Positions 1-64,000 of a DNA stretch of 64,000 nucleotides are shown in pieces. Both the position numbers and the translations under genes were made by a program. The notes below the pieces were generated by a model. It was not told the origin of the DNA and ran no database searches. It worked only from the letters and a program-made list of their open reading frames with translations. This DNA comes from Anthoceros angustus. Its lineage: Eukaryota; Plantae; Anthocerotophyta. Each line of letters begins with the position of its first letter. Within the stretch, counting starts at the first letter, position 1. The stretch covers positions 2,480,001 through 2,544,000 of the forward strand of contig VJWM01000025.1 in assembly GCA_010909165.1 (NCBI GenBank), read 5' to 3'.

Positions 1-1061
1 GCAAAACTTCAGCCCACCAATTTCTCTCCCCTCGTTCCTTATGTGAAGGGGTTGAATTGTTTGCCACACAGGACGCTAAAGTGAAGACCCCAGACGAGGC
101 TGTTGCTGCCAAGTGCTTAGAGTCTGGATTCTCTACCCTCTTCACTAGCCCTTATGGAGCCAGGCGAGACATGCTGGGAAATCGGCCTGGCCTGTTTGAA
201 GCATGAATTTTCTACTTGGGGTCAGGAGGTAACAGGAGTTTGGACCGGCACGGCTCAGCATGACTTGGTGGCCTTCCTCAGGGCTCAAGTTGGCCAACCG
301 GTTACCTGCAAGTGTGCAGGAACTTGCAGGAGGCTTAGTCAGCGTCCAACCAATCCAGGACCATGGTGAAGGTCCTCACACGCGACCCTTGAACACCTTC
401 TGTATTCAGATGGACTGCGATGTGCCTTGTGGTTTGTATGGGGTGCTTGTCACACTACCGCTAGACGCACAACAGAAACGTGAAGCTGTAAAGGGTAGAA
501 GAACAGATAATGCATGGAACCATACAAAAGGCAAAGAAAGGAGGTCCAGAACTCCTGCTCCTGCAGCTTCCTGCCTTATCCACACTCTAAGGCGTGCAAC
601 GTAAAATGAACCTCGTTCGGGCAGCATTTGTGGTCAAAAAACCCCCGCGGCTGTTGTGGCGTCGTGGGTCGTGAAAACGGGCGTTTCCAGCAATCCGTCG
701 GCGCCACGTCCACTCCACTGTAATATCGGCTCAAAGGCGGGTCCTGGCCGGTCCAGGACCGGGAACACCAGCGACAAGCTGAACATAGCCTGCTCACAAC
801 ACGCCTGCGCCTGGCCAAGCATTCCTTGATTCTCATCCATGTGCCCACGTCTCAGGGTAGTAGCAGGTACCAGGAATCCCGCGCCAAATGGAGCTGCGTT
901 TCAATTACACTGTGCCAATCGATCCAGGCGCATTCCGCTGTAGCAGCAGCAGCGGCAACAGCAGATTCTACCCACAACCCACAACCCAACCACGCAGATG
1001 CCTGAACCAGCAGCAGCGGAGCTCCTCGTTTCCCACAATCCTGTGAGGCTTGTCGGGAATA

Positions 1062-4000
1062 ATGGAGTCGGCAGGGACCCGGCATTGGCGTCACGCACCG
1101 TCTGCGGCTCCGCTCGTCTCGTCCTCGCGGGTACCGTTTCTGGCCTGGGTGGGTGGTGTCTGTGTGGTGAATCCTGAATTTGGGCAGCGGTGAATTGAGC
1201 TTGTTGGCGTGCTTTCTCTCAGACGGTGCAACGGCGGAGGTTGCCCTTGCTGGGCCACGGGAAGGTCTGGGAGCAGGCTGCTGGCGGGTTGCAGTGGTCT
1301 CGGAATGGGCTGTCGGACCCTGGCTTATGGCACCACTGTGGCTCTCTCCTCATCTTGGGGATGAAGAGGGCCGAAATTCGGGGGCTAGGAAACGTGAGTC
1401 TGAATGAGCATATGCAGAGAGTACCAGCAGCAGCAAGCTCGTTCGGCTTCGGTGTGGGGTTAAGGAAGAGGAGGCATTTCGTGTCGGATTTCAGGGGGGG
1501 CAGGGGCAGAAGAAACCTGTCCCTGATCATCAAGTCCCATGCTGAAATTGCATCAGGGGTAGAGATTATTAACAGTCTTGGTTTGGATACTTTGACATTC
1601 TTAGCAGCAACGGTATTCTTCGTTCCTGCCTTCAAGGCCATCAAGGCCAGTCCGGTGAGTGGGGTGGTTTGTATGCTGTGGGGAGTGTGAGAAACTCTCT
1701 GTACTGTTCCCACAATTGTAGGACTCCTTATAGTACTTGTCTTCCAGGCCACCTGAAGGTCCGTTCTGGACGTTCCTAATGTTCAGATTCTAGGATTTCT
1801 CTTGTCCGGATTGATACTCAATCAGCTCGGCATGATTCGAAATGTCACGGAGATCAAGGCATTGGCTGAGCTGGGTATTCTTTTTCTTGTAAGTTTCCTG
1901 GCTTGTTGGGAGTACCGAGCATGGCAGTTGCTAACAGGCCCAGGTGGAAAACAGAAATGCTCATCCTTCTGTTTGTGTGCTTCCTGTTGTCATTCAGCTA
2001 TTTGAGATGGGTTTGGAGCTCTCCCTTGCTCGCTTGAAGGCATTGGCAAAGTTTGCCTTTGGCATCGGTCTAGCACAGGTGAGAGTTGGAGTTGTCACCG
2101 GAGTTTGAGTATATCAAGTCGAAGCACAAACAGGCTCAGAAGGCTGGACAAGCGAGTCACTTAGTGTGGTTGGTGGTTATCATGCAGGTTGTTCTGTGCA
2201 CACTGGCATTCACTGCTTTCGAACTTCCACCCGGTGGGGCTATGGGCACGAAGATACTGGAATTCATGTTCCATGCGAAGCCATCCCTGGTACACCTGTG
2301 GTTCAGCAGATCACTCGTTTGTAGTTGACTTCCTCCTCAAGGCTCTGTGCTTGAGTTAATGTAGCAGGTTCTGAGACGTCTAGGTGCAGGTGGACATTCG
2401 TTCTATTGACGAAGCTGTGGTTATAGGAGCGGCTCTCTCCCTCTCTTCTTCTGCCTTTGTGCTGCAGGTACTTATATTGGTCCATGTTGCAGCTGATATT
2501 AACAGCCTGTTGCATTTTAGCTGGGGCAGGTTATTGACTATGCAATGCTTGCCATCAGCTCCTTGCAGAGAAGGGCGAGCTTCCTACTCGCTTTGGGTCT
2601 GCTACACTCGGGATCCTCCTTCTCCAGGTTGGCGTGGCAATATATTAACTGCAGCAAGATTCTTAATGGCCTTGGAGGCGCTTTGTGCTACCATAGACAC
2701 CTTCAAGCGGTTCTCTGTTTTGTGTGCAGGACATCGCAGTTGTGCCCTTGCTTGTGATTCTTCCCATTCTGGAGTCTGGGGTTCAAATGCTAAACCCAAG
2801 ACATCTCCCTTTAAATCCTTCGGCCTCTTATGGCATGTGAAAAATTTGAGACCTTGATGCTTGGTTCTTTTTCGTCCAGAATTTCACCGAGGAGAGCCTT
2901 TGGCCGATGCTAGCCGTCGAGAGCTTGAAAGCACTTGGTGGCCTTGGTGCCCTTTCCTTTGGGGGTCAACTTTTTCTTCGACGCTTGTTTGAGGTTTGTT
3001 CATTTGTTACTTTCTTTTGTAGTGTTCGAAGTTGAAGTGTGGAAGGGTTCACTGACGGATTTTCTGGCCGCTCTCAGATAGTTGCAGATTCGAGGAGCTC
3101 AGAGGCATTTGTAGCCTTATGTTTGCTCACAGTCACCGGCACCTCGCTGATAACACAGATGCTTGGTTTTAGCGACACGGTATGCTTGTCCTTCTTTTTG
3201 TTTTGGTGGGTTGTCGAGTGTTTTACGTGTAATGACATGCCTGTTGCTCTGGTCTCTGCCAGTTAGGTGCGTTTTTGGCTGGTGCTCTCTTAGCAGAAAC
3301 GAATTATCGCACTCAAGTAGAGGCAGACATACGTCCATTCAGAGGACTCCTGCTTGGGCTCTTCTTCGTCACTACAGGCACCTCAATCGACATGCAGGTG
3401 AGACACAAAATGTCTCAAAACGTTACCATCACTGTTGCACAAATGAAGACGCATTGCTTATCACTTTCCTTTGTGGGCATGTCTGGGCACTCAGCTGCTC
3501 CTGCGTGAGTGGCCCAATATTCTGGCTCTTCTCGTAGGTCTGATTACCATCAAGACAAGCATAATCATAGCCATTGGTCCACGAGTAGGGCTAACCTTAG
3601 CAGAGAGTGTGCGACTGGGACTACTTCTTTCCCAGGGTGGAGAATTCGCGTTCGTCGTCTTCTCTCTTGCCAATCGGTGAGTGGCTGCTTCAGTGGCTGC
3701 ATTTGAAAGGAAGAAGTGCAGCTAAATCGACCATCATTCTTGTCTTGCAGTGCAACTGACGTGGTCTCTTTCTGCTGTTGCGTGACAGACTTGGTGTGCT
3801 GCCCTTGGAACTGAACCGCCTGCTTATCATCGTTGTGGTGCTGTCCATGGCTCTGACACCATTCTTGAATGAGCTGGGGCGAAAGGCTGCAGAAATGATA
3901 GAGTCAGGGTCTTACGGCGGGGACGAATTCGTGAGTTCCTTACGAACTTGCTCATTCCAAGGACAGAACTAAAGCTTGCTGCGTCATATTCCCGCTCTAT

Positions 4001-5898
4001 GGCCCACTGCTTCGAAGCTCACCTCATGGGTGCATCCTTGCAGGTCGAAGCCACAGGAGTTCGAGACCTCGAATGCAACAGTCCGGTCGTAATATTAGGA
4101 TTCGGGCAAATGGGACAGGTGAGTGTGCCAAGAACAAAGCATCCACTCCCACAATGCATCCCGTCCAGAACAGTACACTTCAGCTTCAAGTCGATGATGA
4201 TGATTCTTCTTCCTTTGTCGACATTAATGCCCATCCTTGCCATGCTTGCAGGTGCTGGCCAACTTTTTGTCAGCCCCACTAGCCACAGGCCACGGTGGAG
4301 ATGCAGCTGGCTGGCCCTATGTTGCTTTTGATCTCGACCCCGGGAGAGTGAAGGTGAAGCTGCAGGCTGCAACCCAATGCCGAGACGTACCTCCGTCCCT
4401 TAACACATGCTTCCTTGATGATGAACGTTGTGCAGGCTGCTCGAAAACTGGGGTTCCCCGTACTGTATGGAGACGGAGCCAGGCCCGCGGTTCTGGAAAC
4501 CGTCGGCATCTCCATGCCTAAAGCGGTTATGGTGATGTACACGGGAAGACAGAAAGCAGTGAGGGCAGTCGAAAGGCTTCGTCTCGCATTCCCCGGGGTA
4601 CACAAAAACGAGCGACCCAGAATATCACCATCTCTTGCTGTCGCAGTTGCATCTGAACAAGAGACGCTGTTCAATCCGGACATCTGATCACAGCCCCGTG
4701 TTTGTTCATGAAGGTACCCATATACGCAAGGGCCCAGGACCTAGGCCATCTCCTGGAGTTGAAGGCAGCTGGCGCGACTGACGCCATTCTTGAAAACGCA
4801 GAGGTGTGTACGTTGTTCAAGCGCTGGCATTGGCAACGACAGGCAGATGAGAATCAGTTTGATGTGACGAGGGCTGTGCTGTTGCAGACTAGCCTAGAGC
4901 TGGGATCGGTACTGCTGCGGGGCCTGGGAGTGCTGTCGGACGATGTGGTGTTCCTGAGACGTCTCATGCGCGAATCCATGGAGTTGCGTGCACAGGAAGC
5001 CTTGGAGAAGAAGGACGCTCAGGACGGCTCTTGGTTAGGGCCGTTTCAGGTAATACGACATGAACATGCTTCCATCCTTCCTCGATCCCGTCCTCTTCCT
5101 TGCACACATCCCCTCTCTATGCTAGGGTTTCTCACGACTCGAGACGTTGTCGTCTTCCTCACCTCTGCTTTCTCGCAGGCGAAATTGAAACAGGCATGGC
5201 GTCCGAGGAACAAGGCCGCGGCGTCCCATGAGGACGAGGCCTCCTCGCCCGCCGTTTCCGCCTCCACCAACAGCAAGCCGACAGTGTGGAGCGCAGGCAA
5301 CGCGCAAGCTGGCAGTGGCGCCAGTCAACTCCTCTCGGCCAACGGCGCCCGGCCAGATGTCCAGAGCGCGGTGCTGGAGCCTGGCAACGGCAGCTTCTTA
5401 GACGATGGCGAGCCGGGTGGCAGCATCTTGTCCGCGTCCGTTGCCGTGGTGGCTCCGACCGGGCTCATCCTGGAGAAGCAACCTGGATCTGGATCTGGAT
5501 CTGGAACCGGATCCGCTTCCCAGGAGCAACAGCAAGAGCAGCAGCAGCAGCCGCAGCAGCAACCACAACAGCAAGAACAACAGCAGGCTCGCACCGCGGC
5601 TGGCTATGGCGTCCTCCCGGATGCCCTGACTGTGACACTGAGCAGCGAGCCGGCCGGCGCAGCGGCGGAATCGAGCGCGTCGCAGCAGACGAGCCTGGCC
5701 AGCTCCAGGCTGAAGTGGCGCAAGGTGAGGCGGTTCGCGGGGGAGGAAGACGGAGGCGTGACTGTGTGCTCCCTGGAGCCCCCCTCGGAGGAGCTTGTGT
5801 CGGAAGGGGAGGACAGTGATGATGCGGAGGACGAGCTGGACGAGAGCCTGCCGTGCATCGAGCTGGAGATGAGGGGATTGAAGGACAGAGATTGCTGA
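1062..5898 (+). CDS. KEA3: K+ efflux antiporter, KEA3-type (CPA2 domain + KTN/RCK domain), multi-exon
   Basis: Spliced exons give [115 protein letters not shown] and [12 protein letters not shown] 1062 is inferred from a phase-0 GT-AG join to 1223. Stop TGA at 5896-5898. Confidence 0.92.
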
Positions 5899-6079
5899 CG
5901 GGAGAGAGAGGTTGATGAGGGACTTTGATTCTCTTCCCCCCAGATCTGTAATTGTACCATAGCCGCAGCAACAGCAACTTTGTACAACAAGCAAGAACAG
6001 GTGTTTGTGTCTGTGTGACTGATGAGTTGGGACGCGCTCGTTTTGGATGGAGGAGACGAGGGGACGGGTTGAAGGCCTA

Positions 6080-6119
6080 GGTGGGTGACCGGACGACCCG
6101 GGTCGTCCGGTCACTCACC
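6080..6119. repeat. 40-bp near-perfect palindrome with a 30-bp perfect core (6085-6114)
   Basis: GTGACCGGACGACCC|GGGTCGTCCGGTCAC is its own reverse complement; the flanks GGTGG / TCACC pair with one mismatch. Confidence 0.9.
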
Positions 6120-6208
6120 GGTATCCGGTGGCGGGGGCGTTTAATTAAGCGGCAAGTGGGGACAGGGGCTGTACGTGTAGCGAGCGCAGTGGCAGTAAAG
6201 GGACGCAA

Positions 6209-6284
6209 CGTTCAAATGGGCTGATTAACCGGAGACGATGGTTGTCCGTTCAAACGGCCTGATTAAGCGGAGACGATGCTTGTC
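6209..6284. repeat. 38-bp direct repeat x2
   Basis: cgttcaaatgggctgattaaccggagacgatggttgtc followed by cgttcaaacggcctgattaagcggagacgatgcttgtc. Confidence 0.85.
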
Positions 6285-6758
6285 CCGGGCCTCGGAGTGG
6301 CTGCCAGTGTGCAGTTGACGTTGAGGAGGGCAGAATTAAAGTAGTGTTGTTGCTGAGGTGCGCAGAGCGCCTGGCCGCATTCTGGAGCCCGCCTGCCAGA
6401 TTTGGCGTTGGGAAGGCGAGGCGGAAGCGGGTGAGAGCCGGTGGCGAGAGATCAGGGGACGTTGGGGGTTGCAGTGTCCGGATTTTGCCCATTGCCATCG
6501 CCAGCCTCCAATGATGACAGCAGAAGCGGAAGCGCGGCGCAGGAAGGGGAGCTGGTTGGATTGCGGTGGCAGAAGCGAGCTGGGCGGAATTCCAGCTGCT
6601 GCAGCTCTGACACAAGGGCCGATGTGATCGCTGCTGGTGATGGAGCTGTTGCTGGATCCCATGGCTGCTGACGAATCGGACCTCGGTTGAGAGAGGCTGC
6701 CAGTCCCTGCCGCTGCTGCTCTTATTGCCCCGCCTGCTGCCGCTGCTCCCAGCAGGCG

Positions 6759-8648
6759 ATGGCGGGTTACCGAGTCCGGTTCTACGACGACGACGATGAT
6801 GATGACCTGCCTCCCCCCCTGGAGGACGACGAGGACGAGGATCCTTACATTGATGGAGTGCCGCCGCCTGATTTCCGGCCGTTGGGTTCTGCTCCTCTAG
6901 CTCCCGCAGCTCCCACACCTACTCCCTCTCCTTCCCCAGCTCCTGCTCCTCCCCCTCCTCCTGATCCTGCTCCTCCTCCGCCTCCTCCCATCGTGGTTGC
7001 TCCACCTCCTCCTCCTCCCCTTGCGGTGGCTCCTCCTCCGATTGTTTTCGCTGCTCCCCCTCCGATTGTGTTTGCTGCCCCCCCTCCTCCTCCTCCCGTT
7101 GCCGTGGCGCCGGAAGCAGTGGTTGTGGAGATGCCTCCCCCTCCTCCCCCGGCGCCGCCGATGGCGCCCCTGGAGGTGCCCGCTGCACCTCAACCGGCCT
7201 ACTTCCAATCTGCAGCTCCAGGGCTGCCGCCGGGGTACGCCCCCCCGGCCACCTTTGTTCCAGTGGATGCTGCGGAGGAGTTGATGAAGGCGGGGGAGAT
7301 GGAGGCAGGGCTGGGGGCCGAGGGGTCGCAGAGTCCCGGGGCTTTGCGGGATTTTCAGGTGGTGAGCGGGTGGAGGGATTTGTGGGCGGCAATCCTGTTC
7401 ATGCTTCACGTGGCGGCGGTGGCGGGGATGGCCATTATCTTCGGGCTTCGGGCCTTGGGGAAGAGCAGCAACAGGCTGGGGGGGCTGGCGAGGGGAGCCC
7501 ACAGGTATGACATTCTGGAGTGGGTGCCACAGCTGGGCGCGGCGGGGGCGGTGGGGCTGGCGTTCGCGCTGGTGTGGCAAACCCTGTTCCGCGTCTTTAT
7601 GGAGGACATGGTGGTGTGGGCAATGTGGTTCGGGGTGTTCGCCATGTTCTGCCTGGGGATCGTGCTCATCTCCACGGGCACGGCCATCGGGACCGTGGGG
7701 CTCATCTTCATCCTGTCCGCGGTGCTGCAGGCGCTCTACACCTACCGCGAGCGGCCCCGCAAGGAGTTCACCAACGACATGCTGGCCAAGCTGCTAGACA
7801 TCAAGGCGCGCTACCGCTTCTCCATCTTCCTCGTTAGCTACTGCGGGCTGCTGGTGGCGGCGGCGTGGCAGGCGGTATTCATCTTCGGCGTGGCGGGCGC
7901 CATTTCCCAGAGCTACGCCGGCTACTTCGTGCTCATCTTCATCGTCAGCCTGGCATGGACCATGGAAGTCATCAAGAATGTGCTGAACGTGACGGTGTCG
8001 GGCGTGGTGGCCATCTACTACTTCCAGGAGAAATGCATGCCGCGGGGGCCGGCCCGGCACGCGCTGCTGCGGGCCTGCTCCACCTCCTTCGGCAGCGTGT
8101 GTTTAGGATCCATTTTTGTGGCGCCCATCGAAGCCCTGCGCATCCTGGTGCGCGCCGTGAGCAGCGCGCAGGGCGGGAGCGAGTTCCCCTTCGCCTGCTG
8201 CTCCTGCCTGGACGCCGCGCTGCAGTGGCTCTCCAGGTACTTCAACAAGTGGGCCTTCGTGCACGTGGCCATCTACGGCAAGAGCTTCGTCTGGGCTGCG
8301 CGCAGCACTTGGGACATGGTGAAGCAACAGGGGGTGCAGCCGCTGCTGGAGGACGATCTTACCAACAATGTCTTCTTTGTGGGCTCATTCGCCGGGGGCT
8401 CCCTGTCCGCTATAGTGGGCGCTGGCTGGGAGTGGGCCACGCACAAGAACTTCACCGTCTCCGTGGCCGTCATCTCGTTTTTCTTGGGCTACTTCTTCAC
8501 GTACATTTCCGTGGTGGTGTACCAAAGCGGCATGGCTGCCATTTATGTGTGCTACGCCGAGGACCCCGAGACTTTGCGACGACACGACCAAGGCACGTTC
8601 GGCCGGATGCAGGAGCGCCTCAATCACCTCAAGCCTCAACTGTCCTGA
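6759..8648 (+). CDS. Choline transporter-like (CTL/PNS1 family) membrane protein with Pro-rich N-terminus, intronless
   Basis: Single ORF; first ATG at 6759. Motifs WRDLWAAILF, WTMEVIKNVLNVTVSG, TSFGSVCLGS, YFNKWAFVHVAIYGKSF and YVCYAEDP; about 10 hydrophobic segments. Confidence 0.9.
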   Translation: MAGYRVRFYDDDDDDDLPPPLEDDEDEDPYIDGVPPPDFRPLGSAPLAPAAPTPTPSPSPAPAPPPPPDPAPPPPPPIVVAPPPPPPLAVAPPPIVFAAPPPIVFAAPPPPPPVAVAPEAVVVEMPPPPPPAPPMAPLEVPAAPQPAYFQSAAPGLPPGYAPPATFVPVDAAEELMKAGEMEAGLGAEGSQSPGALRDFQVVSGWRDLWAAILFMLHVAAVAGMAIIFGLRALGKSSNRLGGLARGAHRYDILEWVPQLGAAGAVGLAFALVWQTLFRVFMEDMVVWAMWFGVFAMFCLGIVLISTGTAIGTVGLIFILSAVLQALYTYRERPRKEFTNDMLAKLLDIKARYRFSIFLVSYCGLLVAAAWQAVFIFGVAGAISQSYAGYFVLIFIVSLAWTMEVIKNVLNVTVSGVVAIYYFQEKCMPRGPARHALLRACSTSFGSVCLGSIFVAPIEALRILVRAVSSAQGGSEFPFACCSCLDAALQWLSRYFNKWAFVHVAIYGKSFVWAARSTWDMVKQQGVQPLLEDDLTNNVFFVGSFAGGSLSAIVGAGWEWATHKNFTVSVAVISFFLGYFFTYISVVVYQSGMAAIYVCYAEDPETLRRHDQGTFGRMQERLNHLKPQLS

Positions 8649-9657
8649 GCTGAGCTTTAGGTGCGCGTTGCGTGCCCTTTCTTCAATTTTGTAGGCCAGG
8701 CACCCACGGAGTGTTTAGTAGCGGCACCATCACCATTATCACCACCGCACCATGGTCATCATGGTCAGCGTCCCGGACTCTGATGCCTGGTGATTCCAGC
8801 CCATTCCGTGCCGCCAGCTTCACCATGCATCAGATCCTTTCCCTGCTCCGTCTCCTCACTTTGGCAGTCTGTAACATTTTGTTCCCAGTTTTCCTGCACA
8901 TCGCCAATTGCCACCATTGGCCGGCCACCTCCCAAAGTTGTACAGATCTCCACGCCATTGTGGATTTCGTCTCCTAATTTATTCGCCACAGCTTGCGGCT
9001 TCCTCTGTACAATCCTCCTTTGTCCGGCTAAGCTAGGTGCTACTTGTATGCCATGGCTGTGGCACACCAGGTGTAGCAGTTCTTCTTTGAAATGCTTACG
9101 TCTCAAAACCAGAAGGTTGGATAGACAAGGAAAGAAAGATGGTCACGCTTGAAGTAGAGGGAGCTGATTGATTATAAAATAGACTTACGTTCCCAACGCA
9201 ACATAACATTCTGCGTCCACATCCTCTAGATATGTGTAGCCGTTAGGATACAGGACAAACATGGGAGTTGTGAGAATGGGAACGAGTGGCACGAGAAGGG
9301 ACAACACAGCTTAGAGAATGCTGCACACAGGAGACGACACACGCCTAGTGGCCATGAATGATTCGACACCTGGGAATGCAATGGATTGCTCGAACCGCTG
9401 GAGGAGCAGGTGGCTTTCTACCTCTGCTTGCTTGTCCTTTTGCTTCACTCCCCGTGGCCCGTGTCACATGACTGCGGCCGGAGAGCCCTACCCGGACTAG
9501 TATCTGCAGACTCTCCGATCTCATGTCCTTGAGCAAGGATTCAGCCCGCCTTTACACGGGTGCAATAATTATTTGTACTGCTTCCACCCTGGAAAAATGG
9601 ACTAACGACGATTCAAACAACGACCACCACAGCAACCCCTGATGAGAGTGGCCGGCT

Positions 9658-10937
9658 TCAACGATCTTTCAGTATCGTCGATAGCACCAGTTCCTGGACA
9701 AACCTCGCTCGAGTGTCTGCTTGTTTCCATCTCTGCTGCCTTTCCTCCAGTGTCAAGGAGGCTTCGAAACTGCATAAACCCGCCGACCGTTTCTCACTAT
9801 TCAGGATGCAGGGACAAAATCTCAAACGGCACACCCTTCCAGGCAAGAGGGACAAAGGATCTCATGACGACAGCTTAGCGAACGCACCTGGGCTTTTGCT
9901 GATGCCCTGACAGCGAATGTTTTCCCGCGATGTCATCGTTGGACGCACTCGGTTTGGAGCTCTCCTCCGTTTCAGGAATAGGGAGACTGTATACAAGGGT
10001 TGATAACAAGGGGTCTGCCGTAGTGGGGTTTATTGAGCCTGCACGTGAAGGGCCTCCTCCCAACAGCGCCTGCAAATGGGCTTCCCTCAACTCCTTACCA
10101 AGCAGAGAAAGGGTCGCGTTAGATGGAGCTCCTGCCCTCCTAAATCTTCTCCTCCGTTGCATGTGCTGGTACCATTGTCAAGAAAAGTTTCCCGCTTTCA
10201 AGCGTGGAGTGATGATCAAAGAACCACACCACAAACAAGCTGGATGGCACCACTTTCCAAGCATGCATGTACACAAAACACCCAACAACCGGTAGACTCC
10301 TGCAAGGATATCTTAAACAGATGGGCGTGTTGTAGAGTAATGTGCCCAACCATATCCTTGGTAACCTTTGCCACACAAACGGGACATATCTGGACGGACA
10401 AAGCAGAGACGAGAAAGAAAATTAGAAAGCCTGAAAGACGGAAAACTTTTAGATAGTTTCAAACCTTTTTTTCCCTCAAGCGTTTCTCACTTCCTCACGA
10501 GAATGTAGATCCTGGACCTTCGTCCAGGTCACAATGACTTTACCACAACTCTGGTCTCAAAGCAATGCTCATCCTCAAGGTGGGAACATAGAGATGTGAT
10601 GTCAAAATCTTCATAACAATAGGGGCAGGAAAAGTCAGGCCGCATGTCGTTGTCAGCTTCCACATCATCAATGCTAATAGGACGACCTGCACACCCACAA
10701 GACACGCAAAATCCGTGAACCACCAGAAATCCAGGAGTCGAAATTTGTTCATCAAACCTAAAACATCACAGGTCCCGGCTTTTTACCACCCGTGTATGAG
10801 TCAACATAGGCACTGCCAGCTTTCTGAGATGCTGCTTGTCCACTGTTTTGTAGGATCCACTCCACAAAAGGTCGCATGTGAGTGGAAGATAACCGCTCAC
10901 TCCGAAGCAACCTGTCCCCTACATCGCTAGAACCTCC
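9658..10937 (-). CDS. Di19: Drought-induced 19 (Di19) family zinc-finger protein, multi-exon; 5' end not resolved
   Basis: Exons encode RPDFSCPYCYEDFDITSLCSHLEDEH, CPVCVAKVTKDMVGHITLQH, LSLLGKELREAHLQALLGG, DPLLSTLV and the C-terminal RARFVQELVLSTI. Stop at 9658-9660. Confidence 0.88.
10163..10311 (-). other. U12-type AT-AC intron in Di19
   Basis: Minus strand reads TTTAAG|ATATCCTT ... TTCTTGAC (branch) ... CAC|ATGCAA; splicing joins HLFK to MQRRRR in frame. Confidence 0.9.
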
Positions 10938-12431
10938 TGCACAGCGGTAACCACGGGGCACAAAAACATCACAACTAGGTTTTCCAGTGACTCCACCATT
11001 CTTCTCACATAGCAATCTGAACTACGAAGCTGAAGTGGTGCCTCATCAGGTCGACAACAACCCGGCCGGCATGGGAGTTCTGAAACCGACTCATTGCAGC
11101 GTGTTGACGAGGCTGTCCCGTTGACTCAGACTCCTTTTCATGCAAAAAGCTAAGTGAGAACAACATCCACATGTACTTTGCTCCTCCAATCAATGAAAAA
11201 ACCTAAACTGGCATCACCGACACACAATTAACTAACACTACAAAACACAGATGTCTCACCATCCCGAGAACTCAGATTCAAGACACACCCCCTCCCACGC
11301 AGGTCCGACGTCTCATCCACCACTCCTCCACTCTGCATGCCACCACGTCTCAAAAACCGGCCATAGAAAAATACAAGCCCCGATCAAACCAGGCCAAGCT
11401 CCAGCATCCTGAACGATCCCTACCGGATTCTTACAATCCCGCTTTCTACACACAATCCCTGCGTCCTCACAGAGAAGATGACCAAACACGATGGCCAAAT
11501 CAGCTGTGGCAGAAACTCCTCGCGCTGTCTCATTTGCTAGCAACAAATCCAAGATCGATCGCATTTGCGTCTAATGCCCAATCTTGGCGCACTCGATCAG
11601 CAACCTTTCCGGCATTTGCATGCACCTCCAGAAGGCACAAAACCTGCCCTTTCCTTTCCTTCCCTTTCCTGTCCTTCCCTTCCCCTGCCTTGCTGTCAAA
11701 TTGCAATCCTCTCCCAGATCCTACCACACCAATGCAAATCCCGTCCGCCGCATTCACAAGGCGGTCCACGTGCAACGTTCCTGCATGCCGGATTCTGGCG
11801 CCATTCTGCTGGCTAGGAAACGGACCCGCGTTAGGGTTTCGTCTCGTGCCAACGATCGTTCATTTTATGCATGACGAGATGCGCACGCGTACGGTCTCGG
11901 TGGACATATGTCCAGTAATACAGTATCTATCTATGCACCTATATATGTATGCATATATATTACATGCGTATGTAAACACGGCGATCGGCGCAATGGAAGC
12001 ACGCCAGGTGGCACGACCCGTGTTCCGCACCGACAAACGGCCGCAACTTACGATGGCCCGGACACGACACCGGACATAGCGCAAGAACAGCCGAAGCAGC
12101 CTTTGCTGGGCTGGAGGCCGGACGACGCACTGCCCACTCCCGGCGATGAAGGGGACAAGAAGCTTCCGCGCAGCACAGCTCAGCGCCAGCCGCCAGCCTC
12201 CCTGTGAGCGTCTTGCCAACGGGCGTCGCAAATCGGAGCGGAGTTGATGAAATTGTGTGTCGGAAGATCGCTGGGTTGCGGGAGAAGAAGAGCTTCATGA
12301 TTTTGGGTTCGGGAAGAAGAAGCAGGAAATTTGAATTGAGGCAATATCTTGCAGATTTGGGTTTGTGGGTTGTGGAATGCGGCATCGGATTGCAGAATTG
12401 GGTCGTCAGCGGGTAAAGCAGCTGGAAGGGA

Positions 12432-14111
12432 ATGCCGAGATCAGTAGGATTAGGAGGACAGGAAGGTAGGGGAGGGAAGGTGGGAGATGTGCTACATTCA
12501 TGGCCCCAAGCCAAGGTGGTGAAGTTTCTCTTGCTCCTGCTCGTGCCTTTGTTCATTCTGCTGCCCATGGTGACATTCCAGAGCAGGTTTCTGGAGAGCG
12601 CGCACGGATGGATGTTTCTGGCCTTTGCCGGGTCTGATGGCAGGGAATTAGGGCCGGGGCGGGGGCATGGCTCGGAGAGGTTGCTCGATCTTGGGCCGCA
12701 GGACAAGAGGTGTTCCAGCAGGACGCAGCATTTGCTGTACAGAAGAGCGTCCAGGCAGTTTGCTCCGGGGAGGGAGTTTGTGCGGGCGTGGGAGAAGTAT
12801 GAGGTGCTGCACCGGAGGTGTAGCCATGGTAGGAGCTGGCAGGACACGTTCAGGAATTTGTCTTCGGAGGATTCTTGCAAGTTTTTGTACTACGAGGAAG
12901 GATTTGGGGGGTTAGGGAACCGGTTGCTTTCTCTGGTTTCTGCCTTCACTTATGCGTTGCTGACAGACAGGGTGCTGGTAATGGATGCTCACAGTAATCT
13001 TGCGAAGCTGCTGTGTGAGCCCTTCAAGGGGTCGTCATGGCTGCTGCCTGAGGACTTCCCGTACTGGGAGATGCTTCCCATGCCGCACCTGGGAGATGCG
13101 GTGCAGCAGGATTTCAAGAACATCAGCCGGCTCTACGTGGAACTCCTGCACGAGCAGTCCTGGGGTGATCAGCAGTTTTTCTGCCAGAAGACACAGGAGG
13201 AGTTGCAGAAGGTGGCATGGATCTCGTGGAGGAGTAACCAGTACTACGTCCCTCGGCTCTTTACCATGGCGGGGTACTGGGAAGCCTTGACTCCACTCTT
13301 TCCTAATGCGTCTCTGGCTTTCACCCACATCAGCCGGCACATCATGCTGCCTCAGAACCCGATCTGGGACAGGATTCTGAGAGTGTACTGGTCATACCTG
13401 GCGTTTGCAAGCCAGCAAGTAGGAGTCCAGGTGAGAAGGCATTCGGCTCCTCCAGACTTCGACCCCGCAGCTCATGCCAGGGTTGTGGAATGCCTTACAG
13501 GACATGGCATTCTCCCCAATGTGACATCCTTCCGGGAAGGTGAGACCAACCTGCAGGGACTATCCCTCTTACATTCAGCAAGAGCCATCCCCCAGCCCGA
13601 CCAGAGCGCCATAGCCAAGAGCTTGGGCGAGGAGGTCACCAGCCTAGGCCCCACCGTCGTGCTTGTAGCATCTCTGCAGATCGGGTACTCGCAGGAGCTG
13701 AAGAAGGCGTACACCAACACAAGAACAGCCGACGGCAGCCTGGTGCGGGTGCATCAGGTCACACAGGATGGCACGGAATGGGCATCCTACGAGCAAGCCG
13801 TGGATGCCTTCACCGAGATGTGGCTGCTAAGCTTCAGCGACCGCCTTGCCACCAGCAGCTGGTCCACCTTCGGCTACATAGCCCAAGGTCTGGGCGGCCT
13901 GCATCCCAGCATCATGAACATCAAAGGCGATTTCCAGCAGGATGGGCTTCCTGCCTGTGTCACTGGCCAGTCTGTGGAGCCTTGCAACCACTTCCCCTTC
14001 TACGATGTTGAATGCGGCTCTGACAGCCGCAGTTTAGAGCATCTGGCGTGGATCAAGAGGCATGTCAGACACTGTCAAGATGAAATTCGAGGCATTCAGC
14101 TAGTCCAGTGA
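12432..14111 (+). CDS. GT37 alpha-1,2-fucosyltransferase (xyloglucan/AGP FUT family), intronless
   Basis: N-terminal TM anchor; motifs GLGNRLLSLVSAFTYALLTDRVL, LCEPFKGSSWLLPEDFP, VGVQVR, EMWLLSFSDRLATSSWSTFGYIAQGLGGL and SVEPCNHFP. Confidence 0.93.
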   Translation: MPRSVGLGGQEGRGGKVGDVLHSWPQAKVVKFLLLLLVPLFILLPMVTFQSRFLESAHGWMFLAFAGSDGRELGPGRGHGSERLLDLGPQDKRCSSRTQHLLYRRASRQFAPGREFVRAWEKYEVLHRRCSHGRSWQDTFRNLSSEDSCKFLYYEEGFGGLGNRLLSLVSAFTYALLTDRVLVMDAHSNLAKLLCEPFKGSSWLLPEDFPYWEMLPMPHLGDAVQQDFKNISRLYVELLHEQSWGDQQFFCQKTQEELQKVAWISWRSNQYYVPRLFTMAGYWEALTPLFPNASLAFTHISRHIMLPQNPIWDRILRVYWSYLAFASQQVGVQVRRHSAPPDFDPAAHARVVECLTGHGILPNVTSFREGETNLQGLSLLHSARAIPQPDQSAIAKSLGEEVTSLGPTVVLVASLQIGYSQELKKAYTNTRTADGSLVRVHQVTQDGTEWASYEQAVDAFTEMWLLSFSDRLATSSWSTFGYIAQGLGGLHPSIMNIKGDFQQDGLPACVTGQSVEPCNHFPFYDVECGSDSRSLEHLAWIKRHVRHCQDEIRGIQLVQ

Positions 14112-14592
14112 GGCATTGGGCAGCGCGCGAGTGAGTGTATGTACTATAAGAACAGCTGTTTGCTTTAATCTATGGGTAGCAGAGATGCAAGTCCCAGGCA
14201 TCTCATCACACAGTAGGTTGTCCCGTCTGTTGGTTGCTCGATTCGAGAAAAGGAGACGCGTTTTATCCCATCCGAGTTAGTTACCTCGTCTCTCTGGAGT
14301 CTGTAATGCAAGCCCATTTCAAACTTGGCGCCAGAATTTCTGGATCCAGCAGGCTTTGCTTCCACCAGGCTGCTGCTTGGCCTCATTCGGAATTCGTTTG
14401 GACGTCTCGAGAGACGAATTCGTGCGTAGCGAGGACAAGACTTGTGCTTAAAGATGGCGTGTGGAAGGGAGAAGTGCATCGTGTTGGGTTGGGTCGATGG
14501 AGCAGCTGGGTTTTCGCGTTGGGTATTGGCGGGGAGGGCTTCGATGGGGAGCGGCAATAGAGGGCTGTAGATTGCTGTGAGGGAGGGGGAGG

Positions 14593-17255
14593 ATGGGGTT
14601 GGAGCAGGTCCGGATGCACAAAGTGCAACAGAAGTTCAAGCTCAGGGGGCTGACGCTGACTGTGGATGCAGCCAAGGCGTTTTTCGCGTTTGTGAACGAG
14701 TCTGGCTTGCCGTGGCAAGATGCGCTGGACCAGATTATCTCCCACATCGATCGAATCTCATGTAAGTGGTGCTGCTTTTGCGTCAGGGGAGGTGGGGGAA
14801 TGGGGGGTTGTGAGAAGGTTATTCTGGGTTGAGGTGTGTGAGCCTGTGTGAATCTGTTTGTGGTGGTGCAGTGAAGAGCAATGTGGTAGCGAAGGAAGCA
14901 CTTGAGGAGCTGGTGCAATGCATCACCGGTGTGAGTGGGAACGATGACACGGTGTTGCAAGTCATTGACGCGTTCGAGATTCCCAAGTTCTACTATGACC
15001 CTGTCCGCAAAGTCTTTTTCCCGTAAGAGGGTGATGGGCTCGTTGAAGCTGACGATTTTGCTTCTGGGTTGCCATCGTAGTGGTGGGACTTACGAGCTTG
15101 TTGTATTGGGATGCTTGAGGCAGGTTCAAGGGGAAGTTGTCCATTCACGGCGAGGCGGGCTCCAAAGCAGAGCTGTACAGAGACAGACTGCAGCTTCTGT
15201 ACCAGCGTCTTGCGAGGGACAAGCTCTTCTCCAAACCTGCCTTTGGATTGTCGGGGTCAGAGGCTGGTAGTTGCCAGGTGAGTCCCTAAGTCTTCTTCAC
15301 TAGACTGAGATGCTCGCATTCTGTGGTGCACTTCGCTTCTCACCTCCTTGAGCCCTTTTTACAGATGACTCCTCTGCAGTCGTTGGTGGGGTCTGCTGGA
15401 ATCAGATGGGTGATGGGTGTCATGTCGCAGCTAGAAGATGGAAGGTTCTTCCTTGAGGATTTAACAGCAGCCATACCGATCGACGTGTCCCAAGCAATAT
15501 CCTACCATCTTGACTTTGATGTTGCTGCGAGCTCGATGTGTTTTTCAAGTCCATTCTGGAGGTTTCTTCTTGACTTCCCATTTGGCACAAGATTACAGCA
15601 GGCTTCTTCACCGAAAACTGCATTGTGGTCGCGGAGGGGGAGCTTCAGCCGTCTGGCACTTTTGTGGTAACGCATTCGGAGCAATGTGCTGGGGCTTTGT
15701 TTCTGCTCATCGATTGCCCGTGGTTACATTGCCTTGAAAGCTTTGCCATTGTAATATACAGATCTACTCACTGGGATTTCCGCCCTTAGAAAATCGGAAT
15801 GTGTCCCTCACAGTGACTGCTGGCCTGGACTTTTTTGGAGGAGGTGTTTTGAGTTCTGACGAGACAGTATCCTTTAACCCACAAGAACAACTTGCTCGGA
15901 CCCCATTGATGTCAGACTCCGTACACGAAGCTATGCAAGACACACCTTAACAGTCCTTAGCTGCGGCTCACCAAGAGGGAGGAGCTGGCCGGAAACGACA
16001 TGTTTGTTGTCATATCAGACATCTGGCTAGACAGTGAGGAGGTATGTAACGGGTACGCAGACTGCTCTGGCAAATTACTTCCTTCTGAGTTGTCCCAACA
16101 TCATGCATCTGTCTGACGCAGACAATGCAAAAGCTTGACATGGTCTTCACTGGCTACGAGTCGGTGGAAATCGTGCCCACTTTATTCATTCTGATGGGAA
16201 ATTTCTGCTCTCAACCTTGCTGCCAGACATTCCATGCCTTTGGAGAGCTTCGGTACAGTACCCCAGAAAACCTCCTTCTCTTGAACTGCCCTTCAATGCA
16301 TGTCGCCATTTGCAGCCATCGCAAGCGCTGAAAGGACTTGTCCATGGATAGGTCACAGTTCAGGAGACTTGGGGAGTTGATAGCTGCTTGTCCGCGGATA
16401 AACGAGCAGAGTCGGTTCCTTTTCATTCCCGGCCCTGACGATCCTGGTAAGAATCACATCTCTCATGGATGTGGTTTACTTGGATTTCTCATGCACACAG
16501 CTTACCAACATCCGTGGTCTTTTTCTCTGTCTGTAAAGGGCCTGCAAAGGTGCTTCCTCGACCCCGGCTGCCGGAGTACTTCGTAGCGGACTTGGGGAAG
16601 CTCGTCCCCAATGCTGTCTTTGCCAGTAATCCTTGCAGGTCTGCCCTAATTTCCCTGCTTCAATTCCTATCGCTGCGACCTGTCAACCATAGTCCACATA
16701 TCTGTCATGCCATTGCCTGGCAGGCTCCGGTATTACGCACAGGAGATTGTTCTGTTTCGGCAAGACATGGTTCACCGCATGCGCAGATCGTGCATCATAC
16801 CACCTTCACAAGAAGAGACGAAGGACCCCTTTGAGCATGTACGTTTCTTTAACCGTTTGAAACCGTTCTTGCTCACTTTGCATGTACTGGAAAAATGCCA
16901 AGCTTCTCCGTTTCCTTTTGTGTCGCAGATGGTTGCCACAGTGACACACCAAAGCCACCTCTGCCCTTTGCCGCTTCTCAGGGTACCTATTATTTGGAAC
17001 TATGATCACTCTCTTCGATTATACCCGACGCCCCACACGGTACGATATGCTTTCACATAATCTATCCCATCGAGGGAAGGCGACACTGATATCACTTGCT
17101 TGCCACCCCTGCAGTTGATACTGGCGGATCAATCACAGCAACGAAACTTTAACTACGTGGGAGTGACAGCATTTAATCCGGGATCCTTCAATTTTGATGG
17201 AACGTTTATTGCATACAGACCTGCTAGCAGAGATGTGGAACTGTCCGCGGTGTAA
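14593..17255 (+). CDS. DPB2: DNA polymerase epsilon subunit B (DPB2/POLE2), multi-exon
   Basis: Exons encode KVQQKFKLRG, VIDAFEIPKFYYD, QLEDGRFFLEDLT, GFFTENCIV, FVVISDIWLD, FILMGNF, FIPGPDDPG, SNPCR, HQSHLCPL, DHSLRLYPTPH and FNPGSF. Stop TAA at 17253-17255. Confidence 0.93.
15497..15588 (+). other. U12-type AT-AC intron in DPB2
   Basis: CAAGCA|ATATCCTAC ... TTCTTGAC ... GCAC|AAGATTACA; splicing restores DVSQA-KITAGFFTEN. Confidence 0.85.
15867..15960 (+). other. U12-type GT-AG intron in DPB2
   Basis: 5' site GTATCCTTT; branch CCTTAAC about 10 nt before the AG; joins SDET to LRLTK in frame. Confidence 0.88.
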
Positions 17256-17590
17256 CATGCGAGATTTTGTACAGACTGATCTACCTCCTTCAGGCTAGGC
17301 AAGTCACAACCTGGAATCTGTGACATTGGAGTACATCCTCTTACCATGAACCTTGTCAGTCTCAAACTACCCCTGTCGACGCCCGGGCTCTTCACCACAT
17401 ACTGATTCCTGTACAGTGCCGGATGCGTGAAAACCACATCTCGTCGCAGAGAGTGGATGTACGGAGTCCCGGACAAGGCCCTGTGCTCCCAAGTTTACTG
17501 CAGAGCGTGAGGTGACACAGGCACATGGCCATGACCAGACTCAGCTGGAATGCACATTCTCGGAAAAAGCCGAACAAGCTGCTCCAGACA

Positions 17591-19113
17591 TCAACCCAAT
17601 CCGGGGAAATACTTGTCCCAGGGGAAGAAGTGACCCAAGCCCGGTGCCGTGATGGAGGATGAGGATGAATATACGGGCCACCAATTAAACAAGGTACCAA
17701 TAACCAGTGACTTCTGCGTAAGAGATGAAACCTTGGCTAAACAAAACAGCGCATAGTCCTCCACTTCAATGTGTTTTACAGCTCCTGGAGTCAGCTGCAA
17801 TCCATCTGAACTGGTCAGAGAAGTGCAAATTGAAAGAGGAAGTATGTCATTCAAAAGCTAAATGAGAAAACACATTGAACACGATGTCTAAAATGTTCTG
17901 CATAAGGCCTTAGTACTGTGGGAAGTTGGTGGAAAGTTGACGCCTACCTGTGATCTGATGCGATCAAACCCACTCATCTCAGTTTTTCCCTCCGTCCGCA
18001 TCTATCATACCAAGTACTTCATCAGAAACAGCAAAATTGGATCATAGTTATGTATAGGATGCTGTCCACTTGCATGACATTCGAAAACTCAAGTCCCCAG
18101 CATGTGCTACAAGGAAGCATAACCAACACACAAGCTATAAGGCCGCTCGGAGGGAAAAGGAGTGGCAAATCCAGATGCAACAGGGCAGCAAACTTCAGAT
18201 ACCTGTTCAGCCCAGACATAAATCGAATCACGTGGTGGTTTGGTCCAACACAGAAGCAAACTGATGGTCACAACCAACGAGCTCGGATAATGCCACCCCA
18301 AAAATATGGCTCCCACAAACGAAGCTGCTACAAGAACTACCTCCACCCACTCAGGCACCTCCCGTTGCTTTTCACGATTATTCGGCCCATACGGAGACCA
18401 TACGCGATGGTCCCCTTGATCTGGAAATGCCACACGAGCAGCCAATGAACGGGCAAATTAGACGCACATAAATCAAGAGGAAACTTGACACCTCCCACAT
18501 GCATCATCTTTTGATATACCTTTCTCACACAGGGCAGCATCCCGTGCCTGCACCCTGCCGTGATATCCAGCTGCTGCAGTGAAAACCAGTAACTTGGAAG
18601 TATGATATCTGCATCCTGGTACACCACAGACACGAATTATGTCAAACCTCCGTGCAGACTGCATACAATCTGCCTAATCCCCGGCGCAAGCAATCATATA
18701 CACCTTCAATTCCACCACCACACCATTTCAATTGCTTGACAAAAAACCTGGATGAATGGTCGGCCACACAGTTTGCTTCAGTGCCCTCAATTCAGCAGTA
18801 CCAGCTGAGAAATATCTGGCGGCGGAGCCAGACGAGCCAGCACACCCGAAAGGATGACACTTGCTGAGACCTGCATTAGGAAACACAATTAGAACCACTA
18901 TCCGCTACACATGCACGATTCTCACAAATGACCTAGACCTACTGGATCCATGAGCAAGAATGCACCGAGCTACAAGGATCCCAAGTCGGAACTGAGCTGA
19001 GCATTGCACCCTAAACCACCTGGCGCGCCGAAATGCGAGAGCCTGGTCGAGCAGTGGGAGAGAGAAAAGGACAGGCGCACACGAGCGGGCGCCACCAGCC
19101 TGGCGACCTGCAT
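17591..19113 (-). CDS. Uncharacterised small membrane protein with transit-peptide-like N-terminus (6-exon model)
   Basis: Phase-consistent GT-AG model: MQVARLVAPARVRLSFSLSH... / ...EWVEVVLVAASFVGAIFLGWHYPSSLVVTISLLLCWTKPPRDSIYVWAEQ / MRTEGK...RSQ / ...HIEVEDYALFCLAKV...GTLFNWW...GLG*. Confidence 0.65.
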
Positions 19114-19505
19114 GACGAGCTGGGAGCTTGGAGCTTGGACCGTGGCCGCAACAGAACAACAGTTGTGTTGGAAAACCAAGCCAAGCAGTCCCTTCACTTC
19201 CAGGCTTAAAACCAGTTCAAGAGACTTCGCCCTTCAAGAGAGAAAACCACGTAGGTAATCATCTAAAGGGGGGACATCAAAAGAGACTCATGCATAGATG
19301 ATATTCGCAAAAGAAATACGTAACTCCATGACTAATCTCCCTATCCAAAGTTATTTGATTTAGCCAATTAATCAATGCCCATAGGCTACTGCAGGGCCAT
19401 CATCACAAGGATTTGGTACAGGAGCGAGGCCGTCATTAGGATTGTTATTAGAATTAGGATATGGAGATGCGCCCCGTCAGGATCAGAAATTATATCAGCC
19501 ATATT

Positions 19506-20674
19506 TTATATAAATTTGATAATAAGATCAATCAATTCTTCAATAGTGGATAATATTGATGAATTAGGTTTTGGAGGATAAACACACTTTGACATTGCAT
19601 TTAAAACCCACTTGTTTGCATGTTGGCTTGGATGGAATGCATCAAACCAGACATAATCTCTCGTATGTTTGCAAATATTTGAAATAGCATTGCAACGATG
19701 TTCACCATTATATAATCCTGCTCCGCAACAAGCTTCATTCTTCTAAAATCCATGTTTGGTAGGATTATGAGATATATTATATGTCACATAGAACATTGGT
19801 GCAACGTGAAACTTCGACTTTGGAAATTTAGATTGAAACTGGTCAAGCTCAGTTCGGAGTTGTTCATTGAAGTTGTGTACCCACTCGTTCAAAAAATAAA
19901 CACATTCTACATTATTTTTGGGTTTGAAGTATGCCTTCATATAAGGCGTACAACCAAGTGCCGGAATGTCTATTATAGAAAAAATTCTAACGCCCAAATC
20001 GTATAGATTCCCAAGGAAGTGGGTATAATTCCTGAGAAGATTATACTTGAAATGATTGGTTAAATTATGGCCAGCCATAACATGCTCTGCTATATCATTT
20101 GTTCCCACCGATATATGAAATCAGCTGTTTTTAATATGAACAATAGCGTTCTTAGATCCAAATGATATTTTTAATGAAGTTAACATATCCTCACTGAAAT
20201 ATGAACAATAGCGTTCTTAGATCCAAATGATATTTTTAATGAAGTTAACATATCCTCACTGAAAAGCAAAAACTGTTCGGATAACAGAATCACATTGCCA
20301 TACTGTTTACCAGTATTATCCAACAGCCCAGAACTTGTTGATCCAAAATTCATTCCCGGACCTGTAAGATATGCTTTATCGCTTGCCCAAAGATAAGGAG
20401 GCGGATAATGACGGAGATTTCCTTTACGGGCCAGCATGTCGACAAGAAGTCTCCCATTGGAATGTCTTCCGATAGCTCTTTGACCAATAAAATCAATACC
20501 ATAAGGTGGGAAACTTGCCCTGGCGATATTGGTTGTTTGTCTGTAATTATTATTTCCGACATCAACCATTGAATCTCCAAATATTATCATTCTTATTGCA
20601 ATACTATCATTAATGGCAACTACAAATCCCAACATTTCCAATAATATGAATGGTATGATGATGTAGTTCATCAT
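19506..20674 (-). pseudogene. GDSL esterase/lipase pseudogene, intronless
   Basis: Signal peptide and motifs IFGDSMVDVGNNNY, FPPYGIDF, GRHSNG, GTNDI, ACCGAG and WFDAFHPS. Disrupted by a 65-bp tandem duplication (20133-20262) and in-frame stops at 20121-20123 and 19743-19745. Confidence 0.88.
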
Positions 20675-21908
20675 TCCCCCAGTCTTGATATCTAGTTCAA
20701 AAACAAAGTTCAACAAAATGTGCGAAGTACTCAATTATTAATAAAATAAGATGATTGCAACCTTCACTCCCAAATAATGATACGTGACCATCCGTGGTTA
20801 CTATCATCAAAATCGCAATTGTCAAATTTATAAAGAATAGTAACCAAAATCGTAAATGTCAAATTTATAGAGGCAGCGGAGCATCTAATATAGTATGAAG
20901 AGATGAACTATACATATATTGTACCAATTTAAATTAAATTAAATTAAATCGATACAAATAAATAAATTAAATACTCAATAAATATATAAAAATAGAAAAT
21001 TCTAATACAGAGATAGTTAACCGCGAAGAATAAGAAGCCATGCATGCAAGAAAGAAATTACTTTGGATCTAAGTTAACAAGTTGAGAGGTTAGTGGTAGT
21101 GAGGTTTTGCTTAGAGCTTAAAAACGCAGCTTAAGGTAGTCACTTATGATGAAGTAAGCCTCCCTGTATGAAACATGAGGCTAGCCCTAACAAGTTATTG
21201 CCTAGCACTTGTGCCACACTCGTGTTGGGAGAATTGAGGTGCGTAGAGGCTATGGGAGCTTGGAGTGCTTGTGTGCTTAGAGGGGAGCTTTGAAGAGGAA
21301 ATCGAAGGAAACCAGCGTGCCCTAAAAATATAAGGGTTGGCACACACAACCCGATGTAATATACGTAAGTAAAACGGCTAGAAGCTTACGGAATGAAGAG
21401 AGCTTCCCTACCGTAGGTGCGGGCTCTTGTATCCCAACCTGTCCACAAAATCTTGTTCATCACCTTGTGTTCAGACTTCACCAGACTAACTAGTTTTAAA
21501 GAACTATGGTTAGTTTAAGCTAAACTCCTAAACTCCATCTACTTCTAGCTGCAACTATTTGGATACATCCTCCTTCTTGCCTAAGCTTGCCGAATCTGTG
21601 TCAATTCCTCGATCTGTATTAGACACAAAAACTCAAAGCACAAGGAAATTTTTAAAAATTCACAAAGTCTCAAAACCCAAGGAAACTTTCACAAAATCAT
21701 TGCTATATATGTACCCTTGAGCAAGTGACTTATTACATCGTGGTAATTGCAAGCATCACCAAACGGTTGCATTTTCCAAGGAAAATTTCACAAAATCATT
21801 GCTATGTATGTAGCCCTGAGCACGTGACATATCACAACGTGGTAATTGCAAGCATCACCGAACGGTTGGATTTTTCTACATAGTTGTTTCTGAAATCAAA
21901 AGCGTGCC

Positions 21909-22518
21909 ATGGGCTCAGTGGATGACTTGTCAAAACCAGGGTTGAAGCAAGTAACCACAATTGCTATTGGGGACAAGATCATTCTAAGAGATCGTGGATG
22001 TATCGTACAAGAAATCACAAAAGGTGGAACATTCTATTTTTTGAGGGGGGAGGATATCTTCACGCAACAAGAAGTTCAAGAATATGTTCTATATTCCAAG
22101 CAATGTTACACATTTGAGGTTTTATGTACAAAGTACTCGATGATGTCAACAAGTCAAGTATATGGAGGACCAAAATGCGTCACGTTGAAACATGAACAAA
22201 ATGATAAAAGCGTAGTTCTTCACCTTCCTCGAGATGAGAAACTTGATCGGTGCTTAGAAGATGGATTACAAACGGAAAACACTTATCGATGATCGTATTG
22301 TCCATTTCAAAGGGTATTGAAAATTCCAAAGAGTTTCGTATAGAATATCTATATGACATAAATTCAATAGAACCGCTTTGGAGCGATTCACGGGACCATG
22401 TTAAATATGCATGTTGAAAATGCAATTGGTGGCCACCGGAGAATCAAAGATTAAATCAAACTCACGTGTAAATCTTTGGAAGTACTATTCCTCCATTGAT
22501 AGCGTAATGGATATTTGA
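21909..22518 (+). CDS. Divergent eIF5A-like protein, array copy 1 (open for ~120 codons; later 1-bp indels may be sequencing errors)
   Basis: IGDKIILRDRGCIVQE..GEDIFT..SKQC..EVLCTKY..LPRDEKL..GL(R)NGKHL matches the eIF5A layout. 78/120 aa are identical (manual count) to the intact paralog at 60267. Confidence 0.7.
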
Positions 22519-23424
22519 AGTTGGAGCGTGCAATGTAGTGCGCCAAAGAGTTATCTCATCTCTCAAATGATGCCTCCTCATCACCTAGGTAGGAGAGTGA
22601 GATCCGTGTTTTATGAGTGGTTTTGGTGAGCTATTAGCCTTGTGTAGTCTTATTGTATTGAAATAAAGAGACTATTCACCACAAAATATGTAAAGTTTTA
22701 TATAAATTTGCATCGTATACCTTGGAGCCATTAGGGCCGCTTTTTGAGACATTGTGTTAACACCTTGCGACGTATCGATGGTTCATGGGTCCTTAACCTA
22801 AGCATTATGTTACTCCTAACTCACGATACGATTCGCCTACCATTTGCCGTAGATTGTCGAGCCACAGCGTGGAAGTCCATTATGGTGACTCACTCGTAAG
22901 TTGCCCGCAAGGGTGTGGTTGGTTATGGAAGGAGTGGTCCGGGGTTCTGTTATGCTGGATTTTGCGTACATATGCATTCTTGAACTCTTGCTATAGCAAA
23001 GAGCAACGATGACGTCTTGTCTATGACATCATCCACAGGAGGCTAGCGGGCTATGCCACGGCACTACACCATGCGACCATGAAGGCTAATTACGCACGGG
23101 CTACTCACAATAGTCTTTATGCCCTTTTGGCACGATGGGCCATCCAATTCGACTGCCGTCTTGATTGGCCCAATCGGGCTAATGGCCCGATCAAGTGTGG
23201 AGTGCTCGACTTTCGTAGAACTAGCCAGCTAATGTGCACATTCCGGCTATAAATGTCGTTAGTATCTTATTCAATCCCTCATAGATTGTGAGCAGCAATT
23301 AAGCGTTTAAGATCTACACAAAATATAAGAAAAACCACACGAGTAGACCCGATAATTTTTATCAATAGTGATTAACATCACAAGTTATTCCAAAAATAAA
23401 GGAAGCTTCCTCCGTCTTTCTAAA

Positions 23425-23855
23425 CACCAAAACCCGAGCCCAAGGAAACTTTTACAAATTCATCAAATGTGTTTAAGATACAACAACTCAAAAGGCCAAA
23501 GAAACTTTTACAAATTCATCAAGGTGTCCAAAATTCAAACTCAAAAGCCAAGGAAACTTTTACAAATTCCTCAATAATGTGTATTAGACACGAAACTCAA
23601 AGCACCAGAAAAATTTTATAAATTCACCGATGTGTCTTACACACAAAGTCTCAAAACCCAAGGAAGCTTTCACAAAATCATTGCTATATATGTACCCTTG
23701 AGCAAGTGACTTATTACATCGTGGTAATCGCAAGCATCACTAAACGGTTGCATTTTCCAAGGAAAATTTCACAAAATCATTGCTATGTATGTAGCCGAGC
23801 ACGTGACATATTACAGTGGTAATTGCAAGCATCACCGAACGGTTGGATTTTTCTA
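23425..23855 (+). promoter_or_regulatory. Upstream sub-repeat block of each array unit (unit 2 shown): ~55-bp motif x5 plus a ~99-bp TATA-like module x2
   Basis: CAAGGAAACTTTTACAAATT-like anchors at ~23441, 23497, 23549, 23603, 23659 and 23758. CATTGCTATATATGTA and CATTGCTATGTATGTA occur in the two 99-bp modules. The regulatory role is inferred from position. Confidence 0.55.
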
Positions 23856-23883
23856 CATAGTTGTTTCAAATCAAAAGCGTGCC

Positions 23884-24488
23884 ATGGGCTCGGTGGATGA
23901 CTTGTCAAAACCGGGGTTGAAGCAAGTAACCACAATTGCTATTGGGGACAAGATCATTCTAAGAGATCGTGCATGTATCGTACAAGAAATCACAAAAGGT
24001 GGAACATTCTATTTTTGAGGGGAGGATATCTTCACGCAACAAGAAGTTCAAGAATATGTTCTATATTCCAAGCAATGTTACACATTTGAGGTTTTATGTA
24101 CAAAGTACTCGTGATGTCAACAAGTCAAGTATATGGAGGACCAAAATGCGCCACGTTGAAACATGAACAAAATGATAAAACGTAGTTCTTCACCTTCCTC
24201 GAGATGAGAAACTTGATCGGTGCTTAGAAGATGGATTACGAAACGGAAAACACTTATCGATGATCGTATTGTCCATTTCAAAGGGTATTGAAAATTCCAA
24301 AGAGTTTCGTATAGAATATCTATATGACATAAATTCAATAGAACCGCTTTGGAGCGATTCTGGACCATGTTAAATATGCATGTTGAAAATGCAATTGGTG
24401 GCCACCAGGAGAATCAAAGATTAAATCAAACTCACGTGTAAATCTTTGGAAGTACTATTCCTCCATTGATAGCGTAATGGATATTTGA
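23884..24488 (+). pseudogene. eIF5A-like array copy 2 (frameshifted as assembled)
   Basis: Near-identical to copy 1; indels at homopolymers and CG sites. Confidence 0.55.
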
Positions 24489-25845
24489 AGTTGGAGCGTG
24501 CAATGTAGTGCGCCAAAGAGTTATCTCATCTCTCAAATGATGCCTCCTCATCACCTAGGTAGGAGAGTGAGATCCGTGTTTTATGAGTGGTTTTGGTGAG
24601 CTATTAGCCTTGTGTAGTCTTATTGTATTGAAATAAAGAGACTATTCACCACAAAATATGTAAAGTTTTATATAAATTTGCATTATACCTTGGAGCCATT
24701 AGGGCCAGTTTTTGAGACATTGTGTTAACACCTTACGTGTCAGTGGTTCATGGGTCCTTAACCTAAGCATTATGTTACTCCTAACTTTGTCTGATACGAT
24801 TCGCCTACCATTTGCCGTAGATTGTCGAGCCATAGCGTGGAAGTCCATTATGGTGACTCACTCGTAAGTTGCCCGCAAGGGTGTGGTTGGTTATGGAAGG
24901 AGTGGTCCAGGTTCCTTATCGCCGGATTTTTGCGTACATATGCATTCTTGAACTCTTGCTATAGCAAAGAGCAACAGAGACGCCTTGTCTATGACATCAT
25001 CCACAGGAGGCTAGCGGGCTATGCCCGCACTACGCCATGCGGCCATGAAGGCTAATTACGCAGGCTACTCACAATAGTCTTTATGCCCTTTTGGCACGAT
25101 GGGCCATCCAATTGACTGGCCGTCTTGATTGGCCCAATCGGGCTAATGGCCCGATCGCAGTGTGGAGTGCTCGACTTTCGATAGAACTAGCTAATGTGCA
25201 CATTCCGCTATAAATGTCGTTAGTATCTTATTCAATCCCTCATAGATTGTGAGCAGCAATTAAGCGTTTAAGATCTACACAAAATATAAGAAAAACCACA
25301 CAGTAGACCCGATAATTTTTATCAATAGTGATTAACATCACAAGTTATTCCAAAAATAAAGGAAGCTTCCTCCGTCTTTCTAAACACCAAAACCCGAGCC
25401 CAAGGAAACTTTTACAAATTCATCAAATGTGTTTAAGATACAACAACTCAAAAGGCCAAAGAAACTTTTACAAATTCATCAAGGTGTCCAAAATTCAAAA
25501 ACTCAAAAGCCAAGGAAACTTTTACAAATTCCTCAATAATGTGTATTAGACACGAAAACTCAAAGCACCAGAAAAATTTTATAAATTCACCGATGTGTCT
25601 TACACACAAAGTCTCAAAACCAAGGAAGCTTTCACAAAATCATTGCTATATATGTACCCTTGAGCAAGTGACTTATTACATCGTGGTAATCAAGCATCAC
25701 TAAGCAGTTGCATTTTCCAAGGAAAATTTCACAAAATCATTGCTATGTATGTAGCCCCGAGCACGTGACATATTACAATGGTAATTGCAAGCATCACCGA
25801 ACGGTTGGATTTTTCTACATAGTTGTTTCAAATCAAAAGCGTGCC

Positions 25846-26448
25846 ATGGGCTCGATGGATGACTTGTCAAAACCAGGTTGAAGCAAGTAACCACAATTGC
25901 TATTGGGGACAAGATCATTCTAAGAGATCGTGCATGTATCGTACAAGAAATCACAAAAGGTGGAACATTCTATTTTTGAGGGGAGGATATCTTCACGCAA
26001 CAAGAAGTTCAAGAATATGTTCTATATTCCAAGCAATGTTACACATTTGAGGTTTTATGTACAAAGTACTCGATGATGTCAACAAGTCAAGTATATGGAG
26101 GACCAAAATGCGTCACGTTGAAACATGAACAAAATGATAAAACGTAGTTCTTCACCTTCCTCGAGATGAGAAACTTGATCGGTGCTTAGAAGATGGATTA
26201 CGAAGCGGAAAACACTTATCGATGATCGTATTGTCCATTTCAAAGGGTATTGAAAATTCCAAAGAGTTTCAGATAGAATATCTATATGACATAAATTCAA
26301 TAGAACCGCTTTGGAGCGATTCTGGGACCATGTTAAATATGCATGTTGAAAATGCAATTGGTGGCCACCAGAGAATCAAAGATTAAATCAAACTCACGTA
26401 AATCTTTGGAAGTACTATTCCTCCATTGATAGCGTAATGGATATTTGA
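25846..26448 (+). pseudogene. eIF5A-like array copy 3 (frameshifted as assembled)
   Basis: Near-identical to copy 1. Confidence 0.55.
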
Positions 26449-27812
26449 AGTTGAGCGTGCAATGTAGTGCGCCAAAGAGTTATCTCATCTCTCAAATGAT
26501 GCCTCCTCATCACCTAGGTAGGAGAGTGAGATCCGTGTTTTATGAGTGGTTTTGGTGAGCTATTAGCCTTGTGTAGTCTTATTGTATTGAAATAAAGAGA
26601 CTATTCACCACAAAATATGTAAAGTTTTATATAAATTTGCATCGTATACCTTGGAGCCATTAGGGCCAGTTTTTGAGACATTGTGTTAACACCTTGCGAC
26701 GTGTCAGTGGTTCATGGGTCCTTAACCTAAGCATTATGTTACTCCCTAACTTTGTCACGATACGATTCGGCCTACCATTTGCCGTAGATTGTCGAGCCAC
26801 CTTAGCGTGGAAGTCCATTATGGTGACTCACTGTAAGTTGCCCGCAAGGGTGTGGTTGGTTATGGAAGGAGTGGTCCAGGTTCCTGTTATCGGATTTACT
26901 GCGTACATATGCATTCTTGAACTCTTGCTATAGCAAAGAGCAACGATGAAGCGTCTTATGCGTGACATCATCCACAGGAGGCTAGCGGGCTATGCCTGGC
27001 ACTACACCATGCAGCCATGAAGGCTAATTACGCACGGGCTACTCACAATAGTCTTTATGCCCTTTTGGCACGATGGGCCATCCAATTGCGACCGTCTTGA
27101 TTGGCCCAATCGGGCTAATGGCCCGATCATGAAGTGTGGAGTGCTCGACTTTCGAGAACTAGCCACTAATGTGCACATTCCGGCTATAAATGTCGTTAGT
27201 ATCTTATTCAATCCCTCATAGATTGTGAGCGAATTAAGCGTTTAAGATCTACACAAAATATAAGAAAAACCACACAGTAGACCCGATAGTGATAGTGATT
27301 AACATCACAAGTTATTCCAAAAATAAAGGAAGCTTCCTCCGTCTTTCTAAACACCAAAACCGGGCCCAAGGAAACTTTTACAAATTCATCAAATGTGTTT
27401 AAGATACAACAACTCAAAAGGCCAAAGAAACTTTTACAAATTCATCAAGGTGTCCAAAATTCAAACTCAAAAGCCAAGGAAACTTTTACAAATTCCTCAA
27501 TAATGTGTATTAGACACGAAAACTCAAAGCACCAGAAAAATTTTATAAATTCACCGATGTGTCTTACACAAAGTCTCAAAACCCAAGGAAGCTTTCACAA
27601 AATCATTGCTATATATGTACCCTTGAGCAAGTGACTTATTACATCGTGGTAATCGCAAGCATCACTAAAGCAGTTGCATTTTCCAAGGAAAATTTCACAA
27701 AATCATTGCTATGTATGTAGCCCCGAGCACGTGACATATTACATAGTAATTGCAAGCATCACCGAACGGTTGGATTTTTCTACATAGTTGTTTACGAAAT
27801 CAAAAGCGTGCC

Positions 27813-28413
27813 ATGGGCTCGATGGATGACTTGTCAAAACCGGTTGAAGCAAGTAACCACAATTGCTATTGGGGACAAGATCATTCTAAGAGATCGTGCA
27901 TGTATCGACAAGAAATCACAAAAGGTGGAACATTCTATTTTTGAGGGGAGGATATCTTCACGCAACAAGAAGTTCAAGAATATGTTCTATATTCCAAGCA
28001 ATGTTACACATTTGAGGTTTTATGTACAAAGTACTCGATGATGTCAACAAGTCAAGTATATGGAGGACCAAAATGCGTCACGTTGAAACATGAACAAAAT
28101 GATAAAACGTAGTTCTTCACCTTCCTCGAGATGAGAAACTTGATCGGTGCTTAGAAGATGGATTACGAACGGAAAACACTTATCGATGATCGTATTGTCC
28201 ATTTCAAAGGGTATTGAAAATTCCAAAGAGTTTCGTATAGAATATCTATATGACATAAATTCAATAGAACCGCTTTGGAGCGATTACGGGACCATGTTAA
28301 ATATGCATGTTGAAAATGCAATTGGTGGCCACGGAGAATCAAAGATTAAATCAAACTCACGTGTAAATCTTTGGAAGTACTATTCCTCCATTGATAGCGT
28401 AATGGATATTTGA
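27813..28413 (+). pseudogene. eIF5A-like array copy 4 (frameshifted as assembled)
   Basis: Near-identical to copy 1; the C-terminal half is open (NGKHLSMIVL...VNLWKYY). Confidence 0.55.
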
Positions 28414-29761
28414 AGTTGGAGCGTGCAATGTAGTGCGCCAAAGAGTTATCTCATCTCTCAAATGATGCCTCCTCATCACCTAGGTAGGAGAGTGAGATCC
28501 GTGTTTTATGAGTGGTTTTGGTGAGCTATTAGCCTTGTGTAGTCTTATTGTATTGAAATAAAGAGACTATTCACCACAAAATATGTAAAGTTTTATATAA
28601 ATTTGCATCGTATACCTTGGAGCCATTAGGGCTTTTGAGACATTGTGTTAACACCTTGCGACGTGTGGTGGTTCATGGGTCCTTAACCTAAGCATTATGT
28701 TACTCCTAACTGTCTGATACGATTCGCCTACCATTTGTAGATTGTGAGCCACATGGCGTGGAAGTCCATTATGGTGACTCACTCGTAAGTTGCCAAGGGT
28801 GTGGTTGGTTATGGAAGGAGTGGTCCGGGGTTCTGTTATCGCTGGATTTGCGTACATATGCATTCTTGAACTCTTGCTATAGCAAAGAGCAACGATGACG
28901 TCTTATGCGTGACATCATCCACAGGAGGCTAGCGGGCTATGCCCCGGCACTACACCATGCGACCATGAAGGCTAATTACATACGGGCTACTCACAATAGT
29001 CTTTATGCCCTTTTGGCCCGATGGGCCATCCAATTCTTGACTGACCGTCTTGATTGGCCCAATCTAATGCGGCCAAGTGTGGAGTGCTCGACTTTCGAGA
29101 ACTAGCCAGCTAATGTGCACATTCCGGCTATAAATGTCGTTAGTATCTTATTCAATCCCTCATAGATTGTGAGCAGCAATTAGCGTTTAAGATCTACACA
29201 AAATATAAGAAAAACCACACACAGTAGACCCGATAGTGATAGTGATTAACATCACAAGTTATTCCAAAAATAAAGGAAGCTTCCTCCGTCTTTCTAAACA
29301 CCAAAACCCGAGCCCAAGGAAACTTTTACAAATTCATCAAATGTGTTTAAGATACAACAACTCAAAAGGCCAAAGAAACTTTTACAAATTCATCAAGGTG
29401 TCCAAAATTCAAAAACTCAAAAGCCAAGGAAACTTTTACAAATTCCTCAATAATGTGTATTAGACACGAAAACTCAAAAGCACCAGAAAATTTTATAAAT
29501 TCACCGATGTGTCTTACACAAAGTCTCAAAACCCAAGGAAGCTTTCACAAAATCATTGCTATATATGTACCCTTGAGCAAGTGACTTATTACATCGTGGT
29601 AATCGCAAGCATCACTAAAGCGGTTGCATTTTCCAAGGAAAATTTCACAAAATCATTGCTATGTATGTAGCCACGAGCACGTGACATATTACGGTGTGTA
29701 ATTGCAAGCATCACCGAACGTTGGATTTTTCTACATAGTTGTTTCAAATCAAAAGCGTGCC

Positions 29762-30361
29762 ATGGGCTCGATGGATGACTTGTCAAAACCGGGGTTGAAG
29801 CAAGTAACCACAATTGCTATTGGGGACAAGATCATTCTAAGAGATCGTGCATGTATCGTATGAAATCACAAAAGGTGGAACATTCTATTTTTGAGGGGAG
29901 GATATCTTCACGCAACAAGAAGTTCAAGAATATGTTCTATATTCCAAGCAATGTTACACATTTGAGGTTTTATGTACAAAGTACTGATGTCAACAAGTCA
30001 AGTATATGGAGGACCAAAATGCGTCACGTTGAAACATGAACAAAATGATAAAACGTAGTTCTTCACCTTCCTCGAGATGAGAAACTTGATCGGTGCTTAG
30101 AAGATGGATTACGAAACGGAAAACACTTATCGATGATCGTATTGTCCATTTCAAAGGGTATTGAAAATTCCAAAGAGTTTCGTATAGAATATCTATATGA
30201 CATAAATTCAATAGAACCGCTTTGGAGCGATTACGGGACCATGTTAAATATGCATGTTGAAAATGCAATTGGTGGTACTCGGAGAATCAAAGATTAAATC
30301 AAACTCACGTGTAAATCTTTGGAAGTACTATTCCTCCATTGATAGCGTAATGGATATTTGA
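29762..30361 (+). pseudogene. eIF5A-like array copy 5 (frameshifted as assembled)
   Basis: Near-identical to copy 1. Confidence 0.55.
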
Positions 30362-31702
30362 AGTTGGGCGTGCAATGTAGTGCGCCAAAGAGTTATCTCA
30401 TCTCTCAAATGATGCCTCCTCATCACCTAGGTAGGAGAGTGAGATCCGTGTTTTATGAGTGGTTTTGGTGAGCTATTAGCCTTGTGTAGTCTTATTGTAT
30501 TGAAATAAAGAGACTATTCACCACAAAATATGTAAAGTTTTATATAAATTTGCATCGTATACCTTGGAGCCATTAGGGCTTTTGAGACATTGTGTTAACA
30601 CCTTGCGACGTGTCGCTGGTTCATGGGTCCTTAACCTAAGCATTATGTTACTCCCTAACTCTCGACACGATTCGCCTACCATTTGCCGAGATTGTCGAGC
30701 CACAAAGCGTGGAAGTCCATTATGGTGACTCACTCGTAAGTTGCCCGCAAGGGTGTGGTTGGTTATGGAAGGAGTGGTCCAGTTCCTGCTATCGCTGGAT
30801 TTCTGCGTACATATGCATTCTTGAACTCTTGCTATAGCAAAGAGCAACAAGACGCCTTGTCTGACATCATCCTCAGGAGGCTAGCGGGCTATGCCCGGCA
30901 CTACACCATGCGACCATGAAGGCTAATTACACGGCTACTCACAATAGTCTTTATGCCTTTTTTGGCACGATGGGCCATCCAATTCTTGACTGTCTTGATT
31001 GGCCCAATCCTAATGGATCGCAGTGTGGAGTGCTCATTCCGAGAACTAGCCAGCTAATGTGCACATTCATATAAATGTCGTTAGTATCTTATTCAATCCC
31101 TCATAGATTGTGAGCAGCAATTAAGCGCTTAAGATCTACACAAAATATAAGAAAAACCACACCGAGTAGACCGATAGTGATAGTGATTAACATCACAAGT
31201 TATTCCAAAAATAAAGGAAAGCTTCCTCCGTCTTTCTAAACACCAAAACCCGAGCCCAAGGAAACTTTTACAAATTCATCAAATGTGTTTAAGATACAAC
31301 AACTCAAAAGGCCAAAGAAACTTTTACAAATTCATCAAGGTGTCCAAAATTCAAAACTCAAAAGCCAAGGAAACTTTTACAAATTCCTCAATAATGTGTA
31401 TTAGACACGAAAACTCAAAGCACCGGAAAATTTTATAAATTCACCGATGTGTCTTACACACAAAGTCTCAAAACCCAAGGAAGCTTTCACAAAATCATTG
31501 CTATATATGTACCCTTGAGCAAGTGATTTATTACATCGTGGTAATCGCAAGCATCACTAAACGGTTGCATTTTCCAAGGAAAATTTCACAAAATCATTGC
31601 TATGTATGTAGCCCCGAGCACGTGACATATTACAGTGGTAATTGCAAGCATCACCGAACGGTTGGATTTTTCTACATAGTTGTTTCAAATCAAAAGCGTG
31701 CC

Positions 31703-32305
31703 ATGGGCTCGATGGATGACTTGTCAAAACCGGGGTTGAAGCAAGTAACCACAATTGCTATTGGGGACAAGATCATTCTAAGAGATCGTGCATGTATCGT
31801 ACAAGAAATCACAAAAGGTGGAACATTCTATTTTTGAGGGGAGGATATCTTCACGCAACAAGAAGTTCAAGAATATGTTCTATATTCCAAGCAATGTTAC
31901 ACATTTGAGGTTTTATGTACAAAGTACTCGATGATGTCAACAAGTCAAGTATATGGAGGACCAAAATGCGCCACGTTGAAACATGAACAAAATGATAAAA
32001 CGTAGTTCTTCACCTTCCTCGAGATGAGAAACTTGATCGGTGCTTAGAAGATGGATTACTAAACGGAAAACACTTATCGATGATCGTATTGTCCATTTCA
32101 AAGGGTATTGAAAATTCCAAAGAGTTTCGTATAGAATATCTATATGACATAAATTCAATAGAACCGCTTTGGAGCGATTCACGGACCATGTTAAATATGC
32201 ATGTTGAAAATGCAATTGGTACTGTGAGAATCAAAGATTAAATCAAACTCACGTGTAAATCTTTGGAAGTACTATTCCTCCATTGATAGCGTAATGGATA
32301 TTTGA
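31703..32305 (+). pseudogene. eIF5A-like array copy 6 (frameshifted as assembled)
   Basis: Near-identical to copy 1. Confidence 0.55.
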
Positions 32306-33647
32306 AGTTGGAGCGTGCAATGTAGTGCGCCAAAGAGTTATCTCATCTCTCAAATGATGCCTCCTCATCACCTAGGTAGGAGAGTGAGATCCGTGTTTTA
32401 TGAGTGGTTTTGGTGAGCTATTAGCCTTGTGTAGTCTTATTGTATTGAAATAAAGAGACTATTCACCACAAAATATGTAAAGTTTTATATAAATTTGCAT
32501 AGTCTACCTTGGAGCCATTAGGGCTAGGTTTTTGAGACATTGTGTTAACACCTTGCGGCGTCGATTGGTTCATGGGTCCTTAACCTAAGCATTATGTTAC
32601 TCCCTAACTTTGTCTGATACGATTACCTACCATTTGCCGAGATTGTCGAGCCAGAGCGTGAAGTCCATTATGGTGACTCACTCGTAAGTTGCCCAAGGGT
32701 GTGGTTGGTTATGGAAGGAGTGGTCCAGGTTCCCGTTCGCCTGGATTACTGCGTACATATGCATTCTTGAACTCTTGCTATAGCAAAGAGACGCCTTGAC
32801 GTCTTGTCGTGACATCATCCCGGAGGCTAGCGGGCTATGCCTGGCACTACACCATGCAGCCATGAAGGCTAATTACGCAGGGCTACTCACAATAGTCTTT
32901 ATGCCCTTTTGGCACGATGGGCCATCCAATGTGACTGTCTTGATTGGCAATCACAATATCATCCGGTGTGGAGTGCTCATTTCGAGAACTAGCCGACTAA
33001 TGTGCACATTCCGGCTATAAATGTCGTTAGTATCTTATTCAATCCCTCATAGATTGTGAGCAGCAATTAAGCGTTTAAGATCTACACAAAATATAAGAAA
33101 AACCACACCGAGTAGACCGATAGTGATAGTGATTAACATCACAAGTTATTCCAAAAATAAAGAGAAAGCTTCCTCCGCCTTTCTAAACACCAAAACCCGA
33201 GCCCAAGGAAACTTTTACAAATTCATCAAATGTGTTTAAGATACAACAACTCAAAAGGCCAAAGAAACTTTTACAAATTCATCAAGGTGTCCAAAATTCA
33301 AAACTCAAAAGCCAAGGAAACTTTTACAAATTCCTCAATAATGTGTATTAGACACGAAAACTCAAAGCACCAGAAAAATTTTATAAATTCACCGATGTGT
33401 CTTACACACAAAGTCTCAAAACCCAAGGAAGCTTTCACAAAATCATTGCTATATATGTACCCTTGAGCAAGTGACTTATTACATCGTGGTAATCGCAAGC
33501 ATCACTAAACGTTGCATTTTCCAAGGAAAATTTCACAAAATCATTATGTATGTAGCCCCGAGCACGTGACATATTACGTGGTAATTGCAAGCATCACCGA
33601 ACGGTTGGATTTTTCTACATAGTTGTTTCTCAAATCAAAAGCGTGCC

Positions 33648-34243
33648 ATGGGCTGGATGACTTGTCAAAACCGGGGTTGACAAGTAACCACAATTGCTAT
33701 TGGGGACAAGATCATTCTAAGAGATCGTGCATGTATCGTACAAGAAATCACAAAAGGTGGAACATTCTATTTTTGAGGGGAGGATATCTTCACGCAACAA
33801 GAAGTTCAAGAATATGTTCTATATTCCAAGCAATGTTACACATTTGAGGTTTTATGTACAAAGTACTCGATGATGTCAACAAGTCAAGTATATGGAGGAC
33901 CAAAATGCGTCACGTTGAAACATGAACAAAATGATAAAACGTAGTTCTTCACCTTCCTCGAGATGAGAAACTTGATCGGTGCTTAGAAGATGGATTACTA
34001 AACGGAAAACACTTATCGATGATCGTATTGTCCATTTCAAAGGGTATTGAAAATTCCAAAGAGTTTCGTATAGAATATCTATATGACATAAATTCAATAG
34101 AACCGCTTTGGAGCGATTCGGACCATGTTAAATATGCATGTTGAAAATGCAATTGGTGGCCACCGGAGAATCAAAGATTAAATCAAACTCACGTGTAAAT
34201 CTTTGAAGTACTATTCTCCATTGATAGCGTAATGGATATTTGA
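33648..34243 (+). pseudogene. eIF5A-like array copy 7 (frameshifted as assembled)
   Basis: Near-identical to copy 1. Confidence 0.55.
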
Positions 34244-35594
34244 AGTTGGAGCGTGCAATGTAGTGCGCCAAAGAGTTATCTCATCTCTCAAATGATGCCT
34301 CCTCATCACCTAGGTAGGAGAGTGAGATCCGTGTTTTATGAGTGGTTTTGGTGAGCTATTAGCCTTGTGTAGTCTTATTGTATTGAAATAAAGAGACTAT
34401 TCACCACAAAATATGTAAAGTTTTATATAAATTTGCATCAGATACCTTGGAGCCATTAGGGCCAGTTTTTGAGACATTGTGTTAACACCTTACGATCGCT
34501 GGTTCATGGGTCCTTAACCTAAGCATTATGTTACTCCCTAACTCCCGACGATTCGCCTACCATTTGCCGTAGATTGTCGAGCCCCTGTGGCGTGGAAGTC
34601 CATTATGGTGACTCACTCGTAAGTTGCCCGCAAGGGTGTGGTTGGTTATGGAAGGAGTGGTCCAGGTTCCCTATCGCCTGGATTTGCGTACATATGCATT
34701 CTTGAACTCTTGCTATAGCAAAGAGCAAAGAGAGCGTCTTGTCCGTGACATCATCCACAGGAGGCTAGCGGGCTATGCCTGCACTACACCATGCAGCCAT
34801 GAAGGCTAATTACGCACGGGCTACTCACAATAGTCTTTATGCCCTTTTGGCCGATGGGCCATCCAATTCTTGCGACCGTCTTGATTTGATCGCTAATAGC
34901 CGATCGCAAGTGTGGAGTGCTCACTTTCAAGAGAACTAGCCAGCCTAATGTGCACATTCCGGCTATAAATGTCGTTAGTATCTTATTCAATCCCTCATAG
35001 ATTGTGAGCAGCAATTAAGCGCTTAAGATCTACACAAAATATAAGAAAAACCACACCGAGTAGACCTGATAGTGATAGTGATTAACATCACAAGTTATTC
35101 CAAAAATAAAGGAAAGCTTCCTCCGTCTTTCTAAACACCAAAACCCGAGCCCAAGGAAACTTTTACAAATTCATCAAATGTGTTTAAGATACAACAACTC
35201 AAAAGGCCAAAGAAACTTTTACAAATTCATCAAGGTGTCCAAAATTCAAAACTCAAAAGCCAAGGAAACTTTTACAAATTCCTCAATAATGTGTATTAGA
35301 CACGAAAACTCAAAGCACCAGAAAAATTTTATAAATTCACCGATGTGTCTTACACACAAAGTCTCAAAACCCAAGGAAGCTTTCACAAAATCATTGCTAT
35401 ATATGTACCCTTGAGCAAGTGACTTATTACATCGTGGTAATCGCAAGCATCAAACAGTTGCATTTTCCAAGGAAAATTTCACAAAATCATTGCTATGTAT
35501 GTAGCCCGAGCACGTGACATATTACAGTGGTAATTGCAAGCATCACCGAACGGTTGGATTTTTCTACATAGTTGTTTCAAATCAAAAGCGTGCC

Positions 35595-36198
35595 ATGGGC
35601 TCGATGGATGACTTGTCAAAACCAGGTTGAAGCAAGTAACCACAATTGCTATTGGGGACAAGATCATTCTAAGAGATCGTGCATGTATCGTACAGAAATC
35701 ACAAAAGGTGGAACATTCTATTTTTGAGGGGAGGATATCTTCACGCAACAAGAAGTTCAAGAATATGTTCTATATTCCAAGCAATGTTACACATTTGAGG
35801 TTTTATGTACAAAGTACTCGATGATGTCAACAAGTCAAGTATATGGAGGACCAAAATGCGCCACGTTGAAACATGAACAAAATGATAAAACGTAGTTCTT
35901 CACCTTCCTCGAGATGAGAAACTTGATCGGTGCTTAGAAGATGGATTACTAAACGGAAAACACTTATCGATGATCGTATTGTCCATTTCAAAGGGTATTG
36001 AAAATTCCAAAGAGTTTCGTATAGAATATCTATATGACATAAATTCAATAGAACCGCTTTGGAGCGATTCTGGGACCATGTTAAATATGCATGTTGAAAA
36101 TGCAATTGGTGGCCACCGGAGAATCAAAGATTAAATCAAACTCACGTGTAAATCTTTGGAAGTACTATTCCTCCATTGATAGCGTAATGGATATTTGA
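35595..36198 (+). pseudogene. eIF5A-like array copy 8 (frameshifted as assembled)
   Basis: Near-identical to copy 1. Confidence 0.55.
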
Positions 36199-37548
36199 AG
36201 TTGGAGCGTGCAATGTAGTGCGCCAAAGAGTTATCTCATCTCTCAAATGATGCCTCCTCATCACCTAGGTAGGAGAGTGAGATCCGTGTTTTATGAGTGG
36301 TTTTGGTGAGCTATTAGCCTTGTGTAGTCTTATTGTATTGAAATAAAGAGACTATTCACCACAAAATATGTAAAGTTTTATATAAATTTGCATCGTATAC
36401 CTTGGAGCCATTAGGGCCAGTTTTTGAGACATTGTGTTAACACCTTGCGGCGATCGATGGTTCATGGGTCCTTAACCTAAGCATTATGTTACTCCCTAAC
36501 CTCGACACGATTCGCCTACCATTTGCCGTAGATTGTCGAGCCCCATGGCGTGGAAGTCCATTATGGTGACTCACTCGTAAGTTGCCGCAAGGGTGTGGTT
36601 GGTTATGGAAGGAGTGGTCCGGGGTTCTGTTATCGCTGGATTTCTGCAGACATATGCATTCTTGAACTCTTGCTATAGCAAAGAGCAAGAGACGCGTCTT
36701 ATGACATCATCCCCTGGAGGCTAGCGGGCTATGCACGCACTACACCATGCAGCCATGAAGGCTAATTACGCACGGGCTACTCACAATAGTCTTTATGCCC
36801 TTTTGGCCTGATGGGCCATCCAATTCGGCTTTGACTTGATTGGCCCAATCACTAATGGCCCGATCAGTGTGGAGTGCTCGCCAAGAGAACTAGCTGCTAA
36901 TGTGCACATTCCGGCTATAAATGTCGTTAGTATCTTATTCAATCCCTCATAGATTGTGAGCAGAATTAAGCGTTTAAGATCTACACAAAATATAAGAAAA
37001 ACCACACCGAGTAGACCCGATAGTGATAGTGATTAACATCACAAGTTATTCCAAAAATAAAGGAGCTTCCTCCGCCTTTCTAAACACCAAAACCCGAGCC
37101 CAAGGAAACTTTTACAAATTCATCAAATGTGTTTAAGATACAACAACTCAAAAGGCCAAAGAAACTTTTACAAATTCATCAAGGTGTCCAAAATTCAAAA
37201 CTCAAAAGCCAAGGAAACTTTTACAAATTCCTCAATAATAATGTATTAGACACGAAAACTCAAAGCACCAGAAAAATTTTATAAATTCACCGATGTGTCT
37301 TACACACAAAGTCTCAAAACCCAAGGAAGCTTTCACAAAATCATTGCTATATATGTACCCTTGAGCAAGTGACTTATTACATCGTGGTAATCGCAAGCAT
37401 CACTAAACGTTGCATTTTCCAAGGAAAATTTCACAAAATCATTGCTATGTATGTAGCCCGAGCACGTGACATATTACAGTGGTAATTGCAAGCATCACCG
37501 AACGGTTGGATTTTTCTACATAGTTGTTTACGAAATCAAAAGCGTGCC

Positions 37549-38152
37549 ATGGGCTCGATGGATGACTTGTCAAAACCGAGGTTGAAGCAAGTAACCACAA
37601 TTGCTATTGGGGACAAGATCATTCTAAGAGATCGTGCATGTATCGTATACAAGAAATCACAAAGGTGGAACATTCTATTTTTTGAGGGGAGGATATCTTC
37701 ACGCAACAAGAAGTTCAAGAATATGTTCTATATTCCAAGCAATGTTACACATTTGAGGTTTTATGTACAAAGTACTCGATGATGTCAACAAGTCAAGTAT
37801 ATGGAGGACCAAAATGCGTCACGTTGAAACATGAACAAAATGATAAAACGTAGTTCTTCACCTTCCTCGAGATGAGAAACTTGATCGGTGCTTAGAAGAT
37901 GGATTACAAACGGAAAACACTTATCGATGATCGTATTGTCCATTTCAAAGGGTATTGAAAATTCCAAAGAGTTTCGTATAGAATATCTATATGACATAAA
38001 TTCAATAGAACCGCTTTGGATTCTGGGACCATGTTAAATATGCATGTTGAAAAATGCAATTGGTGGCCACCGGAGAATCAAAGATTAAATCAAACTCACG
38101 TGTAAATCTTTGGAAGTACTATTCCTCCATTGATAGCGTAATGGATATTTGA
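37549..38152 (+). pseudogene. eIF5A-like array copy 9 (frameshifted as assembled)
   Basis: Near-identical to copy 1. Confidence 0.55.
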
Positions 38153-39503
38153 AGTTGGAGCGTGCAATGTAGTGCGCCAAAGAGTTATCTCATCTCTCAA
38201 ATGATGCCTCCTCATCACCTAGGTAGGAGAGTGAGATCCGTGTTTTATGAGTGGTTTTGGTGAGCTATTAGCCTTGTGTAGTCTTATTGTATTGAAATAA
38301 AGAGACTATTCACCACAAAATATGTAAAGTTTTATATAAATTTGCATCGTATACCTTGGAGCCATTAGGGCCAGTTTTTGAGACATTGTGTTAACACCTT
38401 ACGATCGTGGTTCATGGGTCCTTAACCTAAGCATTATGTTACTCCCTAACTTTGTCTACGATTCGCCTACCATTTGCCGTAGATTGTCGAGCCCATAGCG
38501 TGGAAGTCCATTATGGTGACTCACTCGTAAGTTGCCCGCAAGGGTGTGGTTGGTTATGGAAGGAGTGGTCAGGTTCCACGTTATCGCTGGATTTACCGTA
38601 CATATGCATTCTTGAACTCTTGCTATAGCAAAGAGCAACAGCGATGAGCGTCTTGTGCGTGACATCATCCACAGGAGGCTAGCGGGCTATGCCTGGCACT
38701 ACACCATGCGCCATGAAGGCTAATTACGACGGGCTACTCACAATAGTCTTTATGCCCTTTTGGCCTGATGGGCCATCCAATTCGCCGACTGTCTTGATTG
38801 GCCCAATCGGGCTAATGGCCCGATCGCCAAGTGTGGAGTGCTCACAAGAGAACTAGCCACTAATGTGCACATTCCGGCTATAAATGTCGTTAGTATCTTA
38901 TTCAATCCTCATAGATTGTGAGCAGCAATTAAGCGTTTAAGATCTACACAAAATATAAGAAAAACCACACTGAGTAGACCCGATAGTGATAGTGATTAAC
39001 ATCACAAGTTATTCCAAAAATAAAGGAAGCTTCCTCCGCCTTTCTAAACACCAAAACCCGAGCCCAAGGAAACTTTTACAAATTCATCAAATGTGTTTAA
39101 GATACAACAACTCAAAAGGCCAAAGAAACTTTTACAAATTCATCAAGGTGTCCAAAATTCAAAACTCAAAAGCCAAGGAAACTTTTACAAATTCCTCAAT
39201 AATGTGTATTAGACACGAAAACTCAAAAGCACCAAAATTTTATAAATTCACCGATGTGTCTTACACAAAGTCTCAAAACCCAAGGAAGCTTTCACAAAAT
39301 CATTGCTATATATGTACCCTTGAGCAAGTGACTTATTACATCGTGGTAATCGCAAGCATCACTAAACGTTGCATTTTCCAAGGAAAATTTCACAAAATCA
39401 TTGCTATGTATGTAGCCCGAGCACGTGACATATTACAGTGGTAATTGCAAGCATCACCGAACGGTTGGATTTTTCTACATAGTTGTTTACGAAATCAAAA
39501 GCC

Positions 39504-40108
39504 ATGGGCTCGATGGATGACTTGTCAAAACCGTGGTTGAAGCAAGTAACCACAATTGCTATTGGGGACAAGATCATTCTAAGAGATCGTGCATGTATCG
39601 TACAAGAAATCACAAAAGGTGGAACATTCTATTTTTGAGGAGGATATCTTCACGCAACAAGAAGTTCAAGAATATGTTCTATATTCCAAGCAATGTTACA
39701 CATTTGAGGTTTTATGTACAAAGTACTCGATGATGTCAACAAGTCAAGTATATGGAGGACCAAAATGCGTCACGTTGAAACATGAACAAAATGATAAAAC
39801 GTAGTTCTTCACCTTCCTCGAGATGAGAAACTTGATCGGTGCTTAGAAGATGGATTACTAAACGGAAAACACTTATCGATGATCGTATTGTCCATTTCAA
39901 AGGGTATTGAAAATTCCAAAGAGTTTCGTATAGAATATCTATATGACATAAATTCAATAGAACCGCTTTGGAGCGATTCACGGACCATGTTAAATATGCA
40001 TGTTGAAAAATGCAATTGGTGGCCACCGGAGAATCAAAGATTAAATCAAACTCACGTGTAAATCTTTGGAAGTACTATTCCTCCATTGATAGCGTAATGG
40101 ATATTTGA
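39504..40108 (+). pseudogene. eIF5A-like array copy 10 (frameshifted as assembled)
   Basis: Near-identical to copy 1. Confidence 0.55.
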
Positions 40109-41455
40109 AGTTGGAGCGTGCAATGTAGTGCGCCAAAGAGTTATCTCATCTCTCAAATGATGCCTCCTCATCACCTAGGTAGGAGAGTGAGATCCGTGTT
40201 TTATGAGTGGTTTTGGTGAGCTATTAGCCTTGTGTAGTCTTATTGTATTGAAATAAAGAGACTATTCACCACAAAATATGTAAAGTTTTATATAAATTTG
40301 CATCGATACCTTGGAGCCATTAGGGCCAGTTTTTGAGACATTGTGTTAACACCTTGCGACGTATCGCTGGTTCATGGGTCCTTAACCTAAGCATTATGTT
40401 ACTCCCTAACCTGTCCTGATACGATTCGGCCTACCATTTGCCGTAGATTGTCGAGCCCTGTGGCGTGGAAGTCCATTATGGTGACTCACTCGTAAGTTGC
40501 CCGCAAGGGTGTGGTTGGTTATGGAAGGAGTGGTCCAGGTTCTGTTATCGCTTTATTTACTGCATGCATTCTTGAACTCTTGCTATAGCAAAGAGCAACA
40601 GATGACGTCTTATGCCATCATCACAGGAGGCTAGCGGGCTATGCCCGGCACTACACCATGCGACCATGAAGGCTAATTACGACGGGCTACTCACAATAGT
40701 CTTTATGCCCTTTTGGCACGATGGGCCATCCAATTGCCGAGTCTTGATTGGTAATGGCTCGATCGCGAAGTGTGGAGTGCTCATTTCGATAGAACTAGCC
40801 AGCTAATGTGCACATTCCGGCTATAAATGTCGTTAGTATCTTATTCAATCCCTCATAGATTGTGAGCAGCAATTAAGCGTTTAAGATCTACACAAAATAT
40901 AAGAAAAACCACACCGAGTAGACCCGATAGTGATAGTGATTAACATCACAAGTTATTCCAAAAATAAAGGAAAGCTTCCTCCGTCTTTCTAAACACCAAA
41001 ACCCGAGCCCAAGGAAACTTTTACAAATTCATCAAATGTGTTTAAGATACAACAACTCAAAAGGCCAAAGAAACTTTTACAAATTCATCAAGGTGTCCAA
41101 AATTCAAACTCAAAAGCCAAGGAAACTTTTACAAATTCCTCAATAATGTGTATTAGACACGAAAACTCAAAGCACCGGAAAATTTTATAAATTCACCGAT
41201 GTGTCTTACACACAAAGTCTCAAAACCCAAGGAAGCTTTCACAAAATCATTGCTATATATGTACCCTTGAGCAAGTGACTTATTACATCGTGGTAATCGT
41301 AAGCATCACTAAACGGTTGCATTTTCCAAGGAAAATTTCACAAAATCATTGCTATGTATGTAGCCCCGAGCACGTGACATATTACAGTGGTAATTGCAAG
41401 CATCACCGAGCAGTTGGATTTTTCTACATAGTTGTTTCGAAATCAAAAGCGTGCC

Positions 41456-42058
41456 ATGGGCTCGATGGATGACTTGTCAAAACCAGGTTGAAGCAAGTAA
41501 CCACAATTGCTATTGGGGACAAGATCATTCTAAGAGATCGTGCATGTATCGTACAAGAAATCACAAAAGGTGGAACATTCTATTTTTGAGGGGAGGATAT
41601 CTTCACGCAACAAGAAGTTCAAGAATATGTTCTATATTCCAAGCAATGTTACACATTTGAGGTTTTATGTACAAAGTACTCGATGATGTCAACAAGTCAA
41701 GTATATGGAGGACCAAAATGCGTCACGTTGAAACATGAACAAAATGATAAAAGCGTAGTTCTTCACCTTCCTCGAGATGAGAAACTTGATCGGTGCTTAG
41801 AAGATGGATTACGAACGGAAAACACTTATCGATGATCGTATTGTCCATTTCAAAGGGTATTGAAAATTCCAAAGAGTTTCGTATAGAATATCTATATGAC
41901 ATAAATTCAATAGAACCGCTTTGGAGCGATTACGGGACCATGTTAAATATGCATGTTGAAAATGCAATTGGTGGCCAGGAGAATCAAAGATTAAATCAAA
42001 CTCACGTGTAAATCTTTGGAAGTACTATTCCTCCATTGATAGCGTAATGGATATTTGA
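41456..42058 (+). pseudogene. eIF5A-like array copy 11 (frameshifted as assembled)
   Basis: Near-identical to copy 1. Confidence 0.55.
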
Positions 42059-43408
42059 AGTTGGGCGTGCAATGTAGTGCGCCAAAGAGTTATCTCATCT
42101 CTCAAATGATGCCTCCTCATCACCTAGGTAGGAGAGTGAGATCCGTGTTTTATGAGTGGTTTTGGTGAGCTATTAGCCTTGTGTAGTCTTATTGTATTGA
42201 AATAAAGAGACTATTCACCACAAAATATGTAAAGTTTTATATAAATTTGCATAGTCTACCTTGGAGCCATTAGGGCTAGGTTTTTGAGACATTGTGTTAA
42301 CACCTTACGGCGTATCGTTGGTTCATGGGTCCTTAACCTAAGCATTATGTTACTCCTAACGTCACGATACGATTCGCCTACCATTTGCCGTAGATTGTCG
42401 AGCCAGCGTGGAAGTCCATTATGGTGACTCACTCGTAAGTTGCCCGCAAGGTGTGGTTGGTTATGGAAGGAGTGGTCCAGGTTCTGTTATGCACGGATTT
42501 ACTGCGTACATATGCATTCTTGAACTCTTGCTATAGCAAAACAACGATGACGTCTTATGCGTGACATCATCCACGGAGGCTAGCGGGCTATGCCTGGCAC
42601 TACACCATGCACGACCATGAAGGCTAATTACGCACGGGCTACTCACAATAGTCTTTATGCCCTTTTGGCACGATGGGCCATCCAATTCTTGACTGACCGT
42701 CTTGATTGGTCGGGCTAATAGATCACGAGTGTGGAGTGCTCGACTTTCGAGAACTAGCCAGCTAATGTGCACATTCCGGCTATAAATGTCGTTAGTATCT
42801 TATTCAATCCCTCATAGATTGTGAGAATTAAGCGTTTAAGATCTACACAAAATATAAGAAAAACCACACCGAGTAGACCCGATAGTGATAGTGATTAACA
42901 TCACAAGTTATTCCAAAAATAAAGGAAAGCTTCCTCCGTCTTTCTAAACACCAAAACCCGAGCCCAAGGAAACTTTTACAAATTCATCAAATGTGTTTAA
43001 GATACAACAACTCAAAAGGCCAAAGAAACTTTTACAAATTCATCAAGGTGTCCAAAATTCAAACTCAAAAGCCAAGGAAACTTTTACAAATTCTCAATAA
43101 TGTGTATTAGACACGAAAACTCAAAGCACCAGAAAATTTTATAAATTCACGATGTGTCTTACACACAAAGTCTCAAAACCAAGGAAGCTTTCACAAAATC
43201 ATTGCTATATATGTACCCTTGAGCAAGTGACTTATTACATCGTGGTAATCGCAAGCATCACTAAGCAGTTGCATTTTCCAAGGAAAATTTCACAAAATCA
43301 TTGCTATGTATGTAGCCCGAGCACGTGACATATTACACAGTGGTAATTGCAAGCATCACCGAACGGTTGGATTTTTCTACATAGTTGTTTCGAAATCAAA
43401 AGCGTGCC

Positions 43409-44009
43409 ATGGGCTCGATGGATGACTTGTCAAAACCGGGGTTGAAGCAAGTAACCACAATTGCTATTGGGGACAAGATCATTCTAAGAGATCGTGCATG
43501 TATCGTACAAGAAATCACAAAAGGTGGAACATTCTATTTTTGAGGAGGATATCTTCACGCAACAAGAAGTTCAAGAATATGTTCTATATTCCAAGCAATG
43601 TTACACATTTGAGGTTTTATGTACAAAGTACTCGATGATGTCAACAAGTCAAGTATATGGAGGACCAAAATGCGTCACGTTGAAACATGAACAAAATGAT
43701 AAAACGTAGTTCTTCACCTTCCTCGAGATGAGAAACTTGATCGGTGCTTAGAAGATGGATTACGAACGGAAAACACTTATCGATGATCGTATTGTCCATT
43801 TCAAAGGGTATTGAAAATTCCAAAGAGTTTCGTATAGAATATCTATATGACATAAATTCAATAGAACCGCTTTGGAGCGATTCACGGACCATGTTAAATA
43901 TGCATGTTGAAAATGCAATTGGTGGCCACCGGAGAATCAAAGATTAAATCAAACTCACGTAAATCTTTGGAAGTACTATTCCTCCATTGATAGCGTAATG
44001 GATATTTGA
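43409..44009 (+). pseudogene. eIF5A-like array copy 12 (frameshifted as assembled)
   Basis: Near-identical to copy 1. Confidence 0.55.
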
Positions 44010-45341
44010 AGTTGGAGCGTGCAATGTAGTGCGCCAAAGAGTTATCTCATCTCTCAAATGATGCCTCCTCATCACCTAGGTAGGAGAGTGAGATCCGTGT
44101 TTTATGAGTGGTTTTGGTGAGCTATTAGCCTTGTGTAGTCTTATTGTATTGAAATAAAGAGACTATTCACCACAAAATATGTAAAGTTTTATATAAATTT
44201 GCATCGTATACCTTGGAGCCATTAGGGCCGCTTTTGAGACATTGTGTTAACACCTTGCGACGTGTCATGGTTCATGGGTCCTTAACCTAAGCATTATGTT
44301 ACTCCCTAACTGTCTGATACGATTATACCATTTGCCGTAGATTGTCGAGCCACAGCGTGGAAGTCCATTATGGTGACTCACTCGTAAGTTGCCCGCAAGG
44401 GTGTGGTTGGTTATGGAAGGAGTGGTCCGGGGTTCTGTTATCGCTGGATTACTGCGTACATATGCATTCTTGAACTCTTGCTATAGCAAAGAGCAACGAT
44501 GAGCGTCTTATGCGTGACATCATCCACAGGAGGCTAGCGGGCTGCCTCGGCACTACACCATGCATGAAGGCTAATTACACGGGCTACTCACAATAGTCTT
44601 TATGCCTTTTGGCGATGGGCCATCCAATTCGACTGCCGTCTTGATTGGCCCAATCGGGCTAATGTGATAAGTGTGGAGTGCTCATTTCGAGAACTAGCCT
44701 AATGTGCACATTCCGGCTATAAATGTCGTTAGTATCTTATTCAATCCCTCATAGATTGTGAGCAGCAATTAAGCGTTTAAGATCTACACAAAATATAAGA
44801 AAAACCACACGAGTAGACCCATAATTTTTATCAATAGTGATTAACATCACAAGTTATTCCAAAAATAAAGGAAAGCTTCCTCCGCCTTTCTAAACACCAA
44901 AACCCAAGGAAACTTTTACAAATTCATCAAATGTGTTTAAGATACAACAACTCAAAAGAAACTTTTACAAATTCATCAAGGTGTCCAAAATTCAAAACTC
45001 AAAAGCCAAGGAAACTTTTACAAATTCCTCAATAATGTGTATTAGACACGAAAACTCAAAGCACCAGAAAAATTTTATAAATTCACGATGTGTCTTACAC
45101 ACAAAGTCTCAAAACCCAAGGAAGCTTTCACAAAATCATTGCTATATATGTACCCTTGAGCAAGTGACTTATTACATCGTGGTAATCGCAAGCATCACTA
45201 AGCGGTTGCATTTTCCAAGGAAAATTTCACAAAATCATTGCTATGTATGTAGCACGAGCACGTGACATATTACAGTGGTAATTGCAAGCATCACCGAGCG
45301 GTTGGATTTTTCTACATAGTTGTTTAAATCAAAAGCGTGCC

Positions 45342-45941
45342 ATGGGCTCGTGGATGACTTGTCAAAACCAGGTTGAAGCAAGTAACCACAATTGCTATTG
45401 GGGACAAGATCATTCTAAGAGATCGTGCATGTATCGTACAAGAAATCACAAAAGGTGGAACATTCTATTTTTGAGGGGAGGATATCTTCACGCAACAAGA
45501 AGTTCAAGAATATGTTCTATATTCCAAGCAATGTTACACATTTGAGGTTTTATGTACAAAGTACTCGATGATGTCAACAAGTCAAGTATATGGAGGACCA
45601 AAATGCGTCACGTTGAAACATGAACAAAATGATAAAAAATAGTTCTTCACCTTCCTCGAGATGAGAAACTTGATCGGTGCTTAGAAGATGGATTAAACGG
45701 AAAACACTTATCGATGATCGTATTGTCCATTTCAAAGGGTATTGAAAATTCCAAAGAGTTTAGATAGAATATCTATATGACATAAATTCAATAGAACCGC
45801 TTTGGAGCGATTACGGGACCATGTTAAATATGCATGTTGAAAATGCAATTGGTGGCCACCGGAGAATCAAAGATTAAATCAAACTCACGTGTAAATCTTT
45901 GGAAGTACTATTCCTCCATTGATAGCGTAATGGATATTTGA
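45342..45941 (+). pseudogene. eIF5A-like array copy 13 (frameshifted as assembled)
   Basis: Near-identical to copy 1. Confidence 0.55.
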
Positions 45942-47273
45942 AGTTGGAGCGTGCAATGTAGTGCGCCAAAGAGTTATCTCATCTCTCAAATGATGCCTCC
46001 TCATCACCTAGGTAGGAGAGTGAGATCCGTGTTTTATGAGTGGTTTTGGTGAGCTATTAGCCTTGTGTAGTCTTATTGTATTGAAATAAAGAGACTATTC
46101 ACCACAAAATATGTAAAGTTTTATATAAATTTGCATCAGATACCTTGGAGCCATTAGGGCCGCTTTTTGAGACATTGTGTTAACACCTTGCGACGTGTCG
46201 GTGGTTCATGGGTCCTTAACCTAAGCATTATGTTACTCCCTAACTGTCTGATCGATTACCATTTGCCGTGGTGATTGAGCGTGGAAGTCCATTATGGTGA
46301 CTCACTCGTAAGTTGCCCGCAAGGGTGTGGTTGGTTATGGAAGGAGTGGTCCAGGTTCTGTTATCGCTGGATTTGCGTACATATGCATTCTTGAACTCTT
46401 GCTATAGCAAAGAGCAACGATGACGCCTTGTCTGTGACATCATCCACAGGAGGCTAGCGGGCTATGCCCCGGCACTACACCATGCGCCATGAAGGCTAAT
46501 TACGCACGGGCTACTCACAATAGTCTTTATGCCCGCACGATGGGCCATCCAATTGCGACGTCTTGATTGGCCCAATCGGGCTAATGGCCCGATCGTGAAG
46601 TGTGGAGTGCTCGACTTCGATAGAACTAGCTAATGTGCACATTCTATAAATGTCGTTAGTATCTTATTCAATCCCTCATAGATTGTGAGCGAATTAAGCG
46701 TTTAAGATCTACACAAAATATAAGAAAAACCACGAGTAGACCCGATAATTTTTATCAATAGTGATTAACATCACAAGTTATTCCAAAAATAAAGGAAGCT
46801 TCCTCCGCCTTTCTAAACACCAAAACCCGAGCCCAAGGAAACTTTTACAAATTCATCAAATGTGTTTAAGATACAACAACTCAAAAGGCCAAAGAAACTT
46901 TTACAAATTCATCAAGGTGTCCAAAATTCAAAAACTCAAAAGCCAAGGAAACTTTTACAAATTCCTCAATAATGTGTATTAGACACGAAAACTCAAAGCA
47001 CCGGAAAATTTTATAAATTCACCGATGTGTCTTACACACAAAGTCTCAAAACCCAAGGAAGCTTTCACAAAATCATTGCTATATATGTACCCTTGAGCAA
47101 GTGACTTATTACATCGTGGTAATCAAGCATCACGGTTGCATTTTCCAAGGAAAATTTCACAAAATCATTGCTATGTATGTAGCCCGAGCACGTGACATAT
47201 TACAGTGGTAATTGCAAGCATCACCGAACGGTTGGATTTTTCTACATAGTTGTTTCGAAATCAAAAGCGTGCC

Positions 47274-47880
47274 ATGGGCTCGTGGATGACTTGTCAAAAC
47301 CGAGGGTTGAAGCAAGTAACCACAATTGCTATTGGGGACAAGATCATTCTAAGAGATCGTGCATGTATCGTACAAGAAATCACAAAAGGTGGAACATTCT
47401 ATTTTTTGAGGGGAGGATATCTTCACGCAACAAGAAGTTCAAGAATATGTTCTATATTCCAAGCAATGTTACACATTTGAGGTTTTATGTACAAAGTACT
47501 CGATGATGTCAACAAGTCAAGTATATGGAGGACCAAAATGCGCCACGTTGAAACATGAACAAAATGATAAAACGTAGTTCTTCACCTTCCTCGAGATGAG
47601 AAACTTGATCGGTGCTTAGAAGATGGATTACGAACGGAAAACACTTATCGATGATCGTATTGTCCATTTCAAAGGGTATTGAAAATTCCAAAGAGTTTCA
47701 GATAGAATATCTATATGACATAAATTCAATAGAACCGCTTTGGAGCGATTACGGGACCATGTTAAATATGCATGTTGAAAATGCAATTGGTGGCCACCAG
47801 GAGAATCAAAGATTAAATCAAACTCACGTGTAAATCTTTGGAAGTACTATTCCTCCATTGATAGCGTAATGGATATTTGA
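47274..47880 (+). pseudogene. eIF5A-like array copy 14 (frameshifted as assembled)
   Basis: Near-identical to copy 1. Confidence 0.55.
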
Positions 47881-49280
47881 AGTTGGAGCGTGCAATGTAG
47901 TGCGCCAAAGAGTTATCTCATCTCTCAAATGATGCCTCCTCATCACCTAGGTAGGAGAGTGAGATCCGTGTTTTATGAGTGGTTTTGGTGAGCTATTAGC
48001 CTTGTGTAGTCTTATTGTATTGAAATAAAGAGACTATTCACCACAAAATATGTAAAGTTTTATATAAATTTGCATCAGTATACCTTGGAGCCATTAGGGC
48101 CGTTTTTGAGACATTGTGTTAACACCTTGCGACGATCTGGTTCATGGGTCCTTAACCTAAGCATTATGTTACTCCCTAACTGTCTGATACGATTCGCCTA
48201 CCATTTGCCGTAGATTGTCGAGCCTGTGGCGTGGAAGTCCATTATGGTGACTCACTCGTAAGTTGCCCGCAAGGGTGTGGTTGGTTATGGAAGGAGTGGT
48301 CCAGGTTCTGTTATCGCTGGATTTACATATGCATTCTTGAACTCTTGCTATAGCAAAGAGCAACGATGACGTCTTGTCGTGACATCATCCTCGGAGGCTA
48401 GCGGGCTATGCCTGGCACTACACCATGCACCATGAAGGCTAATTACGCACGGCTACTCACAATAGTCTTTATGCCCTTTTGGCGATGGGCCATCCAATTC
48501 GGCGACCGTCTTGATTGGTAATGGCTCGATCGCGAAGTGTGGAGTGCTCGAGAGAACTAGCCACTAATGTGCACATTCCGGCTATAAATGTCGTTAGTAT
48601 CTTATTCAATCCCTCATAGATTGTGAGCAGCAATTAAGCGTTTAAGATCTACACAAAATATAAGAAAAACCACACCGAGTAGACCCGATAATTTTTATCA
48701 ATAGTGATTAACATCACAAGTTATTCCAAAAATAAAGGAAGCTTCCCTGTCTTTCTAAACACCAAAACCCGAGCCCAAGGAAACTTTTACAAATTCATCA
48801 AATGTGTTTAAGATACAACAACTCAAAAGGCCAAAGAAACTTTTACAAATTCATCAAATGTGTTTAAGATACAACAACTCAAAAGACCAAAGAAACTTTT
48901 ACAAATTCATCAAGGTGTCCAAAATTCAAAAACTCAAAAGCCAAGGAAACTTTTACAAATTCCTCAATAATGTGTATTAGACACGAAAACTCAAAAGCAC
49001 CAGAAAAATTTTATAAATTCACCGATGTGTCTTACACACAAAGTCTCAAAACCCAAGGAAGCTTTCACAAAATCATTGCTATATATGTACCCTTGAGCAA
49101 GTGACTTATTACATCGTGGTAATCGCAAGCATCACTAAACGGTTGCATTTTCCAAGGAAAATTTCACAAAATCATTGCTATGTATGTAGCCCCGAGCACG
49201 TGACATATTACAGTGGTAATTGCAAGCATCACCGAACGGTTGGACTTTTCTACATAGTTGTTTCAAATCAAAAGCGTGCC

Positions 49281-49882
49281 ATGGGCTCGATGGATGACTT
49301 GTCAAAACCGTGGTTGAAGCAAGTAACCACAATTGCTATTGGGGACAAGATCATTCTAAGAGATCGTGGATGTATCGACAAGAAATCACAAAAGGTGGAA
49401 CATTCTATTTTTGAGGGGAGGATATCTTCACGCAACAAGAAGTTCAAGAATATGTTCTATATTCCAAGCAATGTTACACATTTGAGGTTTTATGTACAAA
49501 GTACTCGATGATGTCAACAAGTCAAGTATATGGAGGACCAAAATGCGCCACGTTGAAACATGAACAAAATGATAAAACGTAGTTCTTCACCTTCCTCGAG
49601 ATGAGAAACTTGATCGGTGCTTAGAAGATGGATTACGAACGGAAAACACTTATCGATGATCGTATTGTCCATTTCAAAGGGTATTGAAAATTCCAAAGAG
49701 TTTCGTATAGAATATCTATATGACATAAATTCAATAGAACCGCTTTGGAGCGATTCGGGACCATGTTAAATATGCATGTTGAAAATGCAATTGGTGGCCA
49801 CCAGAGAATCAAAGATTAAATCAAACTCACGTGTAAATCTTTGAAGTACTATTCCTCCATTGATAGCGTAATGGATATTTGA
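49281..49882 (+). pseudogene. eIF5A-like array copy 15 (frameshifted as assembled)
   Basis: Near-identical to copy 1. Confidence 0.55.
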
Positions 49883-50215
49883 AGTTGGAGCGTGCAATGT
49901 AGTGCGCCAAAGAGTTATCTCATCTCTCAAATGATGCCTCCTCATCACCTAGGTAGGAGAGTGAGATCCGTGTTTTATGAGTGGTTTTGGTGAGCTATTA
50001 GCCTTGTGTAGTCTTATTGTATTGAAATAAAGAGACTATTCACCACAAAATATGTAAAGTTTTATATAAATTTGCATAGTCTACCTTGGAGCCATTAGGG
50101 CTAGGTTTTTGAGACATTGTGTTAACACCTTGCGACGTATCAGTGGTTCATGGGTTTGCAACTTGTAGTTCTAGCGCCGTCAACTTCATCAGAGCCTGCG
50201 TTTCACACCTTGTGA

Positions 50216-50325
50216 CATGGCACCCGTGGTAAGTAGGCCCTTCTCTATCTCCGACTGGGGGTGGTTGGAGGTTACAAGATAGATTTATTTCATGGCACCT
50301 GCAGTAAGTAGGCCCTTCTCTATCT
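50216..50325. repeat. Short direct repeat (~75-bp period) just right of the array
   Basis: catggcacc..gtaagtaggcccttctctatct occurs at ~50216 and ~50291. Confidence 0.7.
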
Positions 50326-53300
50326 TAGACGCGGCATCTTGGAGGCGGTTGGGGGTTATAGGATAGATTAGTGCTGGGGTATGCCTGCCTCCCCTGGACT
50401 GTCGCCCCGTCATGGGTTGTCCCTTTCAACTAGGGGTAGATGGGATTTCTCATCTCGTTCTTTTTATAAAGTCTCCACCTTCATTTATGCATATGTATAA
50501 AGTCTCCATTCCCCACAAATATATTTATAAAGTCTCCATTCCCTACAAATACATATCAGGTATGATGTGATGGGTCCAAAATGCTTCCGCCAAACTCAGG
50601 CTCGTAAGGGCGCACAAAACGCTTGGTGCAGTGCGATACAGTAGTCAAATCCCAAAAGCCGGCCGCTGCAGAGACTTGCATTCTGGAATCCAATTGCTTT
50701 CTCTTTTAGCAGCTTCCATTCCGTCAACTCCTGTCAGGCGCTACGTCAGTGTTAGCAGTGACGCGGTCTTCCTGGGGTGTATCTGCAGGCTCCATTAAAG
50801 CCCGTTTCACATCTTGCGAATGTCGGTAGTTCCAGGGCCGCGTGGATGCAGCTCATTGGGCACCAGGGCAACCGGATCTTCCTCCTTGCTAACGTGCTGG
50901 ACGTGGGATCGGAGTGCCTGGTCGGTTTCTGTACACGCACATGTGTGGACGGCACCGCGGAATTGGTGTTCATCGTTTGTGACTGCACCCTAGCTTGATG
51001 CAAGGAATTTGAATTGATGCGGGTAGACATTCCGCACTCGTGCAGTGCTGCCGGATTGCTAGGTTTAAGGCTTGCTTCGTTTCGCGCCAGAGTCCGTGTG
51101 TCCAAGTGAAAAGTGACAGGGCTTGCAGGAACAAAGCAACACTTGCTGATGCGGCTTCTTCGCAGATCAGGACTTCAAGATAGACGAAGCTAGATGCGTA
51201 ATTGGACGGCTGTAAGCAGATCTGAAAAAATTGGAGGTCGGCATCTCTTCGCAAGGGGATAGGGAGCCTTGCGGTTCTGTAATGTTCACAAAAGTCTTTG
51301 AAATACAAATCAAAATCAAGGAATTGATGGATCACTCTGTATTGGAAACCTGACACTCTGCTGTATAATCTACACAGTCCCCAAGGTACTGAAGGAGATG
51401 TATAAGCGCTCTGACAGGTGGTAACCTTCGCCGGTCTGTTCAGGGATGCAATGTACAACAAGGGGAACACCAGAGCTTCACACACGGCTAGGCGATTTTC
51501 GCCGCTTCAAAAAATCTCCTCACCTGGAGCATGCCTGGATCTGAGGCGAATCCGGGATGAGGAACACACTAGGTATCTCTCCAGCAGTAGCCTCGAGAGA
51601 GTTTGCAAGCCGAAGCCGAGGGTTTGGAGCGATAGGGATGGCCGGTCTCAATACCCTTGGTACACATAATCGGTATGCAGTCCGGGATCCTTGGACGGCG
51701 CAGTTGCCGGCGGCGGAGAAGGTGGTGGCGACGTCGCACTTGAAGCAGTAATTGTTTTCAGCAGACTTCGCCTCTCTCGGCTGGATGATTCCAGAGCTGT
51801 CTCAACCTCAGGCTCCTGACCGCACCAGCATGAATTCGAACCGGTAAGTCAGCTCCCATGTCACACACTGTCAAAGAAAACCCCAGCCGGCTGTCTGCGC
51901 AGGCTGGTGGAAGAGGAAGAGTGTAGAAGCTTACAAACTTATACTCACTGACGAGGCTCAACAAATTTCTGCTTCCAGGTTGAGCGGATGACAACACGAG
52001 AGCTGCAGAATCAACACAGCAGAGAAGAGGTGAGTAACCGCAGGCCAGCATTCATGAAAAACTGTCCCGAATGCGGTGCGAGATGTGGTGAGCACCTGCT
52101 TCCGTGATAGGACGGATGCTCTGGGCCGAGACATGTAGCAAGGCGAGGCAGAGGAGCAACAGCCAGGTTCTGGCGAGGCAAGCCATGTCCGCAACCTTTT
52201 GAGAAGTCTCGCTGGCGCAACTGCACAGGCCCGAGTAGATGAGCAGCAGCAGGGTAGCAGATGCAGACAGAACAGGAAGGTTGCACTGCAGAAGGCCACT
52301 TTGCCTGCAGCTTGAGGGACAGCCTTGTCCTCACCTTCCTGCCCTCTACCACTCTTCACGCGCTGTCACGCCTTGGATGATGCCTCTGACAGGGCCATGG
52401 TTGACCTTGCTTTGTAGGTACATAGAGAGAAGAAGGCCGGCCCCGGAGGAGCTGCTCCAGGAGACGTGAGAGGAAATGATGAAGCCGCGGCGGCTCTGGT
52501 GCAGGTTTCCAACAATAGGGAGGTAGCTGCAGCGGTGGGACGGAGAGAGATGGTATCAGAAGGAAGATAAAATCCAGCATTGGGCCCCGGGGAGTACAGT
52601 GGAGGAGTGTTGTTGGCTCTTGCCCCCTCATTGGCTGCAATGCGGCATCAACGCAGGTAGATAAGAGGAAGTCATCCACGATTTGTTTTCTTGCCGAGCA
52701 AGTTGCAACAAGATGGTTTCCACCATAAAAGCACTTGGGTCTTGGGAATTGGAGCAGCAAACGCCCGAGGGCTGCCCTAGATGAGGAGGACAGCACTGCT
52801 TCTAACTTTGTGCCAGGGGCAAGTGAAGGTCAAATGAGAGAGGCAGAACCTGCCTGCCTCACTCCTGCCTTCCTGCTTTCCTGCCTTTTCACGAGATTAT
52901 ATGCTACAGACTTGTGTATGCAAGCCACGCCATCTGCTGTCTGTCCAGCTGACAATGCAAAGGGGACTCGAGCAGCCCCAGCTGTACTGACTGTCCTGCC
53001 GGGTTGCTGCAGAGAAGGAGCAGCAGAAGTGCTTAATAGTGGGCTGCAACAAGCTGCAATCCTGGGAAGACCGGCTGAATGCAGCTGGGTAGCTTTGCTG
53101 GGACATGTGGGGGCATGTACGTATGCTGGAGGGGCGGCGCGGTCATCTGAAGAGAGAGGGCGAGTGCAGCTCTCGCAGAAAGACGTCTGGAGGGCTTGTG
53201 CATGCGGGGCCCCGGGAGTCGAAGATAGAGAAAATAGAGAGAGAGAGAGCGATACTTGTTACAGTAGCGAGGGACCCAGGCAACTTGGTTGCATCCCGAA

Positions 53301-53729
53301 CACGCATAAACAAGGGGTTTCAATGCCATGGCGGGCCTCCAGTCGGCAACATTTCTGAAGCCAGCAACATATCCCCGCGTGCCCCCACGAGGCGCGCACA
53401 CAGCGGGCTCCCGTCAAAAATTAGGCGGCAGCCGGAGGAAACTGCCAACCTCTAGAGGGGACAAAATTGGAGATGCCGGGCCCGCCTTCCACCGCTCTTT
53501 AAAGCTGGACACATGTCGGTACCCTAGTCAACGGCACGTTATCAGCGTTATGTATGGTATAGGTATGGCTAGGCACACCTACTGTAGGGGGCAGTTGAGA
53601 CTTTGAAACTTGGCTCCGAGCTCACATGCTCGCCGAGTCTTCGGATACCTATCCTTCACCTACAAAGTGTTAAAGATGAAGACTTTTTCGGTTAGTTTTG
53701 AACTCTTGCTATCTAGGAACTCTACCTAG

Positions 53730-54244
53730 GACACTATACACGATGTCATATTTGCCATAGCTCGCGGAAGTGGCTATATGGCTTTGAGGGAGTAATGGTA
53801 CATGCTTTGAACATGTCTTAATCTTATACTTTGTCTGTGGTGACCAGGTTTATGTGGTGGACGTGGTGGTTACTGACCCTAATCGAGACACCATCTCCGC
53901 TCAAGTTATTACTAATTGTCCTGGTTCAGCTGCCGCCGGTGATGCAGTTCTCAAGGTATGCAGGATAGCGGATAGGAAAGTATAGCGGGATGCAAGCGGG
54001 CCACTTCTTTATTTCGCACGCACTCGAAACGTATGGGGCAATAGCTGTGAACTTCTATCAATTTCTCATGTCCTGCGCCAAATCTTACTACGCCCGGAGG
54101 CATGGCATGGGGTTATCCTTCTCTTATTTCACAGCTAACTTTAGACAGCGAGTCTCCATTACCCTTCAAAGGACCCTCTCGATGACAATCCTTCACAAGG
54201 CGGCGATGGCATGTGACACTTCTTCCTCTTTCTTCGTAGTTTGA
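53730..54244 (+). mobile_element. Degenerate 3' end of a non-LTR retrotransposon with a restriction-like endonuclease (CRE/NeSL/R2-like group)
   Basis: Broken frame gives DTIHDVIFAIARGSG..RE, VVDVVVTDP, KYSG..HFFISHALETYGA and FRQRVSITLQR, the typical RLE-domain C-terminal pattern. Stops and frameshifts are present. Confidence 0.7.
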
Positions 54245-54460
54245 GGCCATTTATCCTTCCTGCATGCGATGTCACAGGAGCATAGTCGCTCCTTTTCACC
54301 TTGACCCCCAGGGTTCACATTCATTGTCCCCTGCTGAATGGATTTCTCCGTAGTTTGAGGCCATTTGTCCTTCCTGCATGTGATGTCACATGAGCATAGT
54401 CGCTCCTTTTCACCTTGACCCCCAAGGTTCACATTCGTTGTCCCCTGCTGAATGGATTTT
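54235..54460. repeat. 114-bp tandem duplication
   Basis: cgtagtttgaggccattt...gctgaatggattt starts at 54235 and 54349. Confidence 0.9.
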
Positions 54461-54504
54461 TTCCCATCGTTTTTTCCCCTTTTAGCTGTATTGCGCCATG
54501 AAAG

Positions 54505-55210
54505 CCGGGGATGAATAGCACCCCATTCAAGTAGTGGACCATGAAGATGGAGATGGATAGCACCCATCCAAGCTAGACTGTGAAGTTGGGAATGGATATA
54601 GCACCTCATCAAAGCACTAGGCCATGAAGCTGGGGATGGATAGCACCCCATCCAAGATGTGGACCATGAAGCGGGGGATGGATAGCACCTCATCCTAGCG
54701 CTAGGCCATGAGGCGGAGGATGGATAGCACCCCATCCAAGCACTAGGGCATGAGGCGGAGGATGGATAGCACCCCATCCAAGCACTAGGGCATGAGGCGG
54801 AGGATGGATAGCACCGCATCCAAGCACTGGGCCATGAAGTTGGGGATGGATAGCACAAGCATGGGCCATGAAGTTGGGGATGGTTTAAAGATAACGTAAC
54901 CTAACCAACCAATAGCTATTCCATCTGCATTATCCATTGCACCTGCTCTAAATGATCCCCTTTTAGCTGAATTGTCACCAATATAATCGTAAAATGCTAA
55001 TAGCACCTCATTCAAGCATTGGGCCATGAAGCTGGAGATGGATAGCACCCCATCCAAGCATGGGCCATGAAGTTGAGGATGATAACGCCCCATCCAAATA
55101 CTGATCCGCTTAATTGTGAGTTCCAATAAACTCATGTTTGAATGCCATTTCTCAGGGGATGGATAGCACCCCATCTGCTATGAAGTTGCGGATGATAACA
55201 CCCCATCCAA
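54505..55210. repeat. 42-bp minisatellite (GGATGGATAGCACCCCATCCAAGCACTAGGGCATGAGGCGGA-like), interrupted
   Basis: GGATAGCAC anchors at 54638, 54680, 54722, 54764, 54806 and 54848, with more diverged copies on both sides. Confidence 0.9.
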
Positions 55211-55615
55211 ACACTGATCCGCTTAATTGTGAGTTCCAATGAACTCATGTTTGGATGTCATTTCTCAGGGGAGGACAATATGTAGGCTTCTTTAGTAGTT
55301 CCAATGAACTCATATTTGGATGTCATTTCTGGGGGAGGACAATACGAAGGCTTCATTAGTAATTTGGATGTCATTTCTGGGGGAGGACAATACGAAGGCT
55401 TCATTAGTAATAATTTGAGATTTCATAGATATATCAAAATATATCGCCGAAGTACCGCACTAGGAAGATGATTGGAGTAATCCCATAGAGTACTAACAAC
55501 TAAATAAGGTCTGGGAGTAATCCGTAGGACACTAATAATTAAATAACATCTAGAGAACTTGTAGAGCACTAACAATTAAATAAGGTCTGGAGTAATCCGT
55601 AGGGAACTAACAACT
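55210..55615. repeat. Assorted short direct repeats
   Basis: ttggatgtcatttct..ggggaggacaata occurs x3; ggagtaatcc...actaa-type units occur about x4. Confidence 0.7.
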
Positions 55616-55961
55616 CGATGTTATAATAGGTAGCCCCATATAAAGGCCCCTAATCCGCCCCGAGGACGCTAAACTGGGGAGTTCCACTGAACTGGTGTAG
55701 GTGTAGGTGTCACTCCTTGAAAGGAGGACAAATATATATGTAGGCTTCTTGCGATCATCATGACCCGCAGTACAATCAATCAACATGACGCGAGCCCCTT
55801 TCGATCAACCCTTTAATCTCACTCTTTCACCACCGTGGCCGCCTCGCTAAGCTACTAAAAACTGAACTTCTTCGATTTAACTTCAGACTACCGGCTGGTT
55901 GTACTACCAGCCACAGGCCTTCTCCGCAAGGTCTAGGGCTTTGCTTAACTGGAGTCCGGCA

Positions 55962-57368
55962 ATGGGGGATATCCCCGTGAGGCAGCCTCCTCCTCGTTGT
56001 GCATCTCGGTATCTGGAGCCAAGCTACTGGTAATTCTTGTCACTCTTGTTCGATGAGCTGTATGGGCTGCAATTTGGTTTAGCTGGGTTTTTTCGGAAAT
56101 TTCTGAATTGCAGTTCTCCTCAGGAACACGCGCTTTTCGACAGAGGAGCACTATGAGTGGTGCAGGGATTACTCTCACTTTCAGCACTTGATTCAGGAAC
56201 ACGTCACACCGTCTGATACCGTGAGTTCATGATACTGGGTTTGAGGGGCCTCGGATGTGCCTTCAGTAGATTGTACTTGTTCTTCGTACAGGTTGGGTAA
56301 TGGCAGTAGGTACTCGGGGGAAATGGTTTGGTTCTTTCGCTGTTCACAAGAAATAATGTCTGCTCTCAGGTGCTCGAAGTAGGTTGCGGAAGTTCGCGCC
56401 TGAGTGAAAATATGTTCAACAACGGCATCACTCGGATTACATGCAGTGATTTGTCGCCTGTGGCCATTGAGCATGCTAGGAAACGTTGTGCTGCACTTGG
56501 GTACGAAGGTTAGCAGCACTTTTTGGATGGCGATGAGTGTGGCTTCTTGTTGGGTATTTCGGGAAATCATTTGATTATGGGTAGCTCTTTGCAGGCATCG
56601 TACCAGTTGTGGCCGATATGTTGAATCTTCCATTCGAGGACTGCAGCTTTGATGTGGTTATAGAGAAGGGGACTATGGTGGGTAGCTGGAGCCTTTCCCT
56701 TGTTCAGCTCAGGAATGTGACAGAAGGGTCGTGCCTGAGCTTTCCCCTTTTAATTTTTTAAGCTTCTGTGAGAGGTTGAGCTGTAAATAGATGATGCTAA
56801 TTACAACAGTTAAAGGATGTCCTTTTTGTGGACAGTGGTGATCCATGGAATCCAAAGCAAGACGTGAAGAATAAAGTGCTTGCGATGCTGGCAGAGACAC
56901 ACCGTGTGTTGACACCAGCTGGGACTTTCATCTCGATTTCTTTCGGTCAGGTAGTATGCAGGTTCCGACATCTGAAGCTGACAACGTCCCTATCCTTTGT
57001 TCATCTCGTAACTATGTGCCTGCACCTCATTTCTCACAGCCACACTTCAGGCGACCTTTCTTTGAAGCGGAGGGATTCACGTGGTCCATGCAGTGCACCA
57101 CTTTTGGTGAGGACTTCCACTATTTCTTCTACACGTTGAAAAAGGTGAGGAGTATAGATTTCTCGTCTCTTTTTGGTCACACTTTTTGATCCTGCCGTCT
57201 GAAGAGTTCAGACGGGGTATGGCTCATGCACAGGGTACAAGAATCTCGGCCGCCGTCTCAGACTCTGTGGGTTCAACTCACCGCCAACAGTTCAGTGAAA
57301 ATATGGAGCATGAGTACATGGATGATGAAAATTATTTGTTCCGGTCGACTTTGGTGAATGAAGAGTAG
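55962..57368 (+). CDS. SAM-dependent methyltransferase, EEF1AKMT4/METTL13-N-like, multi-exon
   Basis: Spliced product: MGDIPV..YLEPSYW/NTRFSTEEHYEW, VLEVGCGSSRLSE, ADMLNLPFEDCSFDVVIEKGTM/DVLFVDSGDPWNP, HRVL..GTFISISFGQ/PHFRRPFF, FHYFFYTLKK. Stop TAG at 57366-57368. Confidence 0.88.
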
Positions 57369-57614
57369 GAGGACTTTTGATGGGCCGGTGGCAGTGATGG
57401 ATGAGGATCAATGTCTTCCAGCAAGAAACTTAATTCTTTTTGCCGGCTTTTGCGGGCAACCAACAGATTTAAGATGATGTGCTGTATGAAGAGCACATTC
57501 CCATGAGGACATTCCTGTGATGGTTGTGCCTCGATGCAAGGTTTGCATCCACTCCCTGATGAGCAACGAAGGTGCTTATTGCGTTTCACAGTTCCTTTGT
57601 GTCTGGCGGAGGGG

Positions 57615-59710
57615 TCAGATAGTAGCTCTTAGAACAATGTAGGATAGTACTCGATATGCCACAAGATATGCAGCCATGACCACCACACTGATCCATTTGC
57701 TTTGTTCTGAAAGCCCAGCTTCCCGGAGTACACCATCCCCTGTCAACTGGCAGTTCAGCATGTCGATGTTATCCACGGAAACCAGTTCCTCAGGAAGGTG
57801 TCTCCACAGGAAGCACTTGTCTCTGAGGCCTGAGAATTCGTTTATAAGCAGAGCTTCAAGAGGATACTTGAAGAGGGACAGGTAACTGACGAACACTAAG
57901 AACTCAGGAATGTCATCCTTAGCAATGAAGTATCCCGAAAACAGAAAGAAGGCCCCCAACAACCCTTGTGCGACGCAGTTCCCTCTGACGTGGTCAGGCA
58001 CCAAGGCAGACACCAGGGCAACGACCGAGTTGCCTGTGATCAGGCTCATCCAGACAACCATGAGGAAGAAGAAAAAGTTGCCGGCAGCAGAACACAACCC
58101 AGCCATGAAGTAAACCGGGACAGCGAAGGCAACAGCCTCCGGAAACAAGAAGACCATGAACACAAAACAAGAGGACGACACGTATGACGATTTTCTGTAA
58201 GCACCGCGCGATACCTCCCTCGTCACCACGATCCTTTCCTGCAGGAAGATGGGCAGCCCTCGGTTGCCGGCACTGATTGATCAAAAGGAAGAGTTGTTGA
58301 AGGCAGGAGGGAAGGCAGGAAGGAAGCCGTAAACAAGGAAATCGATATCGGATTGAATTGTACCAACCTGGTAAGCAGGAACATGAGGCAGTACGCCAGC
58401 AGACCGTTCCGTTGTTGAATCCCTCGCGCGTCGAGATGCCGGCCGGTCTGGAAGAAGAGCGTCCCCAGACTCAAAGACGTCAGAAAGCTCTGCAACATGG
58501 AGAACTGGAGCAGGGTTCGGGAGGCGGGATGGAACGTGGTTCTGTAGAAGCGTGTGGCGAGAATCCACGTCTCCATCGCCCATTTGTTGTTGTATTCGAA
58601 TTCAGTGACAGGCGGTAAGAGGTGTTGTGTTTCCGTTTGTGTTGTTTCTCTTGGCGTTTGCGTCCTCGTTTCTTGACGAGGCAAGACACAGCCATGGTGG
58701 ATAGCGAATTCCAGGGCAGTCATCTCCGGCGGGACGCAATGTCCGCCATCGCACAGCCTGGAGGAGAGCTCGCCGAGGCTCCCGTGGTGCACCACCTCCC
58801 CACCCGCAAGCAGGACGATGGTGGACACGAGGCGGAGGATCAGGATGCTGGGCTGATGGATACTGAGCACAACAGTCCTGGACGAGGCGGATGCCGATTT
58901 CTGCAGCGCCGCCACCAGCTGCATCGCCGCCGCACTGTCCAGCCCGGACGTGGGCTCGTCCAGGAACAGGATGGCGGGGTCGTGGATGGAGTGCACCCCG
59001 ACGGACGTCCTTCTCCGCTCCCCTCCGGAAATCCCATCTCCAGGGCTCCCGATCACGGAATGCGCCACACCCCCCAGACCCAGCTCCCGGATCACCCTCT
59101 CCACCTTCTCCACCTTCTCCCCCAAAGCCATCGCTCCTGGCAGCCGCAGCCGAGCGCTGTACATCAGCATCTCCTGCACAGTAAGCGTGGGCAAAAGCGC
59201 AGCCGCATCATCCTGGGTCACGAACCCCGAAATTCGACGCAGCATGGCTGAATCCAGCACCTGGTCGTTCACCCGCACGGCCCGACACGGGCCGATCTCC
59301 CCTGCCATGAGGCCCAGCAGCGTCGTCTTGCCGGCTCCGCTGGGGCCGGCTATGGCGGTGATCTCCCCGGGCGAGGCGTGAAAGCTCACGTTTCTGAGGA
59401 TGTGCAGGCCTGCTGCCCGGGCCTCTGCCTCTGCCTCCGGCTCCGGCTCGCCCTCGTACGCCTGGTTGTTGTGGACGCTCAGTGCCGTGGGCCTTACCAC
59501 CGATTTCTGCGTCTCAGCTATGCTGCTGAGCAGGCGAGGGAGGATGCCAGACTGTCGGCGCGTGTAGCTCAGGTCTCTGACGCTGATGTTGAAGGTGGCC
59601 GTGCTGCTGGGCGGGATGACTGTCACCACTGTAGCATCGCCATCGCCATCGCCATCGCCACGTCCATGTCCATGGCCATGGCCATGGCCATCACCTTGCT
59701 GCTTCCCCAT
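57615..59710 (-). CDS. ABCG half-size transporter (NBD-TMD) with one intron at 58273-58367
   Basis: Walker A GPSGAGKTT, signature ISGGERRR, Walker B LFLDEPTSGLD, H-loop SIHQP; the TMD has LPIFLQER, REVSRGAY and FFLFSGYFI. Confidence 0.92.
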
Positions 59711-60266
59711 GTACGCTCCACATGCAGAAGGAGGCCGGCCATCCCGCCAATTTGTATTCCCGATTCACCCACCAACTGGAGTTTGTTACCAACCGTGCAC
59801 AGGAAATGCGACAACCGGTCGTGGTAAGAGGTAAAGTAACGGATCGGTTAGGTGAGCAGGTGTGCATGCTGCGCTACTCTCGTATCCACGATCAAAGAGG
59901 TATATGTTATCCTTAGAAAGGAATAAATACTTACTATTGTCTACTCTATTTCATTATATTTATCAAATTTATTGAGTTTGAAAATAGATAAAATTTTGTT
60001 TTAGTTAATATTACCACTACAAGTTCATCCTCTTACAGCTTAAAAGGAAACCTTTGCCTCCCTATTTCTAACACACAATCTTGGCCACAGAATTATTACT
60101 AATAATATCTTGTACACTAAAACTCAAAGCCCAAGGAAACTTTCACAAAATCATCCCTATATAATATGTTGTCTTGAGTATGTGATCTATTACATCGTAG
60201 TAATTGCAAGCATTAACAAAGAATAAGTTTTTTCGACATAGTTGTTTCTGAAATCAATAGATTGCT

Positions 60267-60860
60267 ATGGACTCAATGAATCATTTGTCAGATCCACATT
60301 TGAAACAAGTAGCTACTGTTGTTATCGGAGACAAGATCCTTCTAGGGAGTCGGCCATGTATCATACAAGAGAACACAAAAGCTGGAAAGTTTTATTTTTT
60401 GAGGGGAGAAGACATTTTCACGCATCAAGAAGTTCGAGAGTATATCTTACATTCCAAGCAATGTTACATGGTTGAGGTTTTACGTGCAAAGTACTTAGTG
60501 ATGTCAGCAAATCAAGCATCTCAAGGACCGAAATGTGTTACGTTGAGACATGAACACAATGATGAAATCCTAGTTTTTCAGCTTCCTCGTGATGAGAAAC
60601 TTGATCTTCTTTTAGAAGAAGGACTACGAAAAGGAAAACATTTATTGATGACCGTACTGTACATCTTGAAGGGAACCGAAAAATCCAAAGAGTTTCGTTT
60701 TGAAGATCTATATGAAATAAATTCGACGGAACCCCTTTGGAGTAGTTGTACGAACCTATTGGATATGCACGGTGCAAAATGCAATTCGTCACCAAAAGAA
60801 TCGAAGATTTTAAATCCAAACGCACCTATAAACCTTTGGGAGTACTATCGCCTCCATTGA
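60267..60860 (+). CDS. Divergent eIF5A-like protein with a broken hypusine loop (intact 197-aa solo paralog of the array gene), intronless
   Basis: RPC, DIFT, S..C...V.R..Y, LP.D..L and G..GK.L...V motifs occur in eIF5A order and spacing. [12 protein letters not shown] is replaced by NTKAGK. There is a ~50-aa C-terminal extension. Confidence 0.8.
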   Translation: MDSMNHLSDPHLKQVATVVIGDKILLGSRPCIIQENTKAGKFYFLRGEDIFTHQEVREYILHSKQCYMVEVLRAKYLVMSANQASQGPKCVTLRHEHNDEILVFQLPRDEKLDLLLEEGLRKGKHLLMTVLYILKGTEKSKEFRFEDLYEINSTEPLWSSCTNLLDMHGAKCNSSPKESKILNPNAPINLWEYYRLH

Positions 60861-61480
60861 TAATATACCAGTTAATCAATGTTGGAATGGCCATGGAATG
60901 CAGCAATGAGCTATGTTATCTCTCATATGGTTCCTTCTTGGTCACCTAGCTGGGGAGTTTGAGCCGTGTCTTGTAATTGGAGTCAAAGGACCCCATGGAG
61001 CACATATAACGTAAATGGTAGTCTCAATGAGCTAATTAAGCTCAACAACAAGAAGGCAAGAAGCGGCAGCGGTTACCATGAAGTTGTTGGCGTCAACCTT
61101 AATGAGCTAATTAAGGCTGGCATGCTGGTTACTATACAAAAGGTCCATGGCAAGGAGACATAGCACCGAGGATGATGCTCGGGGGGCAAAAATACGTGTA
61201 TCCAAGTTGTAGGCCTGCAATATCCATCAAAGCAATGTTGTAATGTGAGTTTCAAACCTGATGACCAGTATCACACTTGTTTTCGCGTCAGTTTCGGAGG
61301 GCAATTATTTGTCCTAGGGCCTTGGGACCTTCATTTTTATCAATGTTCATTCTAGGTTTTCCATAGTCCAAGGAATATTTTGCTATATATGCTTGGAGGA
61401 GCCATCAATCATATTTATTAGTAGGCAAGCTTAAGGCTTTGAGCACCTACCGTTGATATAGTGGAGGCTTGGACGTTTTT

Positions 61481-62323
61481 ATGGCTGGAATACGGAGAGG
61501 GGATGCATCAACAGTTGGAGGGGGCTCAGTGATGGCTTCTGGCACATTGGAGGAACCTAACCCCTCTAACTCCAATTGGTATTTTGCAAGGGAGGAGATC
61601 GAGCGCCATTCTCCCTCCCGGAAGGACAACATTGACCTAAAGACAGAGACCTATTTGCGCAAGTCCTACTGCGCCTTTTTGCATGATCTTGGCATGTGCA
61701 TGAAAGTGCCCCAAAACACTATTGCAACAGCGATAGTTTTCTGTCACCGCTTTTTTCTTCGGCAATCACATTGCAAGAATGATAGAATTATGATTGCTAC
61801 TATCTGCATGTTTTTGGCTGGCAAAGTTGAAGATACCCCGCGTAGGCTTGTTGATGTTATTCTTATGAGTTATGAGATACGGTTCAAGAATGATTCAGCA
61901 GCTATCCAGCGGATGAAGTCGAAGCGCCAGGAGGTGATTGAGGAGCATAAGGAGCTTGTGCTTTTTGGTGAGCACCTTGTATTAACAACTCTGGATTTTG
62001 ACCTCAATATTCATCATCCATATAAGCCAATTGTGGTTGCAATTAAGAAGTTGAAAGTGGCAAATAATATTGCTCTTGGGTTAGCTCAAGTGGCCTGGAA
62101 CTTCGTTACTGATGCGCTGTACACGTCACTTTGCTTGCAATTCAAACCTCATCACATTGCAGCTGGGACAATCTTCCTTGCAGCAAAGTTCCTCAAGGTT
62201 AATCTGCCCTTTGATGGTGATCAAAAGATGTGGTGGCAGGAGTTTGAGGTCACTTCACGACAGTTGCAGGAAGTGAGTAATCAAATTATGGAACTCTACG
62301 AAGAAACGAAGCCGCTGGCATAG
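61481..62323 (+). CDS. CYCT1: Cyclin T1-like protein, intronless retrocopy ending right after the cyclin boxes
   Basis: [78 protein letters not shown] and WWQEF. First ATG at 61481. Confidence 0.9.
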
Positions 62324-62594
62324 TTGGCCCTAGTGCTGGTCCAAAGAGCACTTGATCCTGGACTTTCAACTTCCCTTTCTAGTTATGCAACCTCAAGTAT
62401 AAATGCTGAACAACATAGCTGGTGGCCATCGAACAAACAAAGATAAAATCAAACCCCAATATCCATCTCTGGAAGTAGTTTAGAATGGTGCCACTGATAA
62501 TAGTTGCATTTTTCACATAGGATAAGTAGATTGTAACTTTTATTACCCCAAATTAAGAAGCCCAGCTTCCAAAGTTGAAGCAACCGCCGCACCA

Positions 62595-62958
62595 GCCGTG
62601 GAGGGCACCAGCTGGATGACTTGTCACTATCATAGCATCGTCATCGCCATGTTCATGGCCATCACCTTGTTGCTTGCACATATACGCTCCGCATGAAGGA
62701 GGCCCGCCATCCCGCCAATTTGTATTCCTTCTAATTCACCTGCCAACTACACTTTGTTACCAACCGTACGTGCTCAGGAATTGCGACGACCGGTCGTGGT
62801 AAGAGGTGAAGCAACGGATAATGTTACATGGTTGAGGTTTTACTTCCCAAGTACTCAGCGATGTCAACAAATCAAGCATCTCAAGGACCGAAATGGGTTA
62901 CGTTGAGACATGAACACAATGATAAAAACCTAGTTTTTCAGCTTCCTCGTTATGAGAA
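62595..62958 (+). pseudogene. Chimeric duplicated fragment: ABCG 5' region (~59598-59844) fused to an internal eIF5A-like segment (~60461-60599)
   Basis: atcccgccaatttgtattcc and ccggtcgtggtaagaggt are shared with 59741-59832; atgttacatggttgaggttttac...cagcttcctcgt is shared with 60461-60590. Confidence 0.85.
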
Positions 62959-62994
62959 ATGCTGTTCAAATGGGAGCAACGACACTTAGGGAAC

Positions 62995-63057
62995 CTATCA
63001 TCAACGTCATGATCATTGGGAAGGACTATCATCAACTTCATGATCATTGGGAAGGAC
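62995..63057. repeat. 31-bp tandem duplication
   Basis: ctatcatcaac(g/t)tcatgatcattgggaagga occurs x2. Confidence 0.85.
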
Positions 63058-64000
63058 AGATGCCCAAATCTTTTCTTCTAATGGGAAGTTTCTCATATTT
63101 ATAACTCCGTACTTAATAAATTGTTGTGCACTTAAAATAGGAATATTATCTGTGATATATAGGTTTACCTTCCTAGTCTGAGTTATTAATAATACATCTA
63201 CTTCATTATATCCACTTGCGAAAAGTGTTCTTCGCAGAAATATTTGCATTATCTTCACATTAACATTAATTTCTTTCTTGGAAAGAAGTCTTCACATAAT
63301 ACAAATTTTTTTGAGAACTAACCTCATATTTCTTGACAAGTAGAAGTTAGATTTAATTTAAGTATTTAATATTATAAAAATTTTATTAACTAATAAAATC
63401 TTATTAATTTACCCTATTATGTCTGGGAGTATCCTAAGCCTAACAAATAACAAATAACATTTAGCCTTTGGCCTCAACTAGGAAGTAGCAAGGTGCCTAA
63501 CGTTTAATGTAAAATAACATTTCTCGAGATAACTTGTACCGAAAATAGACTGTAACCTTGGTGTGCTATCGTACGTAAGGGGCCACCCCCTTCACCAAGT
63601 AGTTCTTTTAATCGCGATTACTCACCAAGTAGATCATATATCATTTGGCAAGTAAGATTTCAAAAGGTTTTAAAGTAATATTTTTGCCTCAGCACATCAA
63701 AAGTGGATAGTTGCTGTCGTGCGCTGCAGAGGAGAGGCTGAAGATAAGCTGGCTAAAGATCTGGCCACACGCGGGCCCGCTGGCGGTGATGACTGCCTCT
63801 CTATGTCCTCAAATGCATTCAGGCAGGGCCGGCAATGGATGCCCGCCATGCACACCATCCTTGCCTCCCCACACTCCAGCCTAAATCAAGCCCGTCACAT
63901 AGGCAAGGTAGCACGGCGACCCTTCCGTCACCAACCACAGCGCTCCTGCCCTCCACCAGCCGTGGCAGATGCTCAGCGCGGGGCGACCTGCCGATGCACC

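What the first reader, a model, noticed from the sequence alone, without database searches (positions are those of the whole stretch)
21615..50155. 28.5-kb tandem amplification of a hypusine-loop-less eIF5A-like gene (15 copies)
Seen: each ~1955-bp unit holds a complete gene-shaped module (upstream repeats with a TATA-like box, a ~200-codon intronless frame, a downstream AATAAA), and the units are nearly identical, which implies recent amplification or concerted evolution. Known: eIF5A is normally an extremely conserved low-copy gene, and fungal HEX-1 is the precedent for an eIF5A paralog that lost hypusination and became a high-abundance self-assembling protein. Inference: amplification of a non-canonical eIF5A fold suggests a stoichiometric role. 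Options are a structural polymer or plug, a ribosome or deoxyhypusine-synthase decoy in gametes or spores, or a selfish amplicon. I know of no described plant system like this.
Basis: partly seen in the sequence, partly recalled or inferred. Interest (0 to 1): 0.88.

Follow-up and report, generated by a model that had tools for sequence, protein, structure and literature searches.

The report
Methylated tandem array of eIF5A-like genes
A non-seed land plant carries 15 head-to-tail copies of a 1.95-kb unit, each with a promoter and a 197-codon gene distantly derived from translation factor eIF5A; the array is real, but most apparent breaks in the genes look like sequencing noise at methylated DNA, so whether any copy is used is still open.

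Summary
The array is real: 21612-50155 holds 14 full units (1932-2007 bp), a leading promoter piece and a trailing 875-bp piece, which makes 15 gene copies. As assembled, no copy has the ~200-codon frame open; the longest is 127 codons, in unit 1.

The breaks do not look biological:
- 62 of 63 length differences lie within 4 nt of a CG/CHG or at a homopolymer.
- Variation falls from about 12-15% per site at CG/CHG to 1% at 9 nt or more away.
- This variation is unrelated to the units' genealogy.

That is the footprint of long-read base-calling errors at methylated cytosines. With X at each break, all 15 copies follow the codon grid of an intact 197-codon paralog at 60267-60860, down to the same stop.

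dN/dS between array and paralog is 0.35-0.41, so the family encodes real proteins. Descent from eIF5A has weak to moderate support (profile E=0.0016 to Arabidopsis eIF5A-2). The hypusination motif is not conserved.

No reads could be examined, so copy number, true frames and expression are untested. The scan has already found the same kind of methylated, gene-bearing array elsewhere in this genome (TFIIB-, ELF1- and PLATZ-like).

The parts
21612..50155 (+). Whole tandem array: leading promoter-repeat piece, 14 full units (1932-2007 bp) and a trailing 875-bp piece. GC is about 40%, against 45-64% in the flanks.
   Evidence: blastn of unit 1 against the window; unit table; composition; left edge read, right edge
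21612..21908 (+). Leading partial unit: the last 54-bp repeat, two 99-bp repeats with a TATA-like box (TATATATG at 21704) and the 5' leader of copy 1
21909..22499 (+). Gene copy 1, at the array edge. It is open for 127 codons (21909-22292) and then has a -1 and a +1 length difference, both beside CG sites.
22662..22667 (+). AATAAA about 160 bp after the stop of copy 1; it recurs in every unit
22650..23400 (+). CpG-rich 3' part of unit 1, with no recognisable gene, transposon end or RNA family. It is the noisiest part of every unit: 32 of 35 CpG sites vary.
23437..23851 (+). Promoter repeats in front of copy 2: 54-56-bp repeats (4 copies), then 99-bp repeats (2 copies) with a TATA-like box at 23685. 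The same arrangement precedes every copy.
23884..24469 (+). Gene copy 2 (4 length breaks against the paralog in codons 1-165)
25846..26429 (+). Gene copy 3 (3 breaks)
27813..28394 (+). Gene copy 4 (6 breaks)
29762..30342 (+). Gene copy 5 (4 breaks)
31703..32286 (+). Gene copy 6 (2 breaks, plus the only substitution-type stop, near codon 175 in a noisy spot)
33644..34224 (+). Gene copy 7 (start region garbled; 4 breaks)
35595..36179 (+). Gene copy 8 (4 breaks)
37549..38133 (+). Gene copy 9 (7 breaks)
39504..40089 (+). Gene copy 10 (3 breaks)
41456..42039 (+). Gene copy 11 (3 breaks)
43409..43990 (+). Gene copy 12 (4 breaks)
45342..45922 (+). Gene copy 13 (6 breaks)
47274..47861 (+). Gene copy 14 (6 breaks); this unit also has one extra 56-bp promoter repeat
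49281..49863 (+). Gene copy 15, in the trailing partial unit that ends at 50155 (5 breaks)
60267..60860 (+). Intact single-copy paralog: 197 codons, intronless, 78.6% nucleotide and 64% protein identity to the array type. A TATATAA lies at 60158, and one copy of the 99-bp promoter element at about 60108-60257. It sits head-to-head with an ABCG transporter gene.
62636..62959 (+). Chimeric remnant: a copy of the ABCG 5' end (83% to 59665-59844) joined directly to the middle of the eIF5A-like frame (93% to 60460-60599)

Best explanation
This is a young tandem amplification of one member of a lineage-specific, fast-evolving gene family descended from eIF5A. Unequal crossing-over between the short promoter repeats is the likely mechanism; that step is inferred.

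Each 1.95-kb unit keeps the full gene design: TATA-bearing promoter repeats, an intronless frame of 196-197 codons and a 3' region.

The encoded protein keeps the two-domain eIF5A layout. Its hypusine hairpin is shortened and degenerate, and it has a tail of about 65 residues. It therefore cannot do eIF5A's hypusine-dependent job at the peptidyl-transferase centre. It more likely acts as a hypusine-free binder of the ribosomal E site/L1 stalk or of RNA (inferred).

The array DNA carries repeat-type CG and CHG methylation over promoter, frame and spacer. This is inferred from the error footprint. The array is therefore probably silent in the tissue that was sequenced, and the working gene at this locus is probably the single-copy paralog at 60267-60860.

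Most or all of the frameshifts and the TGA seen in the assembled copies are base-calling or polishing errors at methylated cytosines and homopolymers, not decay. The true copies are probably 98-99% or more identical, and many may be intact.
For: Array and module.

Noise footprint:
- The fraction of units differing from the majority is 0.118 at CG, 0.148 at CHG, 0.024 at CHH and 0.019 at A/T.
- For non-CG sites it falls 0.108, 0.054, 0.032, 0.015, 0.010 at 1, 2, 3-4, 5-8 and 9+ nt from a CG.
- Nearly half of the changes at CG are deletions.
- There are 321 indel events against 464 substituted cells, and Ts/Tv is about 1.
- Distances from near-CG columns do not correlate with distances from the 55 clean substitution columns (Mantel r=0.015, p=0.47). 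Units 12-14, nearly identical at clean sites, are among the most different at CG sites.
- 62 of 63 length differences in codons 1-165 lie in CG/CHG halos or homopolymers, which cover 51% of columns (P=2e-17).
- One homopolymer site shows four length states among otherwise near-identical units.
- Flanking single-copy frames with 67-153 CpG stay open for 1.5-2 kb.
- Nanopore consensus errors are known to concentrate at 5mC motifs and then at homopolymers (PMC6591954).

Gene reality:
- All 15 copies are colinear with the paralog to the same TGA, and none has a substitution-type stop in codons 1-165.
- dN/dS is 0.35-0.41 over about 190 codons, in core and tail alike, p<=3e-4.

eIF5A descent.

A hypusine-free eIF5A-like fold that binds uL1 at the E site is known in Nmd3 (PMC6795138).
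Against: - No reads were seen, so methylation, copy number, true frames and expression are all inferred.
- Two lesions are shared by most copies: the -3 at the T/G runs that creates a TGA (14 of 15 copies) and the -1 at AAAAGCG (13 of 15 copies). They could be real and inherited. Copy 15, next to the right flank, still has breaks 300-570 bp from the edge.
- I do not know the sequencing platform.
- eIF5A homology rests on E-values of 1e-3 to 1e-2, with no Pfam hit and a poor model (pLDDT 44).
- Methylation in one tissue does not exclude expression elsewhere.
Confidence: 0.5

Rival explanations
1. The breaks are real. The array is a decaying satellite built from an already dead copy: a premature TGA at codon 45 and a frameshift near codon 101 are shared by most units. 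Only the single-copy paralog is a gene.
For: No copy is open as assembled. The majority sequence carries one stop and two frameshifts. The -3 and -1 lesions occur in 14 and 13 of 15 copies. Units 1 and 11, which lack the -1, are also close at clean sites.
Against: Indels are almost confined to CG/CHG halos and homopolymers (P=2e-17). They do not follow the units' genealogy. An indel-to-substitution ratio of about 0.7 and a halo of about 4 nt around CG are not known mutation patterns. There is no substitution-type stop in about 2,475 codons of the first 165 positions.
Confidence: 0.2
2. One reading: the array is an active dosage device, with 15 intact genes expressed together to make large amounts of a hypusine-free eIF5A-fold protein. 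The protein would be a structural polymer, a ribosome or deoxyhypusine-synthase decoy, or a selfish amplicon. Expression might be limited to a stage such as male gametogenesis, where methylation is reset.
For: Every copy keeps promoter, frame and stop. The family is under purifying selection. There are precedents for co-amplified, sex-organ-expressed genes in Marchantia V-chromosome repeats (reference title).
Against: The inferred CG+CHG methylation covers the promoter and the frame. Notes from other agents on sister arrays of this genome report no transcripts; these notes are unchecked here. No expression data were seen here. The C-terminus is not a peroxisome signal, and there is no HEX-1 sequence hit.
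Confidence: 0.2
3. The copy number is an assembly artefact: a few real units were over-expanded, or many more were collapsed.
For: The region is clearly poorly polished, and there was no depth check.
Against: The units carry structured differences at clean sites: units 12-14 form one group and units 1, 2, 4 and 11 another. One unit has a 56-bp extra repeat. This is expected from distinct, spanned units. An array of 28.5 kb is within long-read length (own knowledge).
Confidence: 0.07
4. The eIF5A resemblance is chance, and the family is an orphan of other or de novo origin.
For: Pfam gives no hit. An exhaustive phmmer search of 1.8 billion representatives gives only a spurious repeat protein. 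Structure Z-scores of about 5 are tied with generic OB folds. The Atlas search with the array type gives nothing.
Against: Four searches, which are only partly independent, put eIF5A on top. The alignment is colinear and spans both domains in the right order, and it improves with a profile, from E 0.036 to 0.0016.
Confidence: 0.18

Closest known systems
Eukaryotic translation factor eIF5A (Pfam PF21485 + PF01287)
   Same: The alignment is colinear over the N-terminal barrel and the C-terminal OB domain. The best PDB hit is Arabidopsis eIF5A-2. The conserved DIFT strand follows the hairpin.
   Different: Pfam does not detect it. The hairpin is 6 residues shorter and lacks the invariant hypusination motif. 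There is an extra tail of about 65 residues. The gene is intronless, multi-copy and fast-evolving (64% identity between paralogs 10 kb apart), whereas eIF5A is among the most conserved eukaryotic proteins (own knowledge).
Fungal HEX-1/HexA, the Woronin-body protein derived from eIF5A by duplication (PMC6371581)
   Same: Both are eIF5A-derived paralogs that no longer depend on hypusine.
   Different: There is no C-terminal peroxisome targeting signal (the tail ends in RLH). HEX-1 does not appear among the PDB sequence hits at E<=10. The structure match has Z of only 4.4. Self-assembly is untested.
eIF5A-like domain of the 60S export adapter Nmd3 (PMC6795138)
   Same: It is a hypusine-free eIF5A-type fold that works by binding uL1 on the L1 stalk at the E site, which is a plausible mode of action for this family.
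   Different: Nmd3 is a large, conserved, single-copy protein. No sequence relation was seen here.
Protein-coding genes co-amplified with repeats on the Marchantia polymorpha V (Y) chromosome, such as ORF162 (bioRxiv 10.1101/2021.02.08.430207; Ishizaki 2002, title)
   Same: A bryophyte genome in which a complete small gene is amplified together with its repeat unit.
   Different: Those repeats are sex-chromosome-specific, reach hundreds of copies and are expressed in male organs. This array sits among ordinary genes, and its chromosome and expression are unknown.
Drosophila Stellate / Su(Ste) arrays (own knowledge, not checked in papers here)
   Same: Tandem arrays of a divergent paralog of a housekeeping subunit (CK2 beta), normally silenced; the protein crystallises when derepressed.
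   Different: That is an animal, piRNA-based system. There is no evidence here for a suppressor array or small RNAs.
Other gene-bearing arrays of this same genome (scan notes s1-270530 TFIIB-like, s1-262041 ELF1-like, s1-278028 PLATZ-like, s1-300138, s1-291238)
   Same: Units of 2-5 kb, each with a very divergent copy of a regulatory or core factor, and breaks read as noise at methylated cytosines. The TFIIB-like note also reports an intronless copy with a TATA box.
   Different: The genes and units are different, and I saw no shared sequence (a blank here means little). I did not check those claims.

Membership tests
eIF5A (canonical translation factor) | Significant sequence match to the eIF5A N- and C-domain families | tested here: inconclusive
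   Pfam gives no hit even at E<=10. PDB phmmer gives E 0.036-0.95, with the top three all eIF5A. The profile gives E 0.0016 to 3hks, colinear 16-132 against 32-150.
eIF5A (canonical translation factor) | Invariant hypusination loop (S-T-S-K-T-G-K-H-G-H-A-K) with the modified lysine | tested here: not met
   In the HMMER alignments the hairpin is 6 residues shorter. The paralog has TKAGKFYF and the array copies have TKGGTFYF. The H-G-H-A-K part is absent, and the aligned lysine is Thr in the array.
eIF5A (canonical translation factor) | SH3-like barrel plus OB fold | tested here: inconclusive
   The AlphaFold2 models have pLDDT 39 and 44. Residues 66-155 model as a small beta barrel that matches the aIF5A/eIF5A/EF-P C-domains at Z 4.7-5.4, tied with generic OB folds. 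Foldseek ranks 1-2 are eIF5A, but with TM 0.29.
eIF5A (canonical translation factor) | Strong conservation and low copy number | tested here: not met
   There are 15 array copies, a paralog and a fragment in one window. Array type and paralog share 64% protein identity. No relative was found among 15 billion proteins.
HEX-1 / Woronin-body major protein | C-terminal PTS1 peroxisome signal | tested here: not met
   The paralog and the array type end in ...YYRLH / ...YY-LH, not in an S/A/C-K/R/H-L/M tripeptide (own knowledge of the consensus). HexA carries such a signal.
HEX-1 / Woronin-body major protein | Sequence relation to HEX-1 closer than to eIF5A | tested here: not met
   There is no HEX-1 chain among the PDB sequence hits at E<=10. 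The structure row 8qlu has Z 4.4, below the eIF5A rows.
HEX-1 / Woronin-body major protein | Self-assembly into a crystalline lattice | not testable with these tools
   It needs purified protein or in-cell imaging.
Gene-bearing tandem amplicon (macrosatellite with a complete gene per unit) | Head-to-tail units of uniform length, each with promoter, frame and 3' signal | tested here: met
Gene-bearing tandem amplicon (macrosatellite with a complete gene per unit) | High identity between units (recent amplification or homogenisation) | tested here: met
   94.5-97.5% as assembled. About 1% per-site deviation away from CG sites. The consensus shows no CpG depletion: 71 observed against 80 expected.
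Gene-bearing tandem amplicon (macrosatellite with a complete gene per unit) | Copy number confirmed by read depth or spanning reads | not tested
Sex-chromosome ampliconic genes (Marchantia V-type) | Location on a sex-limited chromosome and expression in sexual organs | not testable with these tools
   The chromosome identity is unknown. The flanks hold ordinary genes: choline-transporter-like, xyloglucan fucosyltransferase, GDSL lipase, ABCG and cyclin.

The most novel reading that the evidence does not exclude
This array is one member of a genome-wide class: methylated macrosatellites that each carry a very divergent paralog of a gene-expression factor (eIF5A-, TFIIB-, ELF1- and PLATZ-like). 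The class would be kept intact by selection. It would be released from silencing only in a special stage such as spermatogenesis, or be engaged in a Stellate-like genetic conflict. That would amount to a parallel, amplified 'second set' of core factors in a bryophyte-grade plant.
Probability: 0.15. Interest if true: 0.85.

Novelty: new variant of a known kind. Interest (0 to 1): 0.45.

Why it matters
If the copies are intact, this would be the first plant case I could find of an eIF5A-derived, hypusine-independent protein family, and it is amplified 15-fold. It would be a natural experiment on what the eIF5A fold can do without hypusine.

Together with sister arrays in the same genome, it points to a recurrent process that amplifies divergent paralogs of regulatory and core gene-expression factors and then methylates them.

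There is also a practical lesson. In this assembly, frameshifts inside repeats cannot be taken at face value. The CG/CHG halo test used here separates noise from decay without reads, and it doubles as an indirect read-out of methylation.

Tried and rejected
- Pfam on the paralog and on copy 1: nothing. My first multi-query call failed on a wrong frame.
- Word-indexed homolog search with both proteins: nothing. Neither exact sequence is in the collection.
- Exhaustive phmmer: only P0001, a 682-aa low-complexity repeat protein matched in 11 stretches, which I rejected as spurious.
- Viral contigs and both metagenome scans: no relative. The alignment query was unusable. There is thus no support for a giant-virus or other viral origin.
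- Atlas search with the array type: no usable hit.
- AlphaFold2, alone and with the small family alignment: pLDDT 39 and 44. Fold matches are therefore only consistent, not evidential.
- Spacer. There is no Pfam family above noise in its ORFs, no Rfam family or tRNA, and no terminal inverted repeats or CACTA ends. It has no copy elsewhere in the window.
- Edge polishing. Unit 1 is cleanest, which fits short-read polishing that reaches only the array edges. Copy 15 still has breaks near the right edge, so I do not rely on this idea.
- Literature. Ishizaki 2002 is not held in the library.
- Findings search by sequence and by relatives: blank, which means nothing.
- Consensus. The majority consensus of the units was built only inside scripts, to count differences.

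Full report
**1. The observation**

Tandem Repeats Finder shows short repeat blocks recurring every ~1.95 kb between 21.6 and 49.3 kb. The whole stretch is a flat ~40% GC island between 45-64% GC flanks.

blastn of the first unit against the window gives 14 full-length matches at 94.5-96.6% identity. It also gives a 248-bp leading match and a trailing 875-bp match at 97.5% that ends at 50155.

- Units are 1932-2007 bp long; unit 14 has one extra 56-bp repeat.
- Each unit holds four to five 54-56-bp repeats, then two 99-bp repeats with a TATA-like box, a short leader, the frame, and an AATAAA ~160 bp after the stop.
- So the array and its 15 gene-shaped modules are real features of the assembled sequence.

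**2. The frame as assembled**

No array copy has the ~200-codon frame open. Unit 1 has 127 codons (21909-22292). All other copies switch frame two to seven times. The majority sequence of the units itself has a TGA and two frameshifts.

Ten kilobases downstream, at 60267-60860, lies an intact 197-codon paralog, 78.6% identical in DNA. It has its own TATATAA and one copy of the 99-bp promoter element. A chimeric remnant lies at 62636-62959.

**3. Are the breaks real?**

Several independent features say mostly not.

(a) Among the 14 full units there are 321 indel events against 464 substituted cells, and transitions equal transversions. Over the 363 nt where copy 1 is open, copy 1 and the paralog differ by 77 substitutions and no indel.

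(b) Differences pile up at methylatable cytosines. The fraction of units differing from the majority, by site class:

| Site class | Fraction differing |
|---|---|
| CG | 0.118 |
| CHG | 0.148 |
| CHH | 0.024 |
| A/T | 0.019 |
| non-CG, 1 nt from a CG | 0.108 |
| non-CG, 2 nt from a CG | 0.054 |
| non-CG, 3-4 nt from a CG | 0.032 |
| non-CG, 5-8 nt from a CG | 0.015 |
| non-CG, 9+ nt from a CG | 0.010 |

Nearly half of the changes at CG are deletions, which deamination does not produce. A halo of about 4 nt around a modified base is what a pore reading several bases at a time would give (own knowledge).

(c) The near-CG variation is not inherited. Distances computed from 200 near-CG columns do not correlate with distances from the 55 clean substitution columns (Mantel r=0.015, p=0.47). 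Units 12-14 differ at only 4-7 clean sites but at 76-87 near-CG columns.

(d) In codons 1-165 of the 15 copies there are 63 length differences from the paralog:
- 43 lie within 4 nt of a CG/CHG;
- 19 lie at homopolymers of four or more;
- 1 lies elsewhere.

Half of the columns are 'elsewhere', so P=2e-17.

(e) One T-run/G-run site shows four different length states among otherwise near-identical units.

(f) Flanking single-copy frames with 67-153 CpG and over 120 CHG each stay open for 1.5-2 kb. The noise is therefore specific to the array.

Nanopore consensus errors are known to concentrate at 5-methylcytosine motifs and then at homopolymers (PMC6591954). I do not know the platform used for this genome. 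The inference is that the array was assembled from noisy long reads, could not be polished because short reads multi-map, and is methylated at CG and CHG throughout.

The noise is strongest in the CpG-rich 3' spacer (32 of 35 CpG sites vary). It is also present in the frame (12 of 24) and the promoter repeats (7 of 10).

**4. What the copies look like under the noise**

I read the copies on the paralog's codon grid with X at every length break. All 15 are colinear with all 197 codons and end at the same TGA. None has a substitution-type stop in codons 1-165, and only copy 6 has one later, at a noisy spot.

Between array copies and the paralog, dS is ~0.5 and dN/dS is 0.35-0.41. This holds equally in the eIF5A-like core (codons 1-132) and in the tail (133-197), with p between 2e-5 and 3e-4 for the whole frame.

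The family therefore encodes real proteins. The founder of the array was a working gene for most of the time since it split from the paralog.

I cannot decide from the assembly whether the two lesions shared by most copies are real. These are the -3 that makes a TGA at codon 45 and the -1 near codon 101. Both sit in error-prone contexts, and copy 1 (plus copy 11 for the second) lacks them.

**5. What the protein is**

Searches that found nothing:
- Pfam.
- The word-indexed search of 5.8 billion proteins.
- An exhaustive phmmer search of 1.8 billion representatives, which found only a spurious repeat protein.
- Viral and metagenome scans.

Evidence for eIF5A:
- Against solved structures, the paralog's three best sequence hits are all eIF5A (E 0.036-0.95).
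- A small family profile made from the paralog and open pieces of array copies (A1) improves the hit to Arabidopsis eIF5A-2. The hit is E=0.0016, colinear from profile positions 16-132 to eIF5A residues 32-150, so it spans both domains.
- Language-model features put two Streptophyta eIF5A clusters at ranks 2-3, at 0.82/0.79, which is a lead only.
- Foldseek on a poor model ranks two eIF5A entries first, at E 7e-3 but TM 0.29.
- An aligner that does not lean on Foldseek finds an OB-like barrel at residues 66-155. It matches aIF5A, eIF5A and EF-P C-domains at Z 4.7-5.4, tied with generic OB folds.

I take eIF5A descent as likely (~0.8) but not proven.

In the alignments the hypusine hairpin is six residues shorter and the invariant G-K-H-G-H-A-K is gone. 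The residue aligned with the modified lysine is Lys in the paralog and Thr in the array type. A tail of ~65 residues is added.

**6. Lineage and context**

The flanks encode a choline-transporter-like protein, a xyloglucan fucosyltransferase, a GDSL lipase, an ABCG transporter and a cyclin-T-like protein.

The fucosyltransferase is 42-49% identical to lycophyte, liverwort and moss proteins. It is 64% identical to one unnamed Logan contig. The organism is therefore a non-seed land plant that is poorly represented in the protein collections. 'No homolog found' is thus weak evidence that the family is narrow.

Notes from this scan (AI notes, unchecked by me) list two more eIF5A-like copies elsewhere in the genome. 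They also list several other arrays of 2-5-kb units carrying very divergent TFIIB-, ELF1-, PLATZ- and U-box-type genes. Other agents reached the same noise-at-methylated-cytosine reading for those arrays, and for two of them saw no transcripts. I had derived the noise reading before seeing those notes.

**7. How it most likely works**

Shown: a real array of complete gene modules; a selected protein family; an error footprint tied to CG/CHG.

Inferred:
- The array arose by unequal crossing-over, probably helped by the promoter repeats.
- It is young or homogenised. Away from CG sites the units deviate by ~1%, and the consensus shows no CpG depletion (71 observed against 80 expected).
- It is methylated like a silenced repeat, and so is probably silent in the sequenced tissue. 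The paralog would then be the working gene.
- For the protein, loss of the hypusine tip rules out eIF5A's catalytic-centre role. The remaining fold could still dock at the E site/L1 stalk, as the hypusine-free eIF5A-like domain of Nmd3 does (PMC6795138), or it could bind RNA.

A dosage or stage-specific role is possible but has no positive evidence.

**8. Novelty and limits**

Tandemly amplified complete genes are known. In bryophytes they include genes co-amplified with V-chromosome repeats in Marchantia (reference title). An eIF5A-derived, hypusine-independent, amplified plant family was not found in my paper searches. I rate this a new variant of a known kind.

The main limit is that no reads could be examined. 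Copy number, methylation, true frames and expression all rest on inference from the assembly.

Noticed in passing
window 62636-62959: A chimeric remnant. A copy of the ABCG gene's 5' end (83% to 59665-59844) is fused directly to the middle of the eIF5A-like frame (93% to 60460-60599). About 615 bp that separate these two pieces at the parent locus are missing. This is a partial segmental duplicate of the head-to-head ABCG/paralog pair.
   Followed up: partly
window 61469-62323 (+): An intronless 284-codon cyclin-T-like frame (Cyclin_N plus CycT2-like_C) at 45% GC sits between the intact eIF5A-like paralog and its remnant, inside the same AT-rich island. It may be another retro- or duplicated copy of a core factor.
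   Followed up: no
window 57615-59710 (-): An ABCG half-transporter (ABC_tran plus ABC2_membrane) lies head-to-head with the paralog, with 556 bp between the two start codons. Its two long frames overlap by 7 bp in different frames, which means a short intron or one more assembly slip.
   Followed up: no
window 54229-55361: A block of unrelated short tandem repeats (114 bp x2, 42 bp x8.6, 113 bp x1.8, 65 bp x2) lies in the right flank, with no Pfam match in the overlapping ORFs.
   Followed up: no
window 47274-49280 (unit 14): Unit 14 carries one extra 56-bp promoter repeat (2007 bp against ~1950), a real length variant that marks the units as distinct.
   Followed up: partly
window 20001-50155 and 60001-64000: Both eIF5A-like loci sit in ~40% GC islands, whereas the neighbouring genes are 57-64% GC. 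The family and its surroundings have a composition unlike the host's ordinary genes.
   Followed up: no
L001 (Logan contig SRR33208241_3611), 3239-4891: This is the closest relative of the flanking fucosyltransferase (64% identity). It comes from an unnamed sequencing run. Its 9.4-kb contig shows no eIF5A-like gene among the called genes.
   Followed up: partly

What the first reader, a model, noticed from the sequence alone, without database searches (positions are those of the whole stretch)
60267..60860. Intact eIF5A paralog with the hypusination motif deleted: a possible HEX-1-like neofunctionalisation in a plant
Manual alignment to plant eIF5A (recalled) matches both the N-terminal SH3-like and the C-terminal OB domains. 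The loop [24 protein letters not shown] is about 6 residues shorter here (ENTKAGKFYFLRGEDIFT). A Lys remains but HGHAK is gone, and the array copies read TKGGT, with the Lys replaced by Thr. The protein therefore should not be a deoxyhypusine synthase substrate or a normal elongation factor. IGDKILLGSRPC also recalls HEX-1 LGDILILQGRPC. It has an extra ~50-aa tail, no PTS1 and no introns, so it may be a retrogene or a transfer.
Basis: partly seen in the sequence, partly recalled or inferred. Interest (0 to 1): 0.8.

Follow-up and report, generated by a model that had tools for sequence, protein, structure and literature searches.

The report
Hypusine-less eIF5A-derived gene in a plant
A non-seed land plant carries an intact, intron-free and very strongly diverged copy of the universal translation factor eIF5A that has lost the loop carrying the factor's unique hypusine modification, so it probably does something other than help ribosomes; whether it is expressed, and what it does, is unknown.

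Summary
Window 60267-60860 (+) is an uninterrupted 197-codon ORF. Curated models (Pfam, NCBIfam) miss it, but remote homology to eIF5A across both domains is significant. An eIF5A HMM that I built from 31 environmental sequences scores it 20.2 bits, while none of 20,000 shuffles exceeds 8.8. hhalign gives E 9e-7 and BLASTP against a plant-type eIF5A gives E 7e-11. The hypusine hairpin is 6 residues shorter and the [10 protein letters not shown] motif is gone. One Lys (K41) aligns with the hypusine Lys; the array copies have Thr there. The basic-N/acidic-C charge pattern of eIF5A is lost, and a tail of about 55 aa is added. Compared with the tandem-array paralogue, Ka/Ks is 0.41 (p 5e-5) and the promoter block is conserved, so the gene was probably kept by selection. 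It is as far from eIF5A as bacterial EF-P, and much further than fungal HEX-1. Nothing specifically supports the HEX-1 idea: no HEX-1 hit, no PTS1, and assembly could not be tested. Structure prediction failed (pLDDT below 40), there is no expression evidence, and no relatives were found in public protein sets, although this lineage is poorly sampled there. This scan has already noted the same family twice in this genome: the 15-copy array in this window and another intact copy on a different piece.

The parts
60131..60266 (+). Conserved upstream block (putative core promoter plus 5' UTR) with a TATA-like element TATATAA at 60158-60164, about 103 nt before the ATG
   Evidence: This block is 79% identical to the corresponding block of the array units, against 62.5% for the 3' flank and about 63% at synonymous sites. 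The sequence was read. Promoter function is inferred, not shown.
60267..60860 (+). Intact intronless CDS, 197 codons plus TGA: an eIF5A-derived protein
   Evidence: The ORF is listed. Homology to eIF5A rests. Ka/Ks against the array paralogue is 0.41.
60294..60476 (+). Residues about 10-70: counterpart of the eIF5A N-terminal SH3-like domain (GDKILLGSRPC ... EDIFT)
   Evidence: hhalign and HMM alignments. Net charge is 0, against a mean of +5.7 (range +3 to +8) in 31 eIF5As.
60366..60407 (+). Residues 34-47 (QENTKAGKFYFLRG): shortened hypusine hairpin, 6 residues shorter, HGHAK lost, K41 at the hypusine-Lys position
   Evidence: The gaps of 2 + 4 residues appear in the HMMER, hhalign and BLASTP alignments.
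60477..60686 (+). Residues about 71-140: counterpart of the eIF5A C-terminal OB domain (LPRDEKLDLLLEEGLRKGKHLLMTVL matches the helix-strand motif)
   Evidence: Net charge is +2, against a mean of -10 (range -13 to -6) in eIF5As.
60687..60857 (+). Residues 141-197: added C-terminal tail with no eIF5A counterpart. The motifs EPLWS and NLWEYY are shared with the array copies. It ends in RLH, which is not a PTS1
   Evidence: Alignment A1 and tblastn. Ka/Ks is 0.35 for residues 141-168 and 0.73 for 171-194, from few sites.
60861..60980 (+). 3' flank still alignable to the array units (62.5% identity)
62642..62959 (+). Decayed partial second copy. 62642-62819 duplicates 59671-59844 (the ABCG 5' end and its upstream region, 84-90%). 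62820-62959 duplicates codons 66-111 of the gene (93% nt, 80% aa, 9 nonsynonymous and 1 synonymous change)
21776..50100 (+). Tandem array of 15 units of about 1.95 kb. Each holds a paralogue of this gene (about 64% aa and 76-78% nt identity to the singleton) and reads TKGGT in the hairpin
   Evidence: This is a separate finding of the scan (s1-662781).

Best explanation
This is a protein-coding member of a lineage-specific, multi-copy gene family. The family arose from a plant eIF5A gene, probably through an intronless (retro)copy, and then diverged extremely fast. The protein keeps the sequence pattern of the two-domain eIF5A scaffold (SH3-like N-domain plus OB C-domain). Its hypusine hairpin is 6 residues shorter and the [10 protein letters not shown] motif is lost. 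The basic-N/acidic-C charge pattern that eIF5A uses towards DHS, rRNA and tRNA is gone, and a new tail of about 55 residues has been added. I infer that deoxyhypusine synthase cannot modify it and that it no longer works as the hypusine-dependent elongation and termination factor at the ribosomal E site. It more likely acts as a hypusine-independent binding module, using the now neutral-to-basic OB domain plus the Trp-rich tail to bind a protein or nucleic acid, with a new function that remains unknown. Shown here: the homology, the hairpin truncation, the charge change, the intact ORF and Ka/Ks below 1. Inferred: no hypusination, no ribosome function, retroposition and a new binding role.
For: Homology is supported by several searches. 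phmmer against the PDB returns only eIF5A chains as its top three hits, and a family profile reaches E 0.0013. An independent eIF5A HMM scores the protein 20.2 bits (p about 2e-8), and scores the array copy 11.7 bits, while none of 20,000 shuffles exceeds 8.8 bits. hhalign gives E 9e-7 over 129 columns. The plant-type eIF5A L071 is by far the best single match, at 27.3 bits against at most 14.4 for the other 30 sequences, with BLASTP E 7e-11. The hairpin gaps and the K41 alignment appear. The DHS tunnel takes the loop 46-SKTGKHGHA-54, and binding relies on a positively charged N-domain (PMC10042821). Here the N-domain charge is 0 against +5.7, and the C-domain +2 against -10. Selection is supported by Ka/Ks 0.41 (43 of 117 synonymous against 83 of 456 nonsynonymous differences, Fisher p 4.9e-5). 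The promoter block is 79% conserved, against 62.5% for the 3' flank. In a neutral simulation the ORF stays open in only 0.14% of runs at 0.25 substitutions per site, even ignoring indels. Earlier scan notes report another intact copy elsewhere in the genome.
Against: There is no evidence of expression. The exact protein is not on record, and no homologue was found among 5.8 billion proteins (word search) or 1.84 billion representatives. Curated eIF5A models (PF21485, PF01287, TIGR00037) do not detect the protein. Both AlphaFold runs are unusable, with pLDDT 39 and 36, so the fold is inferred from sequence only. Ka/Ks of 0.41 is a weak constraint, and it is averaged over two lineages, one of which (the array) may be dead. 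Relative-rate tests could not assign the changes to either lineage. GC3 of 35% is atypical beside neighbours with GC3 of 69-78%, as expected for young, weakly expressed or repeat-associated genes. A Lys remains at the hypusine position, so modification is not formally excluded.
Confidence: 0.6

Rival explanations
1. It is a non-functional relic. On this view the ORF is a decaying (retro)copy, or part of a repeat unit, that merely happens still to be open. The Ka/Ks below 1 would reflect an early functional period or selection on the other lineage.
For: No expression evidence or database relatives were found. A decayed fragment copy lies 2 kb downstream with 9 nonsynonymous and 1 synonymous change. 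As assembled, the 15 array paralogues carry stops and frameshifts. GC3 is low. The protein is extremely divergent from eIF5A, at 20 bits, the same level as EF-P.
Against: The 197-codon ORF is intact despite dS of about 0.5 to its paralogue, and the neutral simulation gives about 0.1% at half that distance. Ka/Ks is significantly below 1 (p 4.9e-5). There are no frameshifts relative to the paralogue over 194 codons, while the flanks have indels. The promoter block is conserved. Many of the array 'breaks' sit at CpG-associated indel hot spots that look like assembly noise, so even the array copies may not be dead.
Confidence: 0.25
2. It is a HEX-1-like neofunctionalisation. On this view the protein self-assembles into a crystalline or dense body that serves a structural role such as plugging, as the Woronin-body protein does in Pezizomycotina.
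For: Both are eIF5A-derived and both have lost hypusination. The gene dosage (15-copy array plus further copies) would suit an abundant structural protein. This is analogy only.
Against: None of the seven distinct HEX-1 sequences in the PDB is matched at E<=10 by the protein or by its family profile, although the eIF5A profile finds them at 53-64 bits. The C-terminus RLH is not a PTS1. The best matches are plant eIF5A. Nothing could be said about the lattice contacts because the models are unusable.
Confidence: 0.04
3. It is still a ribosome-associated factor. On this view it either is hypusinated at K41 or binds the E site without hypusine, as the eIF5A-like domain of Nmd3 does on pre-60S particles, and acts as a modulator or competitor of eIF5A.
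For: K41 aligns with the hypusine Lys within T-K-A-G-K, corresponding to S-K-T-G-K. The two-domain pattern is retained. A hypusine-free eIF5A-like E-site ligand has a precedent in Nmd3 (PMC6795138, listed; its role is from my own knowledge).
Against: The hairpin is 6 residues shorter, so the tip cannot reach as far. HGHAK is lost. The N-domain charge is 0 instead of +3 to +8, and the C-domain is no longer acidic. The array paralogues have Thr at the Lys position, so the family as a whole does not conserve it.
Confidence: 0.07
4. It is not eIF5A-derived at all (chance similarity), or it was acquired by horizontal transfer from a fungus, protist or giant virus.
For: Pfam and NCBIfam give no hit. 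Its composition differs from that of its neighbours. Giant-virus contigs do encode eIF5A.
Against: Against chance, none of 20,000 shuffles reaches even half the observed score, hhalign gives E 9e-7, and the array copy independently scores 11.7 bits. Against transfer, the top matches are Arabidopsis eIF5A-2 and the plant-type L071, while viral and other eukaryotic eIF5As score 14 bits or less.
Confidence: 0.04

Closest known systems
Plant eIF5A (for example Arabidopsis eIF5A-2, PDB 3hks; Pfam PF21485 + PF01287)
   Same: The match is collinear over both domains, with about 22-26% identity. Shared motifs include G..I....RPC, DIFT, LP.D..L and G..(K/E)GK..(L/V).(T/S)V(L/M). Plant-type eIF5A gives the best matches of all eIF5As tested.
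   Different: The hairpin is 6 residues shorter and the invariant TGKHGHAK is lost. About 16 N-terminal residues are missing and about 55 C-terminal residues are added. The charge pattern is lost (N-domain 0 against +5.7, C-domain +2 against -10). The gene has no introns. It scores only 20 bits against an eIF5A profile, where archaeal aIF5A scores 85, and it falls below the curated cut-offs.
HEX-1 / Woronin body major protein of Pezizomycotina (PDB 1khi)
   Same: It is a duplicate of eIF5A that has left translation and is no longer hypusinated. In that sense it is the only well-known precedent for this kind of event.
   Different: HEX-1 is still much closer to eIF5A, at 53-64 bits with the same profile. 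It carries a PTS1 and crystallises inside peroxisome-derived vesicles. This protein shows no specific similarity to HEX-1, has no PTS1, has a different added tail, and arose independently from a plant-type gene.
eIF5A-like domain of the 60S export adaptor Nmd3
   Same: It is a hypusine-free eIF5A-like module, which shows that the fold can be used without the modification (PMC6795138).
   Different: It is a domain inside a larger, universally conserved protein. No sequence relationship to it was tested or claimed here.
Bacterial and organellar EF-P
   Same: Its distance from the eIF5A profile is comparable, at 16-18 bits, and its length is similar at about 185-190 aa.
   Different: EF-P has a third OB domain and its own modification loop. 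This protein does not hit EF-P models or EF-P structures. Its tail is not predicted to be OB-like, and its best matches are plant eIF5A.

Membership tests
eIF5A (IF5A-like_N PF21485 + eIF-5a PF01287; TIGR00037) | Scores above the curated family thresholds | tested here: not met
   No Pfam or NCBIfam hit appears even at E<=10 for the whole protein, for its halves, or for the array copy. The positive control L071 scores 125, 80 and 134 bits.
eIF5A (IF5A-like_N PF21485 + eIF-5a PF01287; TIGR00037) | Detectable homology over both domains in the same order | tested here: met
   My own HMM scores it 20.2 bits over HMM positions 24-147, and none of 20,000 shuffles exceeds 8.8 bits. hhalign gives E 9e-7 and probability 91%. 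The PDB profile search gives E 0.0013. BLASTP against L071 gives E 7e-11.
eIF5A (IF5A-like_N PF21485 + eIF-5a PF01287; TIGR00037) | Conserved hypusination loop [10 protein letters not shown] at the tip of a long beta-hairpin | tested here: not met
   The loop reads N-T-K-A-G-K-F-Y-F-L-R, with gaps of 2 + 4 residues. Only K-x-G-K is retained. The array copies read T-K-G-G-T.
eIF5A (IF5A-like_N PF21485 + eIF-5a PF01287; TIGR00037) | SH3-like plus OB three-dimensional fold | tested here: inconclusive
   The AlphaFold2 models have pLDDT 39 and 36. Foldseek puts Leishmania eIF5A first for one model, but at E 0.027, TM about 0.3 and rmsd 12 A.
eIF5A (IF5A-like_N PF21485 + eIF-5a PF01287; TIGR00037) | Hypusinated by DHS/DOHH and active at the ribosomal E site | not testable with these tools
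   This can only be inferred from the loop truncation and the charge loss (PMC10042821).
HEX-1 (Woronin body major protein) | Sequence membership in the HEX-1 clade | tested here: not met
   Seven distinct HEX-1 sequences are in the PDB copy. None is matched at E<=10 by the protein or by its family profile.
HEX-1 (Woronin body major protein) | C-terminal PTS1 tripeptide for peroxisomal import | tested here: not met
   The C-terminus is ...EYYRLH. It does not fit the (S/A/C)-(K/R/H)-(L/M) consensus, which I cite from established knowledge.
HEX-1 (Woronin body major protein) | Self-assembly into a crystalline lattice | not testable with these tools
   The monomer models are too poor for any complex prediction, so none was attempted.
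Processed retrogene | Lacks the parental introns and shows a poly(A) remnant and target-site duplications | tested here: inconclusive
   No intron lies in the homologous region. No A-tract or flanking duplication is visible in 60861-61300. The parental gene of this genome was not available for comparing intron positions.

The most novel reading that the evidence does not exclude
A land-plant lineage, probably a hornwort, has independently repeated what Pezizomycotina did with HEX-1. It took a copy of eIF5A out of translation, stripped the hypusine loop, re-charged both domains, added a new tail, and amplified the gene (a 15-unit tandem array plus dispersed intact copies) for a new, hypusine-independent cellular function. 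This would be a second natural 'exaptation' of the eIF5A fold.
Probability: 0.3. Interest if true: 0.7.

Novelty: new variant of a known kind. Interest (0 to 1): 0.5.

Why it matters
eIF5A is one of the most conserved eukaryotic proteins and the only known substrate of hypusination. The only well-known case of the fold being reused outside translation is fungal HEX-1. A second, independent and far more diverged derivative in plants would show that the scaffold is more evolvable than is assumed. It would also provide a natural experiment on what the fold can do without hypusine, and a marker family for a poorly sampled plant lineage. The finding has a practical side too: the family is invisible to Pfam and NCBIfam, so standard annotation would label it an orphan. 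If it proves to be untranscribed, it is merely a slowly decaying retrocopy and of little interest.

Tried and rejected
1. Pfam and NCBIfam scans of the whole protein, its halves and the array copy gave no hits.
2. The word-indexed search of 5.8 billion proteins found nothing. The exhaustive phmmer search of 1.84 billion representatives returned only a spurious low-complexity repeat protein, P0001.
3. Exact look-ups of the protein, the array ORF and a neighbouring gene found none on record.
4. AlphaFold2 was run on the single sequence and on the 7-row family alignment. Both gave pLDDT below 40. Foldseek on these models gives weak eIF5A rows among noise, which I do not use as evidence.
5. The ESM Atlas feature search gave streptophyte eIF5A clusters at 0.82 and 0.79, below the level that counts. 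This is a lead only.
6. The maximum-likelihood tree with 31 eIF5As put the family on a branch of about 8.7 substitutions per site attached to a polytomy, so it does not place the gene.
7. Relative-rate tests of the singleton against the array, with eIF5A as outgroup, had too few informative sites.
8. The array copy alone does not find eIF5A in the PDB.
9. The bacterial promoter and terminator scan is irrelevant for a plant gene.
10. The literature searches I ran (eIF5A with hornwort; eIF5A with HEX-1, gene duplication and hypusine; 'eIF5A-like' with hypusine) found no paper describing a hypusine-less eIF5A paralogue, in plants or elsewhere.
11. Homo-oligomer prediction was not attempted because the monomer models are unusable.
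12. The EF-P origin and chance similarity were considered and rejected.

Full report
**The observation**

Window 60267-60860 (+) holds an uninterrupted ORF of 197 codons. It has an ATG start, and an in-frame TAG lies 9 nt upstream of the ATG.

**Is it eIF5A-derived?**

Curated libraries do not recognise the protein.
- Pfam-A gives nothing at E<=10 for the whole protein, its halves, or the best array copy.
- NCBIfam (TIGR00037 eIF_5A, TIGR00038 efp) gives nothing either.
- A plant-type eIF5A used as positive control scores 125, 80 and 134 bits in the same scans.

Several independent tests nevertheless point to eIF5A.
- phmmer against all PDB sequences returns three hits at E<=10, and all three are eIF5A. 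The best is Arabidopsis eIF5A-2 (3hks_A) at E 0.036, query 15-132 against chain 31-150. The other two are Leishmania eIF5As.
- A profile of the local family (alignment A1: the singleton plus intact pieces of the array copies) improves this to E 0.0013, with 3hks_A the only hit.
- To obtain an eIF5A profile from tool-delivered sequences, I scanned metagenome and viral contigs for DNA encoding TGKHGHAK. I extracted complete ORFs and aligned 31 of them (A2).
- An HMM built from these scores the singleton 20.2 bits (p about 2e-8 for one comparison) and array copy 1 11.7 bits.
- None of 20,000 shuffles of the protein exceeds 8.8 bits, and the reversed sequence scores -1.3.
- hhalign of A1 against A2 gives probability 91% and E 9e-7 over 129 columns, query 10-143.
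- The single best partner is L071. That sequence is plant-type: 229 bits to Arabidopsis eIF5A-2 against 186 to yeast. BLASTP of the singleton against L071 gives E 7e-11 with 26% identity over 124 residues. All other environmental and giant-virus eIF5As score 14.4 bits or less, against 27.3 for L071.

I therefore take homology to eIF5A, and a plant-type source, as well supported. The same eIF5A profile scores archaeal aIF5A at about 85 bits, fungal HEX-1 at 53-64 bits and bacterial EF-P at 16-18 bits. This protein is thus as far from eIF5A as EF-P is, and much further than HEX-1.

**Anatomy**

- Every alignment places gaps of 2 + 4 residues in the hypusine hairpin. IIQE--NTKAGKF----YFLRGEDIFT lines up with [26 protein letters not shown].
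- K38 and K41 align with the two lysines of SKTGK, so K41 occupies the hypusine position. HGHAK is gone and the hairpin is shorter.
- In the array copies the corresponding codons read T-K-G-G-T. These codons are not at a noisy site.
- Over the N-domain columns the protein has net charge 0, against a mean of +5.7 (range +3 to +8) in 31 eIF5As.
- Over the C-domain columns it has +2, against a mean of -10 (range -13 to -6).
- About 16 N-terminal residues of eIF5A are missing.
- Residues from about 143 to 197 have no counterpart in eIF5A. They are shared with the array copies (EPLWS, NLWEYY).
- The C-terminus RLH is not a PTS1.

The cryo-EM structure of human eIF5A-DHS shows that the loop 46-SKTGKHGHA-54 enters the DHS active-site tunnel. 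It also shows that binding relies on a positively charged N-domain and needs nearly the whole N-domain (PMC10042821). From this I infer that the protein is very unlikely to be deoxyhypusinated or to act like eIF5A at the peptidyl-transferase centre. This is an inference and was not tested.

**Is it a live gene?**

I compared it with the paralogue in the tandem array, using frame-preserving pieces.
- dN is 0.21 and dS 0.50, so Ka/Ks is 0.41. There are 43 synonymous differences on 117 sites and 83 nonsynonymous on 456 sites, giving Fisher p 4.9e-5.
- Ka/Ks is 0.29 for the N-domain, 0.53 for the C-domain and 0.35 for the first part of the tail.
- The 136 nt upstream of the ATG, which include a TATA-like TATATAA at 60158-60164, are 79% identical between the singleton and the array units. 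The 3' flank is 62.5% identical and synonymous sites about 63%.
- In a neutral simulation without indels, the ORF stays open in 0.14% of runs at 0.25 substitutions per site, and in 6% of runs at 0.1.

Together these results favour selection for the coding sequence during much of its history. They do not show that the gene is used today.

I found no expression evidence and no relatives.
- The exact protein is not on record.
- The word-indexed search of 5.8 billion proteins found none.
- phmmer over 1.84 billion cluster representatives found only a spurious repeat protein.

This absence is weak evidence, because the lineage is poorly sampled. A neighbouring intronless xyloglucan fucosyltransferase has its best database match at only 64% identity, in an unnamed Logan contig. 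The next matches are lycophytes, liverworts and mosses at 40-49%. That fits a non-seed land plant. Earlier notes of this scan call it a hornwort, which I could not verify.

**Context**

- The gene lies between a GC-rich ABCG transporter on the minus strand (57615-59710) and an intronless cyclin-T-like ORF (61469-62323).
- Its GC3 is 35%, against 69-78% for three neighbouring genes.
- Ten kilobases upstream lies the array of 15 units of about 1.95 kb (21.7-50.1 kb). Each unit shares 850 bp with the singleton locus: promoter block, CDS and 3' flank.
- A decayed partial second copy lies at 62642-62959.
- Earlier scan notes report a further intact copy on another piece of the genome.
- The family therefore has at least three loci. 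This scan had already found it on other DNA.

**HEX-1 and other readings**

- Seven distinct HEX-1 sequences are in the PDB copy and are found by the eIF5A profile. Neither the protein nor its family profile matches any of them at E<=10.
- The protein has no PTS1, and its source looks plant-type. HEX-1 is therefore an analogy, a precedent for eIF5A leaving translation, and not a relative.
- Self-assembly could not be tested. Both AlphaFold2 runs failed, with pLDDT 39 and 36. Foldseek on those models gives only weak eIF5A rows (E 0.027, TM about 0.3) among noise.
- A maximum-likelihood tree put the family on a branch of about 8.7 substitutions per site joined to a polytomy. Phylogeny therefore cannot separate duplication from transfer here. 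The similarity ranking favours a plant source.
- The gene is shown to be intronless. Retroposition is only inferred, because no poly(A) trace or target-site duplication is visible and the parental gene was not available.

**Verdict**

The core of its interpretation, an intact eIF5A-derived gene without the hypusination motif, is supported. The HEX-1-like function remains speculation.

My best reading, at about 0.6, is a lineage-specific, fast-evolving, probably selected eIF5A-fold protein with a new hypusine-independent binding role. The main rival, at about 0.25, is a not-yet-broken relic. I found no description of such a paralogue in the literature searches I ran. Interest is moderate until expression is shown.

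Noticed in passing
window 21776-50100: The 15 array units are almost identical except at recurrent hot columns. Of 447 variable alignment columns, 351 are indels. 48% of the variable columns lie within 2 nt of a CpG, against 21% of all columns (binomial p 3e-36). Many of the stops and frameshifts in the array genes sit at these sites, for example TTAC[G/T/-]AAACGG and AAAA[G/-]CGTAG.
   Followed up: partly
window 22180-22200 and the same site in the other array units: In 12 of the 15 units the hairpin region reads FYF*GEDIFT, because 3 nt are missing across a T-run and a G-run (T6 to T5, G6 to G4) relative to unit 1, which reads FYFLRGEDIFT like the singleton. This is either a shared real in-frame lesion creating TGA or a systematic homopolymer error. 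I could not decide between them.
   Followed up: no
window 61469-62323 (+): An intronless 284-codon ORF with cyclin N-terminal and cyclin-T2-like C-terminal domains (Pfam E 1e-17 and 1e-8) lies 600 bp downstream of the eIF5A-like gene. Its GC3 is 49%, intermediate between the eIF5A-like gene and the GC-rich neighbours. It may be another retrocopy in the same AT-rich stretch.
   Followed up: no
window 62642-62959: This stretch is a chimeric partial duplicate. A copy of the ABCG 5' end and upstream region (59671-59844, 84-90%) is joined directly to codons 66-111 of the eIF5A-like gene (60460-60599, 93%), so 615 bp are missing between the two. It lies beyond the cyclin ORF. This suggests an older tandem duplication of the ABCG-5'/eIF5A-like segment that was later disrupted.
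   Followed up: partly
window 57615-59710 (-): The ABCG half-transporter is split into two ORFs in different frames that overlap at 58223-58229 (ABC_tran in 58223-59710, ABC2_membrane in 57615-58229). It starts with a (GH)n/(GD)n low-complexity N-terminus. The break could be a frameshift, a short intron or an assembly error.
   Followed up: no
window 21677-21874 and 23439-23851, repeated in each array unit: The promoter block of the array gene is itself tandemly duplicated inside each unit. There are two 99-bp copies, one with TATATATG, preceded by 4.4 copies of a 54-56-bp derivative (CCAAGGAAACTTTTACAAATTCATCAA...). The singleton locus has one copy.
   Followed up: no
window 54495-54856: A separate 42-bp minisatellite of about 8.6 copies (GCCATGAAGGTGGAGATGGATAGCACCCCATCCAAGCACTAG), flanked by 113-114-bp duplications. 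It is unrelated to the finding.
   Followed up: no
loci L122-L136 (IMG/VR giant-virus contigs): Eighteen viral contigs, many labelled GVMAG, carry the TGKHGHAK motif. Eleven of the 31 complete eIF5A ORFs in alignment A2 come from them, so canonical eIF5A with an intact hypusine loop is common in giant-virus bins. None is close to the plant protein.
   Followed up: partly
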